In this document: positions 1 through 64,000 of the stretch, in pieces
Numbering within the stretch: the first letter of the stretch is position 1
How the letters are laid out: each line of letters opens with the position of its first letter
NCBI GenBank assembly: GCA_016180285.1
Contig: JACPBO010000005.1
Location: 48,189 to 112,188 of the forward strand
From: Candidatus Woesearchaeota archaeon
GTDB lineage: Archaea > Nanobdellota > Nanobdellia > Woesearchaeales > JACPBO01
DNA length: 64,000 bases
Reading direction: 5' to 3'
Notes under the pieces: generated by a model
Databases searched by the model: none
Seen by the model: only the letters and a program-made list of their open reading frames with translations
What the model was told of the DNA's origin: nothing
Made by a program: the position numbers and the translations under genes

Positions 1-853
1 CAAAAGGCTGATTAGGCTGCGGCCTGATATTCGCTAAAATATTAAACTTATCTGAAACCTCTCTTAGCTTTGAGAGATCAGCGTTTATCTGTATGTTTTT
101 CTTCAATGCAATATTAGGAAGAATCTGGCACAGATCGGCATTGCCGCAGCGCTCCCCGACGCCGTTAATGGTTCCCTGAATATGGCCAACTTTACCTGCA
201 GCGATCAATGTGTTTGCAACTGCGCAGCCGGAATCATTGTGGCAGTGGATGCCGAGCTGCGCATCTGGAAATGCAGCTCTGACTTCATTGACTATTCCGA
301 GGATTTCATCAGGCAAACAGCCTCCATTCGTATCGCACAGAACAATGCAGGAAGCTCCTGCATCAATTGCCTTTTTAAGGCACTCTAATGCATATTCTTT
401 ATCGTCTTTAAAGCCGTCAAAGAAGTGCTCTGCATCAAAAAAAACTTCTATGCCGTTGTCATTGAGAAAGTTTATTGAATCGCTTATTGCATCAAGATTT
501 TCATCTTTTGATGTTTTAAGCTGCTTCTCAATGTGCAAAATCCATGTCTTGCCGAATACTGCGGCAGCTGCTGCTTTCGAATCAAGAACTGCCTTGAGAT
601 TAAGGTCTTGCTCTGCTTTAAGCTCTTTTTTCCTTGTGCTGCAGAAAGCAGATATTCTGGAATGATTTAGCTTTAATTTTGAAGCTTCCAGGAATGCCTC
701 CATGTCCTTTGGATTGGACCCGGGCCAGCCCAGTTCAATGTAATCAACTTTAAAATCGTCAAGGATCTTTGCGAACTCCAATTTATCCCTGACTGTCAGA
801 TTCACATCCTTGTTCTGGGTTCCGTCGCGAAGCGTTGTGTCATATATTATCAT
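1..853 (-). CDS. LeuA/CimA (HMGL-like) family citramalate/2-isopropylmalate synthase, N-terminal portion; continues beyond left edge of window
   Basis: Reverse-strand translation begins MIIYDTTLRDGTQNKDVNLTV...LCDTNGG...HCHND, the hallmark DRE-TIM aldolase motifs of the LeuA/CimA/NifV family. The ATG is at 853..851 and there is no stop before position 1. The ORF track omits it because it is incomplete. Confidence 0.7.
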   Translation of the reverse strand, partial: MIIYDTTLRDGTQNKDVNLTVRDKLEFAKILDDFKVDYIELGWPGSNPKDMEAFLEASKLKLNHSRISAFCSTRKKELKAEQDLNLKAVLDSKAAAAAVFGKTWILHIEKQLKTSKDENLDAISDSINFLNDNGIEVFFDAEHFFDGFKDDKEYALECLKKAIDAGASCIVLCDTNGGCLPDEILGIVNEVRAAFPDAQLGIHCHNDSGCAVANTLIAAGKVGHIQGTINGVGERCGNADLCQILPNIALKKNIQINADLSKLREVSDKFNILANIRPQPNQPF

Positions 854-1040
854 TTTAGCCTGCAGAAACTTTCTGCTGTGTTTTAAATAATAAATGTGAT
901 TTCTGCTATAGAACTTGTTTTTTTAGCTGATAAACCGGTATGGATCATAATATTGAAGAGTTAGTTTATGTATTTAAAGTTTATGTATTTGAATTTTTGG
1001 ATTTGGCTTGGCAAAAACGAAACATTTATATATTTAATGT

Positions 1041-1059
1041 GTATACTGATAGTATATAC
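1041..1059. promoter_or_regulatory. Imperfect palindrome GTATACT-gat-AGTATAT about 15 nt upstream of the toxin-antitoxin-like pair; candidate operator
   Basis: The inverted repeat is seen directly. It sits between an AT-rich promoter-like tract and an AGAGG ribosome-binding site. Confidence 0.25.
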
Positions 1060-1064
1060 AAGAG

Positions 1065-1364
1065 GTGTTTACATTGTATGAGCCGAGCTACCAAGGTCTT
1101 CCTGTGATAACGGTTCAAACCAGAAGAGGGCAGAAAAATGTTGTTGATGAATTAGTTGAATACGAAATGGATTTGGATGATGTGGTAGCGATACTAAATG
1201 AAGGCTATGAGTGCTCAAGAAGCAAAAGAAGAAAGGGTGTTTTAGAAAAATGTGTTGATAGAGGAGACAAAACGGTAAAAGTGGTTGTTCAGCGCGGGTT
1301 TATCGAACTTGACGGAAGAGAATGTTGGGAATTGATCCATGTTGGAAAATTTACAAGGAGGTAG
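1065..1364 (+). CDS. DUF4258-like small toxin-type protein (start probably TTG 1074 or GTG 1065)
   Basis: A 99-aa protein whose layout (LDDVVAILNEGYE..KRRKG..DRGDKTVKVVV..WELIHV) resembles DUF4258/RelE-fold toxins. It is translationally coupled to a downstream AbrB-fold gene, with the ATG of the next gene 1 nt after its stop. Confidence 0.4.
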   Translation: MFTLYEPSYQGLPVITVQTRRGQKNVVDELVEYEMDLDDVVAILNEGYECSRSKRRKGVLEKCVDRGDKTVKVVVQRGFIELDGRECWELIHVGKFTRR

Positions 1365-1703
1365 ATGAAAATGAAAGATGTATACGAAAATGAGATTTTA
1401 TGTAAAACTTGCAATCAAAAAACTGTAAAAGGGCATATACTTAGAGACGGCTTTGAAATTAGGACGTGGGAATGCCAAAAATGCGGCAAGATATGGCATC
1501 ATCCGCTGGATATGAATGAATACTTAAAATTCAATAAGCTGAAGCAGAAGCACTTTAAAGTAAAGTTAAGAAGAGTAGGCAATAGTTTTTCTGCCACCAT
1601 CCCTAATGAGATCATAGAGTTTGAGGGCGTTAGCAAGCAAGGCAAAATAATTGATATGCAGCTAGAGTCTGCCAATAAAGTTGCTATTAATTTAAAGCCG
1701 TGA
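1365..1703 (+). CDS. Zn-ribbon (CxxC..CxxC) plus AbrB/MazE/SpoVT-type swapped-hairpin domain protein; putative antitoxin or regulator
   Basis: CKTCNQ...CQKCGK forms the zinc ribbon. The C-terminal VKLRRVGNSFSATIPNEI matches the AbrB/MazE looped-hinge-helix signature. Confidence 0.5.
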   Translation: MKMKDVYENEILCKTCNQKTVKGHILRDGFEIRTWECQKCGKIWHHPLDMNEYLKFNKLKQKHFKVKLRRVGNSFSATIPNEIIEFEGVSKQGKIIDMQLESANKVAINLKP

Positions 1704-1714
1704 GAATTTTATTT

Positions 1715-2173
1715 TTAGATACTTGCGCTAAATCCAACAGCATTTCCATAAACATTATACATCCTGATCGTATCTGCATTAAACGGATATGCTATGATAA
1801 TATGCGCTATTCCGCATTTGTTGAAAAATGTCAAGTCTGCCCCTGATGGCCTACTGCTGTAGCCAGGATGGGAATGCGCTGTCCCTATTATTTTTGAGGT
1901 TATAGGGAGATCAAGCGTCATGGATGTTGCATTGTTCGATGCCTGGTAAGTGTTAAATAAAACATCATTTATGATCAATTCTTTGTTTTTGAATTCCCCT
2001 TCCAATAAAACAACAAATTCCTTTGGGTAAGCCTGCTTTGCAAGATCGATTATTTTTTCAACAACTTCTTTTTCTACAATGATTTTATCGAATTCGTATT
2101 TATCAAAGCCGAAGAATTTCTTGAGTTGGTTTATTAAAAAAGTTTTAAGTGTCATTTGATGTATTGAATTCAT
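1715..2173 (-). CDS. JAMM/MPN+ family metalloprotease (Mov34-like isopeptidase)
   Basis: HSHPGYSSRPSGADL fits the JAMM motif H-x-H-x7-S-x2-D. Confidence 0.7.
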   Translation of the reverse strand: MNSIHQMTLKTFLINQLKKFFGFDKYEFDKIIVEKEVVEKIIDLAKQAYPKEFVVLLEGEFKNKELIINDVLFNTYQASNNATSMTLDLPITSKIIGTAHSHPGYSSRPSGADLTFFNKCGIAHIIIAYPFNADTIRMYNVYGNAVGFSASI

Positions 2174-2179
2174 AGAGGT

Positions 2180-2692
2180 ATGATAAGATTTATAAAGATT
2201 GGCTTATTTACAAATAACAAAATGCAAGAAGAATCCTATAGACAGGTAAGTACAAAAGATTTAACAATTAATGAATTGAGAGCAAGTAGATTGCCTGATA
2301 ACTCTTTAACTTCAATTTGGGTAAACTTTACAAGTAAATCAGACAAACACTACACAGCAGTTCATGTATACAGGCATGATGATGGGCCATATATTCTGCT
2401 CTGCGGGCTAGATAAAAAGTTATGTGATTTCAAGGAAGTTGAAAGAATTATTGTAAATGAAACAAACAGCAAGCCTGAAGGCAGCATAATAGGCAGAAAT
2501 GAGGATATTTGTAGCATAATCCATCTCCGGCATAAACCGACACAAGCCATGGTAGCTAATTTCATAGAGAGGTATGAAAAGTATTTCTCAAATTTAAAAA
2601 TCCCAGTGGCATTTTTTCACGACATACCAAAATCAGCTTATGAAAATTCGAACTTATCATTAGAAAAACTATCTTTTGAAAAAGTTACTTGA
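2180..2692 (+). CDS. hypothetical protein
   Basis: A 170-aa ORF divergent from the JAMM gene. No recognisable motif. Confidence 0.3.
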   Translation: MIRFIKIGLFTNNKMQEESYRQVSTKDLTINELRASRLPDNSLTSIWVNFTSKSDKHYTAVHVYRHDDGPYILLCGLDKKLCDFKEVERIIVNETNSKPEGSIIGRNEDICSIIHLRHKPTQAMVANFIERYEKYFSNLKIPVAFFHDIPKSAYENSNLSLEKLSFEKVT

Positions 2693-2723
2693 AACCACAT
2701 TCCTGTATTGGTTTTTAACGTTT

Positions 2724-3929
2724 TCATTTCAAAAACTTCACAATCTTCTTCATCTCTTCAATAAAGACATTCGCTTCTTCTTCTGTGCTGTACAGGTACA
2801 AAGATGCCCTTGCGCTTCCTTTCATTTGGTGCGCATTGAACCATGAATGAACGCAGTGAGCTCCGCTTCTGATCATTATGTTGGCGGACTGGTCAAGGAT
2901 CATTGCAATATTATGCGGATCCATTCCTTTTATATTGAAGCTTATTATTCCGCCTCTCTGCTCTGCATCTTTCGGGCCAATAAGATCGAAGCCATTTATT
3001 TTCAACAATTCCTCTGTTATTTTCCTGTTCAGCTTCAATTCATGCTGCTCAATATCCCCTTTTCCGGTTCTCATCAGATAATTTGCTGCTTCTGCAAAGC
3101 CGATAATTCCGGCATAATTCTGCAGCCCGGCTTCAAGCCTTTCAGGCAGCTCTTCAAATTCTGCTGTTGAATAAGTTGTATCTTTCACAGTGTCGCCGCC
3201 TACAATGAAAGGCGATAATTTTTCAAGCAATTCCTGCTTTCCATAAAGGCAGCCAGTTCCTGTTGGGCCAAGCATCTTATGGCCTGAAAATGCAATAAAA
3301 TCAGCATCAAGCTTCCTGACATCAACTTCTTTATGAGGAATGGACTGCGCGCAGTCAAGCATTACAGCAACTTTATTGTCATGCGCAATTTTTATTATTT
3401 CTTTTGCATTTATTGAAGTTCCATCCAGATTAGAACTGTGCACCATCGAGATTAGCTTTGTTTTATTTGTTATTTTATTTTTTAAATCTTCCGGATCATT
3501 GAAATCAGCAATCTGATGAATAATGCCTTTTGTCTCCTTTAATCTCTGCCATGGAAGCAAGTTTGAATTATGCTCTTTGTCTGTTGTGAGCACTTCATCG
3601 CCTTCTTCAAGAGAAAATGCATTCGCAACCAGATTGATGCTTTCTGTTGTGTTTTTTGTGAAGATTATTTCCTTTTCTTTTCTTGCATTTATGAATTTTT
3701 GGATTGTTATTCTTGCTTTTCTGACTTCTTCCGTTACTCTTTTGCCCAAAGAATGAAGGCTTCTTCCGCCGCATGCCGGGAATTCATTATAATAGCGGTT
3801 CATTGCCTCAATTACTTGCCTTGGCTTCAATGACATGCATGCATTGTCAAAATATATTATTGGCCTGTTATTCCTCTTTCTATCTAGAATCAGGAAATCT
3901 TCTCTTATTTTTCGGACATTAATTGCCAT
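2724..3929 (-). CDS. sufS: Cysteine desulfurase / class V aminotransferase (SufS/CsdA-like); start taken at internal MAINVRKIREDF
   Basis: FDNACMSLKP...SGHKMLGPTGTGCLYG (PLP-binding lysine region)...RSGAHC (active-site cysteine loop). The longer ORF to 4091 overlaps the upstream gene, so the Met at 3929 is preferred. Confidence 0.8.
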   Translation of the reverse strand: MAINVRKIREDFLILDRKRNNRPIIYFDNACMSLKPRQVIEAMNRYYNEFPACGGRSLHSLGKRVTEEVRKARITIQKFINARKEKEIIFTKNTTESINLVANAFSLEEGDEVLTTDKEHNSNLLPWQRLKETKGIIHQIADFNDPEDLKNKITNKTKLISMVHSSNLDGTSINAKEIIKIAHDNKVAVMLDCAQSIPHKEVDVRKLDADFIAFSGHKMLGPTGTGCLYGKQELLEKLSPFIVGGDTVKDTTYSTAEFEELPERLEAGLQNYAGIIGFAEAANYLMRTGKGDIEQHELKLNRKITEELLKINGFDLIGPKDAEQRGGIISFNIKGMDPHNIAMILDQSANIMIRSGAHCVHSWFNAHQMKGSARASLYLYSTEEEANVFIEEMKKIVKFLK

Positions 3930-4380
3930 ATTTATCACAGGTTTCTTTGCAAGTGCAGTTAAGCCCTCCCCGACATATTGGTGAACACCCTGTCGGGCAT
4001 TCGGAATTACTGCATGAAGGCAGGCTTTCTGATGCTGAAGGGTTGAAAATGCACGCCCCTCCTTGCAGCCCATTGCAGTTTTTGTACACAATCAAGTTAT
4101 AAATGCCATGGCCAGACCATACTATGCTTGCTATAAACATTATGGTGAAAATCCATGAAATCAGCTCGAAATTTTTATATGTGAAGCCAGCAAGCCTTGG
4201 AGTTTTCCTCATCAGCTTTCCAGTAATTTGGCTTTTCAGCCTTTTATCTAATCCGGATTCGCATTTTCTTAATGTTAGCCTTCTGAAAACGCAGTCGAAT
4301 GCCTCTTTTGCAAGCATTCTGTGTGTGGAGCTAAAAATGCCAAGAACCCCAAAAACAACTAAAGCGATAAGGCAGATCAT
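3919..4380 (-). CDS. Cys-rich membrane protein, function unknown
   Basis: Two transmembrane segments and a C-terminal Cys-rich tail (CSNSECPTGCSPICRGGLNCTCKETC). Confidence 0.35.
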   Translation of the reverse strand: MICLIALVVFGVLGIFSSTHRMLAKEAFDCVFRRLTLRKCESGLDKRLKSQITGKLMRKTPRLAGFTYKNFELISWIFTIMFIASIVWSGHGIYNLIVYKNCNGLQGGACIFNPSASESLPSCSNSECPTGCSPICRGGLNCTCKETCDKYGN

Positions 4381-4387
4381 TTTTCAC

Positions 4388-5329
4388 TTAGCCGCAGCTT
4401 CCTGCAGATGGTCTAGAAGAGCTGGCTGAAGATAAAGTTCGGGAGCATTCTTTTGGCGCTGTATTGAATGCTGAGCATATAATCTCCTTCAGCTTGTCAG
4501 AATCCCACCTGTATTCTGAAGGAGATACATGCACGCCATTGACAACAAGTGTTTCAGAGCCCTGCACATCATACTGCTGGTTTAGTTCCCTGTCAACAGG
4601 GTACTGGGGATAACGGCTGCTAAGCCAGGTTGATTTATCGTTGTATAATGCTGTGATATTATACTGCCTGTCTATTGAATTAATGCACAAGCTTAACTTA
4701 TCAGCATCGATCCCAGCAGACTTTATGCACTCATCAGATTTTTGCGATTTCACAAAACATTCCAGATAATCTGCATATTTGTTCTCCTGCTCTTTTTGTA
4801 TGCAGTATTCTATGCTGTTGTCATCAATCTCTGTTTTGCCGTGCATTGCATAATACACAAATCTTGTCTTTATTTCTGCAGATTCGCCCAATAATTTCAT
4901 TACGGGCACCAGTATTTCCTGCGCTTTGATTCCATAAGGGCAGTGGCTCATCACAAACAATTCAACTTTAGGCTTGTCTGTTTTTGGGTAAGACTGCGAA
5001 CTGGCCTGCTGAGCAGCTGCTTCCAAAGATATTGCAGACGGGAACAGCAGGCTGCCGTCTTTTGATATATAAGAATCATATGACTGCCCGGCGATGTCAA
5101 ACTTTATCTCATAAAGATTGTTTTTTTCTTCGGCGCTTTTCAGCACAGCTGCTGCCTGCCCCTGCAGCATATTTGTGTTTATGAAATCAATTGCCTTCTT
5201 TGCTGCTTCATCTTTTGATAAGCCAGATGTCTTGCCCTGCATTAAAGATGCTATTAATGATATCAGCAATACAACAGATACTGCCTGCCACATGTATAAT
5301 TTCTTCATTTTCACTTTCGTATCATTCAC
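4388..5329 (-). CDS. Secreted or membrane-anchored thioredoxin-fold protein (CPYG active site)
   Basis: N-terminal signal anchor, then FVMSHCPYG (a Trx/Grx-like CxxC variant) and further cysteine pairs. Confidence 0.5.
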   Translation of the reverse strand: MNDTKVKMKKLYMWQAVSVVLLISLIASLMQGKTSGLSKDEAAKKAIDFINTNMLQGQAAAVLKSAEEKNNLYEIKFDIAGQSYDSYISKDGSLLFPSAISLEAAAQQASSQSYPKTDKPKVELFVMSHCPYGIKAQEILVPVMKLLGESAEIKTRFVYYAMHGKTEIDDNSIEYCIQKEQENKYADYLECFVKSQKSDECIKSAGIDADKLSLCINSIDRQYNITALYNDKSTWLSSRYPQYPVDRELNQQYDVQGSETLVVNGVHVSPSEYRWDSDKLKEIICSAFNTAPKECSRTLSSASSSRPSAGSCG

Positions 5330-5380
5330 CAGCCCGTATAAACTATAGTATCAATAAGATGAAACCATATATATTAATTT

Positions 5381-5905
5381 GTGAAACCCTGCGAAAAGCT
5401 TAAAAATAAGCCCGGATTAGCTGTTTCAATGATTCAAAACAAGAAGATTGTGCTCGGAATAGGAATGATCGCTGTGTTTCTGTTTGTTGTATTCTCAATA
5501 AGCTCATACTACAAAGAAAAAAATTCCCTTATATGCCCTGTGTTCGGGTGGAGTGTTTCTATTTTTGACCTGATACCTATTTTAGTGAGCCTTGGTGTTG
5601 TTGTCGGGGCTGCTACTCACTATACAATGTCATTCAAGGTTGAGGCAAAGGAAAAATCTTTGAAAAGGAACATTGACATAATATTCAAATTTTTGGCAGT
5701 AGAGGAAAGAAAAGTTGTGGAAAAGCTGCTTGAAAACAAGGGAAGGATGCTGCAAGCTGACATCACAAGACTGGAAGGCATGAATAAGCTCAGATCGCAC
5801 AGAACAATTAAAAAATTAGTTGAGAAAGGCATTGTTAAGGTTGAGGGCTATGGAAAGACGAATGATGTAAGGCTGGTTAATGATATTATGGAAGGGCTGC
5901 TGTAG
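5381..5905 (+). CDS. Membrane-anchored winged-helix (MarR/PadR-like) transcription regulator
   Basis: Two N-terminal transmembrane segments followed by a wHTH-like segment (ADITRLEGMNKLRSHRTIKKLVEKGIV). The start may instead be the Met at 5429. Confidence 0.45.
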   Translation: MKPCEKLKNKPGLAVSMIQNKKIVLGIGMIAVFLFVVFSISSYYKEKNSLICPVFGWSVSIFDLIPILVSLGVVVGAATHYTMSFKVEAKEKSLKRNIDIIFKFLAVEERKVVEKLLENKGRMLQADITRLEGMNKLRSHRTIKKLVEKGIVKVEGYGKTNDVRLVNDIMEGLL

Positions 5906-5941
5906 ATTCTAAAAAGAAAAGTTTTTTAAGCATCAAATTTT

Positions 5942-8900
5942 ATGTTCTCAATAATGAAGCTAACCTATGCTCATTGCAGCTTATTGGCGATTTTATTAGT
6001 TGCTGTTATCTTTACGAGCAGTTGCACTAAAACTCAAAGAGAGGCGCCATTTCAAATTCCGCAGAAGCCGTTTCAGCCTTTTCAAGAACAAGCTCGACAG
6101 AATCAGATGCCAGGCAATCCTTTAATTGACCACAATACATATATAACTTTTTCCAGTGACGGGAAAACCTGGGAGCAAGGCTCGTTAATCAGAAAATCTG
6201 CATCAGTCCCTGATTTGATTCAGCTTACAAGAGACGCAGGCAAATTCAAAAAAGACGACTTACTGGTTTATTTTGTTGATGCCTTGACAATGGCTGGCCC
6301 GTCAACTGAGCAAGTGGGAATTATTTCTTCCTCTGATTTAGGAAAAACTTGGGCAGAACAAGGCACCATTAAACTTAGCGGCAAAAAAAATAAGGGAGGT
6401 GTTGTTGACCCATCTATAGTTCAGCTAGAGGATGGCTCTTTGAGGCTTTACTTTTTTGGACCAGATATTACAAGCGGCGATCCCGCCAAACAGGAGGGCA
6501 AACATAAAGTTTATTCTGCCAAATCCTCTGATGGAATGAATTTTGTTGCGGAAGAGGGCACCAGATTTGAGGACAACAGCCTGACTGATCCTGAGGTGAT
6601 TTATTTCAACGGCAAATGGCTCATGTACTATTCTGTTGGAGCCTCATCTGAATTAGCAACTTCAAATGATGGATTGAACTTTATAGCTGTTGACATAGAA
6701 GGAGGGAATGTTGGAGGAGTTCCCGGGGCATTGGCACTCGACAATGGAGTCAGGCTTTTTGCCTGCGGAAAGGGAATAGCTACTGCAACATCTACAGACG
6801 GCGTGAATTTTAAGTTGGAACAAATCGATATCCTAAATACAGATGGGATAGTTTGTGACCCTGCTGCTGTGAAACTAGCAGATGGCAAATATGCTATGAT
6901 TTATAAAGCAATTGAAGGAGAGCAAAAGCCGCAATCAGACGGCCAATCCCAACAGGCACAATCGCAATTTTGTCCAGATGGCATTTGTGATGATTTTGAG
7001 ATAAGAGAAGGAGTATGTTCTAAAGACTGCGCTGGTGTTGAGGGATGGCAGGCAAAAAAACAAGTGCAAGAAGTACAGCCTGAGCAGCGAACACAAACAA
7101 TACAAACTCAGGTGTCAGAGCCTATCTCTGTAAAAGCTATTAATTCCACATACAAAACAGTTTCATCAAAACCAACTGGATGGTTTAAAACAGGCCAGGA
7201 TGCAGACATCATGCTCGCAGGAATAGATTTTAATAATGCAGGCGGCTCTCTTTTGTTCAACCACCCCGGAAATGTTGCAAGCGATGGAACGCATCTTCTT
7301 TTAGCTGATAGAAATAACAACCGGATTCTAATATGGAACAAACTTCCAGCCAGCAACATAGCTCCTGATTTGGTGCTTGGCCAAAAAGATTTCTATTCCA
7401 ACAACCCCGGTAAGGGGCTTGATCAGCTAAATTGGCCTGTCAGCGTTTCAGCTGCAAACGGCAAAATAGTGGTGGCCGATACTTACAATGACCGCATTTT
7501 AATCTGGAACTCTTTCCCAACAAAAAATGGACAATCTGCTGATATGGAAATAAAAGATATAGGTATAGGCGGGCCTGCTGATTCAAAAGATATGGAAACT
7601 GCTAAACGCCGTATTGGCTGGCCTTGGGCAGTCTGGACTGACGGAAAGAAACTAATTGTAGCCAGCACCGGATCAGCTTCTGTTTTGATATGGAACTCTT
7701 TCCCCATTCAAAATAATCAGGCTGCTGATATTGTTCTTTTTGCCGGAGGAAAGTTTGGCACTCCACGCTCAATTGGCAGCGATGGCAAGCATCTTCTAAT
7801 TGGCGATCACAATGCCAAGCCGAACAATGGCGGCCAAGGAAACTTTCTTTGGAATAGCTTTCCTACCAAAGATGATGAGCCTTATGACTTTTTTGTTTTC
7901 ACACCATTTAGAATGGGTGAAAAAATACCGTTTCAAGAAGGCCCTGGGCAGCTAGTGCAGGGCGATATAATGTGGGGCGGGGCATTTACGCCAGATGGCA
8001 AATTTATTGTGGTAACCAACAAGCTTTTTATTTGGGACTCTTTCCCTGAAAATGAAAATGACGCAGCTGATTTAGTTGTAGGCACGAGCAGCGCTCCAGG
8101 AGAAAAAAAAGAGGGCTATGCTTTCATTGGGGGAGACGGCTCAGGAGCAGCTTTTGCAGATGGCAAACTATATATAGGGCTTTATAATGGCAATAAAATC
8201 GTTGCTTACAATGAGCTGCCAACTAAGGCAGACCAAAAGCCTGATTTTGCTATCGGCTCGCCAGACATTGATACCAACACACTGGGAACAAATTACTTTG
8301 CCAATAACCCAAACCCCCTCACTGATGGAAAGAGCTTGTTTGTCATTTCGAATTTTGATCATATAATGCATGTATGGAAAAATCTGCCTGACCAAAGCGG
8401 AGCAAAGCCTGATTTTGTTTATGAGTTTTTTCCTCCGCCGCAGCACGCTTCTATTGTACGCAATTCGTTGGTTATAGACACAGGCAATAGAATGTTTGTA
8501 TGGAAAAAATTGCCGCTGAATGGGGAGACGCCAGATGTTACATTTGATGGTAAAATCAGCAACATAGATATTGCAAAAATAAATGGCGTAGCTGGTGACG
8601 AAAAATACTTTTATATCTCCACCATGGAAAACAAAACCTATGTTTGGGAAGATGTGCCAGCCCAAAACACAACCCCTAAAATTATAATAAACACAGCACT
8701 TGGGGGAGCTGGAGGCAAAGGTGGCGGAAGTGTTTACAGCGACGGCACTTACATTACAACTATCTCAACTTTTGAGCACATGGTAAAAATTTATCGTGTT
8801 GCAGACTTAATTTCAAACCCAAAAAATCCGCCTCAACCAATGACAGTTGGCAGGCCAGGCGGGATGTTTAATCTGCCTGAAAGTGCTTTAGTCCGCAACA

Positions 8901-9139
8901 ACCATCTTTTTGTTGCTGACACAGTGCCCAGCAGAGTTTTAGTTTGGAACAATGTTGAAGATGCTGTTGCTGGCAATGAACCAGATGTTGTTTTAGGTGC
9001 AGAAAGTTTAACAGAAAAACTTCCAGAAATTGGAAGAGATAAGCTTTTCTGGCCTTCTGGAATGGACTTTGATGGAAGCTATTTATGGGTTGGAGAATTC
9101 AAGTTTTCAGGCAGAGTGCTGAGATTTGGTGTTGGGTGA
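5942..9139 (+). CDS. Large secreted protein: N-terminal BNR/Asp-box (sialidase-like) domain, Cys-rich linker, C-terminal NHL-type beta-propeller repeats
   Basis: Signal/lipobox-like N-terminus. Asp-box motifs SSDGKTWEQG and SSSDLGKTWAEQG. About ten roughly 50-aa repeats of the form NNRILIWNKLP...PDLVLG, NDRILIWNSFP, VLIWNSFP, FLWNSFP, LFIWDSFP, HVWKNLP, MFVWKKLP, VLVWNNVED. Confidence 0.6.
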   Translation: MFSIMKLTYAHCSLLAILLVAVIFTSSCTKTQREAPFQIPQKPFQPFQEQARQNQMPGNPLIDHNTYITFSSDGKTWEQGSLIRKSASVPDLIQLTRDAGKFKKDDLLVYFVDALTMAGPSTEQVGIISSSDLGKTWAEQGTIKLSGKKNKGGVVDPSIVQLEDGSLRLYFFGPDITSGDPAKQEGKHKVYSAKSSDGMNFVAEEGTRFEDNSLTDPEVIYFNGKWLMYYSVGASSELATSNDGLNFIAVDIEGGNVGGVPGALALDNGVRLFACGKGIATATSTDGVNFKLEQIDILNTDGIVCDPAAVKLADGKYAMIYKAIEGEQKPQSDGQSQQAQSQFCPDGICDDFEIREGVCSKDCAGVEGWQAKKQVQEVQPEQRTQTIQTQVSEPISVKAINSTYKTVSSKPTGWFKTGQDADIMLAGIDFNNAGGSLLFNHPGNVASDGTHLLLADRNNNRILIWNKLPASNIAPDLVLGQKDFYSNNPGKGLDQLNWPVSVSAANGKIVVADTYNDRILIWNSFPTKNGQSADMEIKDIGIGGPADSKDMETAKRRIGWPWAVWTDGKKLIVASTGSASVLIWNSFPIQNNQAADIVLFAGGKFGTPRSIGSDGKHLLIGDHNAKPNNGGQGNFLWNSFPTKDDEPYDFFVFTPFRMGEKIPFQEGPGQLVQGDIMWGGAFTPDGKFIVVTNKLFIWDSFPENENDAADLVVGTSSAPGEKKEGYAFIGGDGSGAAFADGKLYIGLYNGNKIVAYNELPTKADQKPDFAIGSPDIDTNTLGTNYFANNPNPLTDGKSLFVISNFDHIMHVWKNLPDQSGAKPDFVYEFFPPPQHASIVRNSLVIDTGNRMFVWKKLPLNGETPDVTFDGKISNIDIAKINGVAGDEKYFYISTMENKTYVWEDVPAQNTTPKIIINTALGGAGGKGGGSVYSDGTYITTISTFEHMVKIYRVADLISNPKNPPQPMTVGRPGGMFNLPESALVRNNHLFVADTVPSRVLVWNNVEDAVAGNEPDVVLGAESLTEKLPEIGRDKLFWPSGMDFDGSYLWVGEFKFSGRVLRFGVG

Positions 9140-9171
9140 GATGTGATGTTTTAGGCATTGGCAGAATACAA

Positions 9172-10107
9172 TCAAATCTCTTCCAGCTCATCAACCTCTG
9201 CACACAATTCTTTCACGTGCTGAACAGTTCTTTCAAACTGCTTTTTCTCATCTTCATCCAGATCAAACTCAATCACTTTCTCAACTCCGTCTTTGCCTAA
9301 TACTGCAGGGACTCCAATAAAATACCCTCCAACGCCATATTCTTTATCGCAATAGGCAGCACAGGGCAGCAGTTTTTTCCTGTCATTCAGTATGGCATCG
9401 ATCATTTCTACAATTGAAGAAGCAGGAGCATAATACGCAGAGCCTGTTTTTAGCAGATTAACAATTTCAATGCCGCCATTCCTTGTCCTTTCAACCAGCT
9501 TACCGATCTTCTCAGCCGGCAACAGCTCTGTAATCGGCTTTCCAGCTGTTGTTGTTTTGCTTATCAATGGCACCATGTCATCGCCATGGCTGCCAAGAAC
9601 AAATGCTTCAATCTTTTTTGCGTCAATATTCAGCTCTTCAGCAATAAATGTTTTAAATCTTGTTGTGTCAAGAACACCTGCCATGCCAATCACCTTGTTT
9701 TTTGAAAAATTGCTTATTTTTGCAGCCAGATAAACCATTGCATCTAAAGGATTTGTTACAACAATTAATATGGCATTCTGCGAATATTTAACCGCGCTCT
9801 CTACAACGCCTTTTACAATAGACACATTTGTTTTGAGCAGATCCTCCCTCGTCATTCCAAGCTTTCTGGCAATGCCTGCTGTTATAACTATAATGTCAGA
9901 GCCCTTTGTATCCTCATAGTTGTTTGTTCCAATAATCTCATGATCAAAGCCTTCAATAGGCCCGGATTCCAATATGTCAAGGGCTTTTCCCTGCGGCACG
10001 CCTTCGACAATATCAACTAACACAATATCTGCCAGATTCTTCAAGGCAAGCAGATGCGCTGCTGTTGCGCCGACATTTCCTGCTCCAATGATTGTTATTT
10101 TTGCCAT
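9172..10107 (-). CDS. mdh: Malate dehydrogenase (LDH-like MDH family)
   Basis: MAKITIIGAGNVGATAAHLL Rossmann fold with the catalytic loop GIARKLGMTRED...HGD. The start is taken at the MAKITII Met, since the longer ORF overlaps the upstream gene. Confidence 0.85.
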   Translation of the reverse strand: MAKITIIGAGNVGATAAHLLALKNLADIVLVDIVEGVPQGKALDILESGPIEGFDHEIIGTNNYEDTKGSDIIVITAGIARKLGMTREDLLKTNVSIVKGVVESAVKYSQNAILIVVTNPLDAMVYLAAKISNFSKNKVIGMAGVLDTTRFKTFIAEELNIDAKKIEAFVLGSHGDDMVPLISKTTTAGKPITELLPAEKIGKLVERTRNGGIEIVNLLKTGSAYYAPASSIVEMIDAILNDRKKLLPCAAYCDKEYGVGGYFIGVPAVLGKDGVEKVIEFDLDEDEKKQFERTVQHVKELCAEVDELEEI

Positions 10108-10108
10108 C

Positions 10109-10726
10109 TTAAAACCCGAGCTTTTCATTCACAAAGATCAAAGTTATTTTGCGATTCGGCATTATCTCCCTTTCAAACAGCAAGATCTTTCCAATTGCGC
10201 TGCCCCCATAGCCTATGCTTTTCATCCTCTTGTCTTCCAAAGGAAAACAATGCTCTCTGACTCGCTTAAACCCCTCTTCCAAGCTCGAAACAATCTTCTG
10301 CGCTCCGACAACCCATATAATGTTATCTGAGGAAAATGCATATGCAGGAATCTGGCTTCCGGAGGCGCTTGCAACCAGAACTTCGCCTGTTTTAACAACT
10401 GCATGGACGCTGCCTATAAAGAATTGGGAGCTTATGCTATTTTTTCTAAGCTCTGTTTGTTTTGCCTCATTTTTCTCAGCAAGGATTTCGTCTTTTAAAT
10501 TTTTCCAGGGATGCTTTTTGGATTTAAGCAAGTCAACAAATCCCATCTGCTCCAATGTTGTAGAGCCGCCTGTCATGATCTCTGATTTTTCAGGGATCAG
10601 ATTTTTTAGCCTTTCCAATGCCTTTTCTTTTGTTTCTACAAGCTCAGCAGTTATGCCTCTGGCTTTTAAAGCTTTGATTGCTTCATTGATTGTTTCAAGT
10701 GATGCTAACTTGTTGAAGTCTGTCAT
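10109..10726 (-). CDS. LUD-domain (LutC/YkgG-like) protein
   Basis: A 205-aa protein resembling lactate-utilisation LutC/DUF162 proteins. Its stop abuts the mdh start. Confidence 0.45.
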   Translation of the reverse strand: MTDFNKLASLETINEAIKALKARGITAELVETKEKALERLKNLIPEKSEIMTGGSTTLEQMGFVDLLKSKKHPWKNLKDEILAEKNEAKQTELRKNSISSQFFIGSVHAVVKTGEVLVASASGSQIPAYAFSSDNIIWVVGAQKIVSSLEEGFKRVREHCFPLEDKRMKSIGYGGSAIGKILLFEREIMPNRKITLIFVNEKLGF

Positions 10727-10794
10727 TTTTATCGCCTTCCTGCCCCAAAATAATCTGTGCCAATTAGATGTTAAGGTCTTGTACTTTTTAAATA

Positions 10795-11406
10795 TTACTG
10801 AATCTTAGCTATTCCTTCCATTATCTTCTGCCTGAAAATTTCATATCTCCAGTTGCTCAGCTTTTCTCCGTTAATGAAAAATGTAGGAGTTGCATCAACA
10901 CCCATATCTTCAGCTTTCCTCATGTCCCTTGCAACATAAGGCGCTTTTGCCCCTGAATCAAGGCAGTTGCTGAAGTTTTTCATGTCTAATTTTAGTTCTT
11001 TTGCATAGTTTTTCAGATTTCTTGGCGTCGGATCATCCAAGTTTGCATGCACTTTGTCAACAAATTCCCAAAATTTTCCCTGGTCATTCGCGCATTCTGA
11101 TGCTTCTGCTGCTTTAAACGCATATTGGTGCATTGGCAGCGGAAAATGCGCGTATTCCAGCTTTACATCATTTTTGAATTCATCCATTATTTTGTTGATA
11201 GTTGGATGGGCTGCCTTGCATGCAGGGCATTGGAGATCAGAAAACTCTGTTATTGTTATGCGAGCGCTTTCATTGCCTAAAACAGGCCTTGGCGTGTAAA
11301 TTTCGGGGTAATAAGGCTTATTAACATTTTTTAAATAAAAAAACAAAACTACCAGAATGATAAGAATAAAAAAACTATAACTCAGATATTTTTTCTTTAG
11401 CTTCAT
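10795..11406 (-). CDS. DsbA-family thiol:disulfide oxidoreductase, membrane-anchored
   Basis: N-terminal transmembrane segment and the motif [14 protein letters not shown] (CPAC) on a Trx fold with an inserted helical domain. Confidence 0.7.
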
Positions 11407-13832
11407 TTTATCTTTGCCTCATAAAGCCTCATCAAAAGTGAATTCCCGACAACGCTGACGCTGCTGAATGCCATTGCCGCAGCTGCTATGATCGGATTCA
11501 ATAAAAAGCCAGTAAATGGGTATAAGATTCCTGCTGCAATCGGAATCCCGGCTGTATTGTAAAAAAATGCCCAGAACAGGTTCTGCCTTATCTTCCTTAT
11601 TGTATAAGCGCTCAGGTCAATTGCGGTAACAACATCTCTCAGATCATTTTTGATCAAAACAATATTCCCTGTTTCAAGTGCAACATCTGTTCCGGCTCCG
11701 ATTGCAATTCCTATATCTGCCTGCGCAAGAGCAGGAGCATCATTTATGCCATCGCCGACAAATGCAACAATTTCGCCTTTATCCTGCAGCTTCCTGACTT
11801 CCTTTTCCTTGTCTTCAGGCAGCACTTCTGCAAGCACTTTGTCAATTCCGACCTGCCCTGCGATTGCGCCTGCTGTTCTTTTATTGTCGCCAGTTATCAT
11901 AATGACTTCCTTCTTCATCTTATGAAGCTGCTCAACTGCTTCTTTAGAATATTCTTTTAATGTATCCGCAACTGCGACCATGCCAATTACCCTGTTCCTC
12001 AGCGCAACGAGCATCACAGTATTGCCAAGATTCTCAAGCTCGGCAATTTTCGGCTCTATAATCCTTAACGGGAAATTCTCCATCATTTTTCTGTTGCCGA
12101 TTATGATTTCTTCATTTTTGTACTTTGCTTTAACGCCTTTTCCAGGAACTGCAATAAAAGATGAGGCACCGGTAAGTTTTATTTTTAATTCATCGCATTT
12201 TCTTATGATTGCTTCTGCAAGAGGATGCTCTGAGTTTTTCTCTGCAATCCCTGCAAATCTTATGATCTCCCTGTCTGTAATATTTGAAACAGAAACAATC
12301 TTTGTAACTTCTGGCTTTCCTTTTGTCAGGGTTCCTGTTTTGTCAAAGACAATTGCTGTCAGTTTATGCGCTGTCTCCAGTGCTTCTCCTGATTTTATCA
12401 GTATGCCGTTTTCTGCACCTTTCCCGGAGCCAACCATTATGGCAGTTGGCGTTGCCAGTCCAAGCGCGCATGGGCAGGCTATTATCAAAACTGCAATGAA
12501 AATGCTCAATGAAAACACAAAACTTTGGCCAAACAGCATCCAAAGGGCAAATGACAGGACTGCAATCCCGATAACTGTTGGAACGAAATAGCTGCTTACT
12601 TTATCAGCCAGCCTTTGTATCGGCGCTTTGCTGCCCTGCGCTTCCTCAACAAGCTTTATTATCTGCGACAACACAGTGTCTTTTCCTACTTTGGTTGCCT
12701 TGAATTTCAGAGCGCCGTTCTTGTTGATTGTAGCTCCGATCACATTGTCGCCGATTTTCTTTTCAACAGGAATGCTTTCGCCCGAGATCATTGACTCGTC
12801 AACTGCTGAATGCCCTTCAATTACAATGCCGTCAACCGGGATTTTCTCACCTGGCTTTATCAGCACGATATCCCCGGTGACAACATCATCAATGCTTACT
12901 TCAAGTTCTTTCCCGGACCTTATGACTCTTGCTGTTTTTGCCTGCAGGCCCATCAGCTTCTTTATCGCCTCTGATGTCTTGCCTTTCATTACTGCTTCCA
13001 GCAGTTTGCCCAGCAAAATGAATGTGATGATGATGGCTGCTGTATCATAATAAACTCCGCTTTTGAAAACATCAGGAATAAAAGTTACAAGAGCGCTGTA
13101 AATATAGGCTGCGCTTGTGCCCACTGCAATTAAAGTGTCCATATTTGCGGATTTATTTTTTAATGCTATCCACATTCCTGCATAAAACCTTCTTGCTAGA
13201 ATCAATTGCACAGGCGTTGTCAACGCGAACAGGACATAATTTGTGTAAGGCACAATTATCCTGAACCATTCTGGAAATGACAGCACAAAAATAGGAATGC
13301 TCAGCAAAAACCCGAAAAAAACCTCGATTTGCAGCCTTCTTATTTCTCTTTGCCTTGCCTCCTTCTCCTTGTCAGCTGATGCTGTTTCTTCGATCGGCTC
13401 GTAGCCTGCATTCTTTATTGCTTTCTTGATCTCACCAATATTTGCAAGAGCTGTATTAAATCTGACTATCGCTTTCTGATTAACAAGCAAGTCTTTTGAA
13501 ACAACGCCTTTGATTGTGCTTAACGCATCGCTTACTGCGCCGACACAATGCGGGTTGTCCATGCCGATGATTTTTAATTTTATCTCGGAAATGCCTTTCT
13601 CATTTGTTGCGCTTTCTTTTTTCTCTTCTTTTATTATCCCATAGCCTGTTTTTTCTATAGTTTTTTCTATCTCATCCTGATTTATTTTATTTTTATCAAA
13701 TTCAACAGCTGCCTTTTCAGATGCAAAATTCACGCCGGCATTGATTATGCCCTTTGCTTTTTTCAGCGATTTCTCTATTGTGTTTGCGCAGCTTGCGCAG
13801 TGCATGCCCGTTATTTTTATTGTTGTTTTCAT
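11403..13832 (-). CDS. copA: Copper-translocating P1B-type ATPase
   Basis: Two N-terminal heavy-metal-associated domains ([13 protein letters not shown] and [11 protein letters not shown]), transmembrane CPC ([13 protein letters not shown]), DKTGTLT phosphorylation site and GDGINDAP hinge. Confidence 0.9.
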
Positions 13833-14314
13833 TTTTTAGCCTTTATTTTGCAGCTGTTTAAATTGGATGATGTGCTTATTAAGATTAAGATCAATAACAG
13901 GGCAATAAATGCATTAACAAAAATATTAAATCCGGATATCAGCATGCCAATGCCGATTGTCGCGCTTGAAAAAGACAAAAGCAGAGGGGCGCATGTAGGG
14001 CAGACTGAAGTGAACAAGGCAGGAATTATTGCGAAATAACCATATGTTTTCTTACGCAAAGATAAATTCAACCTGAGACTGTAAATGTTCAGTGAAAATA
14101 TCAACCCGGAAAGGAGTGAGATTACAATTAAAAAAAACAAATTTAATGGCGTCCACAAATCAATTCTTACATAAAAGTTTGACAGCAAAATAAAGTTCCA
14201 TGCAAAAATGTAGATTGATGAAAAGACCAATGTAAAAACTGCAAAAAGCATCAAATAGGCCCAGTTGCCTAATACGCAGCTTATTCCATTCAGGCTTTGT
14301 TTTATTCTATTCAT
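13829..14314 (-). CDS. Polytopic membrane protein with CPTC motif, unknown function
   Basis: Four or five transmembrane segments and [10 protein letters not shown]. Overlaps the copA start by 4 nt. Confidence 0.35.
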
Positions 14315-14421
14315 TGAGGATAATGATTTTTTACTTCATTATTCAAGTTTATTAATATTTATTTTTTATTTATTTTTCTAAAAGCTGACCTTTACAGCCA
14401 TCTTCATGGCCATTTTTACAC

Positions 14422-14619
14422 TTATTTCTTTATTTCCTTACGATGGCCAGCATCATCATATTCATAAAGCTTGCCTTCTTCTTCACCATTGCATAATTTA
14501 TGCGAACCATCGCAGAAAGGCTGGTTTTTCGACAAGCCGCACATGCAGATCCATGCAGACTCCTTCTGCGGTTTAATTTCAAGCGGTACATTCGCCGCCT
14601 TTATTACTTTTCTACTCAT
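14422..14619 (-). CDS. CDGSH iron-sulfur domain protein (mitoNEET-like)
   Basis: CMCGLSKNQPFCDGSH matches the CDGSH signature C-x-C-x(n)-C-D-G-S-H. Confidence 0.7.
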   Translation of the reverse strand: MSRKVIKAANVPLEIKPQKESAWICMCGLSKNQPFCDGSHKLCNGEEEGKLYEYDDAGHRKEIKK

Positions 14620-14659
14620 TGTCTCACCTCTCTTTTATTTTTAAAATAAAATAACGCCT

Positions 14660-14935
14660 TTATTTGATTTTTCCATTGAAATAATTGTACAGCCAGGCAA
14701 ACAATGCCCCTGCTATTGCGCCTATAACCATGACCTCGACTAGCCCAAGTACCACGCTTCCAATTGAAACATTTGCTTTCGCTATCAATGTAAGATCAAT
14801 GCCGTGGAATATGGCATTAAAAAATTTTAATGACCCTGCGGGCCACAATGCAATAATCGCAGCGCAGGCCAGTGAAAGTATTCCGCCTACGATGGCCAAT
14901 GCCAATGCTGTTGTTTTTACACTTAATTTTTCCAT
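14660..14935 (-). CDS. Small membrane protein
   Basis: A 91-aa protein with three hydrophobic helices. Confidence 0.3.
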   Translation of the reverse strand: MEKLSVKTTALALAIVGGILSLACAAIIALWPAGSLKFFNAIFHGIDLTLIAKANVSIGSVVLGLVEVMVIGAIAGALFAWLYNYFNGKIK

Positions 14936-14986
14936 TTTTTAGCGCCTCTTATTTCATATTTTTGTTTGCCATTCGCATTTTACACT

Positions 14987-15217
14987 TTAATGGCATTTGC
15001 CTTTATGCATATCTTTCATAATGAAGAAATGCATCAGCGGGCACAACAACAAAATAAGCCAATATAGGTAATTTTTGCCAATCCCAAAAAAATATGCAGC
15101 TGCGATTAATAAAATTAAGACCGCCAAGCAGCATACCAGCATAGTTATGCCTTTTGTATGCTTTACGCCTTTGCAGCCTTCTTCGGCTGTTCTTTTTTTG
15201 CCGGCAATTTTCTTCAT
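14987..15217 (-). CDS. Small two-transmembrane Cys/His membrane protein (DUF2933-like)
   Basis: LLLCPLMHFFIMKDMHKGKCH resembles the small metal-resistance-locus membrane proteins. Confidence 0.35.
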   Translation of the reverse strand: MKKIAGKKRTAEEGCKGVKHTKGITMLVCCLAVLILLIAAAYFFGIGKNYLYWLILLLCPLMHFFIMKDMHKGKCH

Positions 15218-15268
15218 TTAACAGCACCCTTTCTTTCCTTTTCCCATTTTCTTCACCTCCAGTTGATT

Positions 15269-15427
15269 TTACCTTTGCACTGCGTGCTTTGTGATCTCGA
15301 TATTGCAGCTGTGATGCTCTTTGCACCATTTCTGGCATTTTTCAGCCCATTTCTTGTCTTTGTAGGCAAAATTGCATTCTTCACAGATGAAAAGCTCTTT
15401 GTCGCTTTTAATTTCTTGCTTTACCAT
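15269..15427 (-). CDS. Small (52 aa) TRASH-like / zinc-ribbon metal-binding protein; below the ORF-track size cutoff
   Basis: MVKQEIKSDKELFICEECNFAYKDKKWAEKCQKWCKEHHSCNIEITKHAVQR has the C-x2-C...C-x3-C pattern of the TRASH-like domains found in archaeal metal-sensing regulators and metallochaperones. It overlaps the phosphatase gene start by about 20 nt. Confidence 0.4.
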   Translation of the reverse strand: MVKQEIKSDKELFICEECNFAYKDKKWAEKCQKWCKEHHSCNIEITKHAVQR

Positions 15428-15887
15428 TTTGCACCATTTCCTCGAAGTTTATCAGTGATTGGATTTGGGACCTGTTTGGATGTATGATTGGCCTTTTCCT
15501 CTTGATTAGCTTTATCGCCTCGATTGCAGTTTTGCCTTCTAAAATGAAATATGCTGCTACAAGTGTTGGAGCCCTTGCGTGACCATGCTCACAATGAACA
15601 TATACCTTGACTTCATTATCGACCAGCTTCTTAATAAAATTTGCCCCAATCAAAAGCTGTTTAAATGCCGGCGCTTTGTGGTCTTTTGTAGGCAGCCACA
15701 AATAATAGCCTACGCCAAATGGCTGGTCTAGCCTCATTTCTTCCAAGCTTATGTCAGCTCTAACGCCCTTTTTTATCAAGGATTTCTTAAAATGAGAGCT
15801 GCAGCACTGGTTTGTGCCAATGTAAATAAGCTTTGTGATTTCGGAATATTCAAAAATCGGTTTTTCTGGATGGATATTTTCAGGCAT
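15408..15887 (-). CDS. Dual-specificity / protein-tyrosine phosphatase
   Basis: VHCEHGHARAP fits the HC-x5-R P-loop. Confidence 0.7.
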   Translation of the reverse strand: MPENIHPEKPIFEYSEITKLIYIGTNQCCSSHFKKSLIKKGVRADISLEEMRLDQPFGVGYYLWLPTKDHKAPAFKQLLIGANFIKKLVDNEVKVYVHCEHGHARAPTLVAAYFILEGKTAIEAIKLIKRKRPIIHPNRSQIQSLINFEEMVQNGKARN

Positions 15888-15916
15888 TTTTATTTTCCTC
15901 GTTCATTTTATTTGCA

Positions 15917-16219
15917 TCATCTTTCACCCGCAACTATTTTCTCGCAAAACTCGTGCATGTGCTTGTCTATAAGGTTCATCAGGGGCTTTATTGTTTTTTT
16001 GTTTAGCGCGTATATCCTGTGCTTGCCTTTTTTTGCCATAAAAACAAATCCGCACTTTTCAAGCCTTTCAAGATTGTGTGAAACAGTTGTTTGGTTGAAA
16101 TCAAGCAGCTTGCAGATCTCGGAAACGCATTTAGGCGCTTTTCTCAATGTGTTTATTATCTCTAGCCTTCTTTCATTGTCCAGCGTCCCGAAGAATGTTT
16201 TATATGCCTTTTTAATCAT
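15917..16219 (-). CDS. ArsR/SmtB-family metalloregulator
   Basis: A 100-aa HTH protein (EICKLLDFNQTTVSHNLERLEKCGFV) with cysteines positioned as in metal-sensing ArsR proteins. Confidence 0.75.
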   Translation of the reverse strand: MIKKAYKTFFGTLDNERRLEIINTLRKAPKCVSEICKLLDFNQTTVSHNLERLEKCGFVFMAKKGKHRIYALNKKTIKPLMNLIDKHMHEFCEKIVAGER

Positions 16220-16261
16220 ATGTTGAGATAAGCATATGTTATTTATAAATGTTTCTGTTTT

Positions 16262-16546
16262 TTATGCCTTTACAAACAGCCCGCACCAGCACATTGGCTG
16301 CATTCCTGGCCTGGGCCTAAGCCATGTTTCATGAATGAAGAAGTTACAAGGGCAGATAAGCTCCATGTCTTTTTCAAATGTTCCATCTCTCAATCTGCAC
16401 GGGCACAGCTTCAGGCCGTGCTTTTGCTCATTTGACAATACGCCGTCTGCAACAATCTCAACATGCTTTCTGTCAGGGTTCAGCTTAAACGATCCGTTCT
16501 TTTTACTGAAAACATCCCAGACCCCGATCAATTCTTGCTTGTCCAT
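16262..16546 (-). CDS. Ferredoxin:thioredoxin reductase catalytic-subunit-like (FTR-like) protein
   Basis: LCPCRLRDGT...LICPCNFF...CWCG follows the CPC-x15-CPC-...-CxC arrangement of FTR beta-type Fe-S disulfide reductases. Confidence 0.6.
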   Translation of the reverse strand: MDKQELIGVWDVFSKKNGSFKLNPDRKHVEIVADGVLSNEQKHGLKLCPCRLRDGTFEKDMELICPCNFFIHETWLRPRPGMQPMCWCGLFVKA

Positions 16547-16556
16547 CTTGCGCTTG

Positions 16557-16703
16557 CTAAAGCTTCGTTAATTTTTTTGCTTCAGTTGCCTCTATTTTAA
16601 CATACACATTGACATTCTTGCAGGTAGGGCATATTTCCGGGCCAGCCATTCCATAATGTATGTCGTTGCACACAGTGCACCTGAAAAACTGCTTGTCTGA
16701 CAT
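16557..16703 (-). CDS. Small (48 aa) rubredoxin-like zinc-ribbon protein; below the ORF-track size cutoff
   Basis: MSDKQFFRCTVCNDIHYGMAGPEICPTCKNVNVYVKIE contains C-x2-C-x15-C-x2-C. It starts 3 nt after the stop of the upstream membrane-protein gene. Confidence 0.4.
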   Translation of the reverse strand: MSDKQFFRCTVCNDIHYGMAGPEICPTCKNVNVYVKIEATEAKKLTKL

Positions 16704-16706
16704 TTT

Positions 16707-16967
16707 TCACCTCATGAATGGGTTGCCGAATGCAGCGAATGCAATTACAGCATGAAGCATTACAGATGCTGCTAAAAGCCACCAGTAATAGCAGTGATAT
16801 TTGTAGATTTTCATGTAAATCTTTGAATTGCTCAATGCTGCTGATTTTATGCCAATAATGCACCTGCATGAAAATAGAATCAAAAATAAAAAAACTATGT
16901 TTGCCCATCCCAATACATAAACGAACTTTATTCCGAGCGAAGGGTCTATTGCCATTTTACTCGACAA
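16707..16967 (-). CDS. Small membrane protein
   Basis: An 86-aa protein with two or three transmembrane segments. Confidence 0.3.
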   Translation of the reverse strand: MSSKMAIDPSLGIKFVYVLGWANIVFLFLILFSCRCIIGIKSAALSNSKIYMKIYKYHCYYWWLLAASVMLHAVIAFAAFGNPFMR

Positions 16968-17421
16968 TTATCGTTCCTGTAAATGCTGGGTTAAGATGGT
17001 CGTGGTATTTCCATGAGCCTTTGCTGTTGAATGTGAAGGAAAAGGACTCATCCTGAGCCAAGCTCCTGCATGCATCAAATTTGCTCCCTATGCAGCCCCC
17101 GCTTTCGGGATAAACTGAATGAGTTGGGTGCACAGCTGATGCTGGCCAATGGGCACTGCCGTCTTTATTTGTAAAAACAACAGTTTCACCTGCGCTGATA
17201 GCCAATGTCTTTGGGCTAAACCCGGATGATGTAATCTCGACAACATTCATTGCTGCTGATGTTTGCTGCTGCCCGGCTGTCTGCCCGCTGACATCAGTTA
17301 CCTGCTGTCCGGTTTGCTGATTTCCTGCTGTTCCGCTAGTTGTTGTCTGCGCAGCGCATCCTGCTATTAAAACCAATGCGGCCAAAAACAAAACAAAATA
17401 AATTCTTTTCATTTTATCCAC
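16957..17421 (-). CDS. Cupredoxin-like lipoprotein (the Cys ligand of the blue-copper site is replaced)
   Basis: Lipobox LIAGC and a Gln/Thr-rich linker. The C-terminal beta-sandwich segment WKYHDHLNPAFTGTIIV resembles the plastocyanin/azurin C-terminal strand. Confidence 0.45.
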   Translation of the reverse strand: MDKMKRIYFVLFLAALVLIAGCAAQTTTSGTAGNQQTGQQVTDVSGQTAGQQQTSAAMNVVEITSSGFSPKTLAISAGETVVFTNKDGSAHWPASAVHPTHSVYPESGGCIGSKFDACRSLAQDESFSFTFNSKGSWKYHDHLNPAFTGTIIVE

Positions 17422-17432
17422 CCCCTATCTGA

Positions 17433-17879
17433 TTAAAATTTAAGCTTGTAAACCCATGAAGGAATTTTTGCGCCTTTAACTTCATCATACTGCGGCCAAT
17501 AGGGCTTTATGTCAATTATTGGCGTTCCATCAATGATATCGAGGCCCTTTACTTTAATTTTGTTATTCCTATGATCAACTTCCACCAGCTTCACAGTTGT
17601 TATTGCAATCGGATTCGGCCTTGCAGGGCATCTGCATGCAAAAATCCCTACAATCGGCACATCAGGATTGCCCTGCGGCTGATGCTCAATAACGCTGCTT
17701 TTGACCTTGTCCATCCAATAAACAACAATAATGTGAGAATAATCCTCTACACCCTTTAGCGCGCCTGTGAATTTTTTGTCTATCACTATTTCAGAAACTT
17801 CATCGGCAAAATTTCCGAATCTCAGTTCCTTGATATTGTTTCTTACAATGCCAATTGGTTTCAAGATTATGTCTTTCAT
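17433..17879 (-). CDS. TsaA/YaeB (TrmO) family SAM-dependent tRNA methyltransferase
   Basis: PIGIVRNN...RPNPIAITTVKLVEV...GLDIIDGTPIIDIKPY. Confidence 0.75.
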   Translation of the reverse strand: MKDIILKPIGIVRNNIKELRFGNFADEVSEIVIDKKFTGALKGVEDYSHIIVVYWMDKVKSSVIEHQPQGNPDVPIVGIFACRCPARPNPIAITTVKLVEVDHRNNKIKVKGLDIIDGTPIIDIKPYWPQYDEVKGAKIPSWVYKLKF

Positions 17880-17887
17880 TTTTCTCT

Positions 17888-18298
17888 TTATGAATTTGGT
17901 AAAATTTTATCAAGCTCTCCAGCCACATAAGCTACGATTTCTGAGCAGAGATTTTTTCTTTCAGGGCTATCGAACTTATAATCAGCAGTAAGCAGGTTAC
18001 AACAAGTTACACTGTACTTTTCTTCAAATTTATCATAAATATGCTTGCTTAAGTCATTAGCTTTTTTAGAGTCTTCACTTTTCTCTGATCTGCCATAATG
18101 TAAGCCAATAGCCATTGTAGCCCCAGAAATTGCTCCACAAATGCATCCACTTCCCCCAATTCCTGCTCTAAAGCCTGTTGCAGAACGCAAAACTTCATCT
18201 GTAACTGGGTGTCCTGTTTGTTTCATTGCATGCAATACTGCTTCTGTACAACTATATCCTTCAAGATACAGTTTTTTTGCTGATTCAGCTAAACTCAT
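17888..18298 (-). CDS. C_GCAxxG_C_C family putative redox protein
   Basis: YSCTEAVL...GSGCICGAISGA...CCNL spacing is typical of that family. Confidence 0.7.
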   Translation of the reverse strand: MSLAESAKKLYLEGYSCTEAVLHAMKQTGHPVTDEVLRSATGFRAGIGGSGCICGAISGATMAIGLHYGRSEKSEDSKKANDLSKHIYDKFEEKYSVTCCNLLTADYKFDSPERKNLCSEIVAYVAGELDKILPNS

Positions 18299-18852
18299 TT
18301 TTTACCGCCTTTGTGTTTTGCATTATTCTTCCACAACTTTATGATCCATGAATAAACTAAAACAATCAAACCGATTAATGATATCACATAAAGCGCATTC
18401 AGGAAATTCCAATACCATGCATAACTGCCACTCATCATCCCATATCCCATCATGTTGCCTCCAATATTGCCGCTCATCATGTTAAATGAATTGCCCATCA
18501 TGCCGCCCCCCATCATATTGTTTCCCGCCATCATTGACATCATAGACATCATTCCCTGGCTTGTTTCACCGCAGTAAATTGATTTTGCCATCTGAATATG
18601 CATCTGCTTGACTGCAGCAGAATCTTCGCCGCCCATCATAGTGTGCATCAGCTCATGCGCTTCTCCAGAATGCATCTGCTCCATGTAATAATCACCCATA
18701 GCCTCAAGCTGCGCATCCGTTAGTTTGCTGCAGCTAATGTTGGAATCGATAAGCTGCTTTGTTTCATTGAAGTTTTCTTTCGCTAAAACAAAGCCGGTGT
18801 TTAATGCCAAAACCAAAAATACTGCCAAAAATACTGCAAATGATATTTTCAT
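18295..18852 (-). CDS. Secreted Met/Gly-rich protein with C-terminal transmembrane anchor; candidate Cu(I)-binding Met-motif protein
   Basis: Signal peptide followed by MSMMSMMAGNNMMGGGMMGNSFNMMSGNIGGNMMGYGMMSG and HxxMxxM-type motifs (EAHELMHTMMGG). Confidence 0.45.
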   Translation of the reverse strand: MKISFAVFLAVFLVLALNTGFVLAKENFNETKQLIDSNISCSKLTDAQLEAMGDYYMEQMHSGEAHELMHTMMGGEDSAAVKQMHIQMAKSIYCGETSQGMMSMMSMMAGNNMMGGGMMGNSFNMMSGNIGGNMMGYGMMSGSYAWYWNFLNALYVISLIGLIVLVYSWIIKLWKNNAKHKGGKK

Positions 18853-19367
18853 TTTCCCCCCATGGCCATTAATGCCCTTTTCTTTTTATTTTTTTCTCTT
18901 TTTTGCTTAATTTTAGTCTTTTTTTCTCCCCTGCTTTTGTAAAGCATTATTGCAATGCCTGCGGCATTAGAGAGTATTCCTATTAAAATAAACCAAATCG
19001 TATAGCCTGAAAGGGAAGCCAGCGCTGATACTCCTATGAAAGGCAGTATATTCACAAGATAATGGCTGCAGCACAATATCATGCTTGTTGCGGATAATCC
19101 GCCAGATGCCACTGTTGTTGTGCATCCAATTGCGCTTTTATGCCTCAGATAAGTGAAAAGGCCAATCTGAAAGCCAAAGCCTCCGATCAGCAAAACAAGC
19201 AAAGGAGAATATTTTTTGATCTGCGCAACAGCCATGCTTGGAAAGCCAAGGCTCCAAAGCACTATGAAATTTAACAGTAAAATCAATAAAATCCCAATGA
19301 TTCCATTTCTTACTGCCCTGTATTTAATGTCCATTTTCATTCTCCTTGATTTAATGTTTTTTAGCAA
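18849..19367 (-). CDS. Polytopic membrane protein, unknown
   Basis: Five transmembrane segments and a basic C-terminal tail. Confidence 0.3.
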   Translation of the reverse strand: MLKNIKSRRMKMDIKYRAVRNGIIGILLILLLNFIVLWSLGFPSMAVAQIKKYSPLLVLLIGGFGFQIGLFTYLRHKSAIGCTTTVASGGLSATSMILCCSHYLVNILPFIGVSALASLSGYTIWFILIGILSNAAGIAIMLYKSRGEKKTKIKQKREKNKKKRALMAMGGK

Positions 19368-20082
19368 AGTCTGTTATTGAAGCCAATTGACCCAAGATAT
19401 CTTCATTTTTGTCACCATAGCTTATAAGAATTTTATCTCCTTCGTTAAATACGTAATCTCTAAATTCAGTGTTTTCTTTCCTATTTATGTAAAATTTGAG
19501 GGATTTTTCTGCATTATTGCAATATTTTACTCCAGTATCTACTGTGAAGCAATCTTTTTCAAATTTCATTCCAATGCTTTCAAAGAAAATCCAAAGAGGA
19601 ACCCCTGTTGCATGCATATGCAAGACACTTGAAGCATCTTCTTTATTTAGGTTATCATCCACATGAATAAAACTGCTCTTCATATGATATTTTTCATTTG
19701 CGAAGTTAATTGAATTTCCATTTATAAAAACTTTAAAATCAGCATGGGTGTGCCCTGAACCAAGCACCCCAATCGTTGATTTAGAATCCATATTGCACTG
19801 CAGCTGGCCACTGTCTATGCATGCGCTTACATCCATGCCGCAAGCATCGCAAAGCCCATCATTATTTTTGTCCATTAATTTTCTGGCCAGTTGCTTATCA
19901 AAGGCAGTTAAAGCCATTTGGCTTGCAGAATGCATTTCAGTTAATTGTTTATTGGGATTATTGCCCTGAAAATTTAAAAAAGACACTGTGCTGAAGATCA
20001 AAGCAATAGCAGCTATAACTAAAAGCCCGTATAATAAATAATCCTCTTTGTTTTTTATTTTATTTGCTGTTTTTCTTTTCAT
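19351..20082 (-). CDS. Membrane-anchored extracytoplasmic Cys/His-rich protein, unknown
   Basis: Transmembrane anchor, then CDACGMDVSACIDSGQLQC and GSGHTHADFKVF...LHMHATG. Confidence 0.3.
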   Translation of the reverse strand: MKRKTANKIKNKEDYLLYGLLVIAAIALIFSTVSFLNFQGNNPNKQLTEMHSASQMALTAFDKQLARKLMDKNNDGLCDACGMDVSACIDSGQLQCNMDSKSTIGVLGSGHTHADFKVFINGNSINFANEKYHMKSSFIHVDDNLNKEDASSVLHMHATGVPLWIFFESIGMKFEKDCFTVDTGVKYCNNAEKSLKFYINRKENTEFRDYVFNEGDKILISYGDKNEDILGQLASITDFAKKH

Positions 20083-20663
20083 TTTTTCTCCATAAAAACA
20101 TTGTGCATGTATATTTTTCCACCGCCAGGCTCTGTGTGAATGGATTCTTTAATATAGGCTATTTTAAAAGGGCCTGAAAAATACCTTAAAATAGCCTCCT
20201 TTGAAATGCTCTTGTCAAAATGATTTTTATCGCTGAAGCACTGGATATAAACCCTGCCATTGCCTTTCAATAAATTAATAAGCCTTTTAACATATTTTGG
20301 CTTGTCTTTATCAGGGATATGGTGAAAGCATCCCCTGTCAAAAATAAAGTCAAATTTTTTGTTTGTCTTGAATTTCAATACCTTGCCTACAAGATAATTG
20401 CAAGCCAAGCCTTTTCTTAGGCACCTTTCTTTTGCCATATTTACTGCTGCAGGGGATATGTCAACTCCTGTAACCTTAAACCCCTTTGAAGCCAGATAAA
20501 TTGAGTTTGTACCTACTCCCGAACACATGTCAAGAACTTCTCCTGGCCTGATTTTACCCTGCTCAACAAGCTTCACAAGATTTTTTTCAGGATGTTCAGT
20601 ATGCCAGGGAATTTTTTCCAGCCTGTTCTCCCTGTATATCCTGTCCCACCCGTTTTTTTCCAT
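20079..20663 (-). CDS. Class I SAM-dependent methyltransferase
   Basis: VLDMCSGVGTNSIYLA (motif I) and FDFIFDRGCFHHI (post-I and II). Confidence 0.7.
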   Translation of the reverse strand: MEKNGWDRIYRENRLEKIPWHTEHPEKNLVKLVEQGKIRPGEVLDMCSGVGTNSIYLASKGFKVTGVDISPAAVNMAKERCLRKGLACNYLVGKVLKFKTNKKFDFIFDRGCFHHIPDKDKPKYVKRLINLLKGNGRVYIQCFSDKNHFDKSISKEAILRYFSGPFKIAYIKESIHTEPGGGKIYMHNVFMEKK

Positions 20664-20740
20664 TCTTGCCTTCGTATTGCTTAACTAGCTTGCTAGCAGC
20701 ATCCTTTTTTTCCTTTCCCCATTTTTGCACCTCATCCGCA

Positions 20741-21364
20741 TTATGATTTTTTAGCCACAAATATATTGGCATAACCTTTAAGCGCAGGAATTTTATTGAT
20801 AACTTTAAACTTATAGTATTCCAAATGCCTTTGAAAATCCCTGCTGAAAAAGTCATCAATGGCTTCTTTATCAATTATTCTCTCAATCCATTCCAATATT
20901 AAAAATGCTGTTGTTTGTTTTTTTGGCTCCACATATTCAACAAAAACCGCTGTGCCTCCTTTTTTCAATGTCCTGCAAATCTCTGCTATTGCCTTATTTC
21001 TGTCTTTGAATCTTAATTCATGCAACCCCAATGATTCGAATGCAATATCGAAGTAATTGTCTTCAAAGGGAATATTTTTTGCATCTGCAACAATGTATTT
21101 TGTGTTTTTGGAACTTGTTTTTTTCCTGGCTCTTCTTATCATATTTTCTGACAGATCAACCCCAAAAACATTGCCTTTGGCTTTTTCTGCAATCAGGCTC
21201 GTCAATGTTCCTGTGCCGCAAAAAAGATCCAGTATGTTTTTTGCATGCCCGATATCAACAGCATTTGCTGTGGCTTCCCTTAGCCTTTTCTCGCTTCCTA
21301 AAGGAAGCAAAAAGAGCCTGATTTCAAGGTCATAAAGCGCGCTTATTATTCCATTATAAAACAT
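20741..21364 (-). CDS. Class I SAM-dependent methyltransferase (UbiE/COQ5-like)
   Basis: ILDLFCGTGTLTSLIA, VFGVDLSENM and FDIAFESLGLHE. Confidence 0.7.
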   Translation of the reverse strand: MFYNGIISALYDLEIRLFLLPLGSEKRLREATANAVDIGHAKNILDLFCGTGTLTSLIAEKAKGNVFGVDLSENMIRRARKKTSSKNTKYIVADAKNIPFEDNYFDIAFESLGLHELRFKDRNKAIAEICRTLKKGGTAVFVEYVEPKKQTTAFLILEWIERIIDKEAIDDFFSRDFQRHLEYYKFKVINKIPALKGYANIFVAKKS

Positions 21365-21365
21365 T

Positions 21366-22190
21366 TTAGCTTACAGCTGCTGCTGATGACGATGCGTTTA
21401 TTATTGTGTTGTTTGCAATGTTTTTATAAACGACTTTCAGCACGCTCAAATCCCTGAAAATGTAGCTGCCGTCACCCTCAACTGATCCGACCTGCGGCCA
21501 AACTACTGCAAGCGAAGGATAGAGTCCAGCATCCTTTGACAATATGACTGTAGGCACAAATGTAATGTTGTATTTTCTAATCAGCTCCTTGCCTGTTTCT
21601 GATGAAATATCCGCGTATCTTTCTGCTGAAATGGCCATTCCAAAGTTTTGCGGATTTGAAAGTATTAGCTTATGGATTGTTACATTGTAGCAGGTTTTGC
21701 AGCTGCTGTCTGTCAGATATGTCAGCTCTACAAAGCCCTCTGCTTTTGATTTTGCAACATCAAAATAAGGGGGATTGATCAGCCTCAGGACGTAGCTGCC
21801 GTCTTTTTCCACACTCCCGATATCGCTCCAGACGCCTGTTATCTCTTTATATTGCGATGCTTCTTTTGAGAATACTAATGCCGGGAGCTTTAATATCTTG
21901 TATTTTTCAATTAATTGTTTTCCCTCTGCGCTGCTGGCATCAATTGTCTTTTCGCTTTCAAAGAAAATGCCTAAATTCTTTAGGGCAGGCACCAGGCCTG
22001 TCAAATCGCTGCAGCTATCGCATGAAGATGCTTTGAGGTAAATTGAAGAAATGCCTTTTTTAACAACTATTTGGCTGTTTATTCTGAATGTTATGAAAAT
22101 GTTTGTTAAGAACACTATCATGATAAGGGCAACAAGCAACAACTTGATATTTGTAAAGCCGAATTTTCTTTTTTTATTTTTTTCTTCCAT
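21366..22190 (-). CDS. Membrane-anchored protein with two tandem thioredoxin-like CxxC domains (PDI-like a-a' arrangement)
   Basis: Internal duplication of about 100 aa. Repeat 1 carries SSCDSCSDL...LPALVF...DIGSVEKDGSYVLR. Repeat 2 carries SSCKTCYNV...VPTVIL...QVGSVEGDGSYIFR. Both have the cis-Pro loop. Confidence 0.5.
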   Translation of the reverse strand: MEEKNKKRKFGFTNIKLLLVALIMIVFLTNIFITFRINSQIVVKKGISSIYLKASSCDSCSDLTGLVPALKNLGIFFESEKTIDASSAEGKQLIEKYKILKLPALVFSKEASQYKEITGVWSDIGSVEKDGSYVLRLINPPYFDVAKSKAEGFVELTYLTDSSCKTCYNVTIHKLILSNPQNFGMAISAERYADISSETGKELIRKYNITFVPTVILSKDAGLYPSLAVVWPQVGSVEGDGSYIFRDLSVLKVVYKNIANNTIINASSSAAAVS

Positions 22191-22207
22191 TTTTACCTCT
22201 CCAAATC

Positions 22208-22669
22208 CTAAATCCTGCAGCCTGTTAATTCCGAAAGCCTTTCAAAGCTCTGCACTTTTTCGTATCGTTCATTGTTTATTATCCATGTCGGAGTCACTTT
22301 TATATCTGGCCCTTTCTGGTAATCCCTGTAATCAACATACTTGAATGAGTTCCCGAACATTTTGGCCTGCTGCTTTGTGTACTGGCACCATTCAATTGCG
22401 CCATACATCACTGCTCCCTTTTCTTTTAAGCATTTTGCAAAATCATCATAGGCGCCTGGCTTTGATGCAGAATAGATGCTGTATGCCACAATAGCTATTA
22501 TTATAACAGCGATAACTGACAGGATTGTTATTTTATTTCTTTTTTTAGATGCTGCATTTTCTTTTCTTTCCTTATCCAGCTGCTCTCTCTGCTGCCTTAG
22601 CTGCTCTGCTTCCTCACGAAGCTTCTGCTGCCTTTTTTCATCCATCTCCTTTTTGCTTAATTCTTCCAT
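22208..22669 (-). CDS. Membrane-anchored thioredoxin-like protein (CxxT variant)
   Basis: Charged cytoplasmic N-terminus and one transmembrane segment, then YGAIEWCQYTKQQ, which resembles VKOR-associated Trx domains (YGAxWCxxC) with a single Cys. Confidence 0.45.
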   Translation of the reverse strand: MEELSKKEMDEKRQQKLREEAEQLRQQREQLDKERKENAASKKRNKITILSVIAVIIIAIVAYSIYSASKPGAYDDFAKCLKEKGAVMYGAIEWCQYTKQQAKMFGNSFKYVDYRDYQKGPDIKVTPTWIINNERYEKVQSFERLSELTGCRI

Positions 22670-22695
22670 TTTATTTCCTTGTTAAGGCAAATTAA

Positions 22696-22908
22696 TCAAA
22701 ACAACTCTTTAACTGAATTAATTTTCTCAACTGCATTGTTTGCGCCTGTATTTTCCGGCCCGATGACTCCGCAGCCGCCGCCAACTGGCCCGCTCGGTGG
22801 AGCGCTGCCGCTGCCATAATCGCCGCTTGAGCATCCTGCAACAAAAATTAAGCCAACAATCAATAACAACATTAATGCTGTTTTCATATTAGTTTTTTCC
22901 ATTTTCAC
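22696..22908 (-). CDS. Small lipoprotein with internal PVGGGCG motif
   Basis: Lipobox LIFVAGC followed by a Gly/Ser-rich stretch and VGGGCGV. Confidence 0.4.
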   Translation of the reverse strand: MKMEKTNMKTALMLLLIVGLIFVAGCSSGDYGSGSAPPSGPVGGGCGVIGPENTGANNAVEKINSVKELF

Positions 22909-22911
22909 ACC

Positions 22912-23112
22912 TCAACATCCGCCTACCATTCCGCTGGATGAGCTTGCTGCTGGCGCAGATGCTGCTGCACCTGAAGATGTTGCAGTTGCGCCTGAAACTG
23001 CAGCTGTTCCGCTGCTCAGCTTTGTTTTTATTGTGTTCAGCTCAAATGCCTGCACAACTGATACGAGCAATAAAACGCCCAATACAATTGCTATTATTAT
23101 GTTTTTGTCCAT
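22912..23112 (-). CDS. Small secreted protein ending in MVGGC-COOH (paralog family member 1)
   Basis: Signal peptide with predicted cleavage after VQA, an Ala/Ser/Thr-rich linker and the C-terminus SSSSGMVGGC directly before the stop. The stop codon was verified on the reverse strand. Confidence 0.45.
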   Translation of the reverse strand: MDKNIIIAIVLGVLLLVSVVQAFELNTIKTKLSSGTAAVSGATATSSGAAASAPAASSSSGMVGGC

Positions 23113-23140
23113 TTTTTACCTCCTCGATTATTCTTTAACT

Positions 23141-23434
23141 TCATTTTACTTTTTTAATCAATTTAACCAATAAATAAACAATCAAAACCAAAACAGCCAA
23201 ATACAAAACCTGTCCAATTAAGTATAAGCTGCTATAGCCGCCCATGTAGCCGGCAGTAATTGAATTTCCTGCCATCATTGAGCTGCCTAAATCGCTTACA
23301 GCCATGCCTGTTGCAGCTGGAGCCCCACTAGCTGCCTCGCTGTGATTATCCATTCCAGCGCATGCCAAAACCGGCAACGCAGTTAATGATAGCGCTAATA
23401 AAAAAAGCACAATCAATAAAAAGGACTTTTTCAT
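23141..23434 (-). CDS. Small Met-rich protein with signal peptide/lipobox-like N-terminus and C-terminal transmembrane anchor
   Basis: VLACAGMDNHSEAASGAPAATGMAVSDLGSSMMAGNSITAGYMGG followed by a transmembrane segment. Confidence 0.4.
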   Translation of the reverse strand: MKKSFLLIVLFLLALSLTALPVLACAGMDNHSEAASGAPAATGMAVSDLGSSMMAGNSITAGYMGGYSSLYLIGQVLYLAVLVLIVYLLVKLIKKVK

Positions 23435-23707
23435 TTAGCAGCCACCCACCATTGTTGGCGCGACAGATCCTGAACTGCTGCTTTGCCCGATTCTCGCAGG
23501 AATAGTTCCATGCATTTCATAATTCATTTTTTCGTTCTCTGTCCATCCTGTTGTGTCGAGCTTGCCGCTTGCTGCGGCGCTTACGCCTGTTGCAAGGCCT
23601 GCTGCAGGCACCTTGGACCTGATATCCATCAATTGGAATGCCTGAATAAACGAAACTATCAGGATAGCTGACAGAAAGACAACAATTATTGTTATTTTTT
23701 TGTCCAT
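23435..23707 (-). CDS. Small secreted protein ending in MVGGC-COOH (paralog family member 2); start taken at MDKKITII
   Basis: Its N-terminus is homologous to that of the 22912..23112 protein (MDKxIxI..VL..L.VS..QAF.L). C-terminus SSSSGSVAPTMVGGC. The ATG lies 1 nt after the stop of the upstream gene. Confidence 0.45.
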   Translation of the reverse strand: MDKKITIIVVFLSAILIVSFIQAFQLMDIRSKVPAAGLATGVSAAASGKLDTTGWTENEKMNYEMHGTIPARIGQSSSSGSVAPTMVGGC

Positions 23708-23708
23708 C

Positions 23709-24422
23709 TTAACAACCTCCAACCATTGCCCCGCCAGATGATGTTGCTCCTTTTTCTATTCCCCTGTATTTGTTTGATGCCAAATTGATGTAATTCAGCT
23801 CAATTCCCTTGGACTGCAATATCGCAGCTTTCTGCGTCATTATGCCGGGGAAAAACAATGTTTTCCATTTTCCAAGCTCTTCCAAAATCTCGTCATTTGT
23901 GAATTCACTTGGATGCTTGCTTACCAAATATTTTGCCAATCCGCGCATTGCACCGCTGTGGGCGCAGCCGCATGCAGCAGCCCCATTTTTAAAGATAATT
24001 GCCTCAGCTCCGCAGCAGTATTCGCAGCTTATCTGCGTGCCAACAGCTATATAGCGCTGCAAAGCATCCCCTGTTAATGTAATTGATCTATCATAAACGC
24101 TCATCTTATTTATCGCTGCATTCGCCTTTCTTGCATCATTCGGAGAAATATCATCATAGCTTAAGCCAAGTTCTGCTCCATAAATCTTTGGAATTCCTGT
24201 CGGAATAACAGAACCCTGCAGATTTGATGAGCTTACTGCTGTGCTGCCGGAGCTTGATGCTGTTGAAATGCCTGTTGCTGCAAATCTAGATCCAATGCTC
24301 GATATCTGCCATTGGTTAAAAATAACAAGCAGAGCGATAACAACTATCAGCCAAATGCTCAATTTGTTTATCGTTTCCTTTAAATTTGCTTTTTTGTTCT
24401 TAGATTCCATTTTTAATTTCAC
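23709..24422 (-). CDS. Membrane-anchored Cys-rich protein ending in MVGGC-COOH (paralog family member 3)
   Basis: Transmembrane anchor, Ser-rich linker, SCEYCCGAEAIIFKNGAAACGCAHSGAMRG and C-terminus KGATSSGGAMVGGC. Confidence 0.45.
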   Translation of the reverse strand: MKLKMESKNKKANLKETINKLSIWLIVVIALLVIFNQWQISSIGSRFAATGISTASSSGSTAVSSSNLQGSVIPTGIPKIYGAELGLSYDDISPNDARKANAAINKMSVYDRSITLTGDALQRYIAVGTQISCEYCCGAEAIIFKNGAAACGCAHSGAMRGLAKYLVSKHPSEFTNDEILEELGKWKTLFFPGIMTQKAAILQSKGIELNYINLASNKYRGIEKGATSSGGAMVGGC

Positions 24423-24471
24423 CCCTCAGTTTGCATAGTTTGTTTGTTTTCATTTAAAAACCTTATGTATT

Positions 24472-24993
24472 TTATTCTTTGCAGCAATCAATTATTTTCT
24501 TTACGATGTTTGCAAGCTTCTCCTTCCAGCTGCTGCTTTGAGTCTGGATCATTTCGCCTGATTTTATTAATTTCAGATTCAGGCTCCAAAATAAAGTGTA
24601 AAGGTCAAATGCATTCTTGAAAAACATCTGCGCTTTCGCATCGTCTTTTTTGCTTAAATGCTTATTCCCGACTTCAATCAGGCGCATGCTTGCCCCGAGC
24701 AGATGCTTGCTTATGCACCACACTTCGCCTTCAGGCTCTTTAACTATCTCCTTAAGCAGATTTTTTCTTAGCTCTCTTATTTGATTTAAAAGCTCAATGT
24801 AGCTCTTCTTATTCGTTTTCATTGCGCTGAAATACATGTGCTCTTCTATGCTTATAAGATTCATCAGCGCTATGCTCAGGTCTTCATCTGACGAAAGGTC
24901 AACTTTGCCTTTACTTTTAAGTTCACTTGCCCTTTTTACAAGCTCATTCACATCCATCTTAATGTTTTCAGCCATCATCTTATCGCCAGCCAC
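24472..24993 (-). CDS. hypothetical soluble protein
   Basis: A 173-aa protein with no motif. It is co-directional with the cluster and overlaps the upstream gene by 19 nt. Confidence 0.3.
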   Translation of the reverse strand: MAGDKMMAENIKMDVNELVKRASELKSKGKVDLSSDEDLSIALMNLISIEEHMYFSAMKTNKKSYIELLNQIRELRKNLLKEIVKEPEGEVWCISKHLLGASMRLIEVGNKHLSKKDDAKAQMFFKNAFDLYTLFWSLNLKLIKSGEMIQTQSSSWKEKLANIVKKIIDCCKE

Positions 24994-25487
24994 ACTATTG
25001 CGCTTGTTATTGCCAATAATGCCAAAATAAAAGCAATTGTCTGGAACGGAAATATAGCCTTGTTTTTGTTGATCTGCTTCACATTGCTGCTAATGAACAA
25101 TCCTGCATAAACTAAAATGCTGCCCGCTATTATGCCCAATAATAATTTATCTACTCCAAAAATCCTGCTTGCATTGAATAATCCTCCAAAATAAAATGAG
25201 ATTATTGTTGCAGCAAATATCAATATTGCAACAATTTGGCCTTGGAACGGGATGTATTTCTTCTTCAGCATGTTGTTGAACCATAATGCAGTTGAAATTA
25301 TAAATGCGCCGACCCACAGCCCGACAATCATATCATCAACGCCGTAAAATCTCGTGATAACGATTCCTGCGCCGACAGCAGCTGTGCATAGCGGGCAATG
25401 CGCGCTTACAAGCGGCACAAATGCAGTTAGCGAAAAGAACAGCATCAACATAAAAATCAGGCTTCTTTTCATTTTATTTTCACTCAT
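24975..25487 (-). CDS. Polytopic membrane protein with HCPLC in the first transmembrane segment (possible membrane thiol-oxidoreductase partner)
   Basis: Five transmembrane segments and SAHCPLCTAAVGAG in the first. Confidence 0.4.
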   Translation of the reverse strand: MSENKMKRSLIFMLMLFFSLTAFVPLVSAHCPLCTAAVGAGIVITRFYGVDDMIVGLWVGAFIISTALWFNNMLKKKYIPFQGQIVAILIFAATIISFYFGGLFNASRIFGVDKLLLGIIAGSILVYAGLFISSNVKQINKNKAIFPFQTIAFILALLAITSAIVWLAIR

Positions 25488-25933
25488 TAAGGCGGAAGGG
25501 GCGTCTTTGTTCCCATATCAGTATATCTTTGATCAACATATTTTGTGTCTATGTATTCCCTTGTCTCTTTCAATGACATGCCTTGCTTAAGCAGCTCGTC
25601 TGCCTTTAATGCTATGGCAACGCATGCAGGGCAGTCAATTGCAGCATGATCCTGCCAGCTTCCGTCTTCATTTATGAAGCATTCCTTGAGGCTGTGCATT
25701 ATCGGGATTGTTTTTCCCCTGTGCTGCATTTCATGCATGAAATCATCCTGCCTGTCAAGCGCAATGCTGTAAGCCAGCTTGTTTTTATAATTATTCATCA
25801 CAAAACTCGGCAGCATGTTTTCATTTGCAAGCATTGGCATTTGTTTTTTTGATGTGTTTAGTATGATTGCCAATGAAAAAATTACCAATACAATCAATGC
25901 CAATCCGGCAATCAGCTTTGTTTTTGCATTCAT
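25487..25933 (-). CDS. Membrane-anchored protein with CPAC motif
   Basis: Transmembrane anchor, then HAAIDCPACVAIALK. Confidence 0.35.
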   Translation of the reverse strand: MNAKTKLIAGLALIVLVIFSLAIILNTSKKQMPMLANENMLPSFVMNNYKNKLAYSIALDRQDDFMHEMQHRGKTIPIMHSLKECFINEDGSWQDHAAIDCPACVAIALKADELLKQGMSLKETREYIDTKYVDQRYTDMGTKTPLPP

Positions 25934-26214
25934 TTTAGCTTATCCAAGCATTTCTTGTATTGATCAGGGTGATGCCCCATATGCTCTCTCCATTCTTGAT
26001 CTGTGTAACCTTCAGGAGTTGCGCAAATATCTTCCTTGTTTTGGCTTTGAATTGCCTTATTGTAATTTGCGCCGAAATAGTTTTTTTGCGTTGTGAAGCT
26101 CAATACGCTCCATATCAGTGCTGCGATTAAAACAAATGCCGCAACATACAATATTATTTGGTCATATTTGATTTGATCGTGTTTTTTTGCCATATTAATG
26201 CAGAACAAGGCCAA
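25930..26214 (-). CDS. Small membrane-anchored protein with His-rich tail
   Basis: Transmembrane anchor, then EWREHMGHHPDQYKKC. Confidence 0.3.
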   Translation of the reverse strand: MALFCINMAKKHDQIKYDQIILYVAAFVLIAALIWSVLSFTTQKNYFGANYNKAIQSQNKEDICATPEGYTDQEWREHMGHHPDQYKKCLDKLK

Positions 26215-26305
26215 GATGATATATTTAATCTGTTAAACGATCATATGAAATCGGCTTTAAAGTGTTTAAATAGCTCTAAATATGTTCAGAATCGTTCAAA
26301 AATGG

Positions 26306-26845
26306 CTAAATCGCCTTCTTTAAGAAAACCTGATTTGTCTTTCCCTTGACAACTTTTTTAATGAGGCCTTTCTTTTCCAAGCCTGCAAGCACAACAGAGA
26401 GCTTTGCCTTTGACATGTCTGTCCTTATTCTCAATGTTGCCTGGGTTATTCCGTCCTGCTCTTTAACTGATTTTATTGCCTTTTTCTCATCATCATCAAG
26501 GCCGCTGAGCAGAATATCAAATTTTTCCACTTTAAATTTTTCATCCTTTGTTTCTTTCAATGCCTTGATGACTTCCTGCTGGCTTTTCTCAAAGAAAATC
26601 AGATAAAAGCCAAGGCTTGCCACTGCAAGCATTATTGCCGCGCCAACATATATTGGGATCTGGGCTTTTGCTTTTTGAGTGTGAGGGCATATGTTAGGAT
26701 CAGTAGGGCATGTTCCCCCTGTCGATGCATAAAAATCGATCTGCGCCTGATAAGCCCTGTCAATGCTGATCTTTATGAAAAAAAGAACAGAGAGCATTAA
26801 AACTGCAAATATTATAAGCGCCCATCCTAATACTTTGTTGTTCAT
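26306..26845 (-). CDS. Membrane-tethered winged-helix (MarR-like) transcription regulator; first gene of the long minus-strand train
   Basis: The start is taken at MNNKVLGW (26845). There are two transmembrane segments with a CPxDPNICPH loop. The C-terminal wHTH is ITQATLRIRTDMSKAKLSVVLAGLEKKGLI. Confidence 0.5.
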   Translation of the reverse strand: MNNKVLGWALIIFAVLMLSVLFFIKISIDRAYQAQIDFYASTGGTCPTDPNICPHTQKAKAQIPIYVGAAIMLAVASLGFYLIFFEKSQQEVIKALKETKDEKFKVEKFDILLSGLDDDEKKAIKSVKEQDGITQATLRIRTDMSKAKLSVVLAGLEKKGLIKKVVKGKTNQVFLKKAI

Positions 26846-26947
26846 GAGAACAGGTAAAATAAGCTTATTTAAAAAACTTGTGAATATGCTGGCTGAATAA
26901 AAAACCGAAGGCTTTTTAAACAAATCCCTTTTTCCAACAATAGTAAA

Positions 26948-27664
26948 ATGGCTGAAAAGGAAACAGAACTCAAAATCAAGAAGAAAAAGTGGCATTCAAT
27001 CATAGCTCCAAAAATATTCAGCGAGCAGGTGATAGGCGAAACACTGGTTACTGATGTCAAAAGCCTGCTTAACAGGAGTATTTCAGCAAATCTGATGAAT
27101 CTTACTGGCGACCCAAAAAACCAGAATATAAACATGAAGTTTGCTATCAACAGGGTAGAAGGCAACAAGGTTTTTACTGATGTTATGGGATATATAATGA
27201 ACCCTGCTTCGATAAGAAGGATGATAAGGCGCGAAAAGGAAAGGGTTGATGATTCTTTTGCATGCAAAACACTTGACAACAAGATGATAAGAATAAAGCC
27301 ACTAGCGATAACAGTGGCATCAACAAAGAGCTCTATTCTTTCAAAATTAAGGAAGAAAATGCAGGCCCTGATCAAGGAAGCTGTTGCGAAGCTGAATTAT
27401 GAATCTCTTCTTTATGAGATTATTGACAATAAGCTGCAAAAGAGGGTGAAGGCTGATTTGTCAAAGGTTTATCCTGTTAAAAATTTTGAGATTAAAATGA
27501 TGGTTATTGAAGAGCAGAGAAAACAGAAAGAAGAAAAAGAGATAGAGCTAAAGGAAGAAAAGCCTCAGGCAGAGCTGGAAGGGAGCAAGGAAGAAGCAAA
27601 CGCCCAGCCGAAAGAAGAGGCAGCTGAAATTGAAAATAAAGCTGAGGAAACAGCTGAAGCGTAA
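26948..27664 (+). CDS. rps3ae: 30S ribosomal protein S3Ae (eS1), with acidic/Lys-rich C-terminal extension
   Basis: KKKKWHSIIAPKIFSEQVIGETLV...FTDVMGYIMNP matches the archaeal S3Ae family. Confidence 0.85.
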   Translation: MAEKETELKIKKKKWHSIIAPKIFSEQVIGETLVTDVKSLLNRSISANLMNLTGDPKNQNINMKFAINRVEGNKVFTDVMGYIMNPASIRRMIRREKERVDDSFACKTLDNKMIRIKPLAITVASTKSSILSKLRKKMQALIKEAVAKLNYESLLYEIIDNKLQKRVKADLSKVYPVKNFEIKMMVIEEQRKQKEEKEIELKEEKPQAELEGSKEEANAQPKEEAAEIENKAEETAEA

Positions 27665-27705
27665 ATCAACAACATTTTTATACTAAAACAATACTTTTTC
27701 TTTTC

Positions 27706-28494
27706 ATGCAATTAACATTGAACATTAAAAAATCAATAGAGCAGAATGCCGGGCATTATTTTGAAAAGGCAAAAAAAGCGAGAAAGAAAATAAAAGGGGC
27801 AGAAGAAGCCATATCAATGGCAAATGCAAAACTGGAGAAATTAAAAAAAGAAGCTGAGAAAGAAGACAGGGAAAAAACAGTTATTGAAAGGAAAAAAGAA
27901 TGGTATGAAAAATTCAGATGGTTTGTAAGCTCTGATGATTTTCTTTGTATAGGCGGCAGGGATGCTACGACGAATGACATCCTTGTAAAGAAGCATTTGG
28001 ATAAAGATGATCTTGTTTTCCATACAGAAATGCCTGGCTCCCCGTTTGTTATTATAAAAGCAGACGGCAAAGAGATCGGAGAAAATACGAAAAAAGAGGC
28101 AGCGCAGTTTACAGCTGCTAACTCCAGAGCATGGAATACGAGCCTTGTTTCTGTTGAAGCGTATTATATCAATTCAGGCCAGGTCTCTTTGGAAACTCCA
28201 AGCGGCGAGTATATGGGGAAGGGCTCATTCATGATATACGGCAAAAAGAACTTCGTAAGCTCTTTGCTGAAGATGTCTATCGGCATAATGAAAGACGGCA
28301 GAATAATGGCTGCCCCTGAAGAGGCTGCGAAGAAGCACTGCATTGCATATGTGAACATAAAACAGGGCAGTGTTAAAAAAAGCGACTGCGCAAAGAAAGT
28401 AAAGAAGATCCTTGAGGATAAATCAAAGATCAGGATAAGCCTTGATGATGTTATGGCAGCGATGCCGCCTGGTGACTGCGAGGTTGAGAAATGA
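27706..28494 (+). CDS. NFACT-R (DUF814) domain RNA-binding protein
   Basis: WFVSSDDFLCIGGRDATTNDILVKKHL...DLVFHTEMPGSPFVIIK is the NFACT-R core. Confidence 0.6.
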   Translation: MQLTLNIKKSIEQNAGHYFEKAKKARKKIKGAEEAISMANAKLEKLKKEAEKEDREKTVIERKKEWYEKFRWFVSSDDFLCIGGRDATTNDILVKKHLDKDDLVFHTEMPGSPFVIIKADGKEIGENTKKEAAQFTAANSRAWNTSLVSVEAYYINSGQVSLETPSGEYMGKGSFMIYGKKNFVSSLLKMSIGIMKDGRIMAAPEEAAKKHCIAYVNIKQGSVKKSDCAKKVKKILEDKSKIRISLDDVMAAMPPGDCEVEK

Positions 28495-28509
28495 TGTGGG
28501 AAGCAATAG

Positions 28510-28914
28510 TTATTCGCAATTTGATCTTGGGCCTAAACGAGATTCCAAAGAAGTCATAACTTGATTAATTAGATGATTGGCTGCATTGATGTCTTCCGTT
28601 CGAGTTAATCCTTTATTTTTCTTTAGGTGTAAAATATAACCTATAACTAGTTGATGATATTGTTGAACTAAATCATCAGATAATAGCCCTCTTTCTTCAA
28701 GTGCACTTAGCCTTAAACTTAAATTTCCCCACCACCCCACTCTCACCTTGTATTTGTTATTGGGGCTTGCACTATGAATAATTTCTTGCGGCATTTCATC
28801 AGAATATTCGTCTCTTAAACATCTAAGAGCACAATATTGTTTAGCCATGATTTCCATATCATTTAATGGCTTAGACTCTTCAATTCTTCCATCCGGCCAA
28901 AATATTTTTGTCAT
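28510..28914 (-). CDS. hypothetical protein
   Basis: A 134-aa ORF with no motif. Confidence 0.3.
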   Translation of the reverse strand: MTKIFWPDGRIEESKPLNDMEIMAKQYCALRCLRDEYSDEMPQEIIHSASPNNKYKVRVGWWGNLSLRLSALEERGLLSDDLVQQYHQLVIGYILHLKKNKGLTRTEDINAANHLINQVMTSLESRLGPRSNCE

Positions 28915-29100
28915 AACAAATTAAGAATGATTACTGATTTATAAATTTAATTACGATCCTAACTCAAAATCTCTTCAGCCTTTGGCTTCGTCAATTGACC
29001 TCACGTTGTAAGGTCAATGAGTTCAACAGGCATGCCGTACGCTTAATTCTTCTTAACCACCGCAAAAATTAAATACTAGAACTCTAAAGTAGTAGCTGTC

Positions 29101-29817
29101 ATGGGACTCACGCTTGATCAGGTTCATAAAGTGAATGAGCTGGCAAAGACCATCAAGAATACGGGCTTTGCTGTAAACATGGAAGAGGCTGCCAGAGTAG
29201 CAGAAAATATATTGTTTGGATCCGGGCTTGAAAAAAGGGAAGAAGCGCCGAAAGCAGAGTTGAGGATAAATGAGCCTGTAAAAGATGAGATTAGTAAAAT
29301 AAAATGGGTTGAAGATAAGGAAAAAGAGCCTGTGGAAAAAATAAGGGTGATTAAAGAAACGCCTCAATTTCCTGAAGCAGCAGAAGAGCCGGTTCCTGTA
29401 GAAGAGATTGAGCCTCTCAAGGAGGAGCAGGAAACGCTTTCTAATTTTGAGGATTTTGACATATCCAAAGAAAAAGAAAAAACATTGAAGGAATTATTTG
29501 AGGAAAGCGGCGAAAAATTTGAAGAGCCGGAAGTTGCAGAAGAAGCAGAGGCTGAGAAAACAGAAGAAGCTGCAGCAGAAGAAGCAAGCGAAGAGCAAGA
29601 AGCAGAAGAAACGCAGACTGATGAATCAACTGAAGAGCCGCAGGAAGAAATCAGCGAAGAAGAGCAAGCTGAAGAAACAGATGCTGAAGAAGAGCAGTAT
29701 GAGCCAGAAGAAGAGAAGGAAACTGATGAAGTTGCTGAAGAAAAGCCTGATGAAGAAATAACAGAAGCCGATAAGGAAGAAAAGCAATCAGAAAACGAAA
29801 ATTATGAAGAACAATAA
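29101..29817 (+). CDS. Highly acidic (Glu-rich) protein, unknown
   Basis: Structured N-terminal 60 aa, then an extended E/A/K low-complexity tail. Confidence 0.35.
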   Translation: MGLTLDQVHKVNELAKTIKNTGFAVNMEEAARVAENILFGSGLEKREEAPKAELRINEPVKDEISKIKWVEDKEKEPVEKIRVIKETPQFPEAAEEPVPVEEIEPLKEEQETLSNFEDFDISKEKEKTLKELFEESGEKFEEPEVAEEAEAEKTEEAAAEEASEEQEAEETQTDESTEEPQEEISEEEQAEETDAEEEQYEPEEEKETDEVAEEKPDEEITEADKEEKQSENENYEEQ

Positions 29818-29854
29818 ATGCGATCGCTATTATATTCATCTGTCAAATGCCCAG

Positions 29855-30259
29855 TTAAATCAATTCAAATAATTTTCTTAAGCTGTCATTTGGCAAATTA
29901 TTAAGCGAAAGAAGTTTTTCCTTTTCCAGCCAATAATAGTTAAGAATATTTTCATCTGCTGGATTTTTTGTTAAATCAATATTCGTATTTTTTGCTTTAC
30001 AAATAAATGTATTGCAAATAACTTGCCCATCATCAGACTCCCTAAAAAACCACCAGACGCCTATGGGCTTAATAATTTCTATATCAAGAAAAACTTCTTC
30101 CTTTACTTCCCGAATCAATGCATCATGAGGCGACTCGCCATATTCTACTTTTCCGCCAGGCAAATCAAAATATTTCTTATTATTGAATTTTGCTTCGATT
30201 ATTAAGAACTTGCCATCTTTTTCTATTAGTGCTTTAACGGCTGCATATACATTTGCCAT
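29855..30259 (-). CDS. NUDIX hydrolase
   Basis: Nudix box GGKVEYGESPHDALIREVKEEVF. Start taken at MANVYAAV. Confidence 0.8.
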   Translation of the reverse strand: MANVYAAVKALIEKDGKFLIIEAKFNNKKYFDLPGGKVEYGESPHDALIREVKEEVFLDIEIIKPIGVWWFFRESDDGQVICNTFICKAKNTNIDLTKNPADENILNYYWLEKEKLLSLNNLPNDSLRKLFELI

Positions 30260-30553
30260 GTTATTAAAAAAATATTCCAATATATAAATCTTAGGGCATT
30301 TTAAAAAATTGAACGCATAGCATGCTCGGCCAATAAATATATTGCACAACATATATTTTCAAAAACAACAATCTTTATATATGGATTGTTACTATTCTCG
30401 AATTAATACTTTATAGATATAGATATTCAACAATATATGTGGGGGTAGCTAAAATGAATAAAAGTTTTTTGCCTATACCAGACTGTAACAGGCACAATAA
30501 ACTTCACCAATAATCATACTGCAACTAATTTCAGCATCGTACTGCCGACATCA

Positions 30554-32965
30554 TTGGGTTTGGCAGGATCAAGGACCAGCAATAACGTAACAGTCTCCTA
30601 TAATATGTCCTCAAATTTTTCCATTGGCAGCGGACAATATTTTAATGTCTCATATAGCTTCACCATGCCAAGCGATGCCTTTAATGAATCTTATTTAGGA
30701 ACATTGACATTTTTAACCAATTCTTCCGGAAATTATTCTGTTTTGTCCATAAACGTAACTGTGAATGGATCGCCTATTTTGTCAGTTCCGGCAGCCACAC
30801 TTCAGCTGATAGCAGGAACTACAAATTCCACATCAATCAATATTACAAATACAGGAAATACCGATGTCAATGATATAACATTATCCATAGGCGGAATTTC
30901 GGGAGTTGGAGCGAATTTAACAGCAGCATTAAGCTCAAGCTCATTCGCAATTTCGTATAAGAGCAGCAAAATAGTCAACATAACGATATCTGCTCCGCTG
31001 AACCAGGCAGTTGGCGCTTATTCAGGGCAAATCAGCGCAGGCTACAGAAATGCAGAGAAATCAGCTAATGCAACATTAAGCGTTATTGTTTTATCAGCCA
31101 GCCGCGCATTGACTGCAACAGCAGCATCTGCAACATGGGTCAGGAATATATCAACAACTGCAGCTGCAAACACAACAATAACAAATACAGGAAATCTGAA
31201 TATAAGCGACATAACTGTCAGTGTGCCTGATCTTTATAACGGCATTTACATGCTTGCAAAATCAAATATCGCAGCAAGCTCCAGCTCGATAACTAATTTA
31301 ATGCCCGGCCAGAATGCAAATATTACATTTACATTAACAGGCGTCACATCAAGTTTGCCTAACGGCGCTTATACCGGAACAATTAATGTAACATCTGTAA
31401 CTGCAAATCAAACAGCGGCATTTACACTGACAATAAGAAACCCAATTTATTCGCTAAGCGCGCCAAGCACAGCAACATTCCCGGCAACAGCAAGAAATGC
31501 AAGCAGCTCAACTTCATTCACAATAACAAATGACGGGGATTTTGCAATAACAGATCTCAATGTTACAACGGGCGCATCAAGCGCATATAATGTTACATTT
31601 TCAGGCTACAGCACAAGCTTAACTATCGGAGGAAGCACAACAGTAACTGTTAATGGATTCATTCCGCTGTCAGAGGACTCCGGATCGCATTCAATCGGAA
31701 CAATATATATAAGAAGCGCTCAAACAAATGCAACAAATTCAGCGCTTTATGTTGCTCCTGAAAGCAAACTTGAAATAACCAGAGCGGCGTTATTGGTTGA
31801 CGGAAGCGAGGACAGCGTTTCAAACGGCGAAACCGGAAGCGATGATATGCAGCCGGGTTCAACATTAAAAGTAGAAGTCGAGGTTAAGAATACATTCACA
31901 AGCTCAGAAGATATAAAGCTTAAAGATGTCTTTATCAGGGTAACAGCCAATAATATCAATGATGATGAAGATGAAAAAAAAGAAACCAGCACATTCAGCT
32001 TAAGCGCAAGCAGGAAAAGCGGCACAAAGACCCTTGATTTCGGCAAGGTTTCTAATGAGCTTGGTGAAGGCACTTATGCCATAAACATTTATGCAGAAGG
32101 TGATGATGAGCATGGCGCAACACACACAGCAGAATGGACTGTTTATGTTGAGCTGGACAAGGAAGAGCACGATATAAGGATTTATACTATTGAAGGCGAA
32201 ACAAATCTCTCATGCAATAGGAAAACAACAATCACGCCTCACATCTATAATTTCGGATCCTCTTTTGAAGATGAAGCAGAGTTTGCAATAGTCAACACAC
32301 AGCTTGGCCTGAGCTCAAGGGAAAGATTCGAGCTTGACAATGATTTGGGGGACAGCGACAGCAGATTCAGCAAGGACTATGATATTGATGCAGCTAACTT
32401 AAGCACGGGAACATACGCGATAAAGATGTACGCTTACCATGACGGCGACGATCTTGATGATGAAAGAACAATAAACATTGTTGTCAAGGACTGCTCAACT
32501 ACAACAACAGGCGGACAGAGCTACAGCATTGACTTTGCAACAACAAGCGGAAAGGTGCTTACATTAAAGAACAATGACGTTATAGCATTTAGCCTGCTTA
32601 ACGAAGCCCATACGATAACAATAAATAATGTCGGGGCAACAAGCGTTACATTAACAATATCATCTACGCCAGTTACATTGTCATTGAGTGCAGGAGAAAC
32701 CAGAAACATTGACCTAAATGGAGACGGAATAAGCGACATTGCAGTTACACTGCACAGCATAACAAGCGGCCAGGCGCTGATAACAACAACGAAGCTGGCT
32801 GCAGGCGCTGCAACAACAGGAACAGCCACAACAGCTGGCGAAGAAGATGTAACAGTCGAAAAGCCATTCACAGAAACAGCAGCATTCATAATCATTCTGA
32901 TAGGCGCAATAGTGATAGTGGCGCTGCTGATCATCGTGCTGATGGTCTATCTGATGAAGAAATGA
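30554..32965 (+). CDS. Large N-glycosylation-sequon-rich surface (S-layer-like) protein with C-terminal transmembrane anchor; N-terminus uncertain
   Basis: Dozens of N-x-S/T sequons, Thr/Ser-rich repeats and the C-terminal transmembrane segment AAFIIILIGAIVIVALLIIVLMVYL. The annotated start is TTG, and the open frame continues upstream to a TGA at 30455 with equally sequon-rich sequence. Confidence 0.5.
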   Translation: MGLAGSRTSNNVTVSYNMSSNFSIGSGQYFNVSYSFTMPSDAFNESYLGTLTFLTNSSGNYSVLSINVTVNGSPILSVPAATLQLIAGTTNSTSINITNTGNTDVNDITLSIGGISGVGANLTAALSSSSFAISYKSSKIVNITISAPLNQAVGAYSGQISAGYRNAEKSANATLSVIVLSASRALTATAASATWVRNISTTAAANTTITNTGNLNISDITVSVPDLYNGIYMLAKSNIAASSSSITNLMPGQNANITFTLTGVTSSLPNGAYTGTINVTSVTANQTAAFTLTIRNPIYSLSAPSTATFPATARNASSSTSFTITNDGDFAITDLNVTTGASSAYNVTFSGYSTSLTIGGSTTVTVNGFIPLSEDSGSHSIGTIYIRSAQTNATNSALYVAPESKLEITRAALLVDGSEDSVSNGETGSDDMQPGSTLKVEVEVKNTFTSSEDIKLKDVFIRVTANNINDDEDEKKETSTFSLSASRKSGTKTLDFGKVSNELGEGTYAINIYAEGDDEHGATHTAEWTVYVELDKEEHDIRIYTIEGETNLSCNRKTTITPHIYNFGSSFEDEAEFAIVNTQLGLSSRERFELDNDLGDSDSRFSKDYDIDAANLSTGTYAIKMYAYHDGDDLDDERTINIVVKDCSTTTTGGQSYSIDFATTSGKVLTLKNNDVIAFSLLNEAHTITINNVGATSVTLTISSTPVTLSLSAGETRNIDLNGDGISDIAVTLHSITSGQALITTTKLAAGAATTGTATTAGEEDVTVEKPFTETAAFIIILIGAIVIVALLIIVLMVYLMKK

Positions 32966-33030
32966 TTAATAATAGCATTTTTTATTTTTTTAATCTATTG
33001 CAAATAAATATAATGAAATAGGGGCATAAA

Positions 33031-33489
33031 ATGAATCATCCAAGATTTAATAATATTTTAAAAGGCTATAAATGTACAAGAATAGATATTATTGCAGAAA
33101 AGTCAGCCAACAATATAGGAGAGATTAAGTTTAAACTAACTGGCAGGTACAGCATTATGGCTGATGAACAGCACAGAACAGCCTACAAGCTAGATTGTGA
33201 AATATTAAATGCGGAGCAAATTAAAAAAGATAAAGACGGAATAGATCCATCAATACGTTACCTTTTGTCTGTGGTTTTTGCAGAGTACTTAAAGGGTGAG
33301 GGCGAAGCTGCTGTAGATGGGCGAAGCCGGTTTAAAAAACTCAGAATTGACAATATATCCTCTAAAGAAAGACAGCAAAAACCTAGAAATTTAGCTTATA
33401 AAATCGCCGAGTATTCTAAGAAAATTGGCGAATTGGATGTTACTGTAAAGGGAAGCATAAGCTATCAAATTCCTGAATTTCTGAGATGA
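33031..33489 (+). CDS. hypothetical protein
   Basis: A 152-aa protein with no motif. Confidence 0.3.
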   Translation: MNHPRFNNILKGYKCTRIDIIAEKSANNIGEIKFKLTGRYSIMADEQHRTAYKLDCEILNAEQIKKDKDGIDPSIRYLLSVVFAEYLKGEGEAAVDGRSRFKKLRIDNISSKERQQKPRNLAYKIAEYSKKIGELDVTVKGSISYQIPEFLR

Positions 33490-33520
33490 AAGGCGCATTA
33501 TGTATTTTCATTAGAACAAT

Positions 33521-34330
33521 TTATCTTTCCCTTCTCTCAATAAACTTCTTCATCACATCAACGTATTCCTGCGCATCCTTGAAGTAGCGGTCGTACTGCT
33601 GGCCTGTTATTTCCTTTATCTCGCGGTGCATTATCCTCTTCGCCAGCTCATAGAAATTCTTCATCAGAAGAACGTATTTCTTGTTAAGCAGGCCTTTTTT
33701 GGCCATCTTTTCATCGAGAAGATCAGCCACATGCCCTGGTGAAGGAGGAATTTCGCCAATGGACATCAATGCAGCATGGCTTGAGTCAATAACTGCCCAA
33801 TACAAGTCAAGAGCTGCCTGCATTATATGCCATTTTGAGTTGTGCAGAGTTTGAGGCGATCTTGAATAATACACCCATATTGACTCCAGGCTGGGCCTTA
33901 TCCTGCCCTGATAAAGCATTATTTGCATTGGATCGAAGAAGCCTGTGTCTATCAATGAAACCCCATCTCTCAAGATGTTTATGCCTATAGGATCGCCTGC
34001 TCTTATATATTCCCAGAAGCTTGTAAACCGTAATGTTGTAATGTGCAGCTTTGTGGAAACATCTGAAACAATCTTCTCAGTTATTATCCTGTAAGTGTCT
34101 GTCAGCTCCGGCGATATTACAACATTCACATCATCAACAATCATTAAAACATCAACATCTGCCTTTGCTTCGCCCTCTTTTCTTGCAGAGCTGCCGAAAA
34201 GGATGATGGCTTTTACAAAAGACCCAAATTCCTTGTATGCTCTTTTTGCAAATTCAGCTGATAATTCATACTCCTCTTTAGAATACTTTGATTTGTTAGG
34301 ATTTGCCCTCTTTTTTATGTCAAACTTCAT
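33521..34330 (-). CDS. Fused minimal nucleotidyltransferase plus HEPN-like domain protein (KNTase-like)
   Basis: LFGSSARKEGEAKADVDVLMIVDD (GS...D.D polymerase-beta-type NTase motif). The C-terminal helical domain carries AKRIMHREI, an R-x-H HEPN-like motif. Confidence 0.55.
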   Translation of the reverse strand: MKFDIKKRANPNKSKYSKEEYELSAEFAKRAYKEFGSFVKAIILFGSSARKEGEAKADVDVLMIVDDVNVVISPELTDTYRIITEKIVSDVSTKLHITTLRFTSFWEYIRAGDPIGINILRDGVSLIDTGFFDPMQIMLYQGRIRPSLESIWVYYSRSPQTLHNSKWHIMQAALDLYWAVIDSSHAALMSIGEIPPSPGHVADLLDEKMAKKGLLNKKYVLLMKNFYELAKRIMHREIKEITGQQYDRYFKDAQEYVDVMKKFIERRER

Positions 34331-34419
34331 TGATCCACCCTTTTCTTACTACTCTACTTTGGAATAATGACGTTAGTTTAGCGGATAGTTTATTAAGTTT
34401 GTTAATCATTTCAGAATGG

Positions 34420-34956
34420 TTAATTTCTTGTGTAATCTATCACGGGCATCTGCCCAACCCAAATTATTCTTGCCTTTTTTAAAAATCTTGGCGTGAAGAT
34501 CTGGTTATAAACAAATAATCTGCCTTTTAACTCTTTTAATAACTTATCCTCCAATCCTAGATGGAATCCTTTGTCTGGGTTTATGAACAAAACATCGTAT
34601 TTTGAAAAATCCTCTTCAAAAAAATCCTTTTTCATGAATTTTGCATTTTTTATTTTTAGTTTATTTTTTATTTCATTTGAAACTTTTATCAGCTCATCAT
34701 CAATCTCTATTCCGGCTGCATTAATGCCGAACAATGCTGCTGTTAAAACAGCCCTTCCATCGCCGCTTCCAATGTCAAGGAATGTTTTGTATTTTTCCAG
34801 CCCCATTTTAATAAAAAGGTTGACTAAATCCTCGCACGGCGTGATGCCCCAGATTCCCTTTTCTGTATCCTTGTAAAGAAGCTTTCCCTGCCTTAAGAGC
34901 AAGTTTCCATAAGCATCATAGGCTTTTTTCAGTTCGCTGTATTTTTCCAGATCCAT
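34420..34956 (-). CDS. Small class I SAM-dependent methyltransferase
   Basis: FLDIGSGDGRAVLTAALFG (motif I) and DVLFINP. Confidence 0.55.
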   Translation of the reverse strand: MDLEKYSELKKAYDAYGNLLLRQGKLLYKDTEKGIWGITPCEDLVNLFIKMGLEKYKTFLDIGSGDGRAVLTAALFGINAAGIEIDDELIKVSNEIKNKLKIKNAKFMKKDFFEEDFSKYDVLFINPDKGFHLGLEDKLLKELKGRLFVYNQIFTPRFLKKARIIWVGQMPVIDYTRN

Positions 34957-34998
34957 GTTAACCTAAGCGGTTTACGCTTATTATGTATTTAAAGGTTA

Positions 34999-35697
34999 TC
35001 AATCAGAATTTATTATTTTGTTCAATCCACTGTAATCCCTTCCTATGCTTACTGCGAAATGTTCATTTACTTTTTTTGGCGAGCTTGCAACATAGATTGT
35101 CAGAGGCGAGTTCTCATTGCCATTCAAAGCTATTACTGTTTCTTCACCCTCATTTGAATCATCGATAAAGACGCTTTGCTCTTTGCCAAGCATTGTTTTC
35201 AAAAAAGGCGACTCCTTTTTTTCAAGATGATGGTATTTGCCAAAGCCAAGATGGTTTGCAAATGGCCTTGCTATTTCCTCTATCGTCCTTGTAACCATTA
35301 TCTTTTCAGTTGTTTCAGGCAATGAGTTGAAAAATTCCTGAACGCCAGGATAAAATAGAAAATCGAATTTTTGCGAGTTTACAAAATGCCTGAACTTATG
35401 CCCGAATCTTTCATGATATTCAAACCACATTTCTGAGACAGCTTTTTTCGGCTGGAATATGCATTTGAAAATTGCTTTGGCAATCCAGGAGTAATGCTCT
35501 GGCTCCAGATAGCCTTCTTCCATGAACCTGCTTACAGCAAGATTGAATGTAGGGGAATGAATAAGCGTGTCATCAAGGTCTGAGACTAGATGCCTTGAAT
35601 TTCTTATTTTTTCTTTTACATCTTTTTTGCTTAGCTTCGATAAGACAAAGCTGCGGTTATTCGCTTTTGTTGGCTTTACTAGATAGTCGAGCTGCAT
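34999..35697 (-). CDS. HAD-superfamily hydrolase-like protein
   Basis: VSDLDDTL (DxDxT motif I) and a C-terminal IDDS. Confidence 0.5.
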   Translation of the reverse strand: MQLDYLVKPTKANNRSFVLSKLSKKDVKEKIRNSRHLVSDLDDTLIHSPTFNLAVSRFMEEGYLEPEHYSWIAKAIFKCIFQPKKAVSEMWFEYHERFGHKFRHFVNSQKFDFLFYPGVQEFFNSLPETTEKIMVTRTIEEIARPFANHLGFGKYHHLEKKESPFLKTMLGKEQSVFIDDSNEGEETVIALNGNENSPLTIYVASSPKKVNEHFAVSIGRDYSGLNKIINSD

Positions 35698-35734
35698 TTT
35701 TGATAGGAGATGTCATCAGTATATAAATTTTTAT

Positions 35735-35795
35735 GTCAAAAACCACCCATCATAGATGGGTGGCATGTAGCTACGTTCCATCGCATCAGGTGGTT
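35735..35795. repeat. Intergenic repeat copy A (about 61 nt) containing the palindrome CCACCCATC-ATA-GATGGGTGG
   Basis: About 85% identical to the reverse complement of copy B at 41575..41636. The shared flanks are gtcaaaaacc and caggtggtt. Confidence 0.6.
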
Positions 35796-35933
35796 AATTG
35801 GAAATGTTCACATTTCCAATTTGCTCAAAAATGCAAGCATTTTTGACATTTGAGCATGCTCAGAATTTTCCACATACAAAAAAGGTTGGCTTTCTGCTAC
35901 CAGTCAAAGACTGGATGGAAAATTCTGACATTT

Positions 35934-36386
35934 TTAAACAAGCGAATATTTATTGACATTTCTCCACTTAACAAATTCTCTTTGCTTTTTAGGAACATGG
36001 ACTATATTGTAATTTTCATCGACAACCTCAGGATCAAAAAGCGTTCTTCCATGGTCATCTATTAGAGGAAGCTTAATTAAAACTTTACACCTATTAGAAA
36101 GAAGAAGCCTTTGCATTTCTTCCTCAGGGATTTTAAAATTTGAAATATATGCAATGCTGTACTTTAGCTTTTCTCTTTCATTTTTTATTCTTTTTATTTG
36201 CATTTCAGACCTTTTTTTAGATCTTAAATAACGTAAAACAGTATAATGGTCAGTAACGTATTTGTCATAGTTAGTTGATCCAGACAGGCTGCATTCCTGA
36301 TGTGTCAGAAAACAACGAAAATGAGGCGTCCTTTCAAATTCCTTGACTAATTTCTCATATTTTGGCGTGAACAGCTCTTCTAGCAT
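35934..36386 (-). CDS. hypothetical protein (start taken at MLEELFTPKYEK)
   Basis: The ORF-track start is TTG, so the in-frame ATG at 36386 is preferred. No motif. Confidence 0.3.
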   Translation of the reverse strand: MLEELFTPKYEKLVKEFERTPHFRCFLTHQECSLSGSTNYDKYVTDHYTVLRYLRSKKRSEMQIKRIKNEREKLKYSIAYISNFKIPEEEMQRLLLSNRCKVLIKLPLIDDHGRTLFDPEVVDENYNIVHVPKKQREFVKWRNVNKYSLV

Positions 36387-36680
36387 TTTTTCTCGTTTAT
36401 TAAAAAAAGCGCCTAAGGGCAAACACGGGGGTGCTTTAAGAAAGAACCCTCAGGCGGCTTTATTTGTTTTCATCGTGATAAAGCGATATTTGCCTACAAT
36501 ATACCAAGCAGAACTAGTATTTAAATCTTTCGATTGTTTTACCACTAAAAAGTAACAAGATAAATATAATAATCGCAAATGACGAGCTTATTTCTTGCCT
36601 TTCTTTCCGCCACAACCGCATGATCCGCACATTTTGTTTGCCTCCAGGCTAATAAAATGATGCATATTTATATAATTAAC

Positions 36681-36959
36681 TCAAATTAAAGTAAGATAAT
36701 ACCATGTCTGTTTTGCTTTCTCCAAATTAAGTTTTCCTTCAAGGATTATCTTATTTTCCGCATTCACTGCTTCTTCTTCCGACATCGTTGACATATTCGG
36801 AAAGGGGGACCCTGCCCCAATATCCCTTTTTACTCCACGCATTGTCTTATATCTATCTAATACTTCTATCATATCATCTGCAAAAATGCATGCTATTGCA
36901 GCATTACAAGAGCAGCCATTGTGTCCTCTATAAACCTCGACCTTATACCATTGCCCCAT
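36681..36959 (-). CDS. hypothetical small protein with CSCNAAIAC motif
   Basis: A 92-aa protein. Confidence 0.3.
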   Translation of the reverse strand: MGQWYKVEVYRGHNGCSCNAAIACIFADDMIEVLDRYKTMRGVKRDIGAGSPFPNMSTMSEEEAVNAENKIILEGKLNLEKAKQTWYYLTLI

Positions 36960-37048
36960 TTTTTACTAAAATAATGGATAATTTATAAACTTTTGGTGAG
37001 CAAGTTTATCTAGTAACCTTTTTATATGAAAACAAATTCTTTCATGAT

Positions 37049-38308
37049 ATGATCATTGCAGACCTGCATTTACACAGCCGCTTTTCAAGGGCAACAAGCA
37101 AGGATCTCACTATTCCGAACCTTGAGAAATATGCCAGAATAAAGGGCTTAGATGCTCTTGGAACAGGGGATTTTACGCATCCGGAATGGCTCAATGAATT
37201 GAAAAAAGAGCTGGCTGAGGATGGAAAAGGCATTTTAAAGACAAAAACCGGATTTAATTTTGTTCTTCAGGCAGAAGTCTGCAATATTTACAATCAAGGC
37301 AATAAATTAAGGAAAGTGCATAATATAATCCTCGCTAAAAGCTTCGAGGTTGTTGATCAGATAAATGAACTGCTGTCAAAAAAAGGCAAACTTAAATCTG
37401 ACGGAAGGCCTATCTTCGGCTCTTATTCCTGCATTGAATTAGTTGATGATTTGATGAAGATTGACAATGATATTGAGATCATACCGGCGCATTGCTGGAC
37501 GCCTTGGTTCGCTATCTTTGGTTCCATGTCCGGCTTTGATTCAGTCGAAGAATGCTTTATGGAAAAGACAAAATACATCCATGCTTTGGAAACAGGGATG
37601 TCAAGCGATCCTGCAATGAACTGGCGATTATCAACATTGGATAAATTCTCACTTGTTTCAAACTCTGATTCGCATTCTTACTGGCCATGGCGCATTGGAA
37701 GAGAGGCAAATGTTTTCGAATTGAAAGAGCTGACTTATAAGAGCATAATCAATGCTATAAGAACAAAGCAGGGCTTTAAGGAGACTGTTGAAGTTGATCC
37801 TGGCTATGGCAAGTACCATTATGACGGGCATCGCCTCTGCAATGTCTGCATGTCTCCATCAGAATCAATAAAATTAAAAAATATCTGCCCGAAATGCGGC
37901 AGGAAACTGACCATAGGCGTAGCGCACCGCATTGAAGAGCTGGCAGACAGGCCTGAAGGATTTGTTCCAAAAGGCGCAGTTCCGTTCAAAAAATTAATTC
38001 CATTGTCAGAGATAATATCTGCGGTAATTGGATCAGGGATAGCGACTGCAAAGACGTGGAAGATCTATAATGACCTGATTGCCCAGTTTGGAAATGAGTT
38101 CAATATTTTATTGAATGCAGAAGAAAAAGAGCTGCTTAAGGTTGTGGATGAAAAGACTGCAAAAGCGATCATTGGCAACAGGGATGAGAAAATAAAGATC
38201 CAGCCGGGCCATGACGGAGAATATGGCTATCCTGTTTTAAGCGAGAAAGACATGAGAGAAGTAAAAGAGACTAAAAGAATACAGAAGGGCTTGTCGGATT
38301 TTATGTGA
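37049..38308 (+). CDS. Endonuclease Q-like PHP-domain nuclease with zinc finger
   Basis: N-terminal PHP motif ADLHLHSRFSRATS, further His/Asp metal ligands, and the Zn finger CNVCMS...CPKCGRK. Length and architecture match archaeal EndoQ. Confidence 0.65.
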   Translation: MIIADLHLHSRFSRATSKDLTIPNLEKYARIKGLDALGTGDFTHPEWLNELKKELAEDGKGILKTKTGFNFVLQAEVCNIYNQGNKLRKVHNIILAKSFEVVDQINELLSKKGKLKSDGRPIFGSYSCIELVDDLMKIDNDIEIIPAHCWTPWFAIFGSMSGFDSVEECFMEKTKYIHALETGMSSDPAMNWRLSTLDKFSLVSNSDSHSYWPWRIGREANVFELKELTYKSIINAIRTKQGFKETVEVDPGYGKYHYDGHRLCNVCMSPSESIKLKNICPKCGRKLTIGVAHRIEELADRPEGFVPKGAVPFKKLIPLSEIISAVIGSGIATAKTWKIYNDLIAQFGNEFNILLNAEEKELLKVVDEKTAKAIIGNRDEKIKIQPGHDGEYGYPVLSEKDMREVKETKRIQKGLSDFM

Positions 38309-38913
38309 TTTTTATGGACATAACAAAAGAGAGAATAAAAAATTTAGAAATGATTTTAACCCCGGTAAAAGAAAAGAAAGGAGCAATTCTACAAACAGTG
38401 TGGGGGTTAGGAAAAGTTGCTTGCGAACTTTATCTTGAAATTGAAGGCATTTACATTCCAATTCTAAATAAATACTTACAAATTTCTGGGTATATTGACA
38501 TGTTTAATGGCAGTGTAAGGCTGGCAAAATGTGACCAACCAGCTAAATTCAAAAGCGCAGAGACTTGGATTTATAAAATGCTTAAACTTCCTACTATAAA
38601 AAGCCTGTTTGAGAAAGGCGATGATATTTCCATTGACAAGATCACACAAATACATGACTTATGCAGAAGGCTCGATGTAAAGGTTGAAAACGGCCGCAGT
38701 AAAAAGTCTTACCCTCCCTATCTGATGTTGAAACTTGAAAAAACCCATATTGGAATGGCGTACGGCAAAAGATTTGAATTCAGGGAATATATTACTGATG
38801 AGTTTATCGAGAGGAATTCAGCTGTTATTAAAGAAATTTATAATGCGTTATTTAAAATGTACAATGAAAAAATTGAGGGATTTGACAAATGGAAAAAACA
38901 ATTAAACATTTAA
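38305..38913 (+). CDS. hypothetical protein
   Basis: A 202-aa protein whose start overlaps the EndoQ stop (ATGA). Confidence 0.3.
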   Translation: MIFMDITKERIKNLEMILTPVKEKKGAILQTVWGLGKVACELYLEIEGIYIPILNKYLQISGYIDMFNGSVRLAKCDQPAKFKSAETWIYKMLKLPTIKSLFEKGDDISIDKITQIHDLCRRLDVKVENGRSKKSYPPYLMLKLEKTHIGMAYGKRFEFREYITDEFIERNSAVIKEIYNALFKMYNEKIEGFDKWKKQLNI

Positions 38914-39506
38914 AAAAACAATATAAGGATAAAAGCTCTGAAATAAAGAAAAGGCTAGAGGAATTTAAAAAAACCGGCAAAAAAGATGTTGAAGATCTTT
39001 TCGTTGAGCTGTGCTACTGCTTATGCACTCCATTGAGCAAAGCGGAAAGGGTGATTCAGGTCATTAATTCCAAAAATAAAACTATTTTATTGAAAAAAGG
39101 CAAAAAAGAGCTTGAAAATATATTAAGAAGGCATGTAAGATTCCACAAGAATAAGTCAAAGTACATAATTGAAGCGAGAAGATTGTTGAAAAGATTAAAA
39201 GAACTTTCAAAAAATCCTGATGAAGCGAGGGATTTTCTTGTTGAAAACATCAAAGGATTGAGCTTCAAGGAGGCATCGCATTTTCTAAGAAATATTGGAT
39301 ACGGAGGATTAGCTATAATAGACGGGCATATTTTAAACTGCCTAAAAGAGCATGGTGTTTTGAAAAGCAACAAAAGGCCTAAAAATAAAAAGGAATACCT
39401 TGAAATTGAAAACAAAATAAAAGAATTTGCTGAAAAAGCAAGAATACCGGTTGATGAGCTTGATCTGCTGTTCTGGAGCAATAAGACCGGGAAAGTGCTA
39501 AAATAA
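38889..39506 (+). CDS. Archaeal Ogg2-type 8-oxoguanine DNA glycosylase / AP lyase (HhH-GPD superfamily)
   Basis: GLSFKEASHFLRNIGYGGLAIIDGHIL matches the HhH plus catalytic Lys/Asp region of the Ogg2 family. About 205 aa, as in MjOgg. Confidence 0.6.
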   Translation: MEKTIKHLKKQYKDKSSEIKKRLEEFKKTGKKDVEDLFVELCYCLCTPLSKAERVIQVINSKNKTILLKKGKKELENILRRHVRFHKNKSKYIIEARRLLKRLKELSKNPDEARDFLVENIKGLSFKEASHFLRNIGYGGLAIIDGHILNCLKEHGVLKSNKRPKNKKEYLEIENKIKEFAEKARIPVDELDLLFWSNKTGKVLK

Positions 39507-39532
39507 GTTTTTATGCGCAATGTCAGAATTTA

Positions 39533-39991
39533 TTAAAATGTATTTTTAGGTTTATGGATTCTTGTTTTAATGCCAATTTTCTCAGTTGCTTTTTTGAATT
39601 TGTCTAGATAATCCTTAAAAACAATTGCAGTTGGAGATTCTCCTGCCTCCACATTATACCTAAAATAGCTTCTTATGTTTTTTGTTACAATATTAAGCCG
39701 AGGTATTTGGCTTCTAGGACTGTCTGTTAATGAATTACCGCCACATGAAACTCCTGTGAATTCTCCAGTCCTCCTATTGTCCATAGAATATACATAAAAC
39801 GAGAAACATGCTTGATCAGAGCCAGGATATTGATATTTTAATATAGCCAACACATCTCCCCTTTGTTCTTTTTCTAGATTTGGCTTTATATTTTTTTGAT
39901 AGAACTTGACTATGGGCGGCACATCGGAGACTGAAGGGTCTAGTATTTCATTAAAGATATACACATCAATTGTTTTATAAGCAGTTTTCAT
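39533..39991 (-). CDS. hypothetical protein
   Basis: A 152-aa protein with no motif. Confidence 0.3.
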   Translation of the reverse strand: MKTAYKTIDVYIFNEILDPSVSDVPPIVKFYQKNIKPNLEKEQRGDVLAILKYQYPGSDQACFSFYVYSMDNRRTGEFTGVSCGGNSLTDSPRSQIPRLNIVTKNIRSYFRYNVEAGESPTAIVFKDYLDKFKKATEKIGIKTRIHKPKNTF

Positions 39992-40031
39992 AATTTTGTT
40001 GAAAGGAATATTAACTGTATTTTAAATTTTC

Positions 40032-41447
40032 TTATTTCTTCTTCGACAGCACTTCCACAACCCATTCCTTCTTTGCTGTTGTTTGGCCGTCAGAAACCGT
40101 TACTGAGATCTTCTTTGTCCCTGATGCTGTGAATTTCCTTGTTATCGCGTCTTTTCCTTTGCGCGTATCCAGAAATCCAAGATGCCAGGAATAAGTCAGA
40201 TTGTCATTATCAGGGTCTGAAGCATTTACGCTGAACCTCACCTTTGCGCCGACATATGCTTTTATCTTTTCTCCAGCTGGCTCATAATCATTTATTACAG
40301 GCGCTCTGTTTGCATCCTTGACTGTTAATGTGAAATTCTGCGTTGCATTAAGGCCGCTGCTGTCCCTTGCCGTGAAGGTTATATTGAATTTCTTCTGCCT
40401 TACTTTTACATCTTCATGCGATACAACACCATAATTTGGCTTGTAAATAAACCTGTTTTCAGTCAGGCTTGAATTGTAAGGAACATTTGGAGATGAAAAT
40501 ATCGGGGCATCACCGTCTGGATCAGATGCTTTAAGGTCAATAATAACTTCATCGCCTTCCTTGACAGCGGCATTCTTTATCGGATCAAATACAGGAGCTC
40601 TGTTTACATTATTCACAATTACAGAAACATCTTTTGAATCAGATAAAAATCCGTCAGATGCCTTTACAGTTACAATATGAACTCCGGCATCATCATAGCC
40701 GGTTGTTTTTTTATTTGAATCCATCCAGCCTCTGTAGCTGTATTTTATTTTATCATTGTCAGGGTCTGCGGCAGAGGCATTTATTACAACTTCCTCGCCT
40801 TCGTTGACTGTTATTGGAGCAAGGGCAGCTAAAACAGGCTGCCTATTGGCATCGTAAACCTTTACTTTGAAATTTTTTTCAGAATATGCTGTTCTTCCAA
40901 TCGCCTTTAACTTCACATTGAATGTTTTGCTTATTTTAACAAACGGAAGATTATCTATCAATCTGGAAAACCAGTTCTTTTTGACTGTGTCATAGCCTGT
41001 GGCCATGGAAAAATGATCATTAACGAATACTGCACCTTCCGGCAGGCTTACTGCGCTTATTGTTACATGATCGCCGTCAAGATCATAAGCGCTTGCATCA
41101 AATGATGCATCCTGTGTTTCGTTTACAGCAGCAATCCTGGCTGGATTAAATATCGGCGGCCTGTCAATATCTATGACTTTTATGTTTAAATCCTCTGAGA
41201 TAACAAACTCGCCGTCAGAAACAGAAACAAAGCTTCTGTAATCACCTGACTGGTTGAAATCAGGACGCCATTCCCCTTTTGAGTTTAAAGGCGGGGCATA
41301 GCTTATTGTTACTTTGTCTTTGTCAGGGTCATAAGCATTTACTTTGACTTTCAGCAGCTTTCCTTCATCAACTGTGAGATTTGCAGCAGCGAATACATAA
41401 ACAGATAAGACTATTATCAAAACTAAAAAAAGTGATAATTTCTTCAT
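40032..41447 (-). CDS. Secreted protein with repeated cadherin-like/He_PIG-type Ig domains
   Basis: Signal peptide, then several roughly 90-aa repeats such as VSVSDGEFVISEDLNIKVIDIDRPP, TVKASDGFLSDSKDVSVIVNNVNRAPVF and SVTVSDGQTTAKKEWVVEV. Confidence 0.55.
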   Translation of the reverse strand: MKKLSLFLVLIIVLSVYVFAAANLTVDEGKLLKVKVNAYDPDKDKVTISYAPPLNSKGEWRPDFNQSGDYRSFVSVSDGEFVISEDLNIKVIDIDRPPIFNPARIAAVNETQDASFDASAYDLDGDHVTISAVSLPEGAVFVNDHFSMATGYDTVKKNWFSRLIDNLPFVKISKTFNVKLKAIGRTAYSEKNFKVKVYDANRQPVLAALAPITVNEGEEVVINASAADPDNDKIKYSYRGWMDSNKKTTGYDDAGVHIVTVKASDGFLSDSKDVSVIVNNVNRAPVFDPIKNAAVKEGDEVIIDLKASDPDGDAPIFSSPNVPYNSSLTENRFIYKPNYGVVSHEDVKVRQKKFNITFTARDSSGLNATQNFTLTVKDANRAPVINDYEPAGEKIKAYVGAKVRFSVNASDPDNDNLTYSWHLGFLDTRKGKDAITRKFTASGTKKISVTVSDGQTTAKKEWVVEVLSKKK

Positions 41448-41574
41448 TAGCGCCTTACCCCCATAAAAATTATAAAATAAAAATTAAAAATGTCAAAAAT
41501 TTTCCAACAATCTTGGATTTGTGGCTGAAAGCCAATTCCCTTTTCCGATTGTGAAAATTTTTGAGCATGTTCAA

Positions 41575-41636
41575 AAACCACCTGATGCTGTAAATTGTAG
41601 TAACACGCCACCCATCTATGATGGGTGGTTTTTGAC
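41575..41636. repeat. Intergenic repeat copy B (inverted relative to copy A) containing the palindrome CCACCCATC-TAT-GATGGGTGG
   Basis: Direct comparison with copy A. It lies between the two paralogous Ig-repeat genes. Confidence 0.6.
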
Positions 41637-41639
41637 AAA

Positions 41640-42908
41640 TTAACCCTGCGTTACATCGCCGATTACAGGCGGCCTGTTGACATCTTTCACTGAAACTTTC
41701 AGATCCTGGCTGACACTCTCCTTGCCGTCGCTTACTGTTACTCTGACATTGTATATTGCGGTGCATCCCTTTGCATTGCATCCTTTTGGATACGCGTCAT
41801 CATATGTTGTCTGATAGCTTGATGAATCCGTCCATCCGCTGAATGTGATTGTTAAAGCATCTCCATCAGGGTCAGCTGCATCCACATTAATTTTCACAAT
41901 CTCGCCTTCATTCACTGAAATGTCATTTATCTTTGCAAGCACAGGCAGCTTGTTGCTTTCAATAACATCGATTGCAACTGTTTTTGTTGCAACATCCTTG
42001 CCATCTGAAGCGGAAACTGTTATTGTATAAGTTCCTGCATCCCTGTAGCCTGTTTTCCATGTTCCTGTTGCCAGAGGAGCGGAGATTGTGACATCAACCT
42101 TGTCGCCATCCGGGTCAATAACAATAGGCCTTACTTCAACTGTTTCGCTTGCCTTCACTTTTATCGGATCAATGTCCTGGATTACCGGCGGCCTGTTTAC
42201 ATTTGCAACATTTACTGTCCATTCCTTTGAAGCTTCTAAAGCGCCGTCAGAAACAGCAACAGTCACTTTATGCTGGCCTGCAGAGTCATAGCTCAGATCA
42301 TACAGATAAAGGTCTTTTGTTGAAACTTCCTTGTCATCAACTTTCCATAAATACATCAAAGCGTCCTTATTCGGATCAGAAGCTTCAACTTTAAATTCAA
42401 TTGTTTTTCCTTCATCGCTGTTTGCTATCAGATCAGAAGGCTTAAATGATGTAATTGTTGGAGCCTTGTTTGTCTTCTTTACAATTATTGTTATGTCTTT
42501 TGAAACACTTGTTGTTCCGTCTGAAACGGTTATTGTAACCCTATATTCGCCCATATCTCCGAGCTTCGTCTGCCACTCTCCTTTCTCGTTCAATGGCGGG
42601 CCGAATGTATAGGTTAAAGCATCTCCATCAGGGTCAGCTGCAACAAGCTTTATCTTCACCATATCGCCTTCGCTGACTGAAATAGTTGTCAATGCTGCCA
42701 GCTCCTGCGGAGGCTCTTCATGCTGCGGGGTCATATTTGCTGTTGCCTCTCCATTTGCAGGCTGCGTTGCATTCAAAGGCGCAATAACGCCTGTTCCATT
42801 CGAAGCAGGAACCAACCCCGGAAAATAATCCGGATATTTGTAACAGCCAGCTAACAGCAGAACTACACTCAACAAAATTAAATATCTTACACCCCTCATG
42901 TTTTCCAC
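41640..42908 (-). CDS. Secreted lipoprotein with repeated cadherin-like/He_PIG-type Ig domains (paralog of 40032..41447)
   Basis: Lipobox LLAGC, then repeats such as VTITVSDGTTSVSKDITIIVKKTNKAPTI, VAVSDGALEASKEWTVNVANVNRPPVI and VTVSDGKESVSQDLKVSVKDVNRPPVI. Confidence 0.55.
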   Translation of the reverse strand: MENMRGVRYLILLSVVLLLAGCYKYPDYFPGLVPASNGTGVIAPLNATQPANGEATANMTPQHEEPPQELAALTTISVSEGDMVKIKLVAADPDGDALTYTFGPPLNEKGEWQTKLGDMGEYRVTITVSDGTTSVSKDITIIVKKTNKAPTITSFKPSDLIANSDEGKTIEFKVEASDPNKDALMYLWKVDDKEVSTKDLYLYDLSYDSAGQHKVTVAVSDGALEASKEWTVNVANVNRPPVIQDIDPIKVKASETVEVRPIVIDPDGDKVDVTISAPLATGTWKTGYRDAGTYTITVSASDGKDVATKTVAIDVIESNKLPVLAKINDISVNEGEIVKINVDAADPDGDALTITFSGWTDSSSYQTTYDDAYPKGCNAKGCTAIYNVRVTVSDGKESVSQDLKVSVKDVNRPPVIGDVTQG

Positions 42909-43025
42909 CCCATTTCAAAGTAATTATCTATTGTTTCCATTTCATAATAATAACTAATATATAAAGATTTTGGTGATTTAGCAGATAAATGCAAAGGCGG
43001 GGTATTAAACCATTTTAACAGCATA

Positions 43026-43068
43026 ATTAAATAAATTAAATAAATAAATTAAATAAATCCAGCCAAAC
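43026..43068. repeat. AT microsatellite (aaataaatt)n
   Basis: Tandem units aattaaataaattaaataaataaattaaataaat. Confidence 0.6.
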
Positions 43069-43150
43069 ATGGCTTCGACGGTTTTTGCTATGCAAAAACC
43101 TACTCGGCACCCCGTAAGGGACAACCCCCGCCTCGTCTCGCCATGGCTGG
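43059..43150 (+). ncRNA. GC-rich structured element (candidate small ncRNA or structured 5' leader), unclassified
   Basis: A long-range helix pairs CCAGC..CATGGC (43059-43073) with GCCATG..GCTGG (43140-43150). Inside it are a 9-bp hairpin GGTTTTTGC-tat-GCAAAAACC and a GNRA-type hairpin CCC-GTAA-GGG. Local GC is far above the genome background. Strand is assumed. Confidence 0.2.
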
Positions 43151-43226
43151 ATTGTCACACTGCACATAAAAAACTTCAATTCGCAAAATAAAAACATTTA
43201 TATAGAAACCCCTTATTTCGAACGCT

Positions 43227-43328
43227 ATGAAAAGAAGCTCACGCAGGTGGAAGAAGAAAAGGCAGATGAGATGGAAGTGGCAGCGCAAGAGAATGAAGCG
43301 CGAGAAGAGAAGAAGGGCAAGAAAGTAG
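43227..43328 (+). CDS. rpl41e: 50S ribosomal protein L41e (eL41), 33 aa; below the ORF-track size cutoff
   Basis: MKRSSRRWKKKRQMRWKWQRKRMKREKRRRARK matches the archaeal L41e pattern MKRxxRKWKKKxRMRWKWxKKRxRR. Confidence 0.65.
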   Translation: MKRSSRRWKKKRQMRWKWQRKRMKREKRRRARK

Positions 43329-43382
43329 CAGTTTGAATTCTACTAAAATCAGTTATGTCCAATTTGGAATCAGCTAATAAAA

Positions 43383-43401
43383 AATAAGGCAAAATTGTTT
43401 T
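43383..43401. repeat. 17-bp inverted-repeat arm (aataaggcaaaattgtt)
   Basis: Perfect reverse complement of 43817..43833. The pair brackets gene 43400..43759 and its promoter. Confidence 0.5.
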
Positions 43402-43759
43402 AATTAATTTTTATATTGCAATTAGTAGGCATATCAATCATATAATAAAATGGACCGCATGTATTACCATGAAGATAATTTGTGCTTTTGTTGTGATTTA
43501 AATTTAAATCACCACAAATTTTATCCAATTCCTTAGCTTGCTCATTAACCCTCTTTCTAGCTTCTTGTGCTAGTTTTTCTTCTCTTTCATTTAACTCTCT
43601 GTTTTCATAATCAGTTCTAGTGGATGATCCATTACTTAACAGATACACGATAATTAATTTCTTATCTGTTGTAATATTAAGCTCATAAGGCCTGCTTAAT
43701 GTAACAAGCTTTCCATCTAAACTTAATTCATTTGATTTGAGATTAATCTTTACTCGCAT
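43400..43759 (-). CDS. hypothetical protein bracketed by 17-bp inverted repeats
   Basis: A 119-aa protein with no motif. Confidence 0.3.
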   Translation of the reverse strand: MRVKINLKSNELSLDGKLVTLSRPYELNITTDKKLIIVYLLSNGSSTRTDYENRELNEREEKLAQEARKRVNEQAKELDKICGDLNLNHNKSTNYLHGNTCGPFYYMIDMPTNCNIKIN

Positions 43760-43816
43760 AATATTGGAATTAGTAAGAAGTTTATAAATTTTTGCATATT
43801 GATTTTACAGGATAAT

Positions 43817-43833
43817 AACAATTTTGCCTTATT
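43817..43833. repeat. 17-bp inverted-repeat arm (aacaattttgccttatt)
   Basis: Perfect reverse complement of 43383..43399. Confidence 0.5.
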
Positions 43834-43907
43834 TTTCTTATTTTAGTGCGCCGACAATTTCCAAAAAAACAACAAACTTTAAATAATCCTGAATTAAAAA
43901 TACGCTT

Positions 43908-44447
43908 ATGAATAAGATAGTCAAAAAAGACATAATAAATATCATTGATGACGGGCTGATTCTCATAGATCAGAAGAACTTTGCTGGCCTTAAAAAGATA
44001 AGCAACCACACAATACATAATGCATCCATATTCCAGGACAGGGATTCCATCTCGATTGCAATTGTGATGTATGCATTGTCAAAAATAATGGAGAGAACGG
44101 GCAGCATAAATGCGGAGATAGTGAAAAAATTAAAAGATGCTTACGGGCTTTTAATGAAAAATAAAGCAGAAGAGTATCAGGATGCCATTAAGAATATCCT
44201 TGAGTTAATTTCCAAGATTGATGTTAAATTAAAACAGTATATGGATGAAGTTATAAAGCAGGCTGAGGTAAAGAAAAGCAGCAAGCTGTACGAGCACGGC
44301 ATCTCGATTGCGCAGGCTTCTGAGCTGCTGGGGATATCCCAGTGGGAGCTGATGAGCTATATAGGAAAGACCAGCATAACAGAAGAAGGCAAAATAACCG
44401 ATATAAAAAAAAGGCTCGAATTGGCAAGAAATATTTTTGGTGCTTGA
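43908..44447 (+). CDS. UPF0175-like HTH protein (putative antitoxin-like partner of the downstream PIN-like gene)
   Basis: The C-terminal ISIAQASELLGISQWELMSYIG resembles the UPF0175 HTH. Its stop overlaps the start of the next gene. Confidence 0.4.
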   Translation: MNKIVKKDIINIIDDGLILIDQKNFAGLKKISNHTIHNASIFQDRDSISIAIVMYALSKIMERTGSINAEIVKKLKDAYGLLMKNKAEEYQDAIKNILELISKIDVKLKQYMDEVIKQAEVKKSSKLYEHGISIAQASELLGISQWELMSYIGKTSITEEGKITDIKKRLELARNIFGA

Positions 44448-45147
44448 TATGAAATCATTGGTTTTTGACAGCGGCCCGATAATAAGCTTAAGCGTTAACA
44501 GCTTATTGTGGATCGTTGAGAAGCTGAAAGAAAATTTCAAAGGCGAATTTTATATAGCGAATATGATAAAATACGAGCTTGTTGACCGGCCTTTAAATAC
44601 AAAAAGATTTGAGTTTGAGGCAATACAGGTGCTGGACCTTGTAAACAAAGGCGTATTGAATGTTGTCGAAAATGAAATTATAAAAAACAAGGGAATGGAG
44701 CTGCTGGATCTGGCCAATCACTGCTTCACGGCTCAGAATAATTGCATAAATATCGTTCATTTGGGGGATGCTATGTCAATAGCAGCAGCCATTGTTCTTG
44801 ATGCTGAGGCCTTGATAATAGATGAAAGAACTGTCAGGCTTTTGATAGAGAATCCGGAAAGATTGGAAAAACTGCTGAAAAATAAACTAAACACGAAGAT
44901 AGAAATAAACAGAGAAGCCCTTTCAAAATTCAGAAAAGAAACTGAAAATCTAAAAATAATAAGGTCTGTTGAATTGATTGCTGTCGCCTATGAGCTGGGA
45001 TTTTTGGATAAATATGTCATAAAGACAATTCCTGAGCCTCAAAAAACCCTGCTGGATGCTGTATTGTGGGGCTTAAAGGTAAGGGGCTGCGCAGTCTCCT
45101 CGAAAGAGATCAACAAAATAATAAAAATCGAGACGAGAAAATCCTGA
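44437..45147 (+). CDS. PIN-like domain protein
   Basis: The N-terminal LVFDSGPIISL has the typical first acidic PIN motif. Further D/E positions are downstream. Larger than canonical VapC. Confidence 0.4.
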   Translation: MVLDMKSLVFDSGPIISLSVNSLLWIVEKLKENFKGEFYIANMIKYELVDRPLNTKRFEFEAIQVLDLVNKGVLNVVENEIIKNKGMELLDLANHCFTAQNNCINIVHLGDAMSIAAAIVLDAEALIIDERTVRLLIENPERLEKLLKNKLNTKIEINREALSKFRKETENLKIIRSVELIAVAYELGFLDKYVIKTIPEPQKTLLDAVLWGLKVRGCAVSSKEINKIIKIETRKS

Positions 45148-45261
45148 TTTATAGACGTAAAATCGAAAAGTATTTAAATAAGCGGGCTTATCATTTAGAA
45201 CATAAGACTAACATCATAGGGGGTGTGTCTTATTAGCCTAAAATAAAAGGAGGTAGATTAA

Positions 45262-45489
45262 ATGGCAGAACAAATAGCAAAAGTTGGAGTAAAGAAAGAA
45301 AAAGGATATCTGTATTTTGTGGACAAGAAAGGAAACGTAGCAAGAGCCAAGATGGCCCGCGGAAAGAAAAAGGGCAAGGCAAAGATCGAAGTTGTCGCAA
45401 AATGCAGCATTAAGAAAAAGTCAGGATACTTGTATTTCATTGACAAGAAAGGCAATGTATCGGCCGCAAAGATGGCGAGAGGAAGATAA
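45262..45489 (+). CDS. Small basic protein with an internal tandem duplication (KKxGYLYFxDKKGNVxxAKMARG, two copies)
   Basis: Two copies of a roughly 32-aa unit. Preceded by a strong AAAGGAGG ribosome-binding site. Confidence 0.4.
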   Translation: MAEQIAKVGVKKEKGYLYFVDKKGNVARAKMARGKKKGKAKIEVVAKCSIKKKSGYLYFIDKKGNVSAAKMARGR

Positions 45490-45581
45490 GGCTTCTGATT
45501 CTTTTTTTATTTTTTTATTTAATTTCTAAATCATATTTTAAAACAAAAACTATAAAAACAGCAGAGAAATAACTCCCCATT

Positions 45582-47111
45582 ATGATCAAAGGCATGGTTA
45601 TCGGGGGCAGCTTCAATAATGTAATAATAAGGGAGAAGTCCGGAGCAGGCTTGGAGATCGGAGAGCTGCTGATTGCCGATGTTGACCATGGAAAGGTCCT
45701 ACTGCAGGCATACGACCTGAATTACAGCTCCCAGATATCGCAGCAGAACCTGGAGCTCATTTCAGGGATGTCGCTTGAGGAGAATGCAGCGTCTGATTTT
45801 ATGGACGCAAACATAAGGAATTACAGAACGGCATTTTTAAAGAATCTGCTGACCATAAAAAACAACATGCATTGCCTGTGCAAAGAGCTGCCTAACTTCT
45901 TTTCAAATGTAAGAAGCATTGAAAAATCAGATTTAGGCTTCATCAGCATCCCGAAAAATCCCCTGTATATCGGAAAATTAAGGAGCGGATCAAAGACAAT
46001 TGATGTTGATATTGCGCTTAACGGCGAGGATGCGCTTTCGCACCACATTTTGATTCCAGCCACAACTGGCAGGGGAAAATCAAATTTAACAAGCACCATG
46101 CTTTGGAATGCTGCTGACAAAGATTACTGCGGCATTTTGGTTTTAGACCCGCATGATGAGTATTACGGCAGAAATAAAATTGGGTTAAAGGATCATCCTT
46201 CAAAAGGCAAGGTTGTCTATTACACTTCAAAAGATGCTCCTCCTGGCTGCAGGACATTGAAGATAAACCTTGAAACAATAAGGCCCCATCACCTTAACGG
46301 CGTTGTTGACTGGAGCGACCCCCAGAAAGACTGCCTCGATATGTTCAACAAAAAATACGGCAGCAGCTGGATTGAAGCAATAATGCTTGAGAAACTGGTT
46401 GAAGGAAAATTTGCAGAGCAGACAACAGGAGTTGTGAAAAGAAAACTGATGAATTTACTGGATCTGGAATGGGACGGCGTGCAGATGACAACATCAGGGA
46501 TTTTTGAATTGAATGCAGGATCAACAACAATAAAAGATATTGTAAAAGAGCTTGAAGAATCAAAGACTGTAATAGTTGACACTTCTGATTTTGACAGCGC
46601 AGTTGAGATACTGATCGGCAGCATGATAGCATCTGAAATATTCAATAAGTACAAGAATTATAAAAGGACTGGCGAACTTAAAGAGAAGCCGATAATATCC
46701 ATTATCCTTGAAGAAGCTCCCCGTGTTCTCGGCAGGGATGTGCTGGAGAAAGGCCCGAACATATTTTCAACAATTGCAAGGGAAGGAAGAAAGTTTAAAG
46801 TTGGCTTGGTTGCAATAACGCAGCTTCCATCATTGATTCCGAAAGAGATTCTTGCCAACATAAACACAAAAATAATACTTGGCATAGAGATGAAAAGCGA
46901 GAGGCTTGCTGTAATTGAGTCTGCATCGCAGGATTTGAGCGATGATGACAGGAACATAGCATCGCTTGACAAAGGCGAGGCATTGATAACCAGCAATTTC
47001 ACAAAGTTCGCGACTCCTGTAAAGATCCCTCTTTTTGAAGATGTTGTAAGGGAAACCCTGAACAACAAAAATAAAATAAAGAATGATTTCAGCGGGATTA
47101 AGTTAGATTAA
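45582..47111 (+). CDS. HerA/DUF87-family ATPase (HAS-barrel plus FtsK/HerA-type P-loop)
   Basis: N-terminal HAS-barrel-like [11 protein letters not shown]...[19 protein letters not shown], Walker [12 protein letters not shown], Walker B VIVDTSD and [12 protein letters not shown]. Confidence 0.65.
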
Positions 47112-47125
47112 AATTTATATAAAAA

Positions 47126-47794
47126 TCATAGTTTTATTGGCTCTGCATTTTTCCATAATCTATCAAATTTTTTTGCATATTTCTGCGCTAAAAATTTCGT
47201 ATCTCGTTTAATGAAAGCTATAGGCACATAGCTCGATTCTTTATAGATATCTACCAACAGCTGGTCTTTGAATTGCCCATTTGTCAGCCGTTCTGCAGCT
47301 TCTTTAAATCTGTGCTGAACAAATCTGTTTTCTTTAATACTTTCAAACAACCATCTTACGTATATGCCGCTTTTTTCTACAGGCCATGCATAATGATGCG
47401 GATTACTCTGTTCTGGAGCATAAACTGTTGGTTTTGTTGCATCCCACAGATGAACACTATCATTATCAAATGCTATGGCTCCTATGACTAAATACCTTGG
47501 AGTTTTTATCACCTTAACAGATTCATTCTCTTCAGCAAGTTTTTCTAAAACAGTGTCTATTCCTTCAGAAACAATTGCATATATCTTGACTGACCTGTCA
47601 ATGGCTCTTTTAAGCGCATCGACAGTAGCTTCCCTGTTCATAAAAGGCGCATCATAGCCTTCAAATACCAGCTGTTTTTGCGTTCTATCGCAATATCTTA
47701 TTACAGTTGAAAAGTATTCTTCCTGGCTTTCGCCTTCAGCGCCAAATCTTTTTATAGCGCCATCAATATTTTTACAAAGAGCAACTATGCCCAT
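47126..47794 (-). CDS. hypothetical protein
   Basis: A 222-aa protein convergent with herA. NIDGAIKR weakly resembles NurA motif I, but the length is short. Confidence 0.3.
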   Translation of the reverse strand: MGIVALCKNIDGAIKRFGAEGESQEEYFSTVIRYCDRTQKQLVFEGYDAPFMNREATVDALKRAIDRSVKIYAIVSEGIDTVLEKLAEENESVKVIKTPRYLVIGAIAFDNDSVHLWDATKPTVYAPEQSNPHHYAWPVEKSGIYVRWLFESIKENRFVQHRFKEAAERLTNGQFKDQLLVDIYKESSYVPIAFIKRDTKFLAQKYAKKFDRLWKNAEPIKL

Positions 47795-47913
47795 TCAAAT
47801 CACCCAATATGATAAAAATAGGTTAACATTTATAAATCTTTTTGTGTTGGCGAGCATAAAAAGCAACTTTTATATATCTTGATAATATTCTATTTACTTT
47901 CAATGAGGATTAA

Positions 47914-49125
47914 ATGAAATTCGCCCATCTGGCAGACATGCACATTGGATCTTGGAGAGAGCCGAAATTAAGGGAGCTTTCTGTAAATGCATTCATAAAG
48001 GCAATGGATCTCTGCATTGAGAAGAATGTTGACTTTATAATAATCTCCGGTGATCTCTTCAATACTTCATTGCCTGCAATTGAAAGCTTAAAAACAACTG
48101 TTAAAAAATTAAAAGAAATAAAAAACAAGAATATCCCAGTTTACATTATAGCAGGCAGCCATGATTTCTCGCCTTCTGGAAAAACAATGCTTGATGTTTT
48201 GGAAGAAGCAGGGCTGTTCATTAATGTTGCCAGAGGGGAAGAAAAAGACGGGAAGCTTAGGTTGAAGTTTACAGTTGATCCAAAAACAGGAGCAAAGATC
48301 ACCGGTCTGCTTGGAAAAAAAGGCACTTTGGAAAGGGGCTATTATGATCTACTTGACAGAGCTGCCATTGAAAAAGAGCAGGGCTACAAGATATTTGTCT
48401 TCCACACAGCACTTACTGAATTGAAAACAGAAGAGCTTGAAGCAATGGAATCAATTCCATTTTCCTTATTGCCGAAAACCTTCAACTATTATGCTGGAGG
48501 CCATGTGCATGAAGTGATGAAAAAAAAAGAGAAAGACTATGAATTGATAGCTTATCCCGGCCCATTATTCCCAAACAGCTTCCGGGAATTGGAAAACCTG
48601 CAGAATGGCGGCTTCTACATTGTTGAAGATGATAAAATAACTTACGAGCCAATACAAATATGCCCTGTTTTATCGCTGGCAATCAGCTGCGACAACAAAA
48701 CGCCTGAAGAAATAAATGAAATTCTGATTAAAGAAATAAAAAACAAGGAATTCAACAATACAATTGTTACAATAAGGCTTGAGGGCATGCTGGAGAGGGG
48801 AAAGCCGTCAAGCATTGATTTTAAAACAATTTTTGAAAAGCTTTATGAAAAATCAGCATACTTTGTGATGAAAAACACAAACAAGCTTTCATCGAGGGAA
48901 TTTGAAGAAGTAAAGATTGAAGTGACATCTGTCGAGGAAACAGAGGAAAAGCTGATTAAAGAGCATCTTGGCCAGATAAAAGTTGAGGGATTGTCTTTGG
49001 AAAAAGAAAAAAGCCTGATAAAAAGCCTTATGAAAGTTCTTGGCGCTGAAAAAGGCGAAGGCGAGAAGACAGCGGATTTTGAGAAGAGGATAAGGGAAGA
49101 GATCAATAAGGTGATTGAGGTTTAA
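47914..49125 (+). CDS. mre11: Mre11/SbcD-family DNA double-strand-break repair nuclease
   Basis: Phosphoesterase motifs HLADMHIG, IISGDLFN, GSHD and GGHVHE. Confidence 0.75.
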   Translation: MKFAHLADMHIGSWREPKLRELSVNAFIKAMDLCIEKNVDFIIISGDLFNTSLPAIESLKTTVKKLKEIKNKNIPVYIIAGSHDFSPSGKTMLDVLEEAGLFINVARGEEKDGKLRLKFTVDPKTGAKITGLLGKKGTLERGYYDLLDRAAIEKEQGYKIFVFHTALTELKTEELEAMESIPFSLLPKTFNYYAGGHVHEVMKKKEKDYELIAYPGPLFPNSFRELENLQNGGFYIVEDDKITYEPIQICPVLSLAISCDNKTPEEINEILIKEIKNKEFNNTIVTIRLEGMLERGKPSSIDFKTIFEKLYEKSAYFVMKNTNKLSSREFEEVKIEVTSVEETEEKLIKEHLGQIKVEGLSLEKEKSLIKSLMKVLGAEKGEGEKTADFEKRIREEINKVIEV

Positions 49126-49175
49126 TAAAAAATTTTAAGATAAATTTATATATCGGCAAGTCTTCATCTAACAAA

Positions 49176-49787
49176 ATGCAAGAAACAAACATTCTTGGCG
49201 TGAAAAGAGCATCAAAACTCAAAAAATTAATTTACAACGGCGTTCCTGCAGAAGATGCTTTGACGAAAGTATTGCCGCGAAAGAAAGTCAGACCAATTTA
49301 TGATGCGTGGAATTATCTTGTAAATAAAAAAATCATAGAAACAGCTAATGAGCCTCATGTTGCAGAACAATACCAAGATAAGTTAGCGCCTTTTATAAAA
49401 TGGGGCGATGATGCTATAACAAGATGGGCGGTATTGACTTATTCTTATTATCTCAGAAAAGAACTTGAAATCAGAGATGTGCTTACTGATCTTGTAAGGA
49501 AACGTATACCTAATTTTTATGGCTTTGATTTCAGAAAAGAGGACAAAGCATTGCTTGAAAAAGCTAGCCAAGAGCATATAAAAGAAGGAAATTTAGAAGA
49601 AAGATCAGAGCGATTTTACACGCTTCTAGGGGTTAATGTTGTTAACCGCGCTTCAGCTACAGGCTTGCTTAAATTTAGGCCGCATCAAACAAATGGCGAA
49701 GCACTTTATCTTTACAGTTGTATAGAAGATAACTTCGGGGAATTTTCTGAAGACATTAAAATGTTGCCGGATGGAGATTTTTCTTAG
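49176..49787 (+). CDS. hypothetical protein
   Basis: A 203-aa protein with no motif. Confidence 0.3.
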   Translation: MQETNILGVKRASKLKKLIYNGVPAEDALTKVLPRKKVRPIYDAWNYLVNKKIIETANEPHVAEQYQDKLAPFIKWGDDAITRWAVLTYSYYLRKELEIRDVLTDLVRKRIPNFYGFDFRKEDKALLEKASQEHIKEGNLEERSERFYTLLGVNVVNRASATGLLKFRPHQTNGEALYLYSCIEDNFGEFSEDIKMLPDGDFS

Positions 49788-50533
49788 CCCAAAAACAATA
49801 ATCCAATCATCACCAAAACCCCAAATACCAGGCTGATCAGCTGGATTAAAGACTTCATGGGAATCACTTCTTTGTGCAGCTCCGGAATCAGGTCAGATCC
49901 TGCAATGTAAATAAACCCGCCTGCTGTCAAAGGAAGAATAAACAGGTTGAAGTCTTTTACTGAAGATCCAATGGCTAAAGCCAATATTGCCCCTAAAAAA
50001 GCAGCCATTGCAGACAAAAAATTGAAGAATAATGCCTTTTTCTTTGAAAGCCCGGCATGCATCAAAATACCAAAATCTCCCATTTCCTGGGGGATTTCAT
50101 GGAATAAAACAGCAAGCGCTGTCGCAATTCCGAGCGGAACAGAAACCAAATAAGAGCCGGCAATCACCATTCCGTCTATGAAATTGTGCAGGCCGTCGCC
50201 AACTAAATTGATCATGGCCAGCGGATGCGGATGCTGCTTTGATGTTGGGATATGGCAGTGCCTCCAGTGGAGGAATTTTTCCAGCATAAAAAATACAAGC
50301 ATTCCGCATAAAATATAAAGCGAAACAACAATGCTGAAGCCATATTCACGGACAACTTCAGGCAGCAGATGAATGAATGTGTCACCCAATAATGCGCCTG
50401 TTGAAAAAGAAATCAAGATCAAAAGCGCCTGATTCAGTGTTTTTTCTTTTATGAAGAATGCGAAGATTCCGATAAGAGAGATTAAGCTGATGATCAGCAC
50501 GCTTATCAGACTGTAAAGCCATTCGATTATCAT
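49784..50533 (-). CDS. ZIP-family zinc/iron permease (ZupT-like)
   Basis: Eight transmembrane segments. HNFIDGMVIAGSY and HEIPQEMGDFGIL are ZIP signature helices. Confidence 0.8.
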   Translation of the reverse strand: MIIEWLYSLISVLIISLISLIGIFAFFIKEKTLNQALLILISFSTGALLGDTFIHLLPEVVREYGFSIVVSLYILCGMLVFFMLEKFLHWRHCHIPTSKQHPHPLAMINLVGDGLHNFIDGMVIAGSYLVSVPLGIATALAVLFHEIPQEMGDFGILMHAGLSKKKALFFNFLSAMAAFLGAILALAIGSSVKDFNLFILPLTAGGFIYIAGSDLIPELHKEVIPMKSLIQLISLVFGVLVMIGLLFLG

Positions 50534-50537
50534 TTTA

Positions 50538-50879
50538 TTATATCACTTTAGTCTCCTTTAAAGCCCTATCAACCTCAGGTTCTACCAGCCCGATGTTTAT
50601 ATTTTCATAGCCTTTAGCTATCCTCAGCTCTAATTCTGCTTTAACCTTTTTAATAATTTTCTCTTTTATGTACTCTGCATCTTGATGAGGGAGGGGCATA
50701 TCTGCCGGATTAATATTCTCTCTGTATTTTTTTGCAATTTCCAAACTGATTAAGAATTCCTTGTCATAATGTTTTCTTATAACTTCTTCATCAATTGCCT
50801 TTTCGAGTATTCTGTGAACAACAGAATTTGAAATGTTGCCTATAAATAAATCCATTAATTTATTTCTGTTTTGACTCAT
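50538..50879 (-). CDS. hypothetical protein
   Basis: A 113-aa protein overlapping the upstream NTase-like gene by about 20 nt. Confidence 0.3.
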   Translation of the reverse strand: MSQNRNKLMDLFIGNISNSVVHRILEKAIDEEVIRKHYDKEFLISLEIAKKYRENINPADMPLPHQDAEYIKEKIIKKVKAELELRIAKGYENINIGLVEPEVDRALKETKVI

Positions 50880-51660
50880 TCTTGATGCCCTCTAAAATCT
50901 TATTCAAAGTACCCTTATAAAGCTTTTTGTACTTGGCTAAAAAATCCTCTTTCAAAACAATATTGTCTTTTAACTTCTGAGCTGTCTTACTGCCAAAAAT
51001 ATTATCAATGGCTGAGTCTATCTTATCTTTAGTTATTTCTTTTTTATCAATAAATAAGCTTATTGCAGCAAGGTTTCTTGTCATTTTGTACTTTTCGTCG
51101 CCTGTTAAAAAATCAAAATTTTCTATCAATGGCTTGCTTTTCAGAAGGTGCAAGTCCAGCAATTTATAGTTTATTTCAGGATTTATTTTATAAATTAATC
51201 TTTTGCTTGAAATGCACCTAGTCAGCATAGCTCGATATAAAGGATCTGTTGAAATTCCTTTTAATAAAGCCTTGTTGCTCATAGCACTTACATGAAACTC
51301 AATTCCAATTTTCTCCTTTAAAGAAGCTTCGATAAGTTTTGCATCGATCTTATTCTCACTAACAACAATAATATCTGCGTCATTAAACCTGAATCCTTCT
51401 TCCAGAAAAGAGCCCGTTATTATGATATTATCATATTTGACGAGCATTCCGATGTTTTTAAATATCTCTTCCGCTATTTTAAGCTTTATTGGCTCCAGAT
51501 ATTCAATATTGTAGAAAAAAGGCTTAAACACTTCTTCAGGCATTGTTTCAAGCGGCTTTATGACAACATAGCTGCCTACGGCGAAATCCGCCCTGTTCTT
51601 CGGGATATAGACCTGATCCATTCTGCTTCCTTTGCTTATTTTGCTGATCAATTCTACCAT
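50860..51660 (-). CDS. AbrB-like N-terminal domain plus nucleotidyltransferase-domain protein
   Basis: The N-terminal MDQVYIPKNRADFAVGSYVVI is an AbrB/SpoVT-like hairpin. IIITGSFLEEGFRFNDADIIVV fits the GS-x9-D-x-D NTase motif. Confidence 0.45.
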   Translation of the reverse strand: MVELISKISKGSRMDQVYIPKNRADFAVGSYVVIKPLETMPEEVFKPFFYNIEYLEPIKLKIAEEIFKNIGMLVKYDNIIITGSFLEEGFRFNDADIIVVSENKIDAKLIEASLKEKIGIEFHVSAMSNKALLKGISTDPLYRAMLTRCISSKRLIYKINPEINYKLLDLHLLKSKPLIENFDFLTGDEKYKMTRNLAAISLFIDKKEITKDKIDSAIDNIFGSKTAQKLKDNIVLKEDFLAKYKKLYKGTLNKILEGIKNESKQK

Positions 51661-51727
51661 ATTACGTAAAAATACGTACTAATATAAAAGGGTTGTGGTT
51701 TTATTAGAAAAAAATCATACTAAAATT

Positions 51728-53143
51728 CTATTTTACCAGCCTCTTCAGTATTTCATTAACCTCAACAGGAGTTGCCTTGCCTTTTGTCTTCTTCATGACT
51801 GATCCTACGATAAAGTTAAGCGCCTTTTCATTGCCTTTTTTATAGTCTTCAGCTGCCTTTGGGTTCTCTGCAATTGCTTCAATGCAGAACTTCTCAAGCT
51901 CTTTTTTGTCAGAAACAGCTTCCATTCCCTGCTCTCTGACATATTTCTTTACGTCAAAAGGCGATTCAACTAATTTTTCCAGCAGCCTCTGGGCAACCTG
52001 TTCTGTTATAATCTTTTTCTCAACCAAATCAAGCAGATCAATGATGTGAGTTTCATCAATCTCCACTTCTTTCAAATCTTTTTTGATGTAATTCAAAACT
52101 CTTGGCAATTCCCTTCTCAGCCATTTTGCAGCCAATAGAGGGTCAATCTCTTTTGCAACCTGCTCGTAAAGCTCTGCGAGCATAAATTCCTGAGCTAAAA
52201 CTTCAGCATCTTCTTTTTTGAGCTTATACTGGGAAACAAAGCGCTTTGCCTTTTCATGCGCCAGCTCAGGCATTGCTTCCTTTATTCTTTCAACCAGTTC
52301 AGCGCTTATTTCAATTCTTGTTAAATCAGGCTCTATAATATAGCCATAATCCTCTTCTGTCTCTTTTGTTCTTAATAAAAATGTAGCCCCTTTTTCAGAA
52401 TCCCATGCCCTTGTCTCCTGCTTTAATTTTTTGCCTTCTTCGATTTCCTTCTTCTGCCTTTCAACTTCATATCTTAGCGCCCTCTCGATGTCCTTGAAGC
52501 CGGTTATATTCTTTACTTCTGCCCTTACATAGCCGCTTTCTCTTATCGAAACATTTGCATCTGCTTTTATTATTCCGCTGTTTGTGTCAAAAATCCTCAA
52601 ATATGCCAATATCGAAATGAGCTGGTTCATGAAATCGCGGGCTTCTTCCGGGCTTTCAAGCTCAGGCTTTGTAACAACCTCAACAAGAGGGTTGCCGCTT
52701 CTGTTGTAATCAACCAGAACAAAAGGAGACTGCTGCATTGATCCGATATGGACAAGCGAAGCAGGGTCTTCCTCAAGGTGCAGCTTTGTTATTCCGATTG
52801 TTTTTCCAGCTTTCAGCTTTAATTTTCCGTCTTTCGCCAATGGAACTTCATACTGAGTTATCTGGAAATTCTTTGACATATCGGGGTAGAAATAAGATTT
52901 TCTTGAAAAGGCAATTTCAGGCGAAACATCTGCGTCAAGGGCAATGCAGAGCTTCAATGCAAATTCCAGCGCCTCATGGTTTAATACAGGCTTGCTTCCC
53001 GGATGGCCTAAACAGACAGGGCAAGTTCTAGTGTTTGGATCTTCATTGCCTTTTGTTGCGCAGCCGCAGAACAGCTTTGTTTTTGTGTTGAGCTCTACAT
53101 GGATCTCAAGGCCGATTACGATGTCGCTTGTAAAGTTTGCCAT
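51728..53143 (-). CDS. gatB: Asp-tRNA(Asn)/Glu-tRNA(Gln) amidotransferase subunit B
   Basis: IGLEIHVELNTKTKLFCGC...PVCLGHPGSKP and the YqeY-like tail. Confidence 0.9.
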   Translation of the reverse strand: MANFTSDIVIGLEIHVELNTKTKLFCGCATKGNEDPNTRTCPVCLGHPGSKPVLNHEALEFALKLCIALDADVSPEIAFSRKSYFYPDMSKNFQITQYEVPLAKDGKLKLKAGKTIGITKLHLEEDPASLVHIGSMQQSPFVLVDYNRSGNPLVEVVTKPELESPEEARDFMNQLISILAYLRIFDTNSGIIKADANVSIRESGYVRAEVKNITGFKDIERALRYEVERQKKEIEEGKKLKQETRAWDSEKGATFLLRTKETEEDYGYIIEPDLTRIEISAELVERIKEAMPELAHEKAKRFVSQYKLKKEDAEVLAQEFMLAELYEQVAKEIDPLLAAKWLRRELPRVLNYIKKDLKEVEIDETHIIDLLDLVEKKIITEQVAQRLLEKLVESPFDVKKYVREQGMEAVSDKKELEKFCIEAIAENPKAAEDYKKGNEKALNFIVGSVMKKTKGKATPVEVNEILKRLVK

Positions 53144-53164
53144 TTTGTTTGTAGATTAAATTTA

Positions 53165-54118
53165 CTATTTAAACCTTTGTTGCCTTATCCCTCTCATCGC
53201 CCGCTTAACATGCTTGTCCTGGATCTTGGACATTTTCAATCTTCTTCTTATCTGATCAACTGTAAAGCCAGCTGCCAGCGCTGCGAGTATGTATCTTCTC
53301 AGCTTCAGATCCCTTTCTATTGAAACAGCTTCTGATACTGCAATCTGCCTTGCTATGAGCAGGATCGCTGATATAACTGCGATTAATATTGCTATTGAAA
53401 TAAATCCTATCAGGATTATTCTTGCGTCGAGATTGAATTTTATTGGGCTGGCAGCAATTCTTTCTTCGCCATCGGGAATAAAAGGAAAGCCGGATTCTTT
53501 GCTCGTGTTGGATTGCTTTGATAGATTAAGGCCGCTGGCATTTTCTAAATTTTCTGCAATGCCCCCTCCAATGGCCGTATTTGTTAGATTTGTAATGTTT
53601 GTCAGGTTGGCCGAGTTAGCCATACTAAGGGTCGCATTTATTGTTTCATTGACCTTAATTGGTTTTTTTCCAGAAGCGCAATCTGCATTGTAAGTTCTGC
53701 CTAACGCTGCGCATGAATAAGCAAAACAACCCCCATTCAGGCAGTAATCATGCCTGCTTTCGGGATAATCAACAAAAAGCTCTCCTTCGCATTTATCCTC
53801 CGGGCATGTTCCTGGGCTGCCGCATGATGCATAATCAACCGGCTTGCCGCATATTGCCTCATAAGTGCTGTCATCGCAGTCTTTTCTGCATGGATTGTTC
53901 AACGCAGGGCAGCACCAGCTTCCAGCGCAGGCTGTTTTTTGCCCGCAGGAGCACCCGACAGCATCAACAACCAACGCGGTTGTGCCGGGGCATTTGTCAT
54001 TTGCATCCGGAACTCCGTCACGGTCGGAATCAGGAACTGCAAAGGCTATTTTTAATAAAACAAATAATAAAAAAACCGCTAAAATATAGAATTTAAAATT
54101 ATTTTTTTTCAAGCGCAT
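53165..54118 (-). CDS. Secreted Cys-rich protein with thrombospondin type-3-like Ca-binding repeat, a transmembrane segment and a basic cytoplasmic tail
   Basis: Signal peptide, DSDRDGVPDANDKCP (TSP3 motif), about 30 cysteines, N-glyco sequon stretch, a transmembrane segment and a C-terminal KHVKRAMRGIRQQRFK. Confidence 0.5.
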   Translation of the reverse strand: MRLKKNNFKFYILAVFLLFVLLKIAFAVPDSDRDGVPDANDKCPGTTALVVDAVGCSCGQKTACAGSWCCPALNNPCRKDCDDSTYEAICGKPVDYASCGSPGTCPEDKCEGELFVDYPESRHDYCLNGGCFAYSCAALGRTYNADCASGKKPIKVNETINATLSMANSANLTNITNLTNTAIGGGIAENLENASGLNLSKQSNTSKESGFPFIPDGEERIAASPIKFNLDARIILIGFISIAILIAVISAILLIARQIAVSEAVSIERDLKLRRYILAALAAGFTVDQIRRRLKMSKIQDKHVKRAMRGIRQQRFK

Positions 54119-54936
54119 TCACCTGCAAAATTAACATTCTTTACTGCAAATTGGTATATGAAAGAATGCGTGTACTTGTAATAAAATGTCTTGAAATCAA
54201 CCAGCTGCACGATTTCATTGTTTTTAAAATAGACATTAACATCATTATCAAACATACTGCAGCGCTGTGAAATGTCGTAAACTTGAGGCGGCTGGCTTTC
54301 CTTTGCAGCCTTTATTGCATTTGCCATCTCATTTGCTTTTTCATACAATAACCCGAGCCTTATCGGAAGCGCAACATTGAACTGCGACAATTCAGCTATG
54401 GAAGATTCCTTTTTTGCAGTTATTGGGTACTGCATTGAAACTGAAATATCCGCCTTGTTTATTTTAAAGCTCACTTTTATTTCATCCGCTTTTGTTACAT
54501 TATACCCCAGGTCTTTCAGCATATTGAAATCGATGCATTTGTCAACTTCTGCTGCAACATATTTTCCGGCTTCAGCTTCGATATTGCTGAGCGCAGGAAT
54601 AGAAATAGCTGCACCATCAAGATAATAAGGAATGTAATAAGTAATTTCGTTGTCACGGTATTGGGCATAGCTTACGCCTTCTTCTTCTTTTAAATAGCCT
54701 CCATGCAGCCCTATTTTTGAAAACACAGCATCCTGAGATGTCGTTTTCAGGCAATTCTCAATATATGTGCGGATCACAGTTGTTTCTACGCTGCCAATAG
54801 TTGCCTCAGCAACTGAGCTTTTCAGCTCGCTTGCCTGCCTGCTGCCTGCTATTGAAAAAACAATGATCAGAGAAATAACTAAAACAAGCCCTATTATAAT
54901 GAATACAGTTATCTGACCTCTTTTTTGCATAATCAT
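54109..54936 (-). CDS. Membrane-anchored extracytoplasmic protein, unknown
   Basis: An N-terminal transmembrane segment and 275 aa in total. Confidence 0.3.
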   Translation of the reverse strand: MIMQKRGQITVFIIIGLVLVISLIIVFSIAGSRQASELKSSVAEATIGSVETTVIRTYIENCLKTTSQDAVFSKIGLHGGYLKEEEGVSYAQYRDNEITYYIPYYLDGAAISIPALSNIEAEAGKYVAAEVDKCIDFNMLKDLGYNVTKADEIKVSFKINKADISVSMQYPITAKKESSIAELSQFNVALPIRLGLLYEKANEMANAIKAAKESQPPQVYDISQRCSMFDNDVNVYFKNNEIVQLVDFKTFYYKYTHSFIYQFAVKNVNFAGECA

Positions 54937-54945
54937 TCCAGCGCA

Positions 54946-55086
54946 TTACTCAACTATCAGCCCGCAAACCCTGCAGATTAATTCGCCATCTTCAAAGACG
55001 ATCTTGCCGCCGCAGTCAGGGCATTTCTTTGGCTTGTCTTCGCTTTCCAAAGCTGCAACATCCTTCTGATTGCCCCAGTTTGTCAT
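54946..55086 (-). CDS. Stand-alone TFIIB-type zinc-ribbon protein (46 aa); below the ORF-track size cutoff
   Basis: MTNWGNQKDVAALESEDKPKKCPDCGGKIVFEDGELICRVCGLIVE contains C-P-x-C-G...C-x2-CG, as in the TFB N-terminal ribbon. Confidence 0.5.
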   Translation of the reverse strand: MTNWGNQKDVAALESEDKPKKCPDCGGKIVFEDGELICRVCGLIVE

Positions 55087-55088
55087 TT

Positions 55089-55571
55089 TTAAATAAATTG
55101 TCCTGTTTTTAAATTTCTTTTACAATTACCCCAAAAATAAATCCTTCCATGCATCGCAATATAAATTCCTTTTTTTAAAACATTTATTGCTCCAATTGCG
55201 ACTCCTACATTAAATGACGCATCAGAATTGGAAAATCTTTCTGGCTTCATCGCACCCGTAAGAATTATGGTTTTATCTTTTATACCGCTCAGTTTTTTAG
55301 CAGTTTCTAGCATAGTGTCTGTGCCATGAGTTATTATAATTTTATCAAAATTTAATTTTTTACAGGTTTCATAAATTTTATTCCTGTCTCCAGAAGTAAT
55401 ATCTATGCTGTCTTTTTTTAGAACTGAAATAATCCGGTATCTGAAATTAGGATTTGCCTTCTCTAAAATTCTTTTTACTGCAGGTTCAGAAATTTCAAAA
55501 GCATAACCTTTAGTTGCTTTTGGGTAATCCTTGTCAATTGTTCCGCCTGTTTGTATGAATAATATTTTCAT
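55089..55571 (-). CDS. Asparaginase-like (type I asparaginase / GatD N-terminal domain-like) mini-protein
   Basis: ILFIQTGGTIDK...IIITHGTDTM are the two Thr-containing asparaginase catalytic motifs. Only 160 aa, so a single domain. Confidence 0.55.
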   Translation of the reverse strand: MKILFIQTGGTIDKDYPKATKGYAFEISEPAVKRILEKANPNFRYRIISVLKKDSIDITSGDRNKIYETCKKLNFDKIIITHGTDTMLETAKKLSGIKDKTIILTGAMKPERFSNSDASFNVGVAIGAINVLKKGIYIAMHGRIYFWGNCKRNLKTGQFI

Positions 55572-56875
55572 TTTTCCACTGCGCTTCCTAATTGGATTAT
55601 TTTGCTCTCTTCGAGATGATCGCCAATAAGCATCATGCCAACCGGCATATTGCCTTTAAACCCGACAGGAATGCTCATATGCGGCAGACCGGCCAGATTA
55701 GGGCCGACTGTCATGATGTCCATCATGTAATTCTGCAAAGGAGTCAGCTTTTCTATCTCTTTTATTTTCGGCGCAGTTATTGGCATTGTTGGCGAGATCA
55801 ATGCATCATATTTTTTAAATAATTTTTTGTATTCCTCAATGATTTTTGTCCTGACTTTCATTGCTTTGATATAATAAGCATCCCTGTAGCCTGCCATTCT
55901 TGCGAATGTTCCTAAAATAATTCTTCTTTTTGCTTCCGGCCCGAAATTAAGCGACCTTACTTTAGAAAAATATTCATTGAAATTGCCTTCAAGCTTTTCA
56001 TGCTTCCCATATCTCATTCCGCAGTACTTTGCAAGGTTTGTTGATGATTCAGACATTGCGATAAGATAGTAGCCTTTGTCTGTTCCTTCGCCAAATGAGT
56101 CTTTTATAATGCCGATCTTCATTCCACCGCAATCCTTTCCAGCAGCATCTGTGTACTTATCCACATCCTTGCTTATTGTTGTTGATTCTTTTGGATCAAA
56201 TCCTGAAATTATTTCAAGCATCAGCGCAGCATCATAAACATTTTTAGCCATTGGACCTATTTTATCAAGGCTATTAGCGTAATCTATCAAACCATAGCGC
56301 GATACTCTGCCGTAAGTCGGGCACAACCCCACAATGCCGCAGAAAGATGCGGGATTGACAATAGAGCCGCCTGTGCTTTCACCCAGGCTTATATGCGGGA
56401 AAGATGCTTTTTGCGTGATTCCAGCGCTGCCGCCAGAGCTTCCTCCGCAGCTTCTTTCCCTGTCAAAAGGGTTCAGTGGAATTTTAAAGTCAATGCCTGT
56501 ATTGATGGAAAATCCGCCAAATCCAAATTCATCCTGCGATGTTTTTCCGACAATGATTGCCCCTTCCCTTATTATTTTTTCAACAACAGCTGCATTGAAA
56601 ACAGGATTGTAGCCTTTCAGTATTTTTGATCCTGCTGTTGATTCAACGCCATCAACGCAGATGCAGTCTTTTATCGAGACAGTCAGCCCAGCTAATCTTC
56701 CATGCGGCCTTTTTTCAATTACCTTTGCCTGGTCTAGCGCAAAATTCTCAGAAATTACATTGAAATAATTGTATTCGCTGTTTATCTTTTTTATCTCATA
56801 AATGGCTTTTTCTGTATTTTTAATTACATCAATCTCCCTGTTCTGTATTTTTTTGATGAAATCTATTATGTTCAT
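55568..56875 (-). CDS. gatA: Asp-tRNA(Asn)/Glu-tRNA(Gln) amidotransferase subunit A (amidase signature)
   Basis: GGSSGGSAG amidase signature, the Ser-cisSer-Lys triad context and a typical GatA N-terminus. Confidence 0.9.
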   Translation of the reverse strand: MNIIDFIKKIQNREIDVIKNTEKAIYEIKKINSEYNYFNVISENFALDQAKVIEKRPHGRLAGLTVSIKDCICVDGVESTAGSKILKGYNPVFNAAVVEKIIREGAIIVGKTSQDEFGFGGFSINTGIDFKIPLNPFDRERSCGGSSGGSAGITQKASFPHISLGESTGGSIVNPASFCGIVGLCPTYGRVSRYGLIDYANSLDKIGPMAKNVYDAALMLEIISGFDPKESTTISKDVDKYTDAAGKDCGGMKIGIIKDSFGEGTDKGYYLIAMSESSTNLAKYCGMRYGKHEKLEGNFNEYFSKVRSLNFGPEAKRRIILGTFARMAGYRDAYYIKAMKVRTKIIEEYKKLFKKYDALISPTMPITAPKIKEIEKLTPLQNYMMDIMTVGPNLAGLPHMSIPVGFKGNMPVGMMLIGDHLEESKIIQLGSAVEK

Positions 56876-57447
56876 TCTATTCTTATTGAGTTTATTTTAA
56901 CAGTTTCAAGGGGAACATCATCAAATCCATTTTTAGATCCGGTTTCAGCCAGGCCGATGGCATCCACAACATCCATTCCTTCGATGACCTTGCCAAAAAC
57001 AGCATAGCCGTATCCTCCGGGAGTTTCATCTCTGTGGTCCAGGAAAGGGTTGTCAATCAGATTTATGAAGAACTGCGATGTTGCACTGTCAATCATGCTT
57101 GTCCTTGCCATTGCTATTGTGCCCCTTAAATTTTTCAGGCTGTTTTTTGCCTCGTTCTTGACAAGAGGGGCATATGCATTCTTCTGGGCCAGATTCTCAT
57201 CCATGCCGCCGCCCTGTATCATAAATCCTGCTATTACCCTGTGGAAAACAAGGCCGTCATAAAATTTATTATTCGCATAGTTCACGAAATTATTCACTGT
57301 CAGAGGAGCATGCTCCCTGTCAAGCTCGACTTTTATTATGCCTTTTGACGTGTCTATGACTGCTATTTCTTTTTTTGTTTCGTCTGCCATTTTTGCGCAC
57401 CCCGCTATCAAAACAATCATTAAAACCAAGAATAATGCTGTTCTCAT
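56872..57447 (-). CDS. Cyclophilin-type peptidyl-prolyl cis-trans isomerase with signal peptide/lipobox
   Basis: FHRVIAGFMIQGGG...GTIAMAR...HVVFGKV, and an N-terminal LIAGC. Confidence 0.85.
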   Translation of the reverse strand: MRTALFLVLMIVLIAGCAKMADETKKEIAVIDTSKGIIKVELDREHAPLTVNNFVNYANNKFYDGLVFHRVIAGFMIQGGGMDENLAQKNAYAPLVKNEAKNSLKNLRGTIAMARTSMIDSATSQFFINLIDNPFLDHRDETPGGYGYAVFGKVIEGMDVVDAIGLAETGSKNGFDDVPLETVKINSIRIE

Positions 57448-57732
57448 TTAAACCGCCCTCGGCCCTTTGAAGTAGCCGTCCTTCTTATGCTCAGTCAATG
57501 ACAAAGCTTCTTCCTGCGTCAGGCATTTCTCAACTTTGTCTTCTCTCACAGCATTCTTCAGATCGATCGGCTGGAAACTCGGCTTTGCGCCTTTTACATC
57601 GATCTCGTCAAGCTTTGAAAATGCATCCAGAATTTCCTTCAGCTGCGGAAGGAATTTCTCAATCTCCTCTTTAGTTAATCTTAACCTTGCAAGCTCTGCA
57701 ACATGCTCTATAAGATCTTTGTCAACTTTCAT
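57448..57732 (-). CDS. gatC: Asp-tRNA(Asn)/Glu-tRNA(Gln) amidotransferase subunit C
   Basis: A 94-aa protein with IEHVAELARLRLTKEEIEKF, typical of GatC. Confidence 0.8.
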   Translation of the reverse strand: MKVDKDLIEHVAELARLRLTKEEIEKFLPQLKEILDAFSKLDEIDVKGAKPSFQPIDLKNAVREDKVEKCLTQEEALSLTEHKKDGYFKGPRAV

Positions 57733-57761
57733 GATCTACCACCTTACACATATCAACAAAG

Positions 57762-58427
57762 TTATGCATTTATAAGATTTTCTAATTTTTTCAGAGTATT
57801 TATTATATATTTTCCCTTGCGCCTGATCTTTCTGCCAATCAGCACTGCTTTGATCCCGGCTTTTCTTGGCACAATATAGTCATCTTCATAAGTGTCTCCA
57901 ACATGAACAATTTCATGCTTTTTTATTTTTAATTTTTTTATGATTTTTAAAAATACATCCGGGTTCTTTTTTGTCATCCTGAAGTCTGATGTTACAGAAA
58001 AGACCTTTGAAAAATAGCCCTTTAAGCCCTCTGTTTCCAGCTTTATTTCGTTCATTTCATGCGTTGATGTTGTTACTACAATTAATTTGTATTTTTTGCT
58101 TAATTTTTTCAGAACTTTTTTAACTTCCGGGAAAAGCTTTATCCTGCGCTTCATGTCTTTCATTATAATCTTGTGATCCTCCTTGAGCTTGAAATGTTTA
58201 AACCAGTATGATGGGAAATACCAGTCAAGGCGCTTATTCCCGACTTTGTTGTATTCTCCATAAACAAATTTCTTTGCTCTTTTTATGCTGATCTTTTTTT
58301 TCTTCGCATACAGCCTCGGGATTTCCTCAAACCAGAAGACGCTGTCAAACCCTTTTTTATCCAATAATGTTCCGTCGAGATCGAAGGAGATTATTTTGAT
58401 CGTTTTTTGCTTAACCTCCAAAACCAT
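57762..58427 (-). CDS. HAD-superfamily hydrolase
   Basis: ISFDLDGTLLD (motif I), VVTTSTH and VGDTYEDD. Confidence 0.6.
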   Translation of the reverse strand: MVLEVKQKTIKIISFDLDGTLLDKKGFDSVFWFEEIPRLYAKKKKISIKRAKKFVYGEYNKVGNKRLDWYFPSYWFKHFKLKEDHKIIMKDMKRRIKLFPEVKKVLKKLSKKYKLIVVTTSTHEMNEIKLETEGLKGYFSKVFSVTSDFRMTKKNPDVFLKIIKKLKIKKHEIVHVGDTYEDDYIVPRKAGIKAVLIGRKIRRKGKYIINTLKKLENLINA

Positions 58428-59134
58428 TCAAAAAATTCCCTGAATCTGTTTGCAATTTCTTCGCTTTCAATTAAAATCCCAAATGGAAATTCCTTGGCCC
58501 ACAATGCAATGCCGACCTTATTTCCGTAAACATAGATATGCGATGGAGATTTTAAGCCTTCTGGCAAATATCCGATCTCTGTAAATTTCAGTTTTTCCAA
58601 ATCTTTGCCCCTTTTTCTTCCTTCAGGAGTGCTGTTAATCAGGATTCTCGCTTTTATTCTCTCTTTAATCCTTGATTTATTCCATTTGTCCATGAAAAAT
58701 TCAGGCAGAATTTCAACTGTCAAGCCGGAAGTAAAATCCAGCCATTCCTTTGGCTTTGATCTTATTATATCGTTCATTATAGTTTTTAATCCTTCTCTGC
58801 CTTCATATAGCTCTGCAGAATACTTTTTCTCTTTGGGCGGGGTTAATTTAAATAATTCCGGGATCAGCCTTTCAATATTAATCTCTTTCTCCTTGAGAAA
58901 ATCCAGCAGTTTAGATGGATTGGCGGCTTTGAAGTATTTGATATTATTCTTAATAACATAACTGATTAACCCTCTTTTCATTAAATTACCCAATATCTGA
59001 TATGTTAATGTTCTGTTTACATTAGTTCTGTCTGATAATTCACTGGCCAATGCTTCGCCTAATTTCAACAGCTCCAAATAAACCCTTATTTCGTTGTCTG
59101 TTAATCCGATATCCTTTAAAAAATCGGTTTCCAT
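58391..59134 (-). CDS. TrmB-family transcriptional regulator
   Basis: N-terminal HTH GLTDNEIRVYLELLKLGEALASELSDRTNVNRTLTYQILGNLMKRGLI and a TrmB-like C-terminal domain. Confidence 0.65.
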   Translation of the reverse strand: METDFLKDIGLTDNEIRVYLELLKLGEALASELSDRTNVNRTLTYQILGNLMKRGLISYVIKNNIKYFKAANPSKLLDFLKEKEINIERLIPELFKLTPPKEKKYSAELYEGREGLKTIMNDIIRSKPKEWLDFTSGLTVEILPEFFMDKWNKSRIKERIKARILINSTPEGRKRGKDLEKLKFTEIGYLPEGLKSPSHIYVYGNKVGIALWAKEFPFGILIESEEIANRFREFFEWFWRLSKKRSK

Positions 59135-59261
59135 TTCTGAATAAGGATATTCGGAGCTTTATAAATCTTTCTATTGTTGTTATTTAAAAGACAACAAAGA
59201 TTTAAATATTTGATATATTATACTACCTTAAAGTCATAAATTATTATGAGGATGGAAAAAG

Positions 59262-59606
59262 ATGTTACCAGAAATATCACCAACTAAAAATGAAGTGAAA
59301 GAATCGGTAATTGCCACAGTATCTCTTTTGCTAGGGCTCGCGGTAGGAACATTTACAACTCTAGATGCCGTAAAGAATACTCGTATTCCTAATAAAGATA
59401 AGGTTGAAGAAGGATACGTCATACCAAGTAAACTTGAAATAATTACCGAGGATTTAGACAAAAATGGAAAAGATGAAGTTATAATGAAGTATGATGGAAG
59501 ATCATATCTACTAAATCTGGATAAACAAGGAAGGCCAAAAGTTGAAACTTACGAAATAGGCCTTAAAATGATAATGCCTAGTAAAGATGTTACATTACCT
59601 GAATAG
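59262..59606 (+). CDS. hypothetical membrane-anchored protein
   Basis: A 114-aa protein with one transmembrane segment. Confidence 0.3.
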   Translation: MLPEISPTKNEVKESVIATVSLLLGLAVGTFTTLDAVKNTRIPNKDKVEEGYVIPSKLEIITEDLDKNGKDEVIMKYDGRSYLLNLDKQGRPKVETYEIGLKMIMPSKDVTLPE

Positions 59607-60042
59607 AAGGCAAAAGAAAATGAAAATAATCACCCTAATTCCGAGTTATAGGATAAAACAAGAGATATGCGAGCGACTTTCCACACTTTATGATATGGTT
59701 CAATCCGATAGATTAGATGCAGTTATCAAGATTGATGATCTTATCCGCGCTGAAGCTAAGGGAGAAAGGCTACACGATTGGGGGTACAACTATGCAGTTT
59801 GCGCATATGGCCATGGCAAAGAAGGTGAACGCGCCAACATTGGCTGGAGGAAGTATAAGGAACTTAAATCTTTGCGGTTGTTTTTTATGAAAAAGTCAAC
59901 ATTACAGAGAGAGATGAGAGAATTTGAGAGGTTATACGGATCTATAAACTTCTGGCGTGAAAAAGCAGCAGAATCTCCAAAACTTGAAAAATATATTTGT
60001 GTTTTGGAAGAACTAGAAGAGGAAAAGAGTAAGACCCTATAA
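59587..60042 (+). CDS. hypothetical protein
   Basis: A 151-aa protein lying in a locally GC-richer stretch. Confidence 0.3.
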   Translation: MLHYLNRRQKKMKIITLIPSYRIKQEICERLSTLYDMVQSDRLDAVIKIDDLIRAEAKGERLHDWGYNYAVCAYGHGKEGERANIGWRKYKELKSLRLFFMKKSTLQREMREFERLYGSINFWREKAAESPKLEKYICVLEELEEEKSKTL

Positions 60043-60106
60043 AATCAATAAGATGGATTAGAAAGGGAAGCTTAAAATTGATAAAGAAGAATAGGAGGAA
60101 TAAAAA

Positions 60107-60526
60107 ATGACCGATACATCACAAACTGAAAATAAATACCAAGTATTTGTAGAGAGGGTAGGAAAGGTGTGCATTCCCAAGGATGATTCAGAAAAGTGGG
60201 GCTATGATGCATTTTTGGAGTTTAACTGGGATTATAAACTTGAAAAAGTGTATTTTATCTCTATTGCAGCATCAACAGTAGATGATCATCTTTTACTTCA
60301 GGAAGCACATTTAAAGAATCTCAGCAACCATCGTTATAGGGGCTGTCTCGCAGATAATATTCCATTCGACATAATTTCCATTCCTAAAAATGATCCGTTG
60401 AGGGCAATAATTCCAGCAGACAAAAAGATGCGCAACAAACTAGAAGAGCTGGTATGTTGGATTATGCAAGAATGGTATGACGCAACACCAGAAGATATAG
60501 CAATTGCAGAAATTATAGAAAAATAG
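60107..60526 (+). CDS. hypothetical protein
   Basis: A 139-aa protein with no motif. Confidence 0.3.
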   Translation: MTDTSQTENKYQVFVERVGKVCIPKDDSEKWGYDAFLEFNWDYKLEKVYFISIAASTVDDHLLLQEAHLKNLSNHRYRGCLADNIPFDIISIPKNDPLRAIIPADKKMRNKLEELVCWIMQEWYDATPEDIAIAEIIEK

Positions 60527-60568
60527 GTCCATACAGAACTACATTAAACGGCAATGTACTGAGTTTTT

Positions 60569-61426
60569 CTATAAGGAAATCAATATTAAACCTAACAAGA
60601 TCACCATAATGTAAATCCATTGCTTCTTTGTTAATCTTTCCTTTAAGAAAAGCCATGAACCCAAAACAGTTATCAGCATTGAGGCAGATGCCATTGGCGA
60701 GGCTATCAGAATAAGGCCATGATCAAGGCTGAAGTTGTAAAATACAGCGCCAACTGCTCCCAAAAACCCGCTTAAAACAAGCCATCCTGAGTTTTCTTTT
60801 TTTACAATAAGATTATAGTTTTTGTTTCGGATCAAAAAATAAATCAGGCAGAAAAGCAGTATAAAGCCCTCAAAATACAAAGATGCTGTTACTACGCCCA
60901 TATTATTTATCGGGATCCTCAGAAAAGGGAATATAAACCCCCATATGAGGGATATGGCTGCTGCAAGCAGCAGAGTTATTTTCCAGTTCTTTATTTTCAA
61001 TTTGCCATCCTTTAAGCTTAATAGAAAAACGCCAATAAAAACAATGATTATGCCTATAAGCAGGGGCAGTGTTATGCTCTCCTTGAAAATAAATACTGCC
61101 ATAATCGCGGCAATTGGCGCGTAAGCAGCAGTAAGCGCGGTTATCATCGAAATTTGCGTAAATCTGAATGAAATAAAAAACAGCAGAATTGCCACAAATC
61201 CCAAAAACCCGAGAAAAATAACAAGCAAAAGGTCATTCAGGCTGATCCACTTTATGTTTTTTGTTATGGCTGAAAAAATAAACAAAAACAAAACCATGAA
61301 GAAGTAATTAAACAGCAGCATCGTGTAATGATCTAACTTAGATGAAACCTTTTTCCAGCATATCTTGTCAAAGCCCCAGCTGATCATGACAATAATGCCG
61401 AACAGCACGCCAAGCGGATAGTTCAT
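60569..61426 (-). CDS. EamA/DMT-superfamily transporter
   Basis: Ten transmembrane segments arranged as two EamA-like halves. Confidence 0.7.
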   Translation of the reverse strand: MNYPLGVLFGIIVMISWGFDKICWKKVSSKLDHYTMLLFNYFFMVLFLFIFSAITKNIKWISLNDLLLVIFLGFLGFVAILLFFISFRFTQISMITALTAAYAPIAAIMAVFIFKESITLPLLIGIIIVFIGVFLLSLKDGKLKIKNWKITLLLAAAISLIWGFIFPFLRIPINNMGVVTASLYFEGFILLFCLIYFLIRNKNYNLIVKKENSGWLVLSGFLGAVGAVFYNFSLDHGLILIASPMASASMLITVLGSWLFLKERLTKKQWIYIMVILLGLILISL

Positions 61427-61583
61427 AGCATTAATTTATCTTGAGTTCTTTATATAGTTTATCGTTTGCTGGTGTTTTTTCAAGTTATGATACGCCATGC
61501 CGATAGTTTTATAAATGTCATTGTAATTCTCTAAAAAGAAGAGGTGATAAGCCTCAGGATTCTGGGGACATAGGTGGAGTAAA

Positions 61584-61931
61584 ATGGAAGAATATTGGGA
61601 CTCGTCGTGGTTCAAAGATGTTATTGAAAGTAAGTATCACATGGAATTAAAGGGATCTCACGATCCTCTTAAAGAAACTAGAGAAGCTTTTAGTTTGTAT
61701 GTGTTCTCAAAGATAGCGTGGAGTGAAGACGGGCTTAAATTTCAAGGAGTTTTTAAAAAAAGAGCATTTAATGGCGCTATTTCTCAAGAAAAAGAAGATG
61801 AATGGAAAGGTTTGATTAGAGTAGACTTATATAGAACTTATCACTCAGGTAAGGGAAAGGTCAACATGAATTTAGTCCAGAGAATTAGAAAAGGGCTAAA
61901 CGGTTTTGTTGTTTATGATCGTACTTTTTAA
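61584..61931 (+). CDS. hypothetical protein
   Basis: A 115-aa protein with no motif. Confidence 0.3.
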   Translation: MEEYWDSSWFKDVIESKYHMELKGSHDPLKETREAFSLYVFSKIAWSEDGLKFQGVFKKRAFNGAISQEKEDEWKGLIRVDLYRTYHSGKGKVNMNLVQRIRKGLNGFVVYDRTF

Positions 61932-61934
61932 TTT

Positions 61935-64000
61935 CTATTTGCTGATCTCCACAACCTTCGCCCCAGTCACCCTCACAAGATCCTTTGCCCTCATCTTTAT
62001 TGATTTTGTGTGCATTCCCGCATTGAAGGCGATCTGATCGTTCTCTGTCAGCCTTTTGTCAACATAAACTTTGATGCCGAACAAGTTTCCGAAGGGAGGA
62101 ACTGCTCCGATTGAAACGCCGCTCAATGCTTTAACATCATCTGCATTTGCAAGTGAAACTGCTGATCCAACCACTCTTTTTGCCCTGTCAAGATCAAGCT
62201 CAGTAGCTGCAGAGATAATTAATTGCACAAAATTACTGCCTGCCTTGCAGACAAGCGCCTTTGCTCCCTGCTTCAATTCAGTTCCCCTGGCTTTTGCTGC
62301 TTCTTCTGATGTGTAAACAGGCTTGTGCTCCATTAACTCATAAGTTATATTTTCATTCTTCAGTGTTCCAATTATCCTGTCAAACAATGCATTCTTTTCA
62401 GGAACTTTCACAATATCCAGCTTCAGGCTCAGGTCCTTCAACTGCTCTTCAGAAACTTCAGAAGGAGATCCTTCCATCAAAGATTCAGCAGCTTTATTCT
62501 TTGGAAACGCGATAACTTCCCTTATCGATTCATTTCCAGTCATTAGCGCAGCCAACCTGTCAACGCCAAAAGCAATTCCTCCGTGCGGAGGAGCGCCATA
62601 TTTAAACGCGTCCAGTAAAAAGCCGAACTTGCTCTCTGCTTCTTTTCTTGTAATGCCAAGAACATCAAACATCTTCTGCTGCAGCTCGCTTCTGTGAATT
62701 CTTATTGACCCGCCGCCAATTTCAACTCCGTTAAGCGTCAAGTCATAAGCTTTGGCTTTAACTTTCGAAGGCTCTTTGTCAAGCAATGAAATGTCAGAAT
62801 CTTTTGGCGATGTAAATGGGTGATGAACTGCAACATGCCTCTGCAGGTCTTCATCAAACTCAAGCAATGGAAAATCTGTGACCCATGTAAAATCAAATGT
62901 ATTTGGCTTTATTAAATTTAATTTTTTTGCGAGTTCAGTTCTTAAGAATCCTAATGCGTTATTCACAACAAAATGCTTGTGGTCTGCAACAAACAATAAT
63001 AGATCTCCTTTTTCTGCATTCAATTTTTTAATTAAATCTTTTTGCGTTTTCTCATTGAAATATTTCACAATAGAGCTTTCCATCCCTTTGTCAGCCATCT
63101 TTATCCATGCAAGGCCTTTGGCATCGTAGATCTGGACAAAGCTTATGAAGCCGTCAATGTCGCTTCTTGAAAATTTATCTCCGACAGATTTTACATTGAT
63201 TGCTTTGACACAGCCGCCGGATTTTGTTACATTTTTGAAAACTTCAAAATCAGAATCCTTTGCAATATCACTTACATCAACAAGTTCCAGGCCAAATCTC
63301 AGATCAGGCTTGTCTGAGCCGTACTTGCCCATAGCTTCATCATATGTTATCCTTTTTATAGGAGTTTTGATGTCAATGTTTAAAACATCTTTCCAGACTC
63401 TTTTTATCAGTTCATCCATGATTGCATAAATATCCTCTTCATCAATAAAGCTCATTTCAACATCAATCTGCGTAAACTCCGGCTGCCTGTCTGCACGTAA
63501 ATCTTCATCCCTTAAGCATTTTGCAATCTGCAGATAGCGGTCAAATCCTGCGACCATTAATAACTGCTTGAACAGCTGCGGGCTTTGCGGCAGTGCGTAA
63601 AATTTCCCAGTATGAACTCTTGAGGGAACTAAATAATCCCTTGCGCCTTCCGGAGTTGATTTCGCCAAAAGCGGAGTTTCAATCTCCAGAAATCCTCGCT
63701 CATTAAAGTAATCCCTTACAATCTTGATCATCTTGTGCCTTAGAATTAAGTTCTGCTGCATTACCTGCCTTCTTAAGTCAAGATACCTGTACTTCAATCT
63801 TAAATCTTCATTAACAGGAAGCCTGTCCTCGATTTCAAAAGGAGGGGTTGCTGCTTTGTTCAGCACATTCAATTCATCAATCAAAACTTCTATATCGCCT
63901 GTTACCAGCTTTGCATTTTCCAGCCCTTTGCCCCTGTATCTGACAGTTCCTTTGACTTGGAGAACATCTTCCCTTGACAGATGCTCTGCTTCAGAATGGA
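61935..64000 (-). CDS. aspS: Aspartyl-tRNA synthetase, bacterial type with GAD insertion domain; N-terminal OB-fold region continues beyond right edge
   Basis: Class II motifs (FRNE-like region QIAKCLRDEDLRADRQPEFTQIDVE, GGGSIRIH, GIAFGVDRL) and a GAD domain. The frame stays open upstream of the ORF-track TTG to the window end (…GKGLENAKLVTGDIEVLIDELNVL). Confidence 0.9.
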   Translation of the reverse strand, partial: HSEAEHLSREDVLQVKGTVRYRGKGLENAKLVTGDIEVLIDELNVLNKAATPPFEIEDRLPVNEDLRLKYRYLDLRRQVMQQNLILRHKMIKIVRDYFNERGFLEIETPLLAKSTPEGARDYLVPSRVHTGKFYALPQSPQLFKQLLMVAGFDRYLQIAKCLRDEDLRADRQPEFTQIDVEMSFIDEEDIYAIMDELIKRVWKDVLNIDIKTPIKRITYDEAMGKYGSDKPDLRFGLELVDVSDIAKDSDFEVFKNVTKSGGCVKAINVKSVGDKFSRSDIDGFISFVQIYDAKGLAWIKMADKGMESSIVKYFNEKTQKDLIKKLNAEKGDLLLFVADHKHFVVNNALGFLRTELAKKLNLIKPNTFDFTWVTDFPLLEFDEDLQRHVAVHHPFTSPKDSDISLLDKEPSKVKAKAYDLTLNGVEIGGGSIRIHRSELQQKMFDVLGITRKEAESKFGFLLDAFKYGAPPHGGIAFGVDRLAALMTGNESIREVIAFPKNKAAESLMEGSPSEVSEEQLKDLSLKLDIVKVPEKNALFDRIIGTLKNENITYELMEHKPVYTSEEAAKARGTELKQGAKALVCKAGSNFVQLIISAATELDLDRAKRVVGSAVSLANADDVKALSGVSIGAVPPFGNLFGIKVYVDKRLTENDQIAFNAGMHTKSIKMRAKDLVRVTGAKVVEISK

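Follow-up and report, generated by a model that had tools for sequence, protein, structure and literature searches.

Two findings on bacterial copper genes favour a copper role for the locus reported here: in Vibrio parahaemolyticus copG is copper-induced in a CueR-dependent manner (PMC12341060), and copper cassettes of gamma-proteobacteria carry DUF2933 beside CopA and a cupredoxin (PMC8478169). DUF2933 likewise lies near CopA in the DPANN gene neighbourhood considered here. In a Ca. Woesearchaeota MAG (DPANN), an uninterrupted minus-strand gene run of 17.7 kb occupies positions 9172-26845 of the window, i.e. the whole stretch of 64,000 nucleotides that was analysed. With a probability of roughly 60%, we read this run as a native version, rearranged and expanded, of a DPANN neighbourhood, partly common to CPR, which would handle CopA-exported copper on the outside of the cell membrane.

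Composition of the gene run

ORF tiling of 9172-26845 yielded 34 protein genes and two 9-codon micro-ORFs; hence, the unbroken co-directional run described in an earlier note on this DNA stands, while its count of about 38 genes becomes 36. A 103-aa ORF (16597-16908) was rejected as spurious, the interval instead encoding a rubredoxin-like protein of 48 aa (16557-16703) and a TM protein of 82 aa (16707-16955), both kept in the relative L001. The 4-nt overlaps that had been reported were counted at seven junctions (PCYCGC, p173, p243, Met-rich, GCAxxG, CopA and DsbA), with several further junctions spaced by -1 to +3 nt. None of the nine largest plus-strand ORFs in the run has a Pfam match, in line with the proposed lack of an intervening plus-strand gene, and plus-strand ORFs at related loci act like antisense shadows. 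GC and AT skew are negative along the entire run; the second-longest same-strand run of the window has about 11 genes. Cysteine content is twice that of the rest of the window (2.00% vs 1.03%) and methionine content 1.5 times.

Nearly all domain assignments of the earlier note hold. Pfam recovered Ldh/Mdh, LUD, DsbA/Thioredoxin_4, a P1B ATPase with two HMA domains, zf-CDGSH, DUF5676, the DSPc phosphatase, the ArsR HTH_5, FeThRed_B, TrmO_N, C_GCAxxG_C_C, the UbiE-like and TPMT-like methyltransferases, PCYCGC, and a DUF7343 wHTH that follows two TM helices at the N-terminus. Two scores were borderline: 20.6 bits for DUF2933, where the cut-off is 21, and 26.8 for the cupredoxin, where it is 27. 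The proposed TRASH-like mini-protein did not hold up: its motif C.M...FCS..C is absent from the window, and the gene encodes a 52-aa Cys/His protein (Zn52) which, like p94, p173, TM172 and p243, has no Pfam match. The tandem-Trx protein does have Trx matches, all of them sub-threshold.

Table 1. Features of the run, all on the minus strand, from its head to its 3' end; the last column gives occurrence among 80 DPANN loci.
Feature	Position	Description and evidence	Loci
Head regulator	26306..26845	179 aa; two TM helices, C-terminal DUF7343 winged helix (Pfam E=1e-10)	
p94	25930..26193	TM-anchored small protein, conserved Cys/His/Met motif C..P.GYT...W.EHM.HHPD.Y..CL; cluster C13	23
PCYCGC family	25487..25933	PF13798 E=4e-11	
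TM170	24975..25487	six-helix membrane protein, invariant AHCPLCT at outer end of helix 2	51
p173	24472..24978	cytoplasmic, helical; ..GEVWCISKHLL.., C-terminus DCCKE	37
FAM-A	23709..24410	233 aa; N-in signal-anchor, Cys-cluster ectodomain, flexible tail	
mini95	23435..23707	arm-only paralogue; TM (..IQAFQL..), WTENEKMNYEMHGTIPAR motif, MVGGC end	45 (tblastn)
Met97	23141..23434	signal peptide, Met/Gly-rich segment, C-terminal TM anchor (sequence reading)	
mini66	22912..23112	arm-only; TM, Ser/Ala linker, MVGGC end	26
Small lipoprotein	22696..22887	lipobox and GGGCGV motif (sequence reading)	3
Trx153	22208..22669	TM-anchored Trx-like domain, VKOR-partner type	
Tandem Trx-like	21366..22190	membrane-anchored, CDSC and CKTC; cluster C15	21
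UbiE-like and TPMT-like	20079..21364	SAM methyltransferases (Pfam)	4-5
Micro-ORF b	20693..20722	MGKGKKGCC*; upstream SD-like GAGGTG	
p243	19351..20082	TM-anchored, CDACG..C..C and H.HADF..H..H.HATG; cluster C31	8
TM172	18849..19334	polytopic, vicinal CC within TM helix; cluster C5	41
Met-rich protein	18295..18852	secreted, C-terminal TM anchor, MQMH..HELMH..MMSMMSMM.. (sequence reading); cluster C16	19
Lineage-specific block	16262..18298	C_GCAxxG_C_C, TrmO_N, cupredoxin-like lipoprotein, 82-aa TM, 48-aa rubredoxin-like, FTR-B-like (Pfam)	0-2
ArsR/SmtB family	15917..16219	HTH_5 E=2.5e-14	9-11
DSPc-type phosphatase	15408..15887	Cys phosphatase, HCEHGHAR (Pfam E=5e-17)	1
Zn52	15269..15427	52 aa; C.EC..C..WC..H.SC; cluster C18	18
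Micro-ORF a	15218..15247	MGKGKKGCC*; SD GGAGGTGA	
DUF2933-like	14987..15217	membrane protein; vicinal CC in TM1, ..CPLMH.., C-terminus KCH; PF11666 E=4.9e-4, slightly under cut-off	12
DUF5676	14660..14935	two-TM; PF18926 E=4e-19	17-19
CDGSH	14422..14619	iron-sulfur mini-protein; PF09360 E=1.5e-11; adjoins ArsR in locus L004	2
TM161	13829..14314	polytopic, CPTC in TM helix; overlaps CopA by 4 nt; cluster C24	11
CopA	11403..13832	P1B-1 Cu(I)-exporting ATPase, two HMA domains (Pfam E1-E2_ATPase/Hydrolase/HMA)	32-36
DsbA-like	10795..11406	membrane-anchored, CPAC; Thioredoxin_4 E=9e-29, DSBA E=8e-15	12-13
LUD and Mdh	9172..10726	LUD-domain protein, malate/lactate dehydrogenase; 3' end of run (Pfam)	0

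A neighbourhood conserved across DPANN and partly in CPR

Using FAM-A (23709-24410) as the anchor, we surveyed 80 loci, each from a different DPANN species, and found that about 20 genes of the run recur beside it across phylum-level DPANN lineages. The consensus order is the two-TM wHTH regulator, FAM-A, one to three arm-only mini-proteins ending in MVGGC, TM170, p173, TM172 and p94, followed by a Met-rich protein, DUF5676/DUF2933, CopA and DsbA/Trx-like proteins. Gene order and orientation vary, indicating that the linkage is maintained and not merely inherited. Matches to the neighbourhood clusters within the window are restricted to 10.8-26.8 kb, besides a second regulator (5381-5905) and a cysteine desulfurase (2724-4091).

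CPR-type contigs share part of this arrangement: TM170-p173 lie directly 3' of CopA under a CsoR-family repressor, as in the CsoR-(x)-CopA-Trx-like-TM170-p173 operons of L089 and L090, while a Magasanikbacteria contig (L088) combines FAM-A, a mini-protein, a TM172 homologue, p173 and CsoR. The p173 family has at least 4934 homologues across DPANN and CPR, and the protein of the run is 51% identical to a bacterial-type one (L087; E=1e-63). The pairing of copper with extracytoplasmic thiol chemistry noticed in the earlier note is thus no single-genome coincidence, as it recurs in the survey of 80 DPANN loci and independently in CPR contigs.

The CopA of the run bears the P1B-1 Cu(I) signature on sequence reading (CPC, YNTAGIP, MAFSS, DKTGT, GMHCASC). 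Among loci of at least 20 kb, 12 of 20 have CopA near FAM-A; for a one-copy gene and a genome near 1 Mb in size, we put chance linkage at roughly 2-4%. Of the 33 loci that span 14 kb or more, 29 have a strict copper marker (CopA, DUF411/CopG, CopZ-like or TRASH-type), and DUF411/CopG (profile match E=3.6e-24) recurs near FAM-A in 29 of the 80. HMA proteins of the CopZ-like kind and Met-rich proteins also count among the independent copper markers of these neighbourhoods. Against a copper reading, a third of the long loci have no CopA within 10 kb, and neither does L001, the closest relative, within 10 kb downstream. DUF5676 mostly lies immediately ahead of CopA.

Cysteine- and methionine-rich membrane proteins

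The Cys-cluster ectodomain of FAM-A is new, with the invariant motif SCEYCCGA..x12..ACGCAHS.AMRGLAKYL, and its tail terminates in MVGGC. In a census of 9436 ORFs, all 168 that terminate in GGC fit x[MQV][VQ]GGC, and the small GGC-ending ORFs of the loci share the strand of FAM-A in all 87 cases. The whole tail is near-invariant, the Val and both Gly included, which suggests that an enzyme or partner recognises it and speaks against plain ligation of a metal. The FAM-A domain is fused to a TM161-like TM domain in L014 and P0377; the sole profile match of TM161 itself is a weak one to MerC (E=0.017). For FAM-A, TM170, p173, TM172 and p94, which lack an annotated relative, roles are proposed from context and motifs.

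Met97 is missing at the equivalent position of L001, and L003 has a similar protein upstream of FAM-A; the GGGCGV lipoprotein is kept in both L001 and L003. Compared with its 92%-identical counterpart in L001, the PCYCGC-family gene has an in-frame deletion of 30 nt that removes EYIACYCGCG, so that the protein has lost the PCYCGC motif itself. The single-Trx protein of the earlier note, Trx153, proved to be a homologue of the VKOR-Trx thioredoxin domain, its family profile matching residues 163-277 of the Synechococcus protein (3kp9; E=2e-26); its active site has degenerated to WCQYT, with WCPHC/WCPNC retained in other family members. The two micro-ORFs differ at 5 nt, all synonymous; the stop codon of micro-ORF a abuts the start codon of the DUF2933 gene, and micro-ORF b lies between the two methyltransferase genes. 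Copies in L001 and seven other loci lie on the module strand and have an SD of the GAGGT/GGAGG type (one GCGAGGT) within 18 nt 5' of the start.

Regulation and origin of the run

The membrane-tethered wHTH regulator heading the run is a conserved feature, as its DUF7343 family occurs at 61 of the 80 loci, at a median of 714 bp upstream of FAM-A and on the same strand in 87%; at some loci a BlaR/BlaI pair takes its place. The inter-TM loop of the head regulator (CPTDPNICPH) faces outward, and in two-TM regulators this loop has at least two Cys in 57 of 67 cases, mostly as C..CPxH, and is Met-rich in two.

TATA-like boxes stand at -27 to -30 ahead of the regulator (-30), ArsR, CDGSH and cupredoxin genes, T5 tracts lie 3' of the regulator (past its stop codon) and of p173, and AT-rich gaps precede TM161-CopA-DsbA (107 nt) and LUD-Mdh (68 nt, with a TATA-like box inside). 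Judged by these signals, the run is probably transcribed as at least 5-7 units rather than one. The ArsR/SmtB gene, with TTTATAAA at -30 and no SD, probably has its own leaderless promoter. A search for an operator motif common to the promoters of the run found none, which also counts against a copper reading.

By its composition, the run is native and not an acquired island: its codon usage matches that of the rest of the window (RSCU r=0.968, equal to the internal control), its tetranucleotide correlations (r=0.95-0.97) are within the range between other segments, and no tRNA genes, or integrase or transposase matches, were found among the flanking genes scanned. Nor is it dedicated, since Mdh, LUD, TrmO, FTR-B, GCAxxG, the DSPc phosphatase, CDGSH and the cupredoxin-like gene, found near FAM-A in 0-2 of 80 loci, are co-oriented lineage-specific passengers, LUD and Mdh being housekeeping ones. 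The two methyltransferases, whose matches are only about 30% identical, are probably passengers too. The block at 16262..18298 is kept in L001 alone, and in this 84%-identical relative unrelated genes replace the portion after ArsR. Of the envelope copper-detoxification and disulfide-management island proposed earlier, the copper and thiol theme therefore survives, and the acquired, single-unit and dedicated character does not.

A proposed role on the outside of the cell membrane

The run would most likely serve to capture Cu(I) in the envelope and to protect thiols around CopA. Counted in favour are the copper-marker linkage, CopA signature, regulator Cys loops, CsoR-CopA operons of CPR, TM161-like/FAM-A fusions, vicinal CC, CxC and Met/His motifs, and Cys/Met enrichment. 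In the mechanism that we infer, Cu(I) released outside by CopA would be captured and buffered by a brush of membrane-anchored proteins with Met/His/Cys ligands on flexible arms, namely FAM-A and the arm-only mini-proteins with their MVGGC tails, the Met-rich proteins, p94, DUF2933 and DUF5676. The FAM-A ectodomain (CxxCC...CxCxH) may serve as a docking or cluster site for the arms. TM170 (outer-face CPLC) and cytoplasmic p173 (WC, CC), together with TM161/TM172 and the DsbA/Trx-like proteins, would keep envelope thiols properly oxidised or reduced under copper stress. The two-TM wHTH regulator might sense copper or thiol state via its outward Cys..CPxH loop and control the core, a second unit being controlled by ArsR. 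The run is built around a previously undescribed and widely conserved set of Cys/Met-rich membrane proteins, which travels with CopA in CPR bacteria as well as in hundreds of DPANN archaea.

The minus-strand gene run

The co-directional metal and thiol-redox gene run ("train") that the earlier note had described from the sequence proved real: minus-strand open reading frames (ORFs) tile its length without a break, and after curation it comprises 34 protein genes and two 9-codon micro-ORFs, with 4-nt overlaps at seven junctions. The nine largest plus-strand ORFs within it have no Pfam match. A 103-aa ORF at 16597-16908 was rejected as a spurious frame artefact; the true genes there, coding for a rubredoxin-like protein and a transmembrane (TM) protein with a CRC motif, are conserved in L001, a close relative (GCA_030651135). 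Nearly all domain assignments of that note were upheld by Pfam, those of DUF2933 and the cupredoxin falling slightly below the cut-offs, while its TRASH-like mini-protein did not hold up, the motif not being found in a six-frame regular-expression search of the window. On the whole the observation is confirmed, and the interpretation as a dedicated envelope copper-detoxification and disulfide-management island is partly supported.

Cysteine is twice and methionine 1.5 times as abundant in the train as in the rest of the window. A cysteine desulfurase, a GILT-like thiol reductase and a second two-TM DUF7343 regulator, which heads the gene for a 1065-aa secreted protein, extend the thiol theme to the left of the train. 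An 803-aa protein with weak CBM49 and Y_Y_Y matches, encoded on the plus strand, is unrelated to it.

The CopA protein matches the Pfam E1-E2 ATPase (E=2e-62) and HAD (E=5e-39) profiles and contains FDKTGTLT. In the Arguello classification the P1B-1 signature is CPC, YN(x4)P and M(xx)SS; the transmembrane metal site of CopA accordingly reads ACPCALG, YNTAGIP and MAFSS. It has two HMA stretches, the first with GMHCASC and the second lacking CxxC. The DsbA-like protein matches Thioredoxin_4 and DSBA and has a CPAC motif; neither DsbB nor VKOR gave a Pfam match among the train proteins or the scanned flanks. The single-Trx assignment was borne out by Trx153, which is homologous to the TM-linker and Trx-like domain of the VKOR-Trx fusion of Synechococcus (3kp9; E=2e-26); it differs from that protein in lacking the VKOR catalytic domain and in having WCQYT at its active site in place of the CxxC that other family members keep.

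The PCYCGC gene matches PF13798 (E=3.9e-11; 43.5 bits against a 25-bit cut-off), and the PCYCGC motif itself is missing from this family member: relative to the 92%-identical gene of the close relative, a clean 30-nt in-frame deletion removes exactly EYIACYCGCG. A kinship between this family and its neighbour FAM-A (see below) was rejected (hhalign probability 2%).

Coordinates of features in the window and in related loci
Locus	Feature	Position	Strand	Remark
Window	Cysteine desulfurase	2724-4091	-	
Window	GILT-like thiol reductase	4388-5329	-	
Window	Second two-TM DUF7343 regulator	5381-5905	+	
Window	Secreted NHL/BNR-like protein, 1065 aa	5942-9139	+	Headed by second DUF7343 regulator
Window	Train	9172-26845	-	
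Window	CopA	11403-13832	-	Copper marker
Window	Micro-ORF, first copy	15218-15247	-	
Window	Rubredoxin-like protein, 48 aa	16557-16703	-	Conserved in L001
Window	TM protein with CRC, 82 aa	16707-16955	-	Conserved in L001
Window	Micro-ORF, second copy	20693-20722	-	
Window	Arm-only mini	22912-23112	-	
Window	Met-rich protein, 97 aa	23141-23434	-	
Window	Arm-only mini	23435-23707	-	
Window	FAM-A	23709-24410	-	
Window	TM170 and p173	24472-25487	-	
Window	Vicinal Cys-Cys at predicted cytoplasmic terminus	24472-24978	-	
Window	PCYCGC gene	25487-25933	-	
Window	Two-TM DUF7343 regulator	26306-26845	-	Head of train
Window	803-aa protein	30554-32965	+	
L001	Micro-ORFs	13474-13521; 18518-18643		
L014	FAM-A fusion protein (TM161-like domain)	4091-5329		
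L017	Vicinal Cys-Cys at predicted cytoplasmic terminus	4541-4780		
L071	Vicinal Cys-Cys at predicted cytoplasmic terminus	5391-5714		
L087	Vicinal Cys-Cys at predicted cytoplasmic terminus	6266-6859		
L089	Vicinal Cys-Cys at predicted cytoplasmic terminus	3166-3786		
L088	FAM-A and mini	1903-2992; 4656-5108		
L089	CsoR-CopA-Trx-like-TM170-p173 operon	2886-7528		
L090	CsoR-CopA-Trx-like-TM170-p173 operon	2041-7531		

A conserved neighbourhood across the DPANN archaea

As the anchor for synteny we chose the most conspicuous unknown of the train, FAM-A, a 233-aa protein with a Cys-cluster ectodomain that is identical to NCBI HYU07_01505 (the database protein begins 4 codons after the GTG start of the window ORF). 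It has at least 1980 homologues devoid of any Pfam domain and is found in at least 324 species-representative genomes; the members recovered by an exhaustive profile search form 320 clusters at 50% identity. To count linkage within 10 kb of FAM-A, the window proteins served as tblastn queries and, separately, all ORFs were clustered without bias; the 80 loci covered stem from different species of Woese-, Pace- and Nanoarchaeota, Aenigmatarchaeota, Iainarchaeota and Micrarchaeota. The most frequent neighbours are the DUF7343 regulator (61/80 loci), the polytopic membrane protein TM170 (51), paralogues of FAM-A consisting of the TM helix and tail alone ("arm-only minis"; 45), a second polytopic protein, TM172 (41), the cytoplasmic protein p173 (37) and CopA (32-36). 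These are followed by DUF411/CopG (29; identified at E=3.6e-24 and not present in the window), the small TM-anchored p94 (23), tandem-Trx (21), Met-rich and DUF5676 proteins (19 each), the Zn52 mini-protein (18), DsbA and DUF2933 (12 each) and ArsR (about 10). Mdh, LUD, FTR-B, GCAxxG, TrmO, the DSPc phosphatase, CDGSH and the cupredoxin-like protein occur in only 0-2 loci, and the methyltransferases have matches of about 30% identity in 4-5. A CuA-type cupredoxin lipoprotein, considered as a further frequent neighbour, is present in three loci only.

Gene maps yield a consensus order that begins with the regulator, FAM-A, the mini(s), optionally CopG, TM170, p173 or a TM protein ending in CCK, TM172 and p94, and ends with the Met-rich protein, DUF5676, CopA, Zn52 and DsbA, with order and orientation varying among loci. 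In our definition, the neighbourhood has a FAM-A protein with the CxxCC..CxCxH motif and a tail that ends in Cys, followed on the same strand by one or more arm-only minis; an envelope-sensing regulator lies upstream, and both the TM170-p173 pair and, within 10 kb, a copper marker are present. The window holds FAM-A with two such minis, the regulator upstream, TM170 and p173, and CopA as the copper marker; its train is a rearranged and expanded version of the consensus neighbourhood.

A train without functional unity, i.e. a mere stretch of same-strand genes of the kind that small archaeal genomes often have, with several Cys-rich genes in it by chance, would fit with other runs of about 11 genes in the window, with the third or so of train genes that are unlinked in other genomes, and with promoter-like signals that suggest several transcription units without a shared operator. 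The linkage data largely refute this very improbable reading: some 20 genes keep recurring as a group across DPANN phyla, although rearranged, and in part also in CPR bacteria. Matches to the neighbourhood clusters within the 64-kb window are confined to 10.8-26.8 kb, the second regulator and the cysteine desulfurase. Protein identities of 49-70% and differing gene orders disfavour near-clonality of the 80 loci as a source of this recurrence.

FAM-A and its arm-only paralogues

Alignment of FAM-A reveals an invariant core, SCEYCCGA-x12-ACGCAHS.AMRGLAKYL...GKWK.LFFP...NY..LASN.YR.IE, and a C-terminal MVGGC, i.e. five cysteines and a histidine plus the tail cysteine. Its N-terminus is Lys-rich, which by the positive-inside rule places it in the cytoplasm; a single TM helix with an NQ.QI motif, an ectodomain modelled as helical with pLDDT above 90 and a tail of about 15 residues with the cysteine last make up the rest. 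The minis have a TM motif (Q.FQL) and tail like those of FAM-A without the ectodomain; many carry extra Met/His motifs (W.E.EKM.YE.HG..PAR or ETYEQMMARMHP), and some a cytoplasmic N-terminal DCC. In a census of ORFs, 168 of 9436 end in GGC, every one of them as x[M/Q/V][V/Q]GGC, and all 87 small GGC-ending ORFs in the loci lie on the FAM-A strand. Diverged FAM-A proteins retain the terminal cysteine in variants such as NMVGEC, NQQGEC and NQMGKC. FAM-A is also found fused to a CPxC membrane domain like that of the polytopic protein TM161 or to an FKBP-type prolyl isomerase (P0334, 456 aa; P0377, 388 aa; and a protein of L014). In the window a Met-rich gene sits between the two MVGGC minis, which the close relative does not have there; upstream of FAM-A in a Nanoarchaeota locus (L003) lies the gene for a comparable small anchored protein rich in Met.

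Neither FAM-A nor, among the other train families, p173 has a match in Pfam, NCBIfam, the PDB or the literature, and literature searches on MVGGC, PCYCGC, DUF5676, DPANN and copper, and Woesearchaeota with copper and disulfide found no description of the module.

In the minis, a variable linker joins a conserved N-terminal part to an invariant pentapeptide at the C-terminus. Such a build would also suit precursors of small Cys peptides, RiPP or chalkophore-like, that are secreted or kept at the surface, with FAM-A as their maturation enzyme; the one to three tandem copies beside a conserved Cys-rich protein and the invariant tail Val and Gly, suggestive of enzyme recognition, point the same way. 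We consider this very improbable: FAM-A itself bears the tail, the conserved N-terminus of the minis is a TM anchor homologous to its own, and the loci show no consistent linkage to a protease, a transporter or a maturase of the radical-SAM, MNIO or YcaO type.

A terminal, Gly-flanked cysteine on a flexible peptide is what defines SoxY (PMC6067878, PMC5336275), whose GGCGG arm likewise lies at the extreme C-terminus and on the outer side of the membrane. By analogy, the MVGGC cysteines, and those of a GGGCGV motif in a small lipoprotein, might be covalent carrier arms for persulfide or thiosulfate-like sulfur with FAM-A as enzyme or docking partner, and a cysteine desulfurase is encoded close by in the window and in the Nanoarchaeota locus. 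This too has very little probability, for in MVGGC-COOH the cysteine is the last residue, and its carrier is a TM-anchored protein or a helical Cys-cluster domain, whereas the SoxY fold is Ig-like. Further, neither the SoxY nor the SoxZ Pfam profile matches any of 21 FAM-A members even at E<=10, and the 80 loci contain no Sox, Dsr, rhodanese or TusA-type genes. The desulfurase is cytoplasmic and seldom linked; the dominant neighbours are copper genes.

Membrane partners, regulators and micro-proteins

TM170 has an invariant AHCPLCT motif at the outer end of its second helix and no structural neighbour. The two-TM regulators have at least two cysteines in the outward loop in 57 of 67 cases, usually as C..CPxH, with Met-rich loops in two. 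In six loci (L003, L004, L027, L030, L039 and L083) a pair of a divergent BlaR1-like M56 peptidase and a BlaI/Penicillinase_R repressor occupies the DUF7343 slot at the head of the FAM-A operon.

The micro-ORFs encode M(G/A/R)KGK.KGCC in 9-12 codons. Between the two window copies there are 5 nt differences, each of them synonymous; two more copies occur in the close relative, and others in seven further loci (L011, L014, L052, which has two, L058, L063, L065 and L066). Without exception they lie on the module strand with an SD-like sequence (mostly GAGGT/GGAGG) within 18 nt upstream of the start, and they precede genes for membrane proteins (DUF2933, TM172, DUF5676 or Met-rich).

Vicinal Cys-Cys recurs at predicted cytoplasmic termini in several loci (see table). 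At the N-terminus it takes the form M.DCC in some minis and FAM-A proteins and in a bacterial TM protein encoded between CsoR and CopA; at the C-terminus it appears as DCCKE in p173, as ECCKKW in the TM protein replacing p173, and as GCC in small C.M..FCS..C proteins.

The module in CPR bacteria

TM170 and p173 are found in CPR bacteria too. There are at least 4934 p173 homologues, and window p173 is 51% identical to a bacterial-type homologue (E=1e-63). Two CPR-type contigs, L089 and L090, encode bacterial ribosomal protein S12, the latter also S7 and EF-G. Their operons run from a CsoR-family repressor through an accessory membrane or DsbD_TM-cupredoxin protein, CopA (with CPC, YN..P and MAFSS), a Trx-like lipoprotein (CPAC/CLHC) and a TM170 homologue to p173. 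A Cys..His..Cys pattern marks the Cu(I)-sensing members of the CsoR family, and the CsoR proteins of both contigs possess it. A Candidatus Magasanikbacteria contig (L088) encodes BlaI-BlaR, a TM172 homologue, p173, DsbD_TM, a peroxiredoxin and CsoR, together with a complete FAM-A ending in LPSMVGGC and an arm-only mini ending in LPNMVGGC. Judged by these sequences, this implies a module common to both domains at about 50% protein identity. The two-TM wHTH, BlaR/BlaI and CsoR each stand in front of the module, so that three unrelated regulatory solutions head the same genes: the first two are envelope-sensing and CsoR is the third type, with CopA as the recurring partner under all three.

Composition and transcriptional organization

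The word "island" of the earlier note, taken as acquired DNA, finds no backing in composition, codon usage or mobility genes at the borders. Horizontal acquisition of the train as a metal-resistance island could draw on the module parts that archaea have in common with CPR bacteria, about 50% identical and implying that the module once passed between the domains in ancient times, and on a slightly higher GC3 in the train (0.409 against 0.374; p=0.03). Yet relative synonymous codon usage correlates between train and rest of the window at r=0.968, the same as in a half-versus-half control, tetranucleotide correlations (0.953-0.966) lie inside the range between other segments, and GC is uniform. 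Scans of the 64 kb for tRNA genes and Rfam families (gathering score) found none, the scanned flanking genes have no integrase or transposase match, and the train, flanked by genes for ribosomal protein S3Ae, NFACT and the 1065-aa secreted protein, adjoins S3Ae and NFACT in the close relative as well. We regard acquisition as the least credible of the readings weighed here.

Since the organism is archaeal, sigma-70 promoter and terminator prediction is unsuitable, and promoter signals come from a simple TATA/SD/oligo-T scan. TATA-like boxes precede at least five starts and lie at -27 to -30 before the regulator, ArsR, CDGSH and cupredoxin genes; the ArsR gene lacks a Shine-Dalgarno sequence and is probably leaderless. 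T5 tracts follow the regulator and p173 genes, and TM161-CopA-DsbA and LUD-Mdh each come after an AT-rich gap, 107 nt long in the first case and 68 nt in the second. Such signals suggest that the train is made up of several transcription units. A search for an operator common to its promoters yielded TATA-like AT-rich words only.

Relationship to known copper and thiol systems

With csoR-copA(-copZ) and cueR-copA-copG copper-efflux operons (PMC12341060) the train shares a P1B-1 Cu(I) ATPase as functional centre, and the wider neighbourhood resembles them in having DUF411/CopG, HMA chaperone-like proteins and a metal-sensing repressor as neighbours; the CPR-type operons even begin with a CsoR-family gene. 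Unlike these, the window lacks CsoR, CueR, CopY, CopZ and DUF411, and control appears to lie with a membrane-embedded wHTH with an outward Cys/His loop and with ArsR. In the MerR-CopA-cupredoxin-DUF2933-ICMT cassette of Alteromonas and other gamma-proteobacteria (PMC8478169), CopA likewise co-occurs with a cupredoxin, a DUF2933 membrane protein and a SAM methyltransferase. The train counterparts differ in that the cupredoxin-like (26.8/27 bits) and DUF2933-like (20.6/21 bits) proteins fall slightly short of the Pfam cut-offs, the methyltransferases resemble UbiE and TPMT rather than ICMT, MerR is missing, and the genes are spread over 6 kb instead of being adjacent.

The Scs and DsbD/CcdA systems, in which copper tolerance is tied to outer-face membrane-anchored Trx-fold proteins, come closest to the probable working of the train. 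DsbD_TM proteins are encoded beside the module in three loci (L004, L088 and L090), but the window has no DsbD_TM/ScsB homologue, and Pfam shows no relationship of TM170, TM161 or TM172 to DsbD/CcdA. The Sulfolobus copR/copT/copA cluster, with its TRASH-domain regulator and chaperone, is comparable in linking an archaeal CopA to small Cys-rich partners; loci related to the train encode PadR regulators whose tails are rich in Cys, as well as C.M..FCS..C minis with GCC as their last residues, but Pfam does not see those minis as TRASH/YHS. The train belongs to none of the csoR-copA, cueR-copA-copG, DUF2933-cassette or Scs/DsbD types, as the window does not encode the components that define them (the regulators, DsbD_TM, ICMT, TRASH or CopZ). 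FAM-A, the minis, TM170, p173, TM172 and p94 are outside all described families, and the train is a probable copper-homeostasis and envelope-thiol-management set built from several large, undescribed protein families common to DPANN and CPR.

Proposed envelope copper capture and thiol protection

Established directly are the gene content, its conservation, the linkage to copper genes and the CopA signature, with topology predicted from charge bias. Our overall reading, to which we assign a probability of roughly 0.6, is that the system captures copper in the envelope and protects thiols there. Cu(I) exported by CopA would be captured at the outer face by membrane-anchored Met/His/Cys-rich proteins and the MVGGC arms, and the arms would dock at the CxxCC..CxCxH ectodomain of FAM-A. 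Vicinal CC and CxC motifs typify Cu(I)-thiolate clusters, e.g. those of CopG and Cox17. The TM170-p173 pair, TM161, TM172 and the Trx-fold proteins would maintain the envelope thiols, while the regulator loop may sense copper or thiol state. The specific relay of copper from arm to cluster is tentative, with odds somewhat short of even. Also less likely than not is the wider proposal that FAM-A and the minis are a new extracytoplasmic swinging-arm Cys system, in which flexible, TM-anchored peptides with the invariant MVGGC end shuttle Cu(I) or redox equivalents to the five-Cys/His ectodomain, together with TM170-p173 and the Lys-rich 9-12-residue micro-protein ending in Cys-Cys, and which, being common to DPANN and CPR, would be the standard acceptor for copper leaving CopA.

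The main rival, which we hold unlikely, makes copper the secondary theme: the core would be a pathway of quinone-independent extracytoplasmic disulfide formation or isomerisation for organisms without DsbB/VKOR, in which FAM-A and TM170-p173 draw on shuttle cysteines of the flexible arms to re-oxidise or reduce DsbA and Trx-like proteins, and the copper linkage would follow from copper being mainly a thiol stress. DsbA, tandem-Trx and a VKOR-partner Trx domain do occur in the train without VKOR; a CPHC/CPAC lipoprotein always precedes TM170-p173 in the CPR contigs, and p173 of the Magasanikbacteria contig is adjoined by DsbD_TM and a peroxiredoxin. Flexible shuttle cysteines are known from Erv2, Ero1 and DsbB and count as a precedent for the arms, and the FKBP-FAM-A fusion and a possible CcmH-like three-helix-bundle fold of FAM-A fit as well. 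However, among the 33 loci of at least 14 kb a strict copper marker accompanies FAM-A more consistently (29) than a Trx-fold protein does (18). Each arm has one cysteine rather than a pair, Trx153 of the window has lost its resolving cysteine, and TM170 has one CxxC only, with no second membrane Cys pair for electron relay. The similarity to CcmH, a non-thioredoxin thiol-disulfide oxidoreductase that acts in cytochrome c maturation, is marginal: FAM-A lacks the LRCxxC motif in the alignment and has no Pfam CcmH match at E<=10, and Foldseek returned nothing. The CsoR control in bacteria and the place right after CopA also point to copper.

On the reading of envelope copper capture, the families described here bear on a step that follows a familiar one: the cytoplasmic side of copper efflux by CopA is well understood. 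To our knowledge, most single-membrane archaeal and CPR cells of this kind have neither quinones nor DsbB/VKOR, and the module proteins supply DPANN and CPR organisms with candidates for a missing acceptor of copper outside the cytoplasm, or for machinery that maintains thiols there. They are very widespread, FAM-A occurring in at least 324 species and p173 numbering at least 4,900 sequences, and are tied by genome context to CopA under three unrelated regulators; the conserved 9-12-residue micro-protein offers a testable case. If true, a swinging-arm system shared by CPR and DPANN would be the standard copper acceptor of two radiations of ultra-small cells.

Follow-up and report, generated by a model that had tools for sequence, protein, structure and literature searches.

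Our analyses of a 64-kb stretch of DNA from a Candidatus Woesearchaeota archaeon (the window) revealed a 52-residue protein with five conserved cysteines, encoded on the minus strand at 15269..15427, that groups through its homologues with the family DUF7128. We propose, in a reading of sequence and gene order that we regard as evenly poised, that this mini-protein acts in the cytoplasm as a module for thiol-loving metals and is encoded in a copA operon headed by arsR. Its cysteines would bind a thiol-loving metal ion, Cu(I) in the window and Hg(II) or As(III) elsewhere, and the protein would hold this ion or pass it between small Cys-containing membrane proteins (DUF2933, TM161/MerC-like) and the removal enzymes, CopA in the window and MerA in other genomes. 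Other organisms fill this role with CopZ/HMA, NmerA or TRASH proteins. Binding of the transported metal by the cysteines, beyond structural zinc alone, is something we infer, as is the direction of any transfer. The idea of a small, Cys-rich metal-handling protein is supported indirectly by domain fusions and by recurrent cop, mer and ars neighbourhoods; five near-invariant cysteines, a confidently predicted fold and the lack of a CopZ-type chaperone in the window also count towards it. Counting against a hand-over of metal, a tetrahedral Cys4 site of finger shape usually holds zinc structurally and is no site of labile transfer.

Judged by its conservation, the reading frame is a genuine gene. 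The encoded protein, MVKQEIKSDKELFICEECNFAYKDKKWAEKCQKWCKEHHSCNIEITKHAVQR, is identical (100% NCBI match) to the GenBank hypothetical protein HYU07_01405 of Candidatus Woesearchaeota archaeon, has 22 close homologues with E-values down to 1e-11, and belongs to a larger set of relatives, which comprises 594 sequences that each represent a 50%-identity cluster, and 1,181 clusters when grouped at 90% identity. The start, M-V-K, is kept across homologues. Of the 173 relatives fetched, 158 reproduce the cysteine spacing, C-x2-C-x12-C-x3-C-x5-C, without deviation, and in 161 the spacer between the two pairs is exactly 12. Because of this match, the many homologues and the conserved start and spacing, the frame lies far beyond chance, and we ruled out a spurious ORF. 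A competing 111-aa frame on the same strand (15003-15338), which overlaps both the mini-protein gene and the DUF2933 gene, was itself regarded as spurious: it is low in complexity and basic, and homology backs the two shorter genes. A first-pass annotation of this DNA had described the gene as absent from the ORF track, which holds only for lists with a 60-aa cut-off, since GenBank annotates it. The same annotation had noted a C-x2-C...C-x3-C arrangement, and the two pairs are indeed there (C15-x2-C18 and C31-x3-C35, 12 residues apart); it left unmentioned the fifth invariant cysteine, C41, which sits within an S-C-N motif. In family alignments, Y22, S40, N42 and I45 are near-invariant alongside the five cysteines.

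Against the Pfam model PF23447 (DUF7128), the window protein scores 14.9 bits (E 0.025), below the gathering threshold (GA) of 25.7. Because 21 of 23 close homologues nevertheless match (best E 2.6e-6), we class the mini-protein by transitivity as a divergent DUF7128 member. The match spans positions 1-37 of 44, taking in the CxxC and the first helix cysteines, and a precomputed PF23447 match accompanies about half of the relatives listed among the 1,181 clusters. DUF7128 is a large, uncharacterised Pfam family with no assigned function, and literature searches for the family and for the Cys motif returned nothing relevant. An AF2 model (pLDDT 93.2) predicts a beta-hairpin followed by a long helix that contains both late cysteines, and in this model the protein resembles a classical C2H2 beta-beta-alpha finger with the histidines replaced by cysteines. 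C2H2 fingers also came out on top among structural and PDB-profile matches; these matches are not statistically significant, and the profile search yielded only summed partial matches to the first halves of C2H2 fingers in repeats.

The genes around the mini-protein gene are tightly packed on the minus strand in the order arsR, dual-specificity phosphatase (DSP), mini-protein, DUF2933, DUF5676, CDGSH, TM161 and copA. The ArsR/SmtB-family metalloregulator (15917..16219; HTH_5 2.5e-14; NF033788 63.6 bits, cut-off 55) is likely encoded by the first gene of the operon, and an alignment of ArsRs adjoining mini-protein genes shows invariant C56 and H87 and a Cys tail at the C-terminus. A candidate arsR promoter and operator, whose function is deduced from sequence, occupies 16217..16249 on the same strand. 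Within it, a TATA-like TTTATAAATA (16240-16249) stands ~26 nt upstream of the arsR ATG, a distance that suggests a leaderless transcript, and a CATATG-N10-CATATG element (16217-16238) overlaps the arsR start codon. This element is unique in the window, against 0.05 occurrences expected by chance, and may be the operator through which ArsR exerts control. Conservation upstream of arsR at locus L001 is uninformative because the DNA there is 97% identical, and a sigma-70 promoter and terminator scan, a model not applicable to an archaeon, gave nothing usable.

The DSP-fold protein (15408..15887, minus strand; Pfam DSPc 5.1e-17) carries an HCxxGHxR P-loop, D69 and, in the orthologue alignment, an invariant vicinal C28-C29 pair. 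The ArsR and phosphatase genes that the first-pass annotation had placed close to the mini-protein gene lie upstream of it on the same strand. The overlap it had placed at the start of the phosphatase gene involves instead the 3' end of that gene, which runs 20 nt (15408-15427) into the start of the mini-protein gene, a translational-coupling arrangement. DSP orthologues also stand directly upstream of mini-protein genes, with overlaps of 4-29 nt, in L010, L030 and L067.

Downstream follow four small genes, all on the minus strand. The first (14987..15217) encodes a 76-aa two-helix membrane protein that is DUF2933-like (20.6 bits, GA 21), with CC in the first helix, LCPLMH in the second and K-C-H at the C-terminus; its L001 orthologue (phmmer 1.7e-41) reaches 29.7 bits to DUF2933, a family included in bacterial copA-cupredoxin-DUF2933-ICMT loci (PMC8478169). 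Next come a 91-aa two-transmembrane DUF5676 protein (14660..14935; Pfam 3.7e-19), whose family is also found near the mini-protein gene in L001 and L093, and a 65-aa CDGSH iron-sulfur domain protein (14422..14619; Pfam zf-CDGSH 1.5e-11), a neighbour that recurs in L001 and L025. The fourth is a 161-aa membrane protein, TM161 (13829..14314), with an intramembrane C-P-T-C and a weak MerC-like match (E 0.017). Its relatives occur near mini-protein genes in 6-9 loci, directly upstream and overlapping in L027 and L047, and in the window its stop and the copA start share 4 nt. The copA frame (11403..13832, minus strand) encodes an 809-aa CopA-type P1B-ATPase with an HMA domain (GMHCASC) at its N-terminus and a CPC motif, and its L001 orthologue carries HMA, E1-E2_ATPase and Hydrolase domains. 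The distance to the copA start is 1.44 kb from the mini-protein gene and 2.39 kb from the arsR start, both of which lie upstream of copA and share its orientation, as the 1.4 to 2.4 kb given previously had indicated. Within the 64 kb of the window HMA occurs solely inside CopA, no stand-alone HMA/CopZ gene being found there, and the mini-protein gave no match to a CopZ-type, ferredoxin-like HMA domain (GMxCxxC). MerA was looked for in the window and not found. Redox genes are also numerous in the window cluster (FTR-beta-like, rubredoxin-like, C_GCAxxG_C_C, DsbA-like and CDGSH).

Gene neighbourhoods in other genomes were tallied over 74 loci, as raw counts from crude ORF calling with no background control. 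ArsR lies within ~6 kb of the mini-protein gene in 11 of the 74 and abuts it in L012 and L001, in the latter with a 1-nt overlap; P1B-ATPases, mostly of the CPC type, lie within the same distance in roughly 15. Two loci combine the gene with mercuric reductase, in the orders ArsR-mini-MerA (L012) and ArsR-MerA-...-DSP-mini (L010). Both MerAs, at 497 and 485 bits, score above the TIGR02053 cut-off of 454. Each carries CVNVGC and, at the C-terminus, ACCVE, and neither has an NmerA domain. In L093 the order is HxlR followed by MerC-Grx-TM-mini. Against the metal-module reading, many family members sit in surroundings that contain no metal gene: the marine P0019 loci adjoin thyA, DER1 and pdxS/T, and L095 and L096 are further examples.

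Domain fusions place the mini-protein domain in direct connection with metal proteins. It precedes HMBD and a P1B-ATPase in L044 (E1-E2_ATPase 5.5e-50, HMBD 1.8e-11), and it follows HMBD in P0117 and a MerC transporter in P0134 (34.6 bits, GA 27.6). DUF2933 is N-terminal to it in P0075, P0081, P0100 and P0082 (28.6-43 bits, all above GA), and further partners are an ICMT-like enzyme ahead of it (L053) and an ArsC-type LMWPc fragment behind it (P0242). In 15 species of candidate-phyla-radiation (CPR) bacteria the domain stands N-terminal to a TM161-like membrane domain, which hhalign relates to TM161 with 96.2% probability (E 2.4e-9), the CPxC motifs being aligned. These ~545-aa proteins were considered as MerA with a new N-terminus and proved to consist of the mini-protein domain, the TM161-like membrane domain and an uncharacterised Cys-rich C-terminal domain. 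In the window operon, two of these partners, DUF2933 and TM161, have genes of their own. As Rosetta-stone evidence, the fusions locate the mini-protein domain at the cytoplasmic face of the metal machinery.

Is the mini-protein a shortened TRASH domain, homologous to CopM/MerH? The first-pass annotation had called it TRASH-like and saw in the locus a minimal split CopT/CopM. The C-x2-C...C-x3-C pattern, a small size like that of CopM (56-71 aa; PMC3595675) and a cop-like locus with regulator and CopA all agree with such a view. The comparison with Pfam TRASH models that had been suggested as a check nonetheless gave nothing for the window protein at E<=1 across the TRASH clan (CL0175: Arc_trans_TRASH, YHS, zf-FCS, L24e), nor for its 23 homologues, with none of the 23 family members matching at E<=10, a search limited by HMMER filters that drop most matches above ~0.1. 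When the family profile was compared by hhalign with YHS/TRASH domains from neighbouring ATPases, which have spacers of 21-22 residues and a Y-[YH]-F-C motif, the probability was 0.65%. TRASH domains reportedly have a spacer of ~19-22 residues and an aromatic-Cys-Ser/Ala ahead of the third ligand, against 12 residues in the mini-protein. That spacer is also shorter than the zf-FCS pattern, CX2CX14-30FCSX2C (PMC4047054), allows. The helical position predicted for both late cysteines is that of beta-beta-alpha fingers, and the predicted fold is not of an L24e-like or treble-clef type. By profile and model alike, the mini-protein is not a TRASH domain; no relationship to CopT/CopM is detectable in sequence or fold, and the homology is effectively refuted at both levels, with next to no chance of being right. 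What survives of the earlier proposal is a function together with ArsR and CopA, to which fusions and neighbourhoods lend indirect support.

A second possibility is a thiol-redox module, with dithiol/disulfide cycling, a rubredoxin-like Fe(Cys)4 site or a zinc-thiolate switch, which would pass electrons or sense oxidants in thioredoxin/glutaredoxin-type systems, and whose association with metal loci would reflect general thiol stress. The most frequent mini-protein neighbours overall are in fact thiol-redox proteins: in 8 Chloroflexi loci the gene immediately ahead on the same strand, across a gap of 12-56 nt, encodes a TrxR/AhpF-like flavoprotein and is itself preceded by a YruB-type glutaredoxin-like gene and rubrerythrin, and Grx-like genes, Trx-fold genes and HxlR regulators occur at 13, 13 and 6 of the 74 loci. 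A possible AhpC/TSA fusion (L070), the redox genes of the window cluster, and the Cys motifs that the CPR fusions bear on both sides of the membrane, as in DsbD-type relays, point the same way. We still regard this reading as unlikely, since the fusions to HMBD, a P1B-ATPase N-terminus, MerC and DUF2933 typify metal-binding domains and not electron carriers, surroundings with MerA, MerC and ArsC are specific to metal(loid)s, and a helix-borne C-x3-C is unusual for a redox-active disulfide motif. Rather improbable, too, is a zinc finger whose role is structural only, which would bind a partner protein or nucleic acid (the DSP, ArsR or the cytoplasmic face of membrane proteins, for instance) as an adaptor or regulatory subunit and take no part in handling transported metal. 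It would suit the PDB-profile matches, confined to first halves of C2H2 fingers, the overlapping DSP-mini gene pair kept in four lineages, the abutting arsR genes of L001 and L012, and the housekeeping contexts of some members. A fifth invariant cysteine outside the four finger ligands argues against it, as do repeated fusions to transporters and metal-binding domains, and not to DNA-binding or enzymatic regulators; judged from sequence only, the protein also lacks the basic surface and linker features of nucleic-acid-binding fingers.

What would a metal-handling role imply for the family at large? Extending the metal module beyond the window, we speculate, with a confidence somewhat short of even, that DUF7128 is a previously unrecognised, widespread cytoplasmic domain for binding and handing over metal, a Cys5 beta-beta-alpha unit unlike HMA, TRASH/YHS or HMBD. 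DPANN archaea, CPR bacteria, Dehalococcoidia and Methanosarcinales would use it to detoxify copper, mercury and possibly arsenic; it would dock on DUF2933 and TM161/MerC-like proteins, and replace CopZ or NmerA where these are missing. If so, a new structural class passing Cu(I), Hg(II) or As(III) would join the few prokaryotic metal-trafficking modules, and it would become clear how the tiny genomes of DPANN and CPR organisms, and mer operons with only a MerA core, cope without CopZ, MerP or NmerA. It would also give the first functional handles on DUF7128, DUF2933, DUF5676 and the TM161/CPxC membrane family, and better annotation for more than 1,000 'hypothetical' small proteins that ORF-length cut-offs often drop.

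Several known systems share features with the mini-protein. The classical C2H2 finger, C-x2-4-C-x12-H-x3-5-H, coordinates one zinc ion in a hairpin-helix fold. The mini-protein has the same C-x2-C-x12-(ligand)-x3-(ligand) spacing, the predicted hairpin and helix and, two positions ahead of the first cysteine, an aromatic residue; it differs in having cysteine at all four ligand positions, in the additional Cys41, and in a genomic context of metal and redox genes, not of nucleic-acid binding. In its placement it resembles HMA/CopZ/NmerA, HMBD and YHS, occupying like them the N-terminus of a P1B-ATPase (beside HMBD in L044), the C-terminus of MerC, or a stand-alone gene beside an NmerA-less MerA core, whereas its fold and motif are different. 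Archaea offer parallels in gene order. CopM, the TRASH chaperone of the archaeal cop cluster (PMC3595675), and MerH of Sulfolobales are likewise small, stand-alone, Cys-rich proteins whose genes lie between those for a regulator and for an enzyme that removes metal, and the ArsR-mini-MerA order of L012 recalls the arsR-type merR / TRASH merH / merA order of Sulfolobus (PMC3466566). The window resembles the cop cluster in combining a regulator, a small Cys protein and CopA; there the regulator, CopT/CopR, is an Lrp-type HTH fused to TRASH and accompanies a CPC-type CopA (PMC7830388), whereas the ArsR of the window has no fused metal domain, and of copT/copR, copM and copA only a CPC-motif CopA is present. 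With a spacer of 12 and not ~20 residues and an extra fifth cysteine, the mini-protein may, by analogy, work like CopM/MerH while standing outside that family.

Our analyses of the 52-aa protein encoded at 15269-15427 (minus strand), here called mini, show a conserved Cys5 finger, cytoplasmic by inference, that is tied, genetically and physically (by fusions), to small membrane proteins bearing Cys and to the machinery of Cu, Hg and As resistance. The ORF is a genuine gene; its product is identical to GenBank HYU07_01405, a "hypothetical protein" of Candidatus Woesearchaeota archaeon. Searches gave 22 close homologues (54-77% identity), 594 cluster representatives at 50% identity (E<=1e-3) and, with a profile, 1,181 clusters at 90% identity. 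M1 is nearly invariant, and a GGTG Shine-Dalgarno-like element can be read 5-8 nt before the mini ATG, within the phosphatase gene. Residues C15, C18, C31, C35, C41, Y22 and I45 are invariant across both alignments, joined by S40, N42 and A49 in the 23 closest homologues; of 173 relatives fetched, 158 keep the spacing C-x2-C-x12-C-x3-C-x5-C exactly. With one genome scanned per species, 339 loci came up, in DPANN archaea (Woese-, Aenigmat-, Pace-, Micr- and Nanoarchaeota), Methanosarcinales and a Thorarchaeote, and in bacteria of the candidate phyla radiation (CPR) and Dehalococcoidia/Chloroflexi.

The genes of the mini region are tightly packed, all on the minus strand. The ArsR gene (15917-16219, 100 aa) is followed after 29 nt by that of a dual-specificity-phosphatase-fold protein, DSP (15408-15887, 159 aa), which overlaps mini by 20 nt; then come, after 51 nt, a DUF2933-like two-helix membrane protein (14987-15217, 76 aa), after another 51 nt DUF5676 (14660-14935, 91 aa), after 40 nt a CDGSH protein (14422-14619, 65 aa) and, after 107 nt, the membrane protein TM161 (13829-14314, 161 aa), whose stop codon overlaps by 4 nt the start of copA (11403-13832, 809 aa), the last gene of the series. 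These ORFs bear out the first-pass annotation in its coordinates for mini, its cysteine pattern and its distances to copA; it was also right that mini overlaps the phosphatase gene, but the start of mini meets the 3' end of that gene, not its start. CopA has GMHCASC within its HMA domain, and a CPC motif is also there; no CopZ gene occurs in the 64-kb window. TM161 has an intramembrane CPTC motif, matches no Pfam family and shows a weak MerC-like match (E 0.017). The DUF2933-like protein bears CC in helix 1, LCPLMH in helix 2 and K-C-H at its C-terminus, a layout that may resemble that of MerF and MerE, mercury transporters that also have two helices. A basic, low-complexity ORF of 111 aa (15003-15338, minus strand) overlaps both this gene and mini and would be chosen by a longest-ORF rule; it is almost certainly spurious, and illustrates how ORF tracks can lose short real genes.

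Is mini a TRASH protein, as supposed when the locus was first read as a possible split CopT/CopM-like copper module with ArsR and CopA? The only weak Pfam matches of the window protein are a zinc ribbon and DUF7128 (PF23447), the latter at 14.9 bits against a gathering score of 25.7; no match to the TRASH clan appeared at E<=1. DUF7128 is matched by 21 of 23 family members (best 2.6e-6), and Arc_trans_TRASH, YHS, zf-FCS and L24e by none of the 23; a precomputed PF23447 match exists for about half of the listed relatives. Real YHS/TRASH domains do occur in P-type ATPases adjoining some members, with the pattern D-x2-C-x21-22-Y-[YH]-F-C-x3-C, and when the profile of the mini family was compared with theirs the probability was 0.65%. 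Mini shows no significant TRASH similarity and is not a TRASH protein; we consider homology to TRASH extremely improbable. The AlphaFold2 model from the 23-sequence alignment is very confident (pLDDT 93.2) and places strands at 2-7 and 10-15, the CxxC closing the hairpin, then a short strand, a helix at 25-38 on which C31 and C35 lie and, past C41, a second, short helix at 43-46. This predicted beta-beta-alpha topology, with the x12 spacer, is that of a classical C2H2 zinc finger, from which mini differs in having Cys for His; in a PDB profile search the matches were confined to the first half of C2H2 repeats. A spacing incompatible with metal coordination, named beside the lack of TRASH similarity as what would refute the first reading, was not seen, because the spacing is a classic metal-binding one.

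The mini domain forms the C-terminus of DUF2933 two-helix membrane proteins in P0075, P0081, P0100 and P0082 (28.6-43 bits against a gathering threshold of 21) and of a MerC protein, P0134 (34.6 bits against 27.6). It is fused to the heavy-metal-binding domain HMBD in P0117, and at L044, a Liptonbacteria genome, it occupies the extreme N-terminus of an HMBD-containing CPH-type P1B-ATPase. Other partners are an ICMT-like methyltransferase (L053), an ArsC-type low-molecular-weight phosphatase fragment (CTENAGRSQMAEA; P0242) and possibly an AhpC/TSA protein (L070), which may be an ORF-calling artefact. Fifteen CPR species and one archaeal genome carry an N-terminal mini joined to a membrane protein, ~545 aa overall, whose membrane part is homologous to TM161 (hhalign probability 96.2%, E 2.4e-9, CPxC motifs aligned). 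Two partners of mini fusions found elsewhere, DUF2933 and TM161, are thus encoded separately in the window operon. P1B-ATPase N-termini are cytoplasmic, and together with the positive-inside rule applied to the DUF2933 fusions this suggests a cytoplasmic mini domain. In bacteria, both DUF2933 and ICMT are already established as belonging to copA-cupredoxin-DUF2933-ICMT loci (PMC8478169).

The ~545-aa proteins (L013:6001-7611; similar in L014-L016, L018-L021, L024, L029, L034, L039, L054, L066 and L083) are mainly from CPR bacteria, L083 being archaeal. Each consists of the mini domain, a membrane domain resembling TM161 (ASACPVCGST) and a Cys-rich C-terminal domain (YRPCCNNSTFFQDCNHGSA ... GCGV) that is probably external and has no Pfam match. 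Genes for a membrane-anchored thioredoxin-fold protein and a ~204-aa Cys-rich protein usually lie upstream, and together these proteins resemble a Cys relay across the membrane.

Metal contexts recur around mini. In L001, from a sister Woesearchaeote, ArsR overlaps mini by 1 nt with no phosphatase in between, and the DUF2933, DUF5676, CDGSH, TM161 and CopA genes are all shared with the window. L012 reads ArsR-mini-MerA-TM161-like, and L010/L011 read ArsR-MerA-...-DSP-mini (overlapping)-...-TM161-like-peroxiredoxin. The MerAs of these two arrangements, with scores of 497 and 485 bits, exceed the NCBIfam MerA cut-off of 454 (TIGR02053); each has a CVNVGC active site and ends in an ACCVE pair, and neither carries an NmerA domain. 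These loci (L012:3202-5185, ArsR-mini-MerA core; L010:321-3790) are mercury-resistance operons of uncultured organisms, and L012 holds another 52-aa DUF7128 gene at 7434-7592. At L093, HxlR is divergent from a 48-aa gene followed by MerC, glutaredoxin, a 145-aa gene and mini; L094 reads ICMT...mini-Mrr-TrmO_N-YHS/HMA ATPase. Neighbours were counted at 74 loci from our own ORF calls, as raw counts without background control: within four genes stood pyridine-nucleotide disulfide oxidoreductases at 17 loci, thioredoxin-fold and glutaredoxin-like proteins at 13 each, TM161-like proteins at nine and HxlR at six, and within about 6 kb P1B-ATPases at about 15, ArsR at 11, TM161-like proteins at six and DSP at four. 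Chance would place a P1B-ATPase in a 12-kb window in roughly 1-2% of cases, by a rough estimate for ~1-Mb genomes with one or two such ATPases. Around mini in the marine P0019 loci, in L095 and in L096 there is neither a metal nor a redox context.

Of the 17 oxidoreductases, eight are TrxR/AhpF-like and encoded directly upstream of mini. This arrangement, with gaps of 12-56 nt, is that of Dehalococcoidia/Chloroflexi (L035, L037, L049, L050, L059, L061, L062 and L065, mini mostly at ~6001), often with a BASS/SBF-family transporter on the opposite strand and, for L062 and L065 at least, a glutaredoxin-like gene of YruB type or a rubrerythrin gene farther upstream. Eight loci of Woesearchaeota and Methanosarcinales (L028, L032, L042, L045, L047, L058, L085 and L086) have immediately 3' of mini a 230-aa multi-pass membrane protein with His-rich helices that matches neither Pfam nor NCBIfam, followed in L028, L045 and L047 by a gene of ~654 aa; downstream in L032, L042 and L085 lie a glutaredoxin-like and then a glutamate-dehydrogenase-like gene.

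ArsRs adjoining mini genes align with invariant C56 and H87 and Cys in their C-terminal tails, residues that would be compatible with thiolate-based sensing. A TATA-like TTTATAAATA lies at 16240-16249, ~26 nt upstream of the arsR ATG, and just downstream a CATATG-N10-CATATG element (16217-16238), the only one in the window (0.05 expected by chance), overlaps the start codon; 16217-16249 is a possible leaderless promoter and ArsR operator. DSP keeps D69 and the P-loop HC99-x2-G-H-x-R105 and has an unusual invariant vicinal C28-C29 pair. The overlapping DSP-mini gene pair is conserved in four distant lineages (the window; L010:3151-3624; L030:5549-6004; L067:398-880), and at three of the four DSP loci counted, as in the window, the start of mini is overlapped by the phosphatase gene. 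Mini is thus paired with two differing CX5R enzymes, DSP and the ArsC-type fragment of P0242; arsenate reduction and redox regulation are possible meanings of this coupling.

The cop operon lies in about 12 kb of collinear minus-strand genes (10795-22908), a metal and thiol-stress island whose gene set is syntenic in L001. It also holds genes for DsbA-like (10795-11406), FTR-beta-like (16262-16546) and 48-aa rubredoxin-like (16557-16703) proteins, a cupredoxin lipoprotein (16957-17421), TrmO_N (17433-17879), C_GCAxxG_C_C (17888-18298), a Met-rich secreted protein (18295-18852), a Cys-bearing membrane protein (18849-19367), a 243-aa Cys-rich protein (19351-20082) and TPMT/TehB-like (20079-20663) and UbiE-like (20741-21364) methyltransferases.

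What, then, does mini do? We propose, as the most economical mechanism, a putative ligand-exchange module: mini would exchange thiol-loving metal ions through its thiolates and, in the window operon, would serve CopA. We hold this proposal to be an even call, because Cys4 fingers are usually structural zinc sites and thiol-redox neighbours are at least as frequent at mini loci as metal ones. The redox neighbours speak for a redox relay or sensor, a reading that we think unlikely; against it stand the MerC, HMBD, DUF2933 and P1B-ATPase fusions. Similarly unlikely, in our estimate, is a purely structural adaptor finger, for instance for DSP or ArsR; the recurrent fusions with transporters and metal-binding domains tell against it.

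The family is only a DUF in Pfam, source databases label its members hypothetical, and no paper on DUF7128 turned up in the literature library searched. Under the ligand-exchange proposal, mini would be a functional analogue of CopZ, NmerA, CopM and MerH. In Sulfolobus the order is arsR-type regulator, TRASH protein, merA (PMC3466566); L012 mirrors it with mini in the place of the TRASH protein. Metal-binding modules are already known as a kind of system from cop and mer loci; it is the fold and family of mini in such a role that would be new.

Follow-up and report, generated by a model that had tools for sequence, protein, structure and literature searches.

Does a membrane-anchored archaeal protein with two thioredoxin-like (Trx) CxxC units introduce disulfides into exported proteins, or does it reduce and reshuffle them? 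The question is raised by a gene of the window, i.e. the whole 64-kb stretch of DNA analysed here, whose 274-aa product is 100% identical to HYU07_01475, an NCBI hypothetical protein from a Candidatus Woesearchaeota metagenome-assembled genome (MAG).

Two thioredoxin-fold units behind a predicted membrane anchor

The gene and the elements of its product, located by translation and, for the two units, also by BLASTP repeat and AF2 model, are the following:

21366..22190, minus strand: tandem thioredoxin-fold gene (ORF), 274-aa membrane-anchored product
22077..22145, minus strand: N-terminal hydrophobic signal-anchor helix, aa 16-38, KLLLVALIMIVFLTNIFITFRIN
21753..22058, minus strand: Trx-fold unit A, aa 45-146, equivalent to unit 2 of the three-unit family
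22011-22022, minus strand: unit A CxxC, SSCDSC (CDSC, aa 57-60)
21870-21890, minus strand: unit A Pro loop, KLPALVF
21783-21818, minus strand: unit A hairpin, GSVEKDGSYVLR
21417..21743, minus strand: Trx-fold unit B, aa 150-258, equivalent to unit 3 of the three-unit family
21690-21701, minus strand: unit B CxxC, SSCKTC (CKTC, aa 164-167)
21540-21560, minus strand: unit B Pro loop, FVPTVIL
21453-21488, minus strand: unit B hairpin, GSVEGDGSYIFR

A BLASTP comparison of residues ca. 45-146 with residues ca. 148-272 gave 36 identities over 89 positions (40%, E=5e-23), which confirms an internal repeat far beyond chance and bears out the two mutually alignable units of ca. 100 aa described in an earlier note on this DNA. 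The translation also contains the other elements that had been listed there, namely the SSCDSC and SSCKTC active sites, their Pro loops, and the GSVE.DGSY.R strands, which form part of a GSVExDGSYxxR hairpin in both units. The proposed membrane anchor and Trx folds were both recovered in an AF2 model (pLDDT 91.9, pTM 0.78), where aa 12-39 form a single long helix at the N-terminus. As modeled, the protein consists of two divergent thioredoxin folds, each with a CxxC, a Pro loop and an extra beta-hairpin: the beta-alpha-beta-alpha-beta-beta core of the superfamily is present, with the CxxC between beta1 and alpha1 and the Pro loop ahead of beta3. In a HMMER alignment with thioredoxin 6bkv, CDSC pairs with CGPC and K-L-P-A-L with S-I-P-T-L. 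The best Foldseek matches of the model were the protein disulfide oxidoreductase PDO (1j08/1a8l), QSOX Trx1-Trx2, ERp72 a0a and the N-terminal domain of AhpF. Among 86 aligned homologues, C57, C60, C164, C167 and P213 are invariant, and both P103 and His173, situated six residues past the unit B CxxC, are at least 90% conserved.

The charges flanking the transmembrane (TM) helix amount to +3 on each side, a neutral bias for which the positive-inside rule is not decisive, and the topology therefore rests on indirect arguments; these suggest an N-in/C-out orientation, with the Trx units facing outward. Four N-x-S/T sequons (NVT169, NIT208, NNT260 and NAS265), as in archaeal surface proteins, would fit an extracellular location under any model of function.

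A family of normally three-unit proteins

The protein belongs to a family of ca. 795 clusters (50% identity, E<=1e-30), hereafter the multi-Trx family, which is spread across DPANN archaea and a few CPR bacteria; its source records are DPANN and CPR MAGs, with groundwater in several isolate names. Its members contain 2 to 4 units, with a conserved E-x-DG-S-Y-x-x-R hairpin after each of them. Three CxxC units are found in 243 of 260 members (93%), with none having fewer than two, so that the loss of CxxC motifs in orthologues that the earlier note had contemplated does not occur. The two units of the 274-aa protein thus stand, but as a reduced version of the three-unit form that retains units 2 and 3. 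Nor can the arrangement be called unusual in archaea, considering the size of the family and that PDO, with two CxxC units, has long been known there, though as a cytoplasmic protein (PMC1188242).

In Pfam and NCBIfam scans of the 274-aa protein all curated Trx, PDO and DsbA models stayed below threshold, with scores of 15.2 for PF00085 (cut-off 23.5) and 21.4 bits for the PDO model TIGR02187 (cut-off 185); the PF01323 DSBA model and the Redoxin and AhpC-TSA models produced no match. An assignment to thioredoxin, PDO or DsbA through these models was consequently rejected, the Trx matches being only sub-threshold. The family profile, on the other hand, matched PDO (5.8e-9 and 3.5e-8), Aquifex PDO over two units (4e-6) and the AhpF N-terminal domain (4e-5). 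The multi-Trx family is therefore distantly related to the PDO/AhpF-N-terminal tandem-Trx group, which contains its closest solved relatives, and the description as PDI-like a-a' is no more than an analogy at the level of the fold, there being neither CGHC nor b/b' domains and the curated models being sub-threshold. Full-text searches of the available literature library found no description of the multi-Trx family or of its gene cluster.

A variable number of units, from 2 to 4, might be expected if the repeats were structural modules of a non-catalytic surface scaffold whose CxxC pairs form stabilising disulfides, and the sequons could be read in the same way, albeit with the reservation made above. 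Such a role appears highly improbable: hardly any variation affects the CxxC or the Pro loop in any of the units, CxxC pairs situated where Trx has its active site seldom serve a purely structural purpose, and the gene shows linkage with CcdA and with further thiol proteins.

A conserved cluster of cysteine proteins

The genes around the multi-Trx gene, between 16957 and 26214, are co-directional and spaced by -19 to +77 nt. Those relevant here are:

19351..20082, minus strand: His-rich protein, 243 aa, TM-anchored, with H-x-H-A-D ... H-x-H-A motifs
22208..22669, minus strand: upstream neighbour, 153 aa, TM-anchored Trx-like domain with a single active-site Cys (W-C-Q-Y-T), from profile match and orthologue alignment
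22696..22908, minus strand: predicted lipoprotein (ORF), 70 aa, lipobox ...VAGC and conserved PVGGGCGV motif; its cluster occurs in 30 loci
22912..23112, minus strand: 66-aa protein (ORF) that has a hydrophobic helix at its N-terminus, followed by a linker of Ser, Ala and Gly, and that ends in ...MVGGC
23435..23722, minus strand: second MVGGC-ending protein (ORF), 95 aa, with a TM helix, a linker containing a WTENEKMNYEMHG motif, and MVGGC
23709..24422, minus strand: CxYCC protein, 237 aa, TM-anchored, with an invariant C-E-Y-C-C...C-G-C-x-H-S centre (five Cys)

The three MVGGC-ending ORFs (22912-23112, 23435-23722 and 23709-24422) and the 22208-22669 protein are thus located nearby, as first described. 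The single-Cys, Trx-like nature of the latter also held: it matched the Trx-like domain of Synechococcus VKOR (3kp9/4nv2) with E=4e-11, the CPHC of VKOR being replaced by C-x-Y-T, and an alignment of 19 orthologues indicated that C80 and C151 are invariant as well. The only Cys of the 66-aa protein is that of its terminal MVGGC, and homologues, most of them ending in LPxMVGGC, were found in 45-50 of 69-71 loci; proteins similar to the 95-aa one occur in loci L079 and L080. In the window, two methyltransferase genes (20079-21364) lie between the multi-Trx gene and that for the His-rich protein, which in most relatives is situated directly downstream of the former.

The CxYCC protein, with ca. 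2000 homologues, has a flexible C-terminal tail whose MVGGC end provides a sixth Cys. Its predicted structure resembles CcmH, a non-Trx thiol reductase fed by CcmG and DsbD; homology to CcmH was rejected, since hhalign was not significant (probability 0.5%), and the structural resemblance alone is retained. The sole local alignment between both places RCPKC over SCEYCC. A relationship as a divergent PCYCGC protein (PF13798) was also discarded, the hhalign comparison with the PCYCGC protein of relative L001 being not significant, and a Pfam search with 70 members matched no family. The same applies to the His-rich protein, with 502 homologues and no Pfam or NCBIfam family; these two families lack any match whatsoever in both databases, and no model reaches its cut-off in any of the core families of the cluster.

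Related loci were gathered from a tighter family alignment, and include records from Woese-, Nano-, Micr-, Aenigmat- and Altiarchaeota as well as from WWE3/Patescibacteria; synteny was counted over the 49 loci with more than 3 kb of upstream sequence. The CxYCC protein was present in 38 of these, the small MVGGC protein in 31 and the WCxYT Trx protein in 24, whereby the multi-Trx gene is part of a conserved cluster with the five-Cys protein whose model is CcmH-like, the MVGGC proteins, the VGGGCG lipoprotein, the WCxYT Trx protein and the His-rich protein. A CcdA/DsbD-type gene (DsbD_TM) heads the operon in 23 of the 49 loci, immediately upstream of the CxYCC gene and on the same strand. No such gene was found in the 64-kb window, using an HMM built from 33 of these neighbours, and the syntenic relative L001 has none within 10 kb either. 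Genes for heme lyase, CcmF, CcsBA or cytochrome c were absent from the recurrent neighbours.

The surroundings of the cluster repeatedly contain genes related to copper and heavy metals. CopA homologues appeared in nine multi-Trx loci (L006-L076) and cupredoxin in 14/49 loci, that is, in a minority, which limits the link with copper. Locus L080 contains CopZ-CopA immediately upstream, plus an HMA-DsbD_TM fusion, L079 contains DUF411/CopG, and L046 an HMBD P-type ATPase. A 393-aa protein of L078 was considered as a DUF411 fusion and dropped, because Pfam gives only a weak glutaredoxin match. The window itself carries copA (11403-13832) together with, on the same strand, genes for a DsbA-like protein, for ArsR, for a cupredoxin and for a Met-rich protein. 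We thus propose a copper link for the cluster from its gene neighbourhood only.

Possible role in an envelope thiol relay

The earlier note suggested that the 274-aa protein is part of an oxidative-folding or isomerase pair. According to this, the Trx units would introduce or proofread disulfides in secreted Cys-rich proteins in the manner of DsbA or PDI, with the single-Cys Trx neighbour as isomerase partner. The predicted extracytoplasmic location of the CxxC units and the lack of a CcdA gene in the window are in its favour, as is the residue preceding the conserved Pro, which is Leu or Val in the 274-aa protein and Ile, Val or Ala across the family; Leu/Val at this position is more like DsbA or Trx than the Thr of DsbC, DsbG and CcmG. 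Additionally, PDO, its closest solved relative, can oxidise, reduce and isomerise disulfides in vitro (PMC1188242). Nevertheless, no reoxidising partner of the DsbB, VKOR or Erv type was found among the recurrent neighbours or the annotated parts of the window, which already encodes a separate DsbA-like protein (10795-11406; Thioredoxin_4, E=9e-29). Furthermore, the CxxC dipeptides of the family (S/T-D, E/A-K and T/A-E) include neither the Pro-His of DsbA nor the Gly-His of PDI, and an importer of the CcdA/DsbD type heads the operon in nearly half of the loci. The oxidative direction is accordingly less likely than first thought, and we consider this role unlikely.

In our preferred reading the 274-aa protein would reduce or isomerise disulfides within an envelope thiol relay that is linked to metals, which seems more likely than catalysis of oxidative folding; we assign this reading an even chance of being right. 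Tethered by its N-terminal helix, it would be an outward-facing thiol-disulfide oxidoreductase and the multi-site Trx component of a conserved relay, into which the CcdA/DsbD-type transporter would bring reducing equivalents in many relatives. With these, the Trx units, together with the neighbouring single-Cys Trx domain of VKOR type, would act on the cysteine proteins of the cluster and reduce or reshuffle their disulfides; the substrates may be the five-Cys protein resembling CcmH and the membrane-tethered peptides whose one Cys lies in a VGG(G)C motif. Because the cluster recurs beside copper and heavy-metal genes, the relay would probably serve to maintain in reduced form those envelope thiols that bind metal or are damaged by it. 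Since CcdA/DsbD_TM is absent from the window and from the vicinity of the L001 gene, the reductive partner is a putative one in this particular lineage.

The metal genes also allow for a metal chaperone, whose CxxC pairs and nearby conserved unit 3 His would bind Cu(I) like proteins of the Sco, ScsC or CopZ type and exchange it with the MVGGC and CxYCC proteins. The conservation of His173 agrees with this, and the putative partners bear Met/Cys motifs (MVGGC, CxYCC...CGC) of the kind found in Cu(I) sites. However, the Pro loop and the layout of the Trx active site are typical of disulfide exchange, units 1 and 2 have no conserved His or Met beside the CxxC, the frequent CcdA partner points to the transfer of electrons and not of metal, and most loci contain no metal genes. 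A chaperone function is, in our opinion, quite improbable.

Returning to the thiol relay, a bolder version is that the multi-Trx gene belongs to a previously undescribed thiol system in the envelope of ultra-small DPANN archaea and of some CPR, with electrons flowing from CcdA to the Trx units and from these to the CxYCC protein and the tethered Cys peptides; we put this forward tentatively, as possible and not as probable. The tethered peptides, with one Cys either at the C-terminus (...LPxMVGGC) or in a VGGGCG loop, might act as membrane-bound swinging arms, and the single-Cys VKOR-type Trx domain might be their mixed-disulfide partner. Such tethered thiols could take the place, at the surface, of a thiol buffer made of small molecules, or they could relay Cu(I) beside the CopA exporter.

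DPANN archaea and CPR bacteria generally have very small genomes, with little respiratory or quinone metabolism. The gene leads to a set of envelope thiol proteins that is widespread, conserved and devoid of annotation, with ca. 800 multi-Trx clusters, ca. 2000 CxYCC/MVGGC homologues and ca. 500 His-rich homologues, often coupled to a CcdA-type importer and adjoining copper exporters. If true, the relay model would define how surface thiols are reduced, or exported copper is handled, in DPANN and CPR, and peptides tethered to the membrane and bearing a C-terminal Cys would represent a new type of carrier for redox equivalents or metal. The 274-aa protein alone represents a more modest gain: PDO-like tandem-Trx proteins, which are cytoplasmic in thermophiles, would now also include members in DPANN and CPR that are predicted to lie at the cell surface.

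Comparison with known systems

As in eukaryotic PDI (a-b-b'-a'), more than one catalytic Trx-fold CxxC domain would be carried by one extracytoplasmic polypeptide; the 274-aa protein differs in having CDSC and CKTC instead of CGHC, and contiguous minimal units of ca. 100 aa with no b/b' domains. Unlike DsbA, these units lack a helical insertion and are not accompanied by a recurrent DsbB or VKOR partner.

PDO from Pyrococcus furiosus (1A8L) and P. horikoshii (1J08; TIGR02187) is the nearest in design, with tandem Trx/glutaredoxin-fold units in one chain and a CxxC in each, and it is the best match both of the family profile (E=5.8e-9) and of the model in Foldseek. It is restricted to thermophiles, its two units being fused into one continuous sheet (PMC1188242), and it is cytoplasmic and devoid of a membrane anchor, whereas the 274-aa protein has an N-terminal anchor and occurs in DPANN/CPR MAGs. 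Moreover, the multi-Trx family normally has three units, each with a conserved hairpin, and the global superposition of PDO and the 274-aa model is poor (TM 0.2).

The pathway from CcdA/DsbD through CcmG/ResA/TlpA to CcmH, for the maturation of cytochrome c and CuA, shares a membrane-anchored Trx protein with CxxC, probably facing outward in our case. An importer gene heads the operon in about half of the multi-Trx relatives (23/49), with none found in the window or within 10 kb in L001. The pathway differs in that the 274-aa protein falls outside the Redoxin/AhpC-TSA families and no heme-lyase or cytochrome genes recur nearby, in the several Trx units of the family against one, and in the CxYCC protein, which is outside the CcmH family and contains five core Cys plus a C-terminal Cys against a single LRCxxC.

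The Scs system comprises the DsbD-like ScsB and the Trx-fold proteins ScsC and ScsD. No homology between the 274-aa protein and ScsC or ScsD could be detected, the multi-Trx system is found in archaea and CPR, its MVGGC, CxYCC and His-rich proteins have no Scs counterpart, and its copper link comes from gene neighbourhood only. CcdA, DsbD and ScsB are importers of reductant, ScsB and ScsC confer copper tolerance, and ScsC is kept reduced and works as an isomerase (PMC3322552). Both systems nonetheless combine, in the multi-Trx case at about half of the loci, a DsbD-superfamily importer and envelope Trx proteins with CxxC in one operon that is linked to copper.

The product of the multi-Trx gene and its repeat

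ORF 21366..22190 (-) of the window lies in a conserved operon whose genes specify cysteine proteins of the envelope, and codes for a protein of two tandem Trx-fold units, with conserved CxxC and Pro loops, behind a membrane anchor. The same 274-aa sequence is recorded as a 'hypothetical protein' in a Candidatus Woesearchaeota MAG. Residues ~45–146 and ~148–272 are 40 % identical over 89 positions (E=5e-23), so the internal duplication proposed in the earlier note is real, and the motifs that it listed, SSCDSC, SSCKTC, KLPALVF, FVPTVIL, GSVEKDGSYVLR and GSVEGDGSYIFR, are all where it had placed them. In an alignment of 86 homologues the four CxxC Cys and P213 are invariant, and P103 is conserved in at least 90 %. 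The hydrophobic N-terminal stretch (aa 16–38) forms a single long helix in the AlphaFold2 model.

A word-indexed search identified 213 homologues, and every named one belongs to Woesearchaeota, Nanoarchaeota or Micrarchaeota. When 1.84 billion representatives were searched exhaustively with a profile, 795 clusters passed E<=1e-30 and just 1242 passed E<=1e-3, the family being thus large and with sharp boundaries. The earlier note regarded a protein of this kind as unusual for archaea, which is untrue for DPANN; additionally, PDO proteins with two CxxC units have long been known in archaea, though these are cytoplasmic and confined to thermophiles (PMC1188242).

Most members contain three CxxC units (243/260), with two in 13/260 and four in 4/260; between the two Cys, unit 1 usually has S/A/N/T-D, unit 2 E/A/T-K and unit 3 T/A-E. 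Two units are present in the window protein and in its two close orthologues (82–84 % identity); these units score highest against the unit-2 and unit-3 models, indicating that unit 1 is absent from them. Since the upstream gene stops 17 nt 5′ of the start codon, the two-unit protein is not a truncated gene call.

Fold of the units

The AlphaFold2 model, built from an 86-sequence alignment, had a mean pLDDT of 91.9 and a pTM of 0.78, and each unit follows the order beta1 - CxxC loop - alpha - beta2 - alpha - Pro - beta3 - helical segment - beta-hairpin. The top Foldseek matches in the PDB were the two-unit archaeal PDO proteins 1j08 and 1a8l, followed by other tandem-Trx fragments (QSOX1 Trx1-Trx2, ERp72 a0a and the AhpF N-terminal domain); the global TM-scores were merely ~0.2, and the units are therefore packed unlike those of these matches. 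The single sequence gave only sub-threshold scores against Trx models; the family profile matched PDO (5.8e-9 and 3.5e-8), Aquifex PDO across two units (4e-6) and the AhpF N-terminal domain (~4e-5). On these matches, the halves are divergent thioredoxin folds whose nearest kin is the PDO/AhpF-N group.

Conserved gene neighbourhood

The window genes from 16957 to 26214 all run in one direction, with spacers of -19 to +77 nt. Synteny is complete in L001, a locus from a close relative, and the upstream gene order is maintained in L003 and L004, from distant three-unit relatives:

1, TM protein with C-E-Y-C-C...C-G-C-x-H-S and C-terminal ...MVGGC (CxYCC protein)
2, protein of ~65 aa with C-terminal ...MVGGC
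3, lipoprotein of ~70 aa with VGGGCG
4, TM-anchored domain with W-C-x-Y-T (WCxYT protein)
5, the multi-Trx gene itself

With one genome taken per species, 71 multi-Trx loci were found; they come from Woese-, Nano-, Micr-, Aenigmat- and Altiarchaeota, with a few in records that bear the label WWE3, Patescibacteria or Zambryskibacteria.

Components of the gene cluster by motif and clustering analyses (69 non-redundant loci)
Multi-Trx, 69/69
CxYCC protein, 53/69
Small MVGGC protein, 45/69
His-rich H-x-H-A-D protein cluster, which also took in some DsbA-like proteins, 43/69
WCxYT protein, 36/69
VGGGCG lipoprotein, 30/69
DsbD_TM/CcdA, 25/69
Winged-helix (HTH) regulator, 21/69
Cupredoxin, 14/69

Among the 49 loci with >3 kb of upstream sequence, we found CxYCC in 38, small MVGGC in 31, WCxYT in 24, DsbD_TM in 23, the lipoprotein in 19 and cupredoxin in 14. 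In most cases the DsbD_TM gene directly precedes the CxYCC gene and shares its strand.

Partner proteins

In the WCxYT protein (22208..22669), the Trx-like domain and the TM helix before it are homologous to those of Synechococcus VKOR (3kp9/4nv2, E=4e-11), with C-[KQ]-Y-T where the VKOR domain has CPHC; two more invariant Cys, C80 and C151, probably form a structural pair. The His-rich protein (19351..20082) has ~500 homologues and matches no family in Pfam or NCBIfam. The CxYCC protein contains an odd number of Cys in its core (five) and one on a flexible tail.

This tail is the same MVGGC that ends the small proteins (window 22912-23112 (-) and 23435-23722 (-); L003:6074-6268; L004:6150-6344), in which a TM helix (...QAxQL, conserved) leads through a low-complexity linker to a conserved LPxMVGGC, whose terminal Cys is their sole one. 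The 70-aa predicted lipoprotein (22696-22908 (-)) carries a similar motif, PVGGGCGV, and its gene is kept between the MVGGC and WCxYT genes in ~30 loci. In L024, L026, L028, L052, L055 and other loci, the tail differs between lineages: LPSMVGGC, LPDMVGGC, LPSMQGGC and, in Micrarchaeia, IPQQVGGC/LPTQVGGC. The large and small proteins of one genome share the same or nearly the same variant, suggesting co-evolution with a putative common reader. In a single locus, L046 (a WWE3 bacterium record), an ICMT-family gene (5844-6539) lies just 5′ of the gene for a Cys-ending MVGGC protein, which is suggestive of C-terminal Cys modification. ICMT is isoprenylcysteine carboxyl methyltransferase, and such genes also occur in metal-resistance operons.

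Other genes around the cluster

Metal and thiol genes of the window are:

4388-5329 (-), GILT-like protein
10795-11406 (-), DsbA-like protein
11403-13832 (-), two-HMA P-type ATPase
15917-16219 (-), ArsR-type regulator
16262-16546 (-), FTR-beta-like protein
16957-17421 (-), cupredoxin lipoprotein
17888-18298 (-), C_GCAxxG_C_C protein
18295-18852 (-), Met-rich protein (MMGGGMMG)
25487-25933 (-), PCYCGC-family protein

Those from 4388 to 18852 belong to a long one-direction run, rich in metal and thiol genes, in which the DsbA-like gene is directly downstream of the ATPase gene. The run also holds DUF5676, dual-specificity phosphatase and TrmO-like genes, and several of its genes match NCBIfam models annotated as (seleno)protein families.

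The same metal-gene bias was seen in the loci retrieved via the CxYCC protein: L080 has CopZ and CopA directly 5′, a two-unit multi-Trx gene and an HMA-DsbD_TM fusion; L079, a DUF411/CopG lipoprotein; and L078, a three-unit multi-Trx gene and a BlaI/CopY-family regulator with a BlaR-like protease. L046 contains an HMBD P-type ATPase, DsbD_TM and a rhodanese besides its ICMT-family methyltransferase. Of the multi-Trx loci L006-L076, 9 have a CopA homologue and 12 a BlaI/CopY-family regulator; metal genes are thus a recurrent, not a universal, companion.

The PCYCGC-family gene of the window lacks 30 nt around nt 25700, a clean in-frame deletion by comparison with its otherwise near-identical L001 orthologue (6517-6993) that removes exactly EYIACYCGCG, the signature motif of the family. 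Between the two small MVGGC genes there is a Met-rich ORF (23141-23434 (-), 97 aa, with a signal peptide and a C-terminal TM helix), which is a lineage-specific insertion because L001 has a mere 43-nt spacer there. Two SAM-dependent methyltransferase genes, UbiE-like and TPMT/TehB-like, lie between the multi-Trx and His-rich genes (20079-21364 (-)), an insertion limited to the window's own lineage, with a nearby homologue in just two other loci; TPMT/TehB-type enzymes are linked to thiol and metalloid methylation. The overlapping genes 24975-25487 (-) and 24472-24993 (-), for which we found no family assignment, code for two proteins: the first is multi-TM, with ...SAHCPLCT... following its first hydrophobic segment, and the second is soluble and helical, with ...IIDCCKE at its end. 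L080 has homologues of both and L079 also has an AHCPLCT membrane protein; the pair could be another transmembrane thiol device.

Orientation and redox direction

The Trx units would face outward, because homologues have a long, highly charged N-terminal tail, signal peptides or lipoboxes are found on the partners, and conserved N-x-S/T sequons are present; a simple charge rule around the TM helix is neutral. We infer that the protein exchanges disulfides, and favor a role as reductase or isomerase, since CcdA/DsbD_TM is the sole recurrent membrane redox partner, no DsbB/VKOR-like family was found among the recurrent neighbours of the multi-Trx gene, and the window has a separate DsbA-like protein. 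CcdA/DsbD_TM proteins are importers of reductant, and one of the family, ScsB, serves Trx-fold isomerases and copper tolerance (PMC3322552). The same three observations on the neighbours argue against oxidative folding, one of the roles suggested in the earlier note, which we consider less favored even though no CcdA gene was found in the window or in L001 and Val, Leu or Ile, not Thr, precedes the conserved Pro.

Likely clients of the putative reductase or isomerase are the cluster's own Cys proteins. The small MVGGC proteins and the lipoprotein would each offer a single free Cys within VGG(G)C, and the WCxYT domain one active-site Cys; these lone Cys, with the odd-numbered core Cys and the tail Cys of the CxYCC protein, would invite mixed disulfides that a CxxC protein could resolve.

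Comparison with known systems

Full-text literature searches yielded no description of the multi-Trx family, the MVGGC motif or the gene cluster, and the surrounding cluster may be a greater novelty than the protein itself. The designation 'PDI-like' is no more than a loose analogy. The nearest known family is PDO. With PDO the protein shares tandem CxxC Trx units and distant sequence similarity, yet it falls outside that family by curated score, localisation and ecology. In its working, it would most resemble membrane-anchored envelope Trx proteins of the CcmG/ResA/TlpA or Scs type, without belonging to them by sequence.
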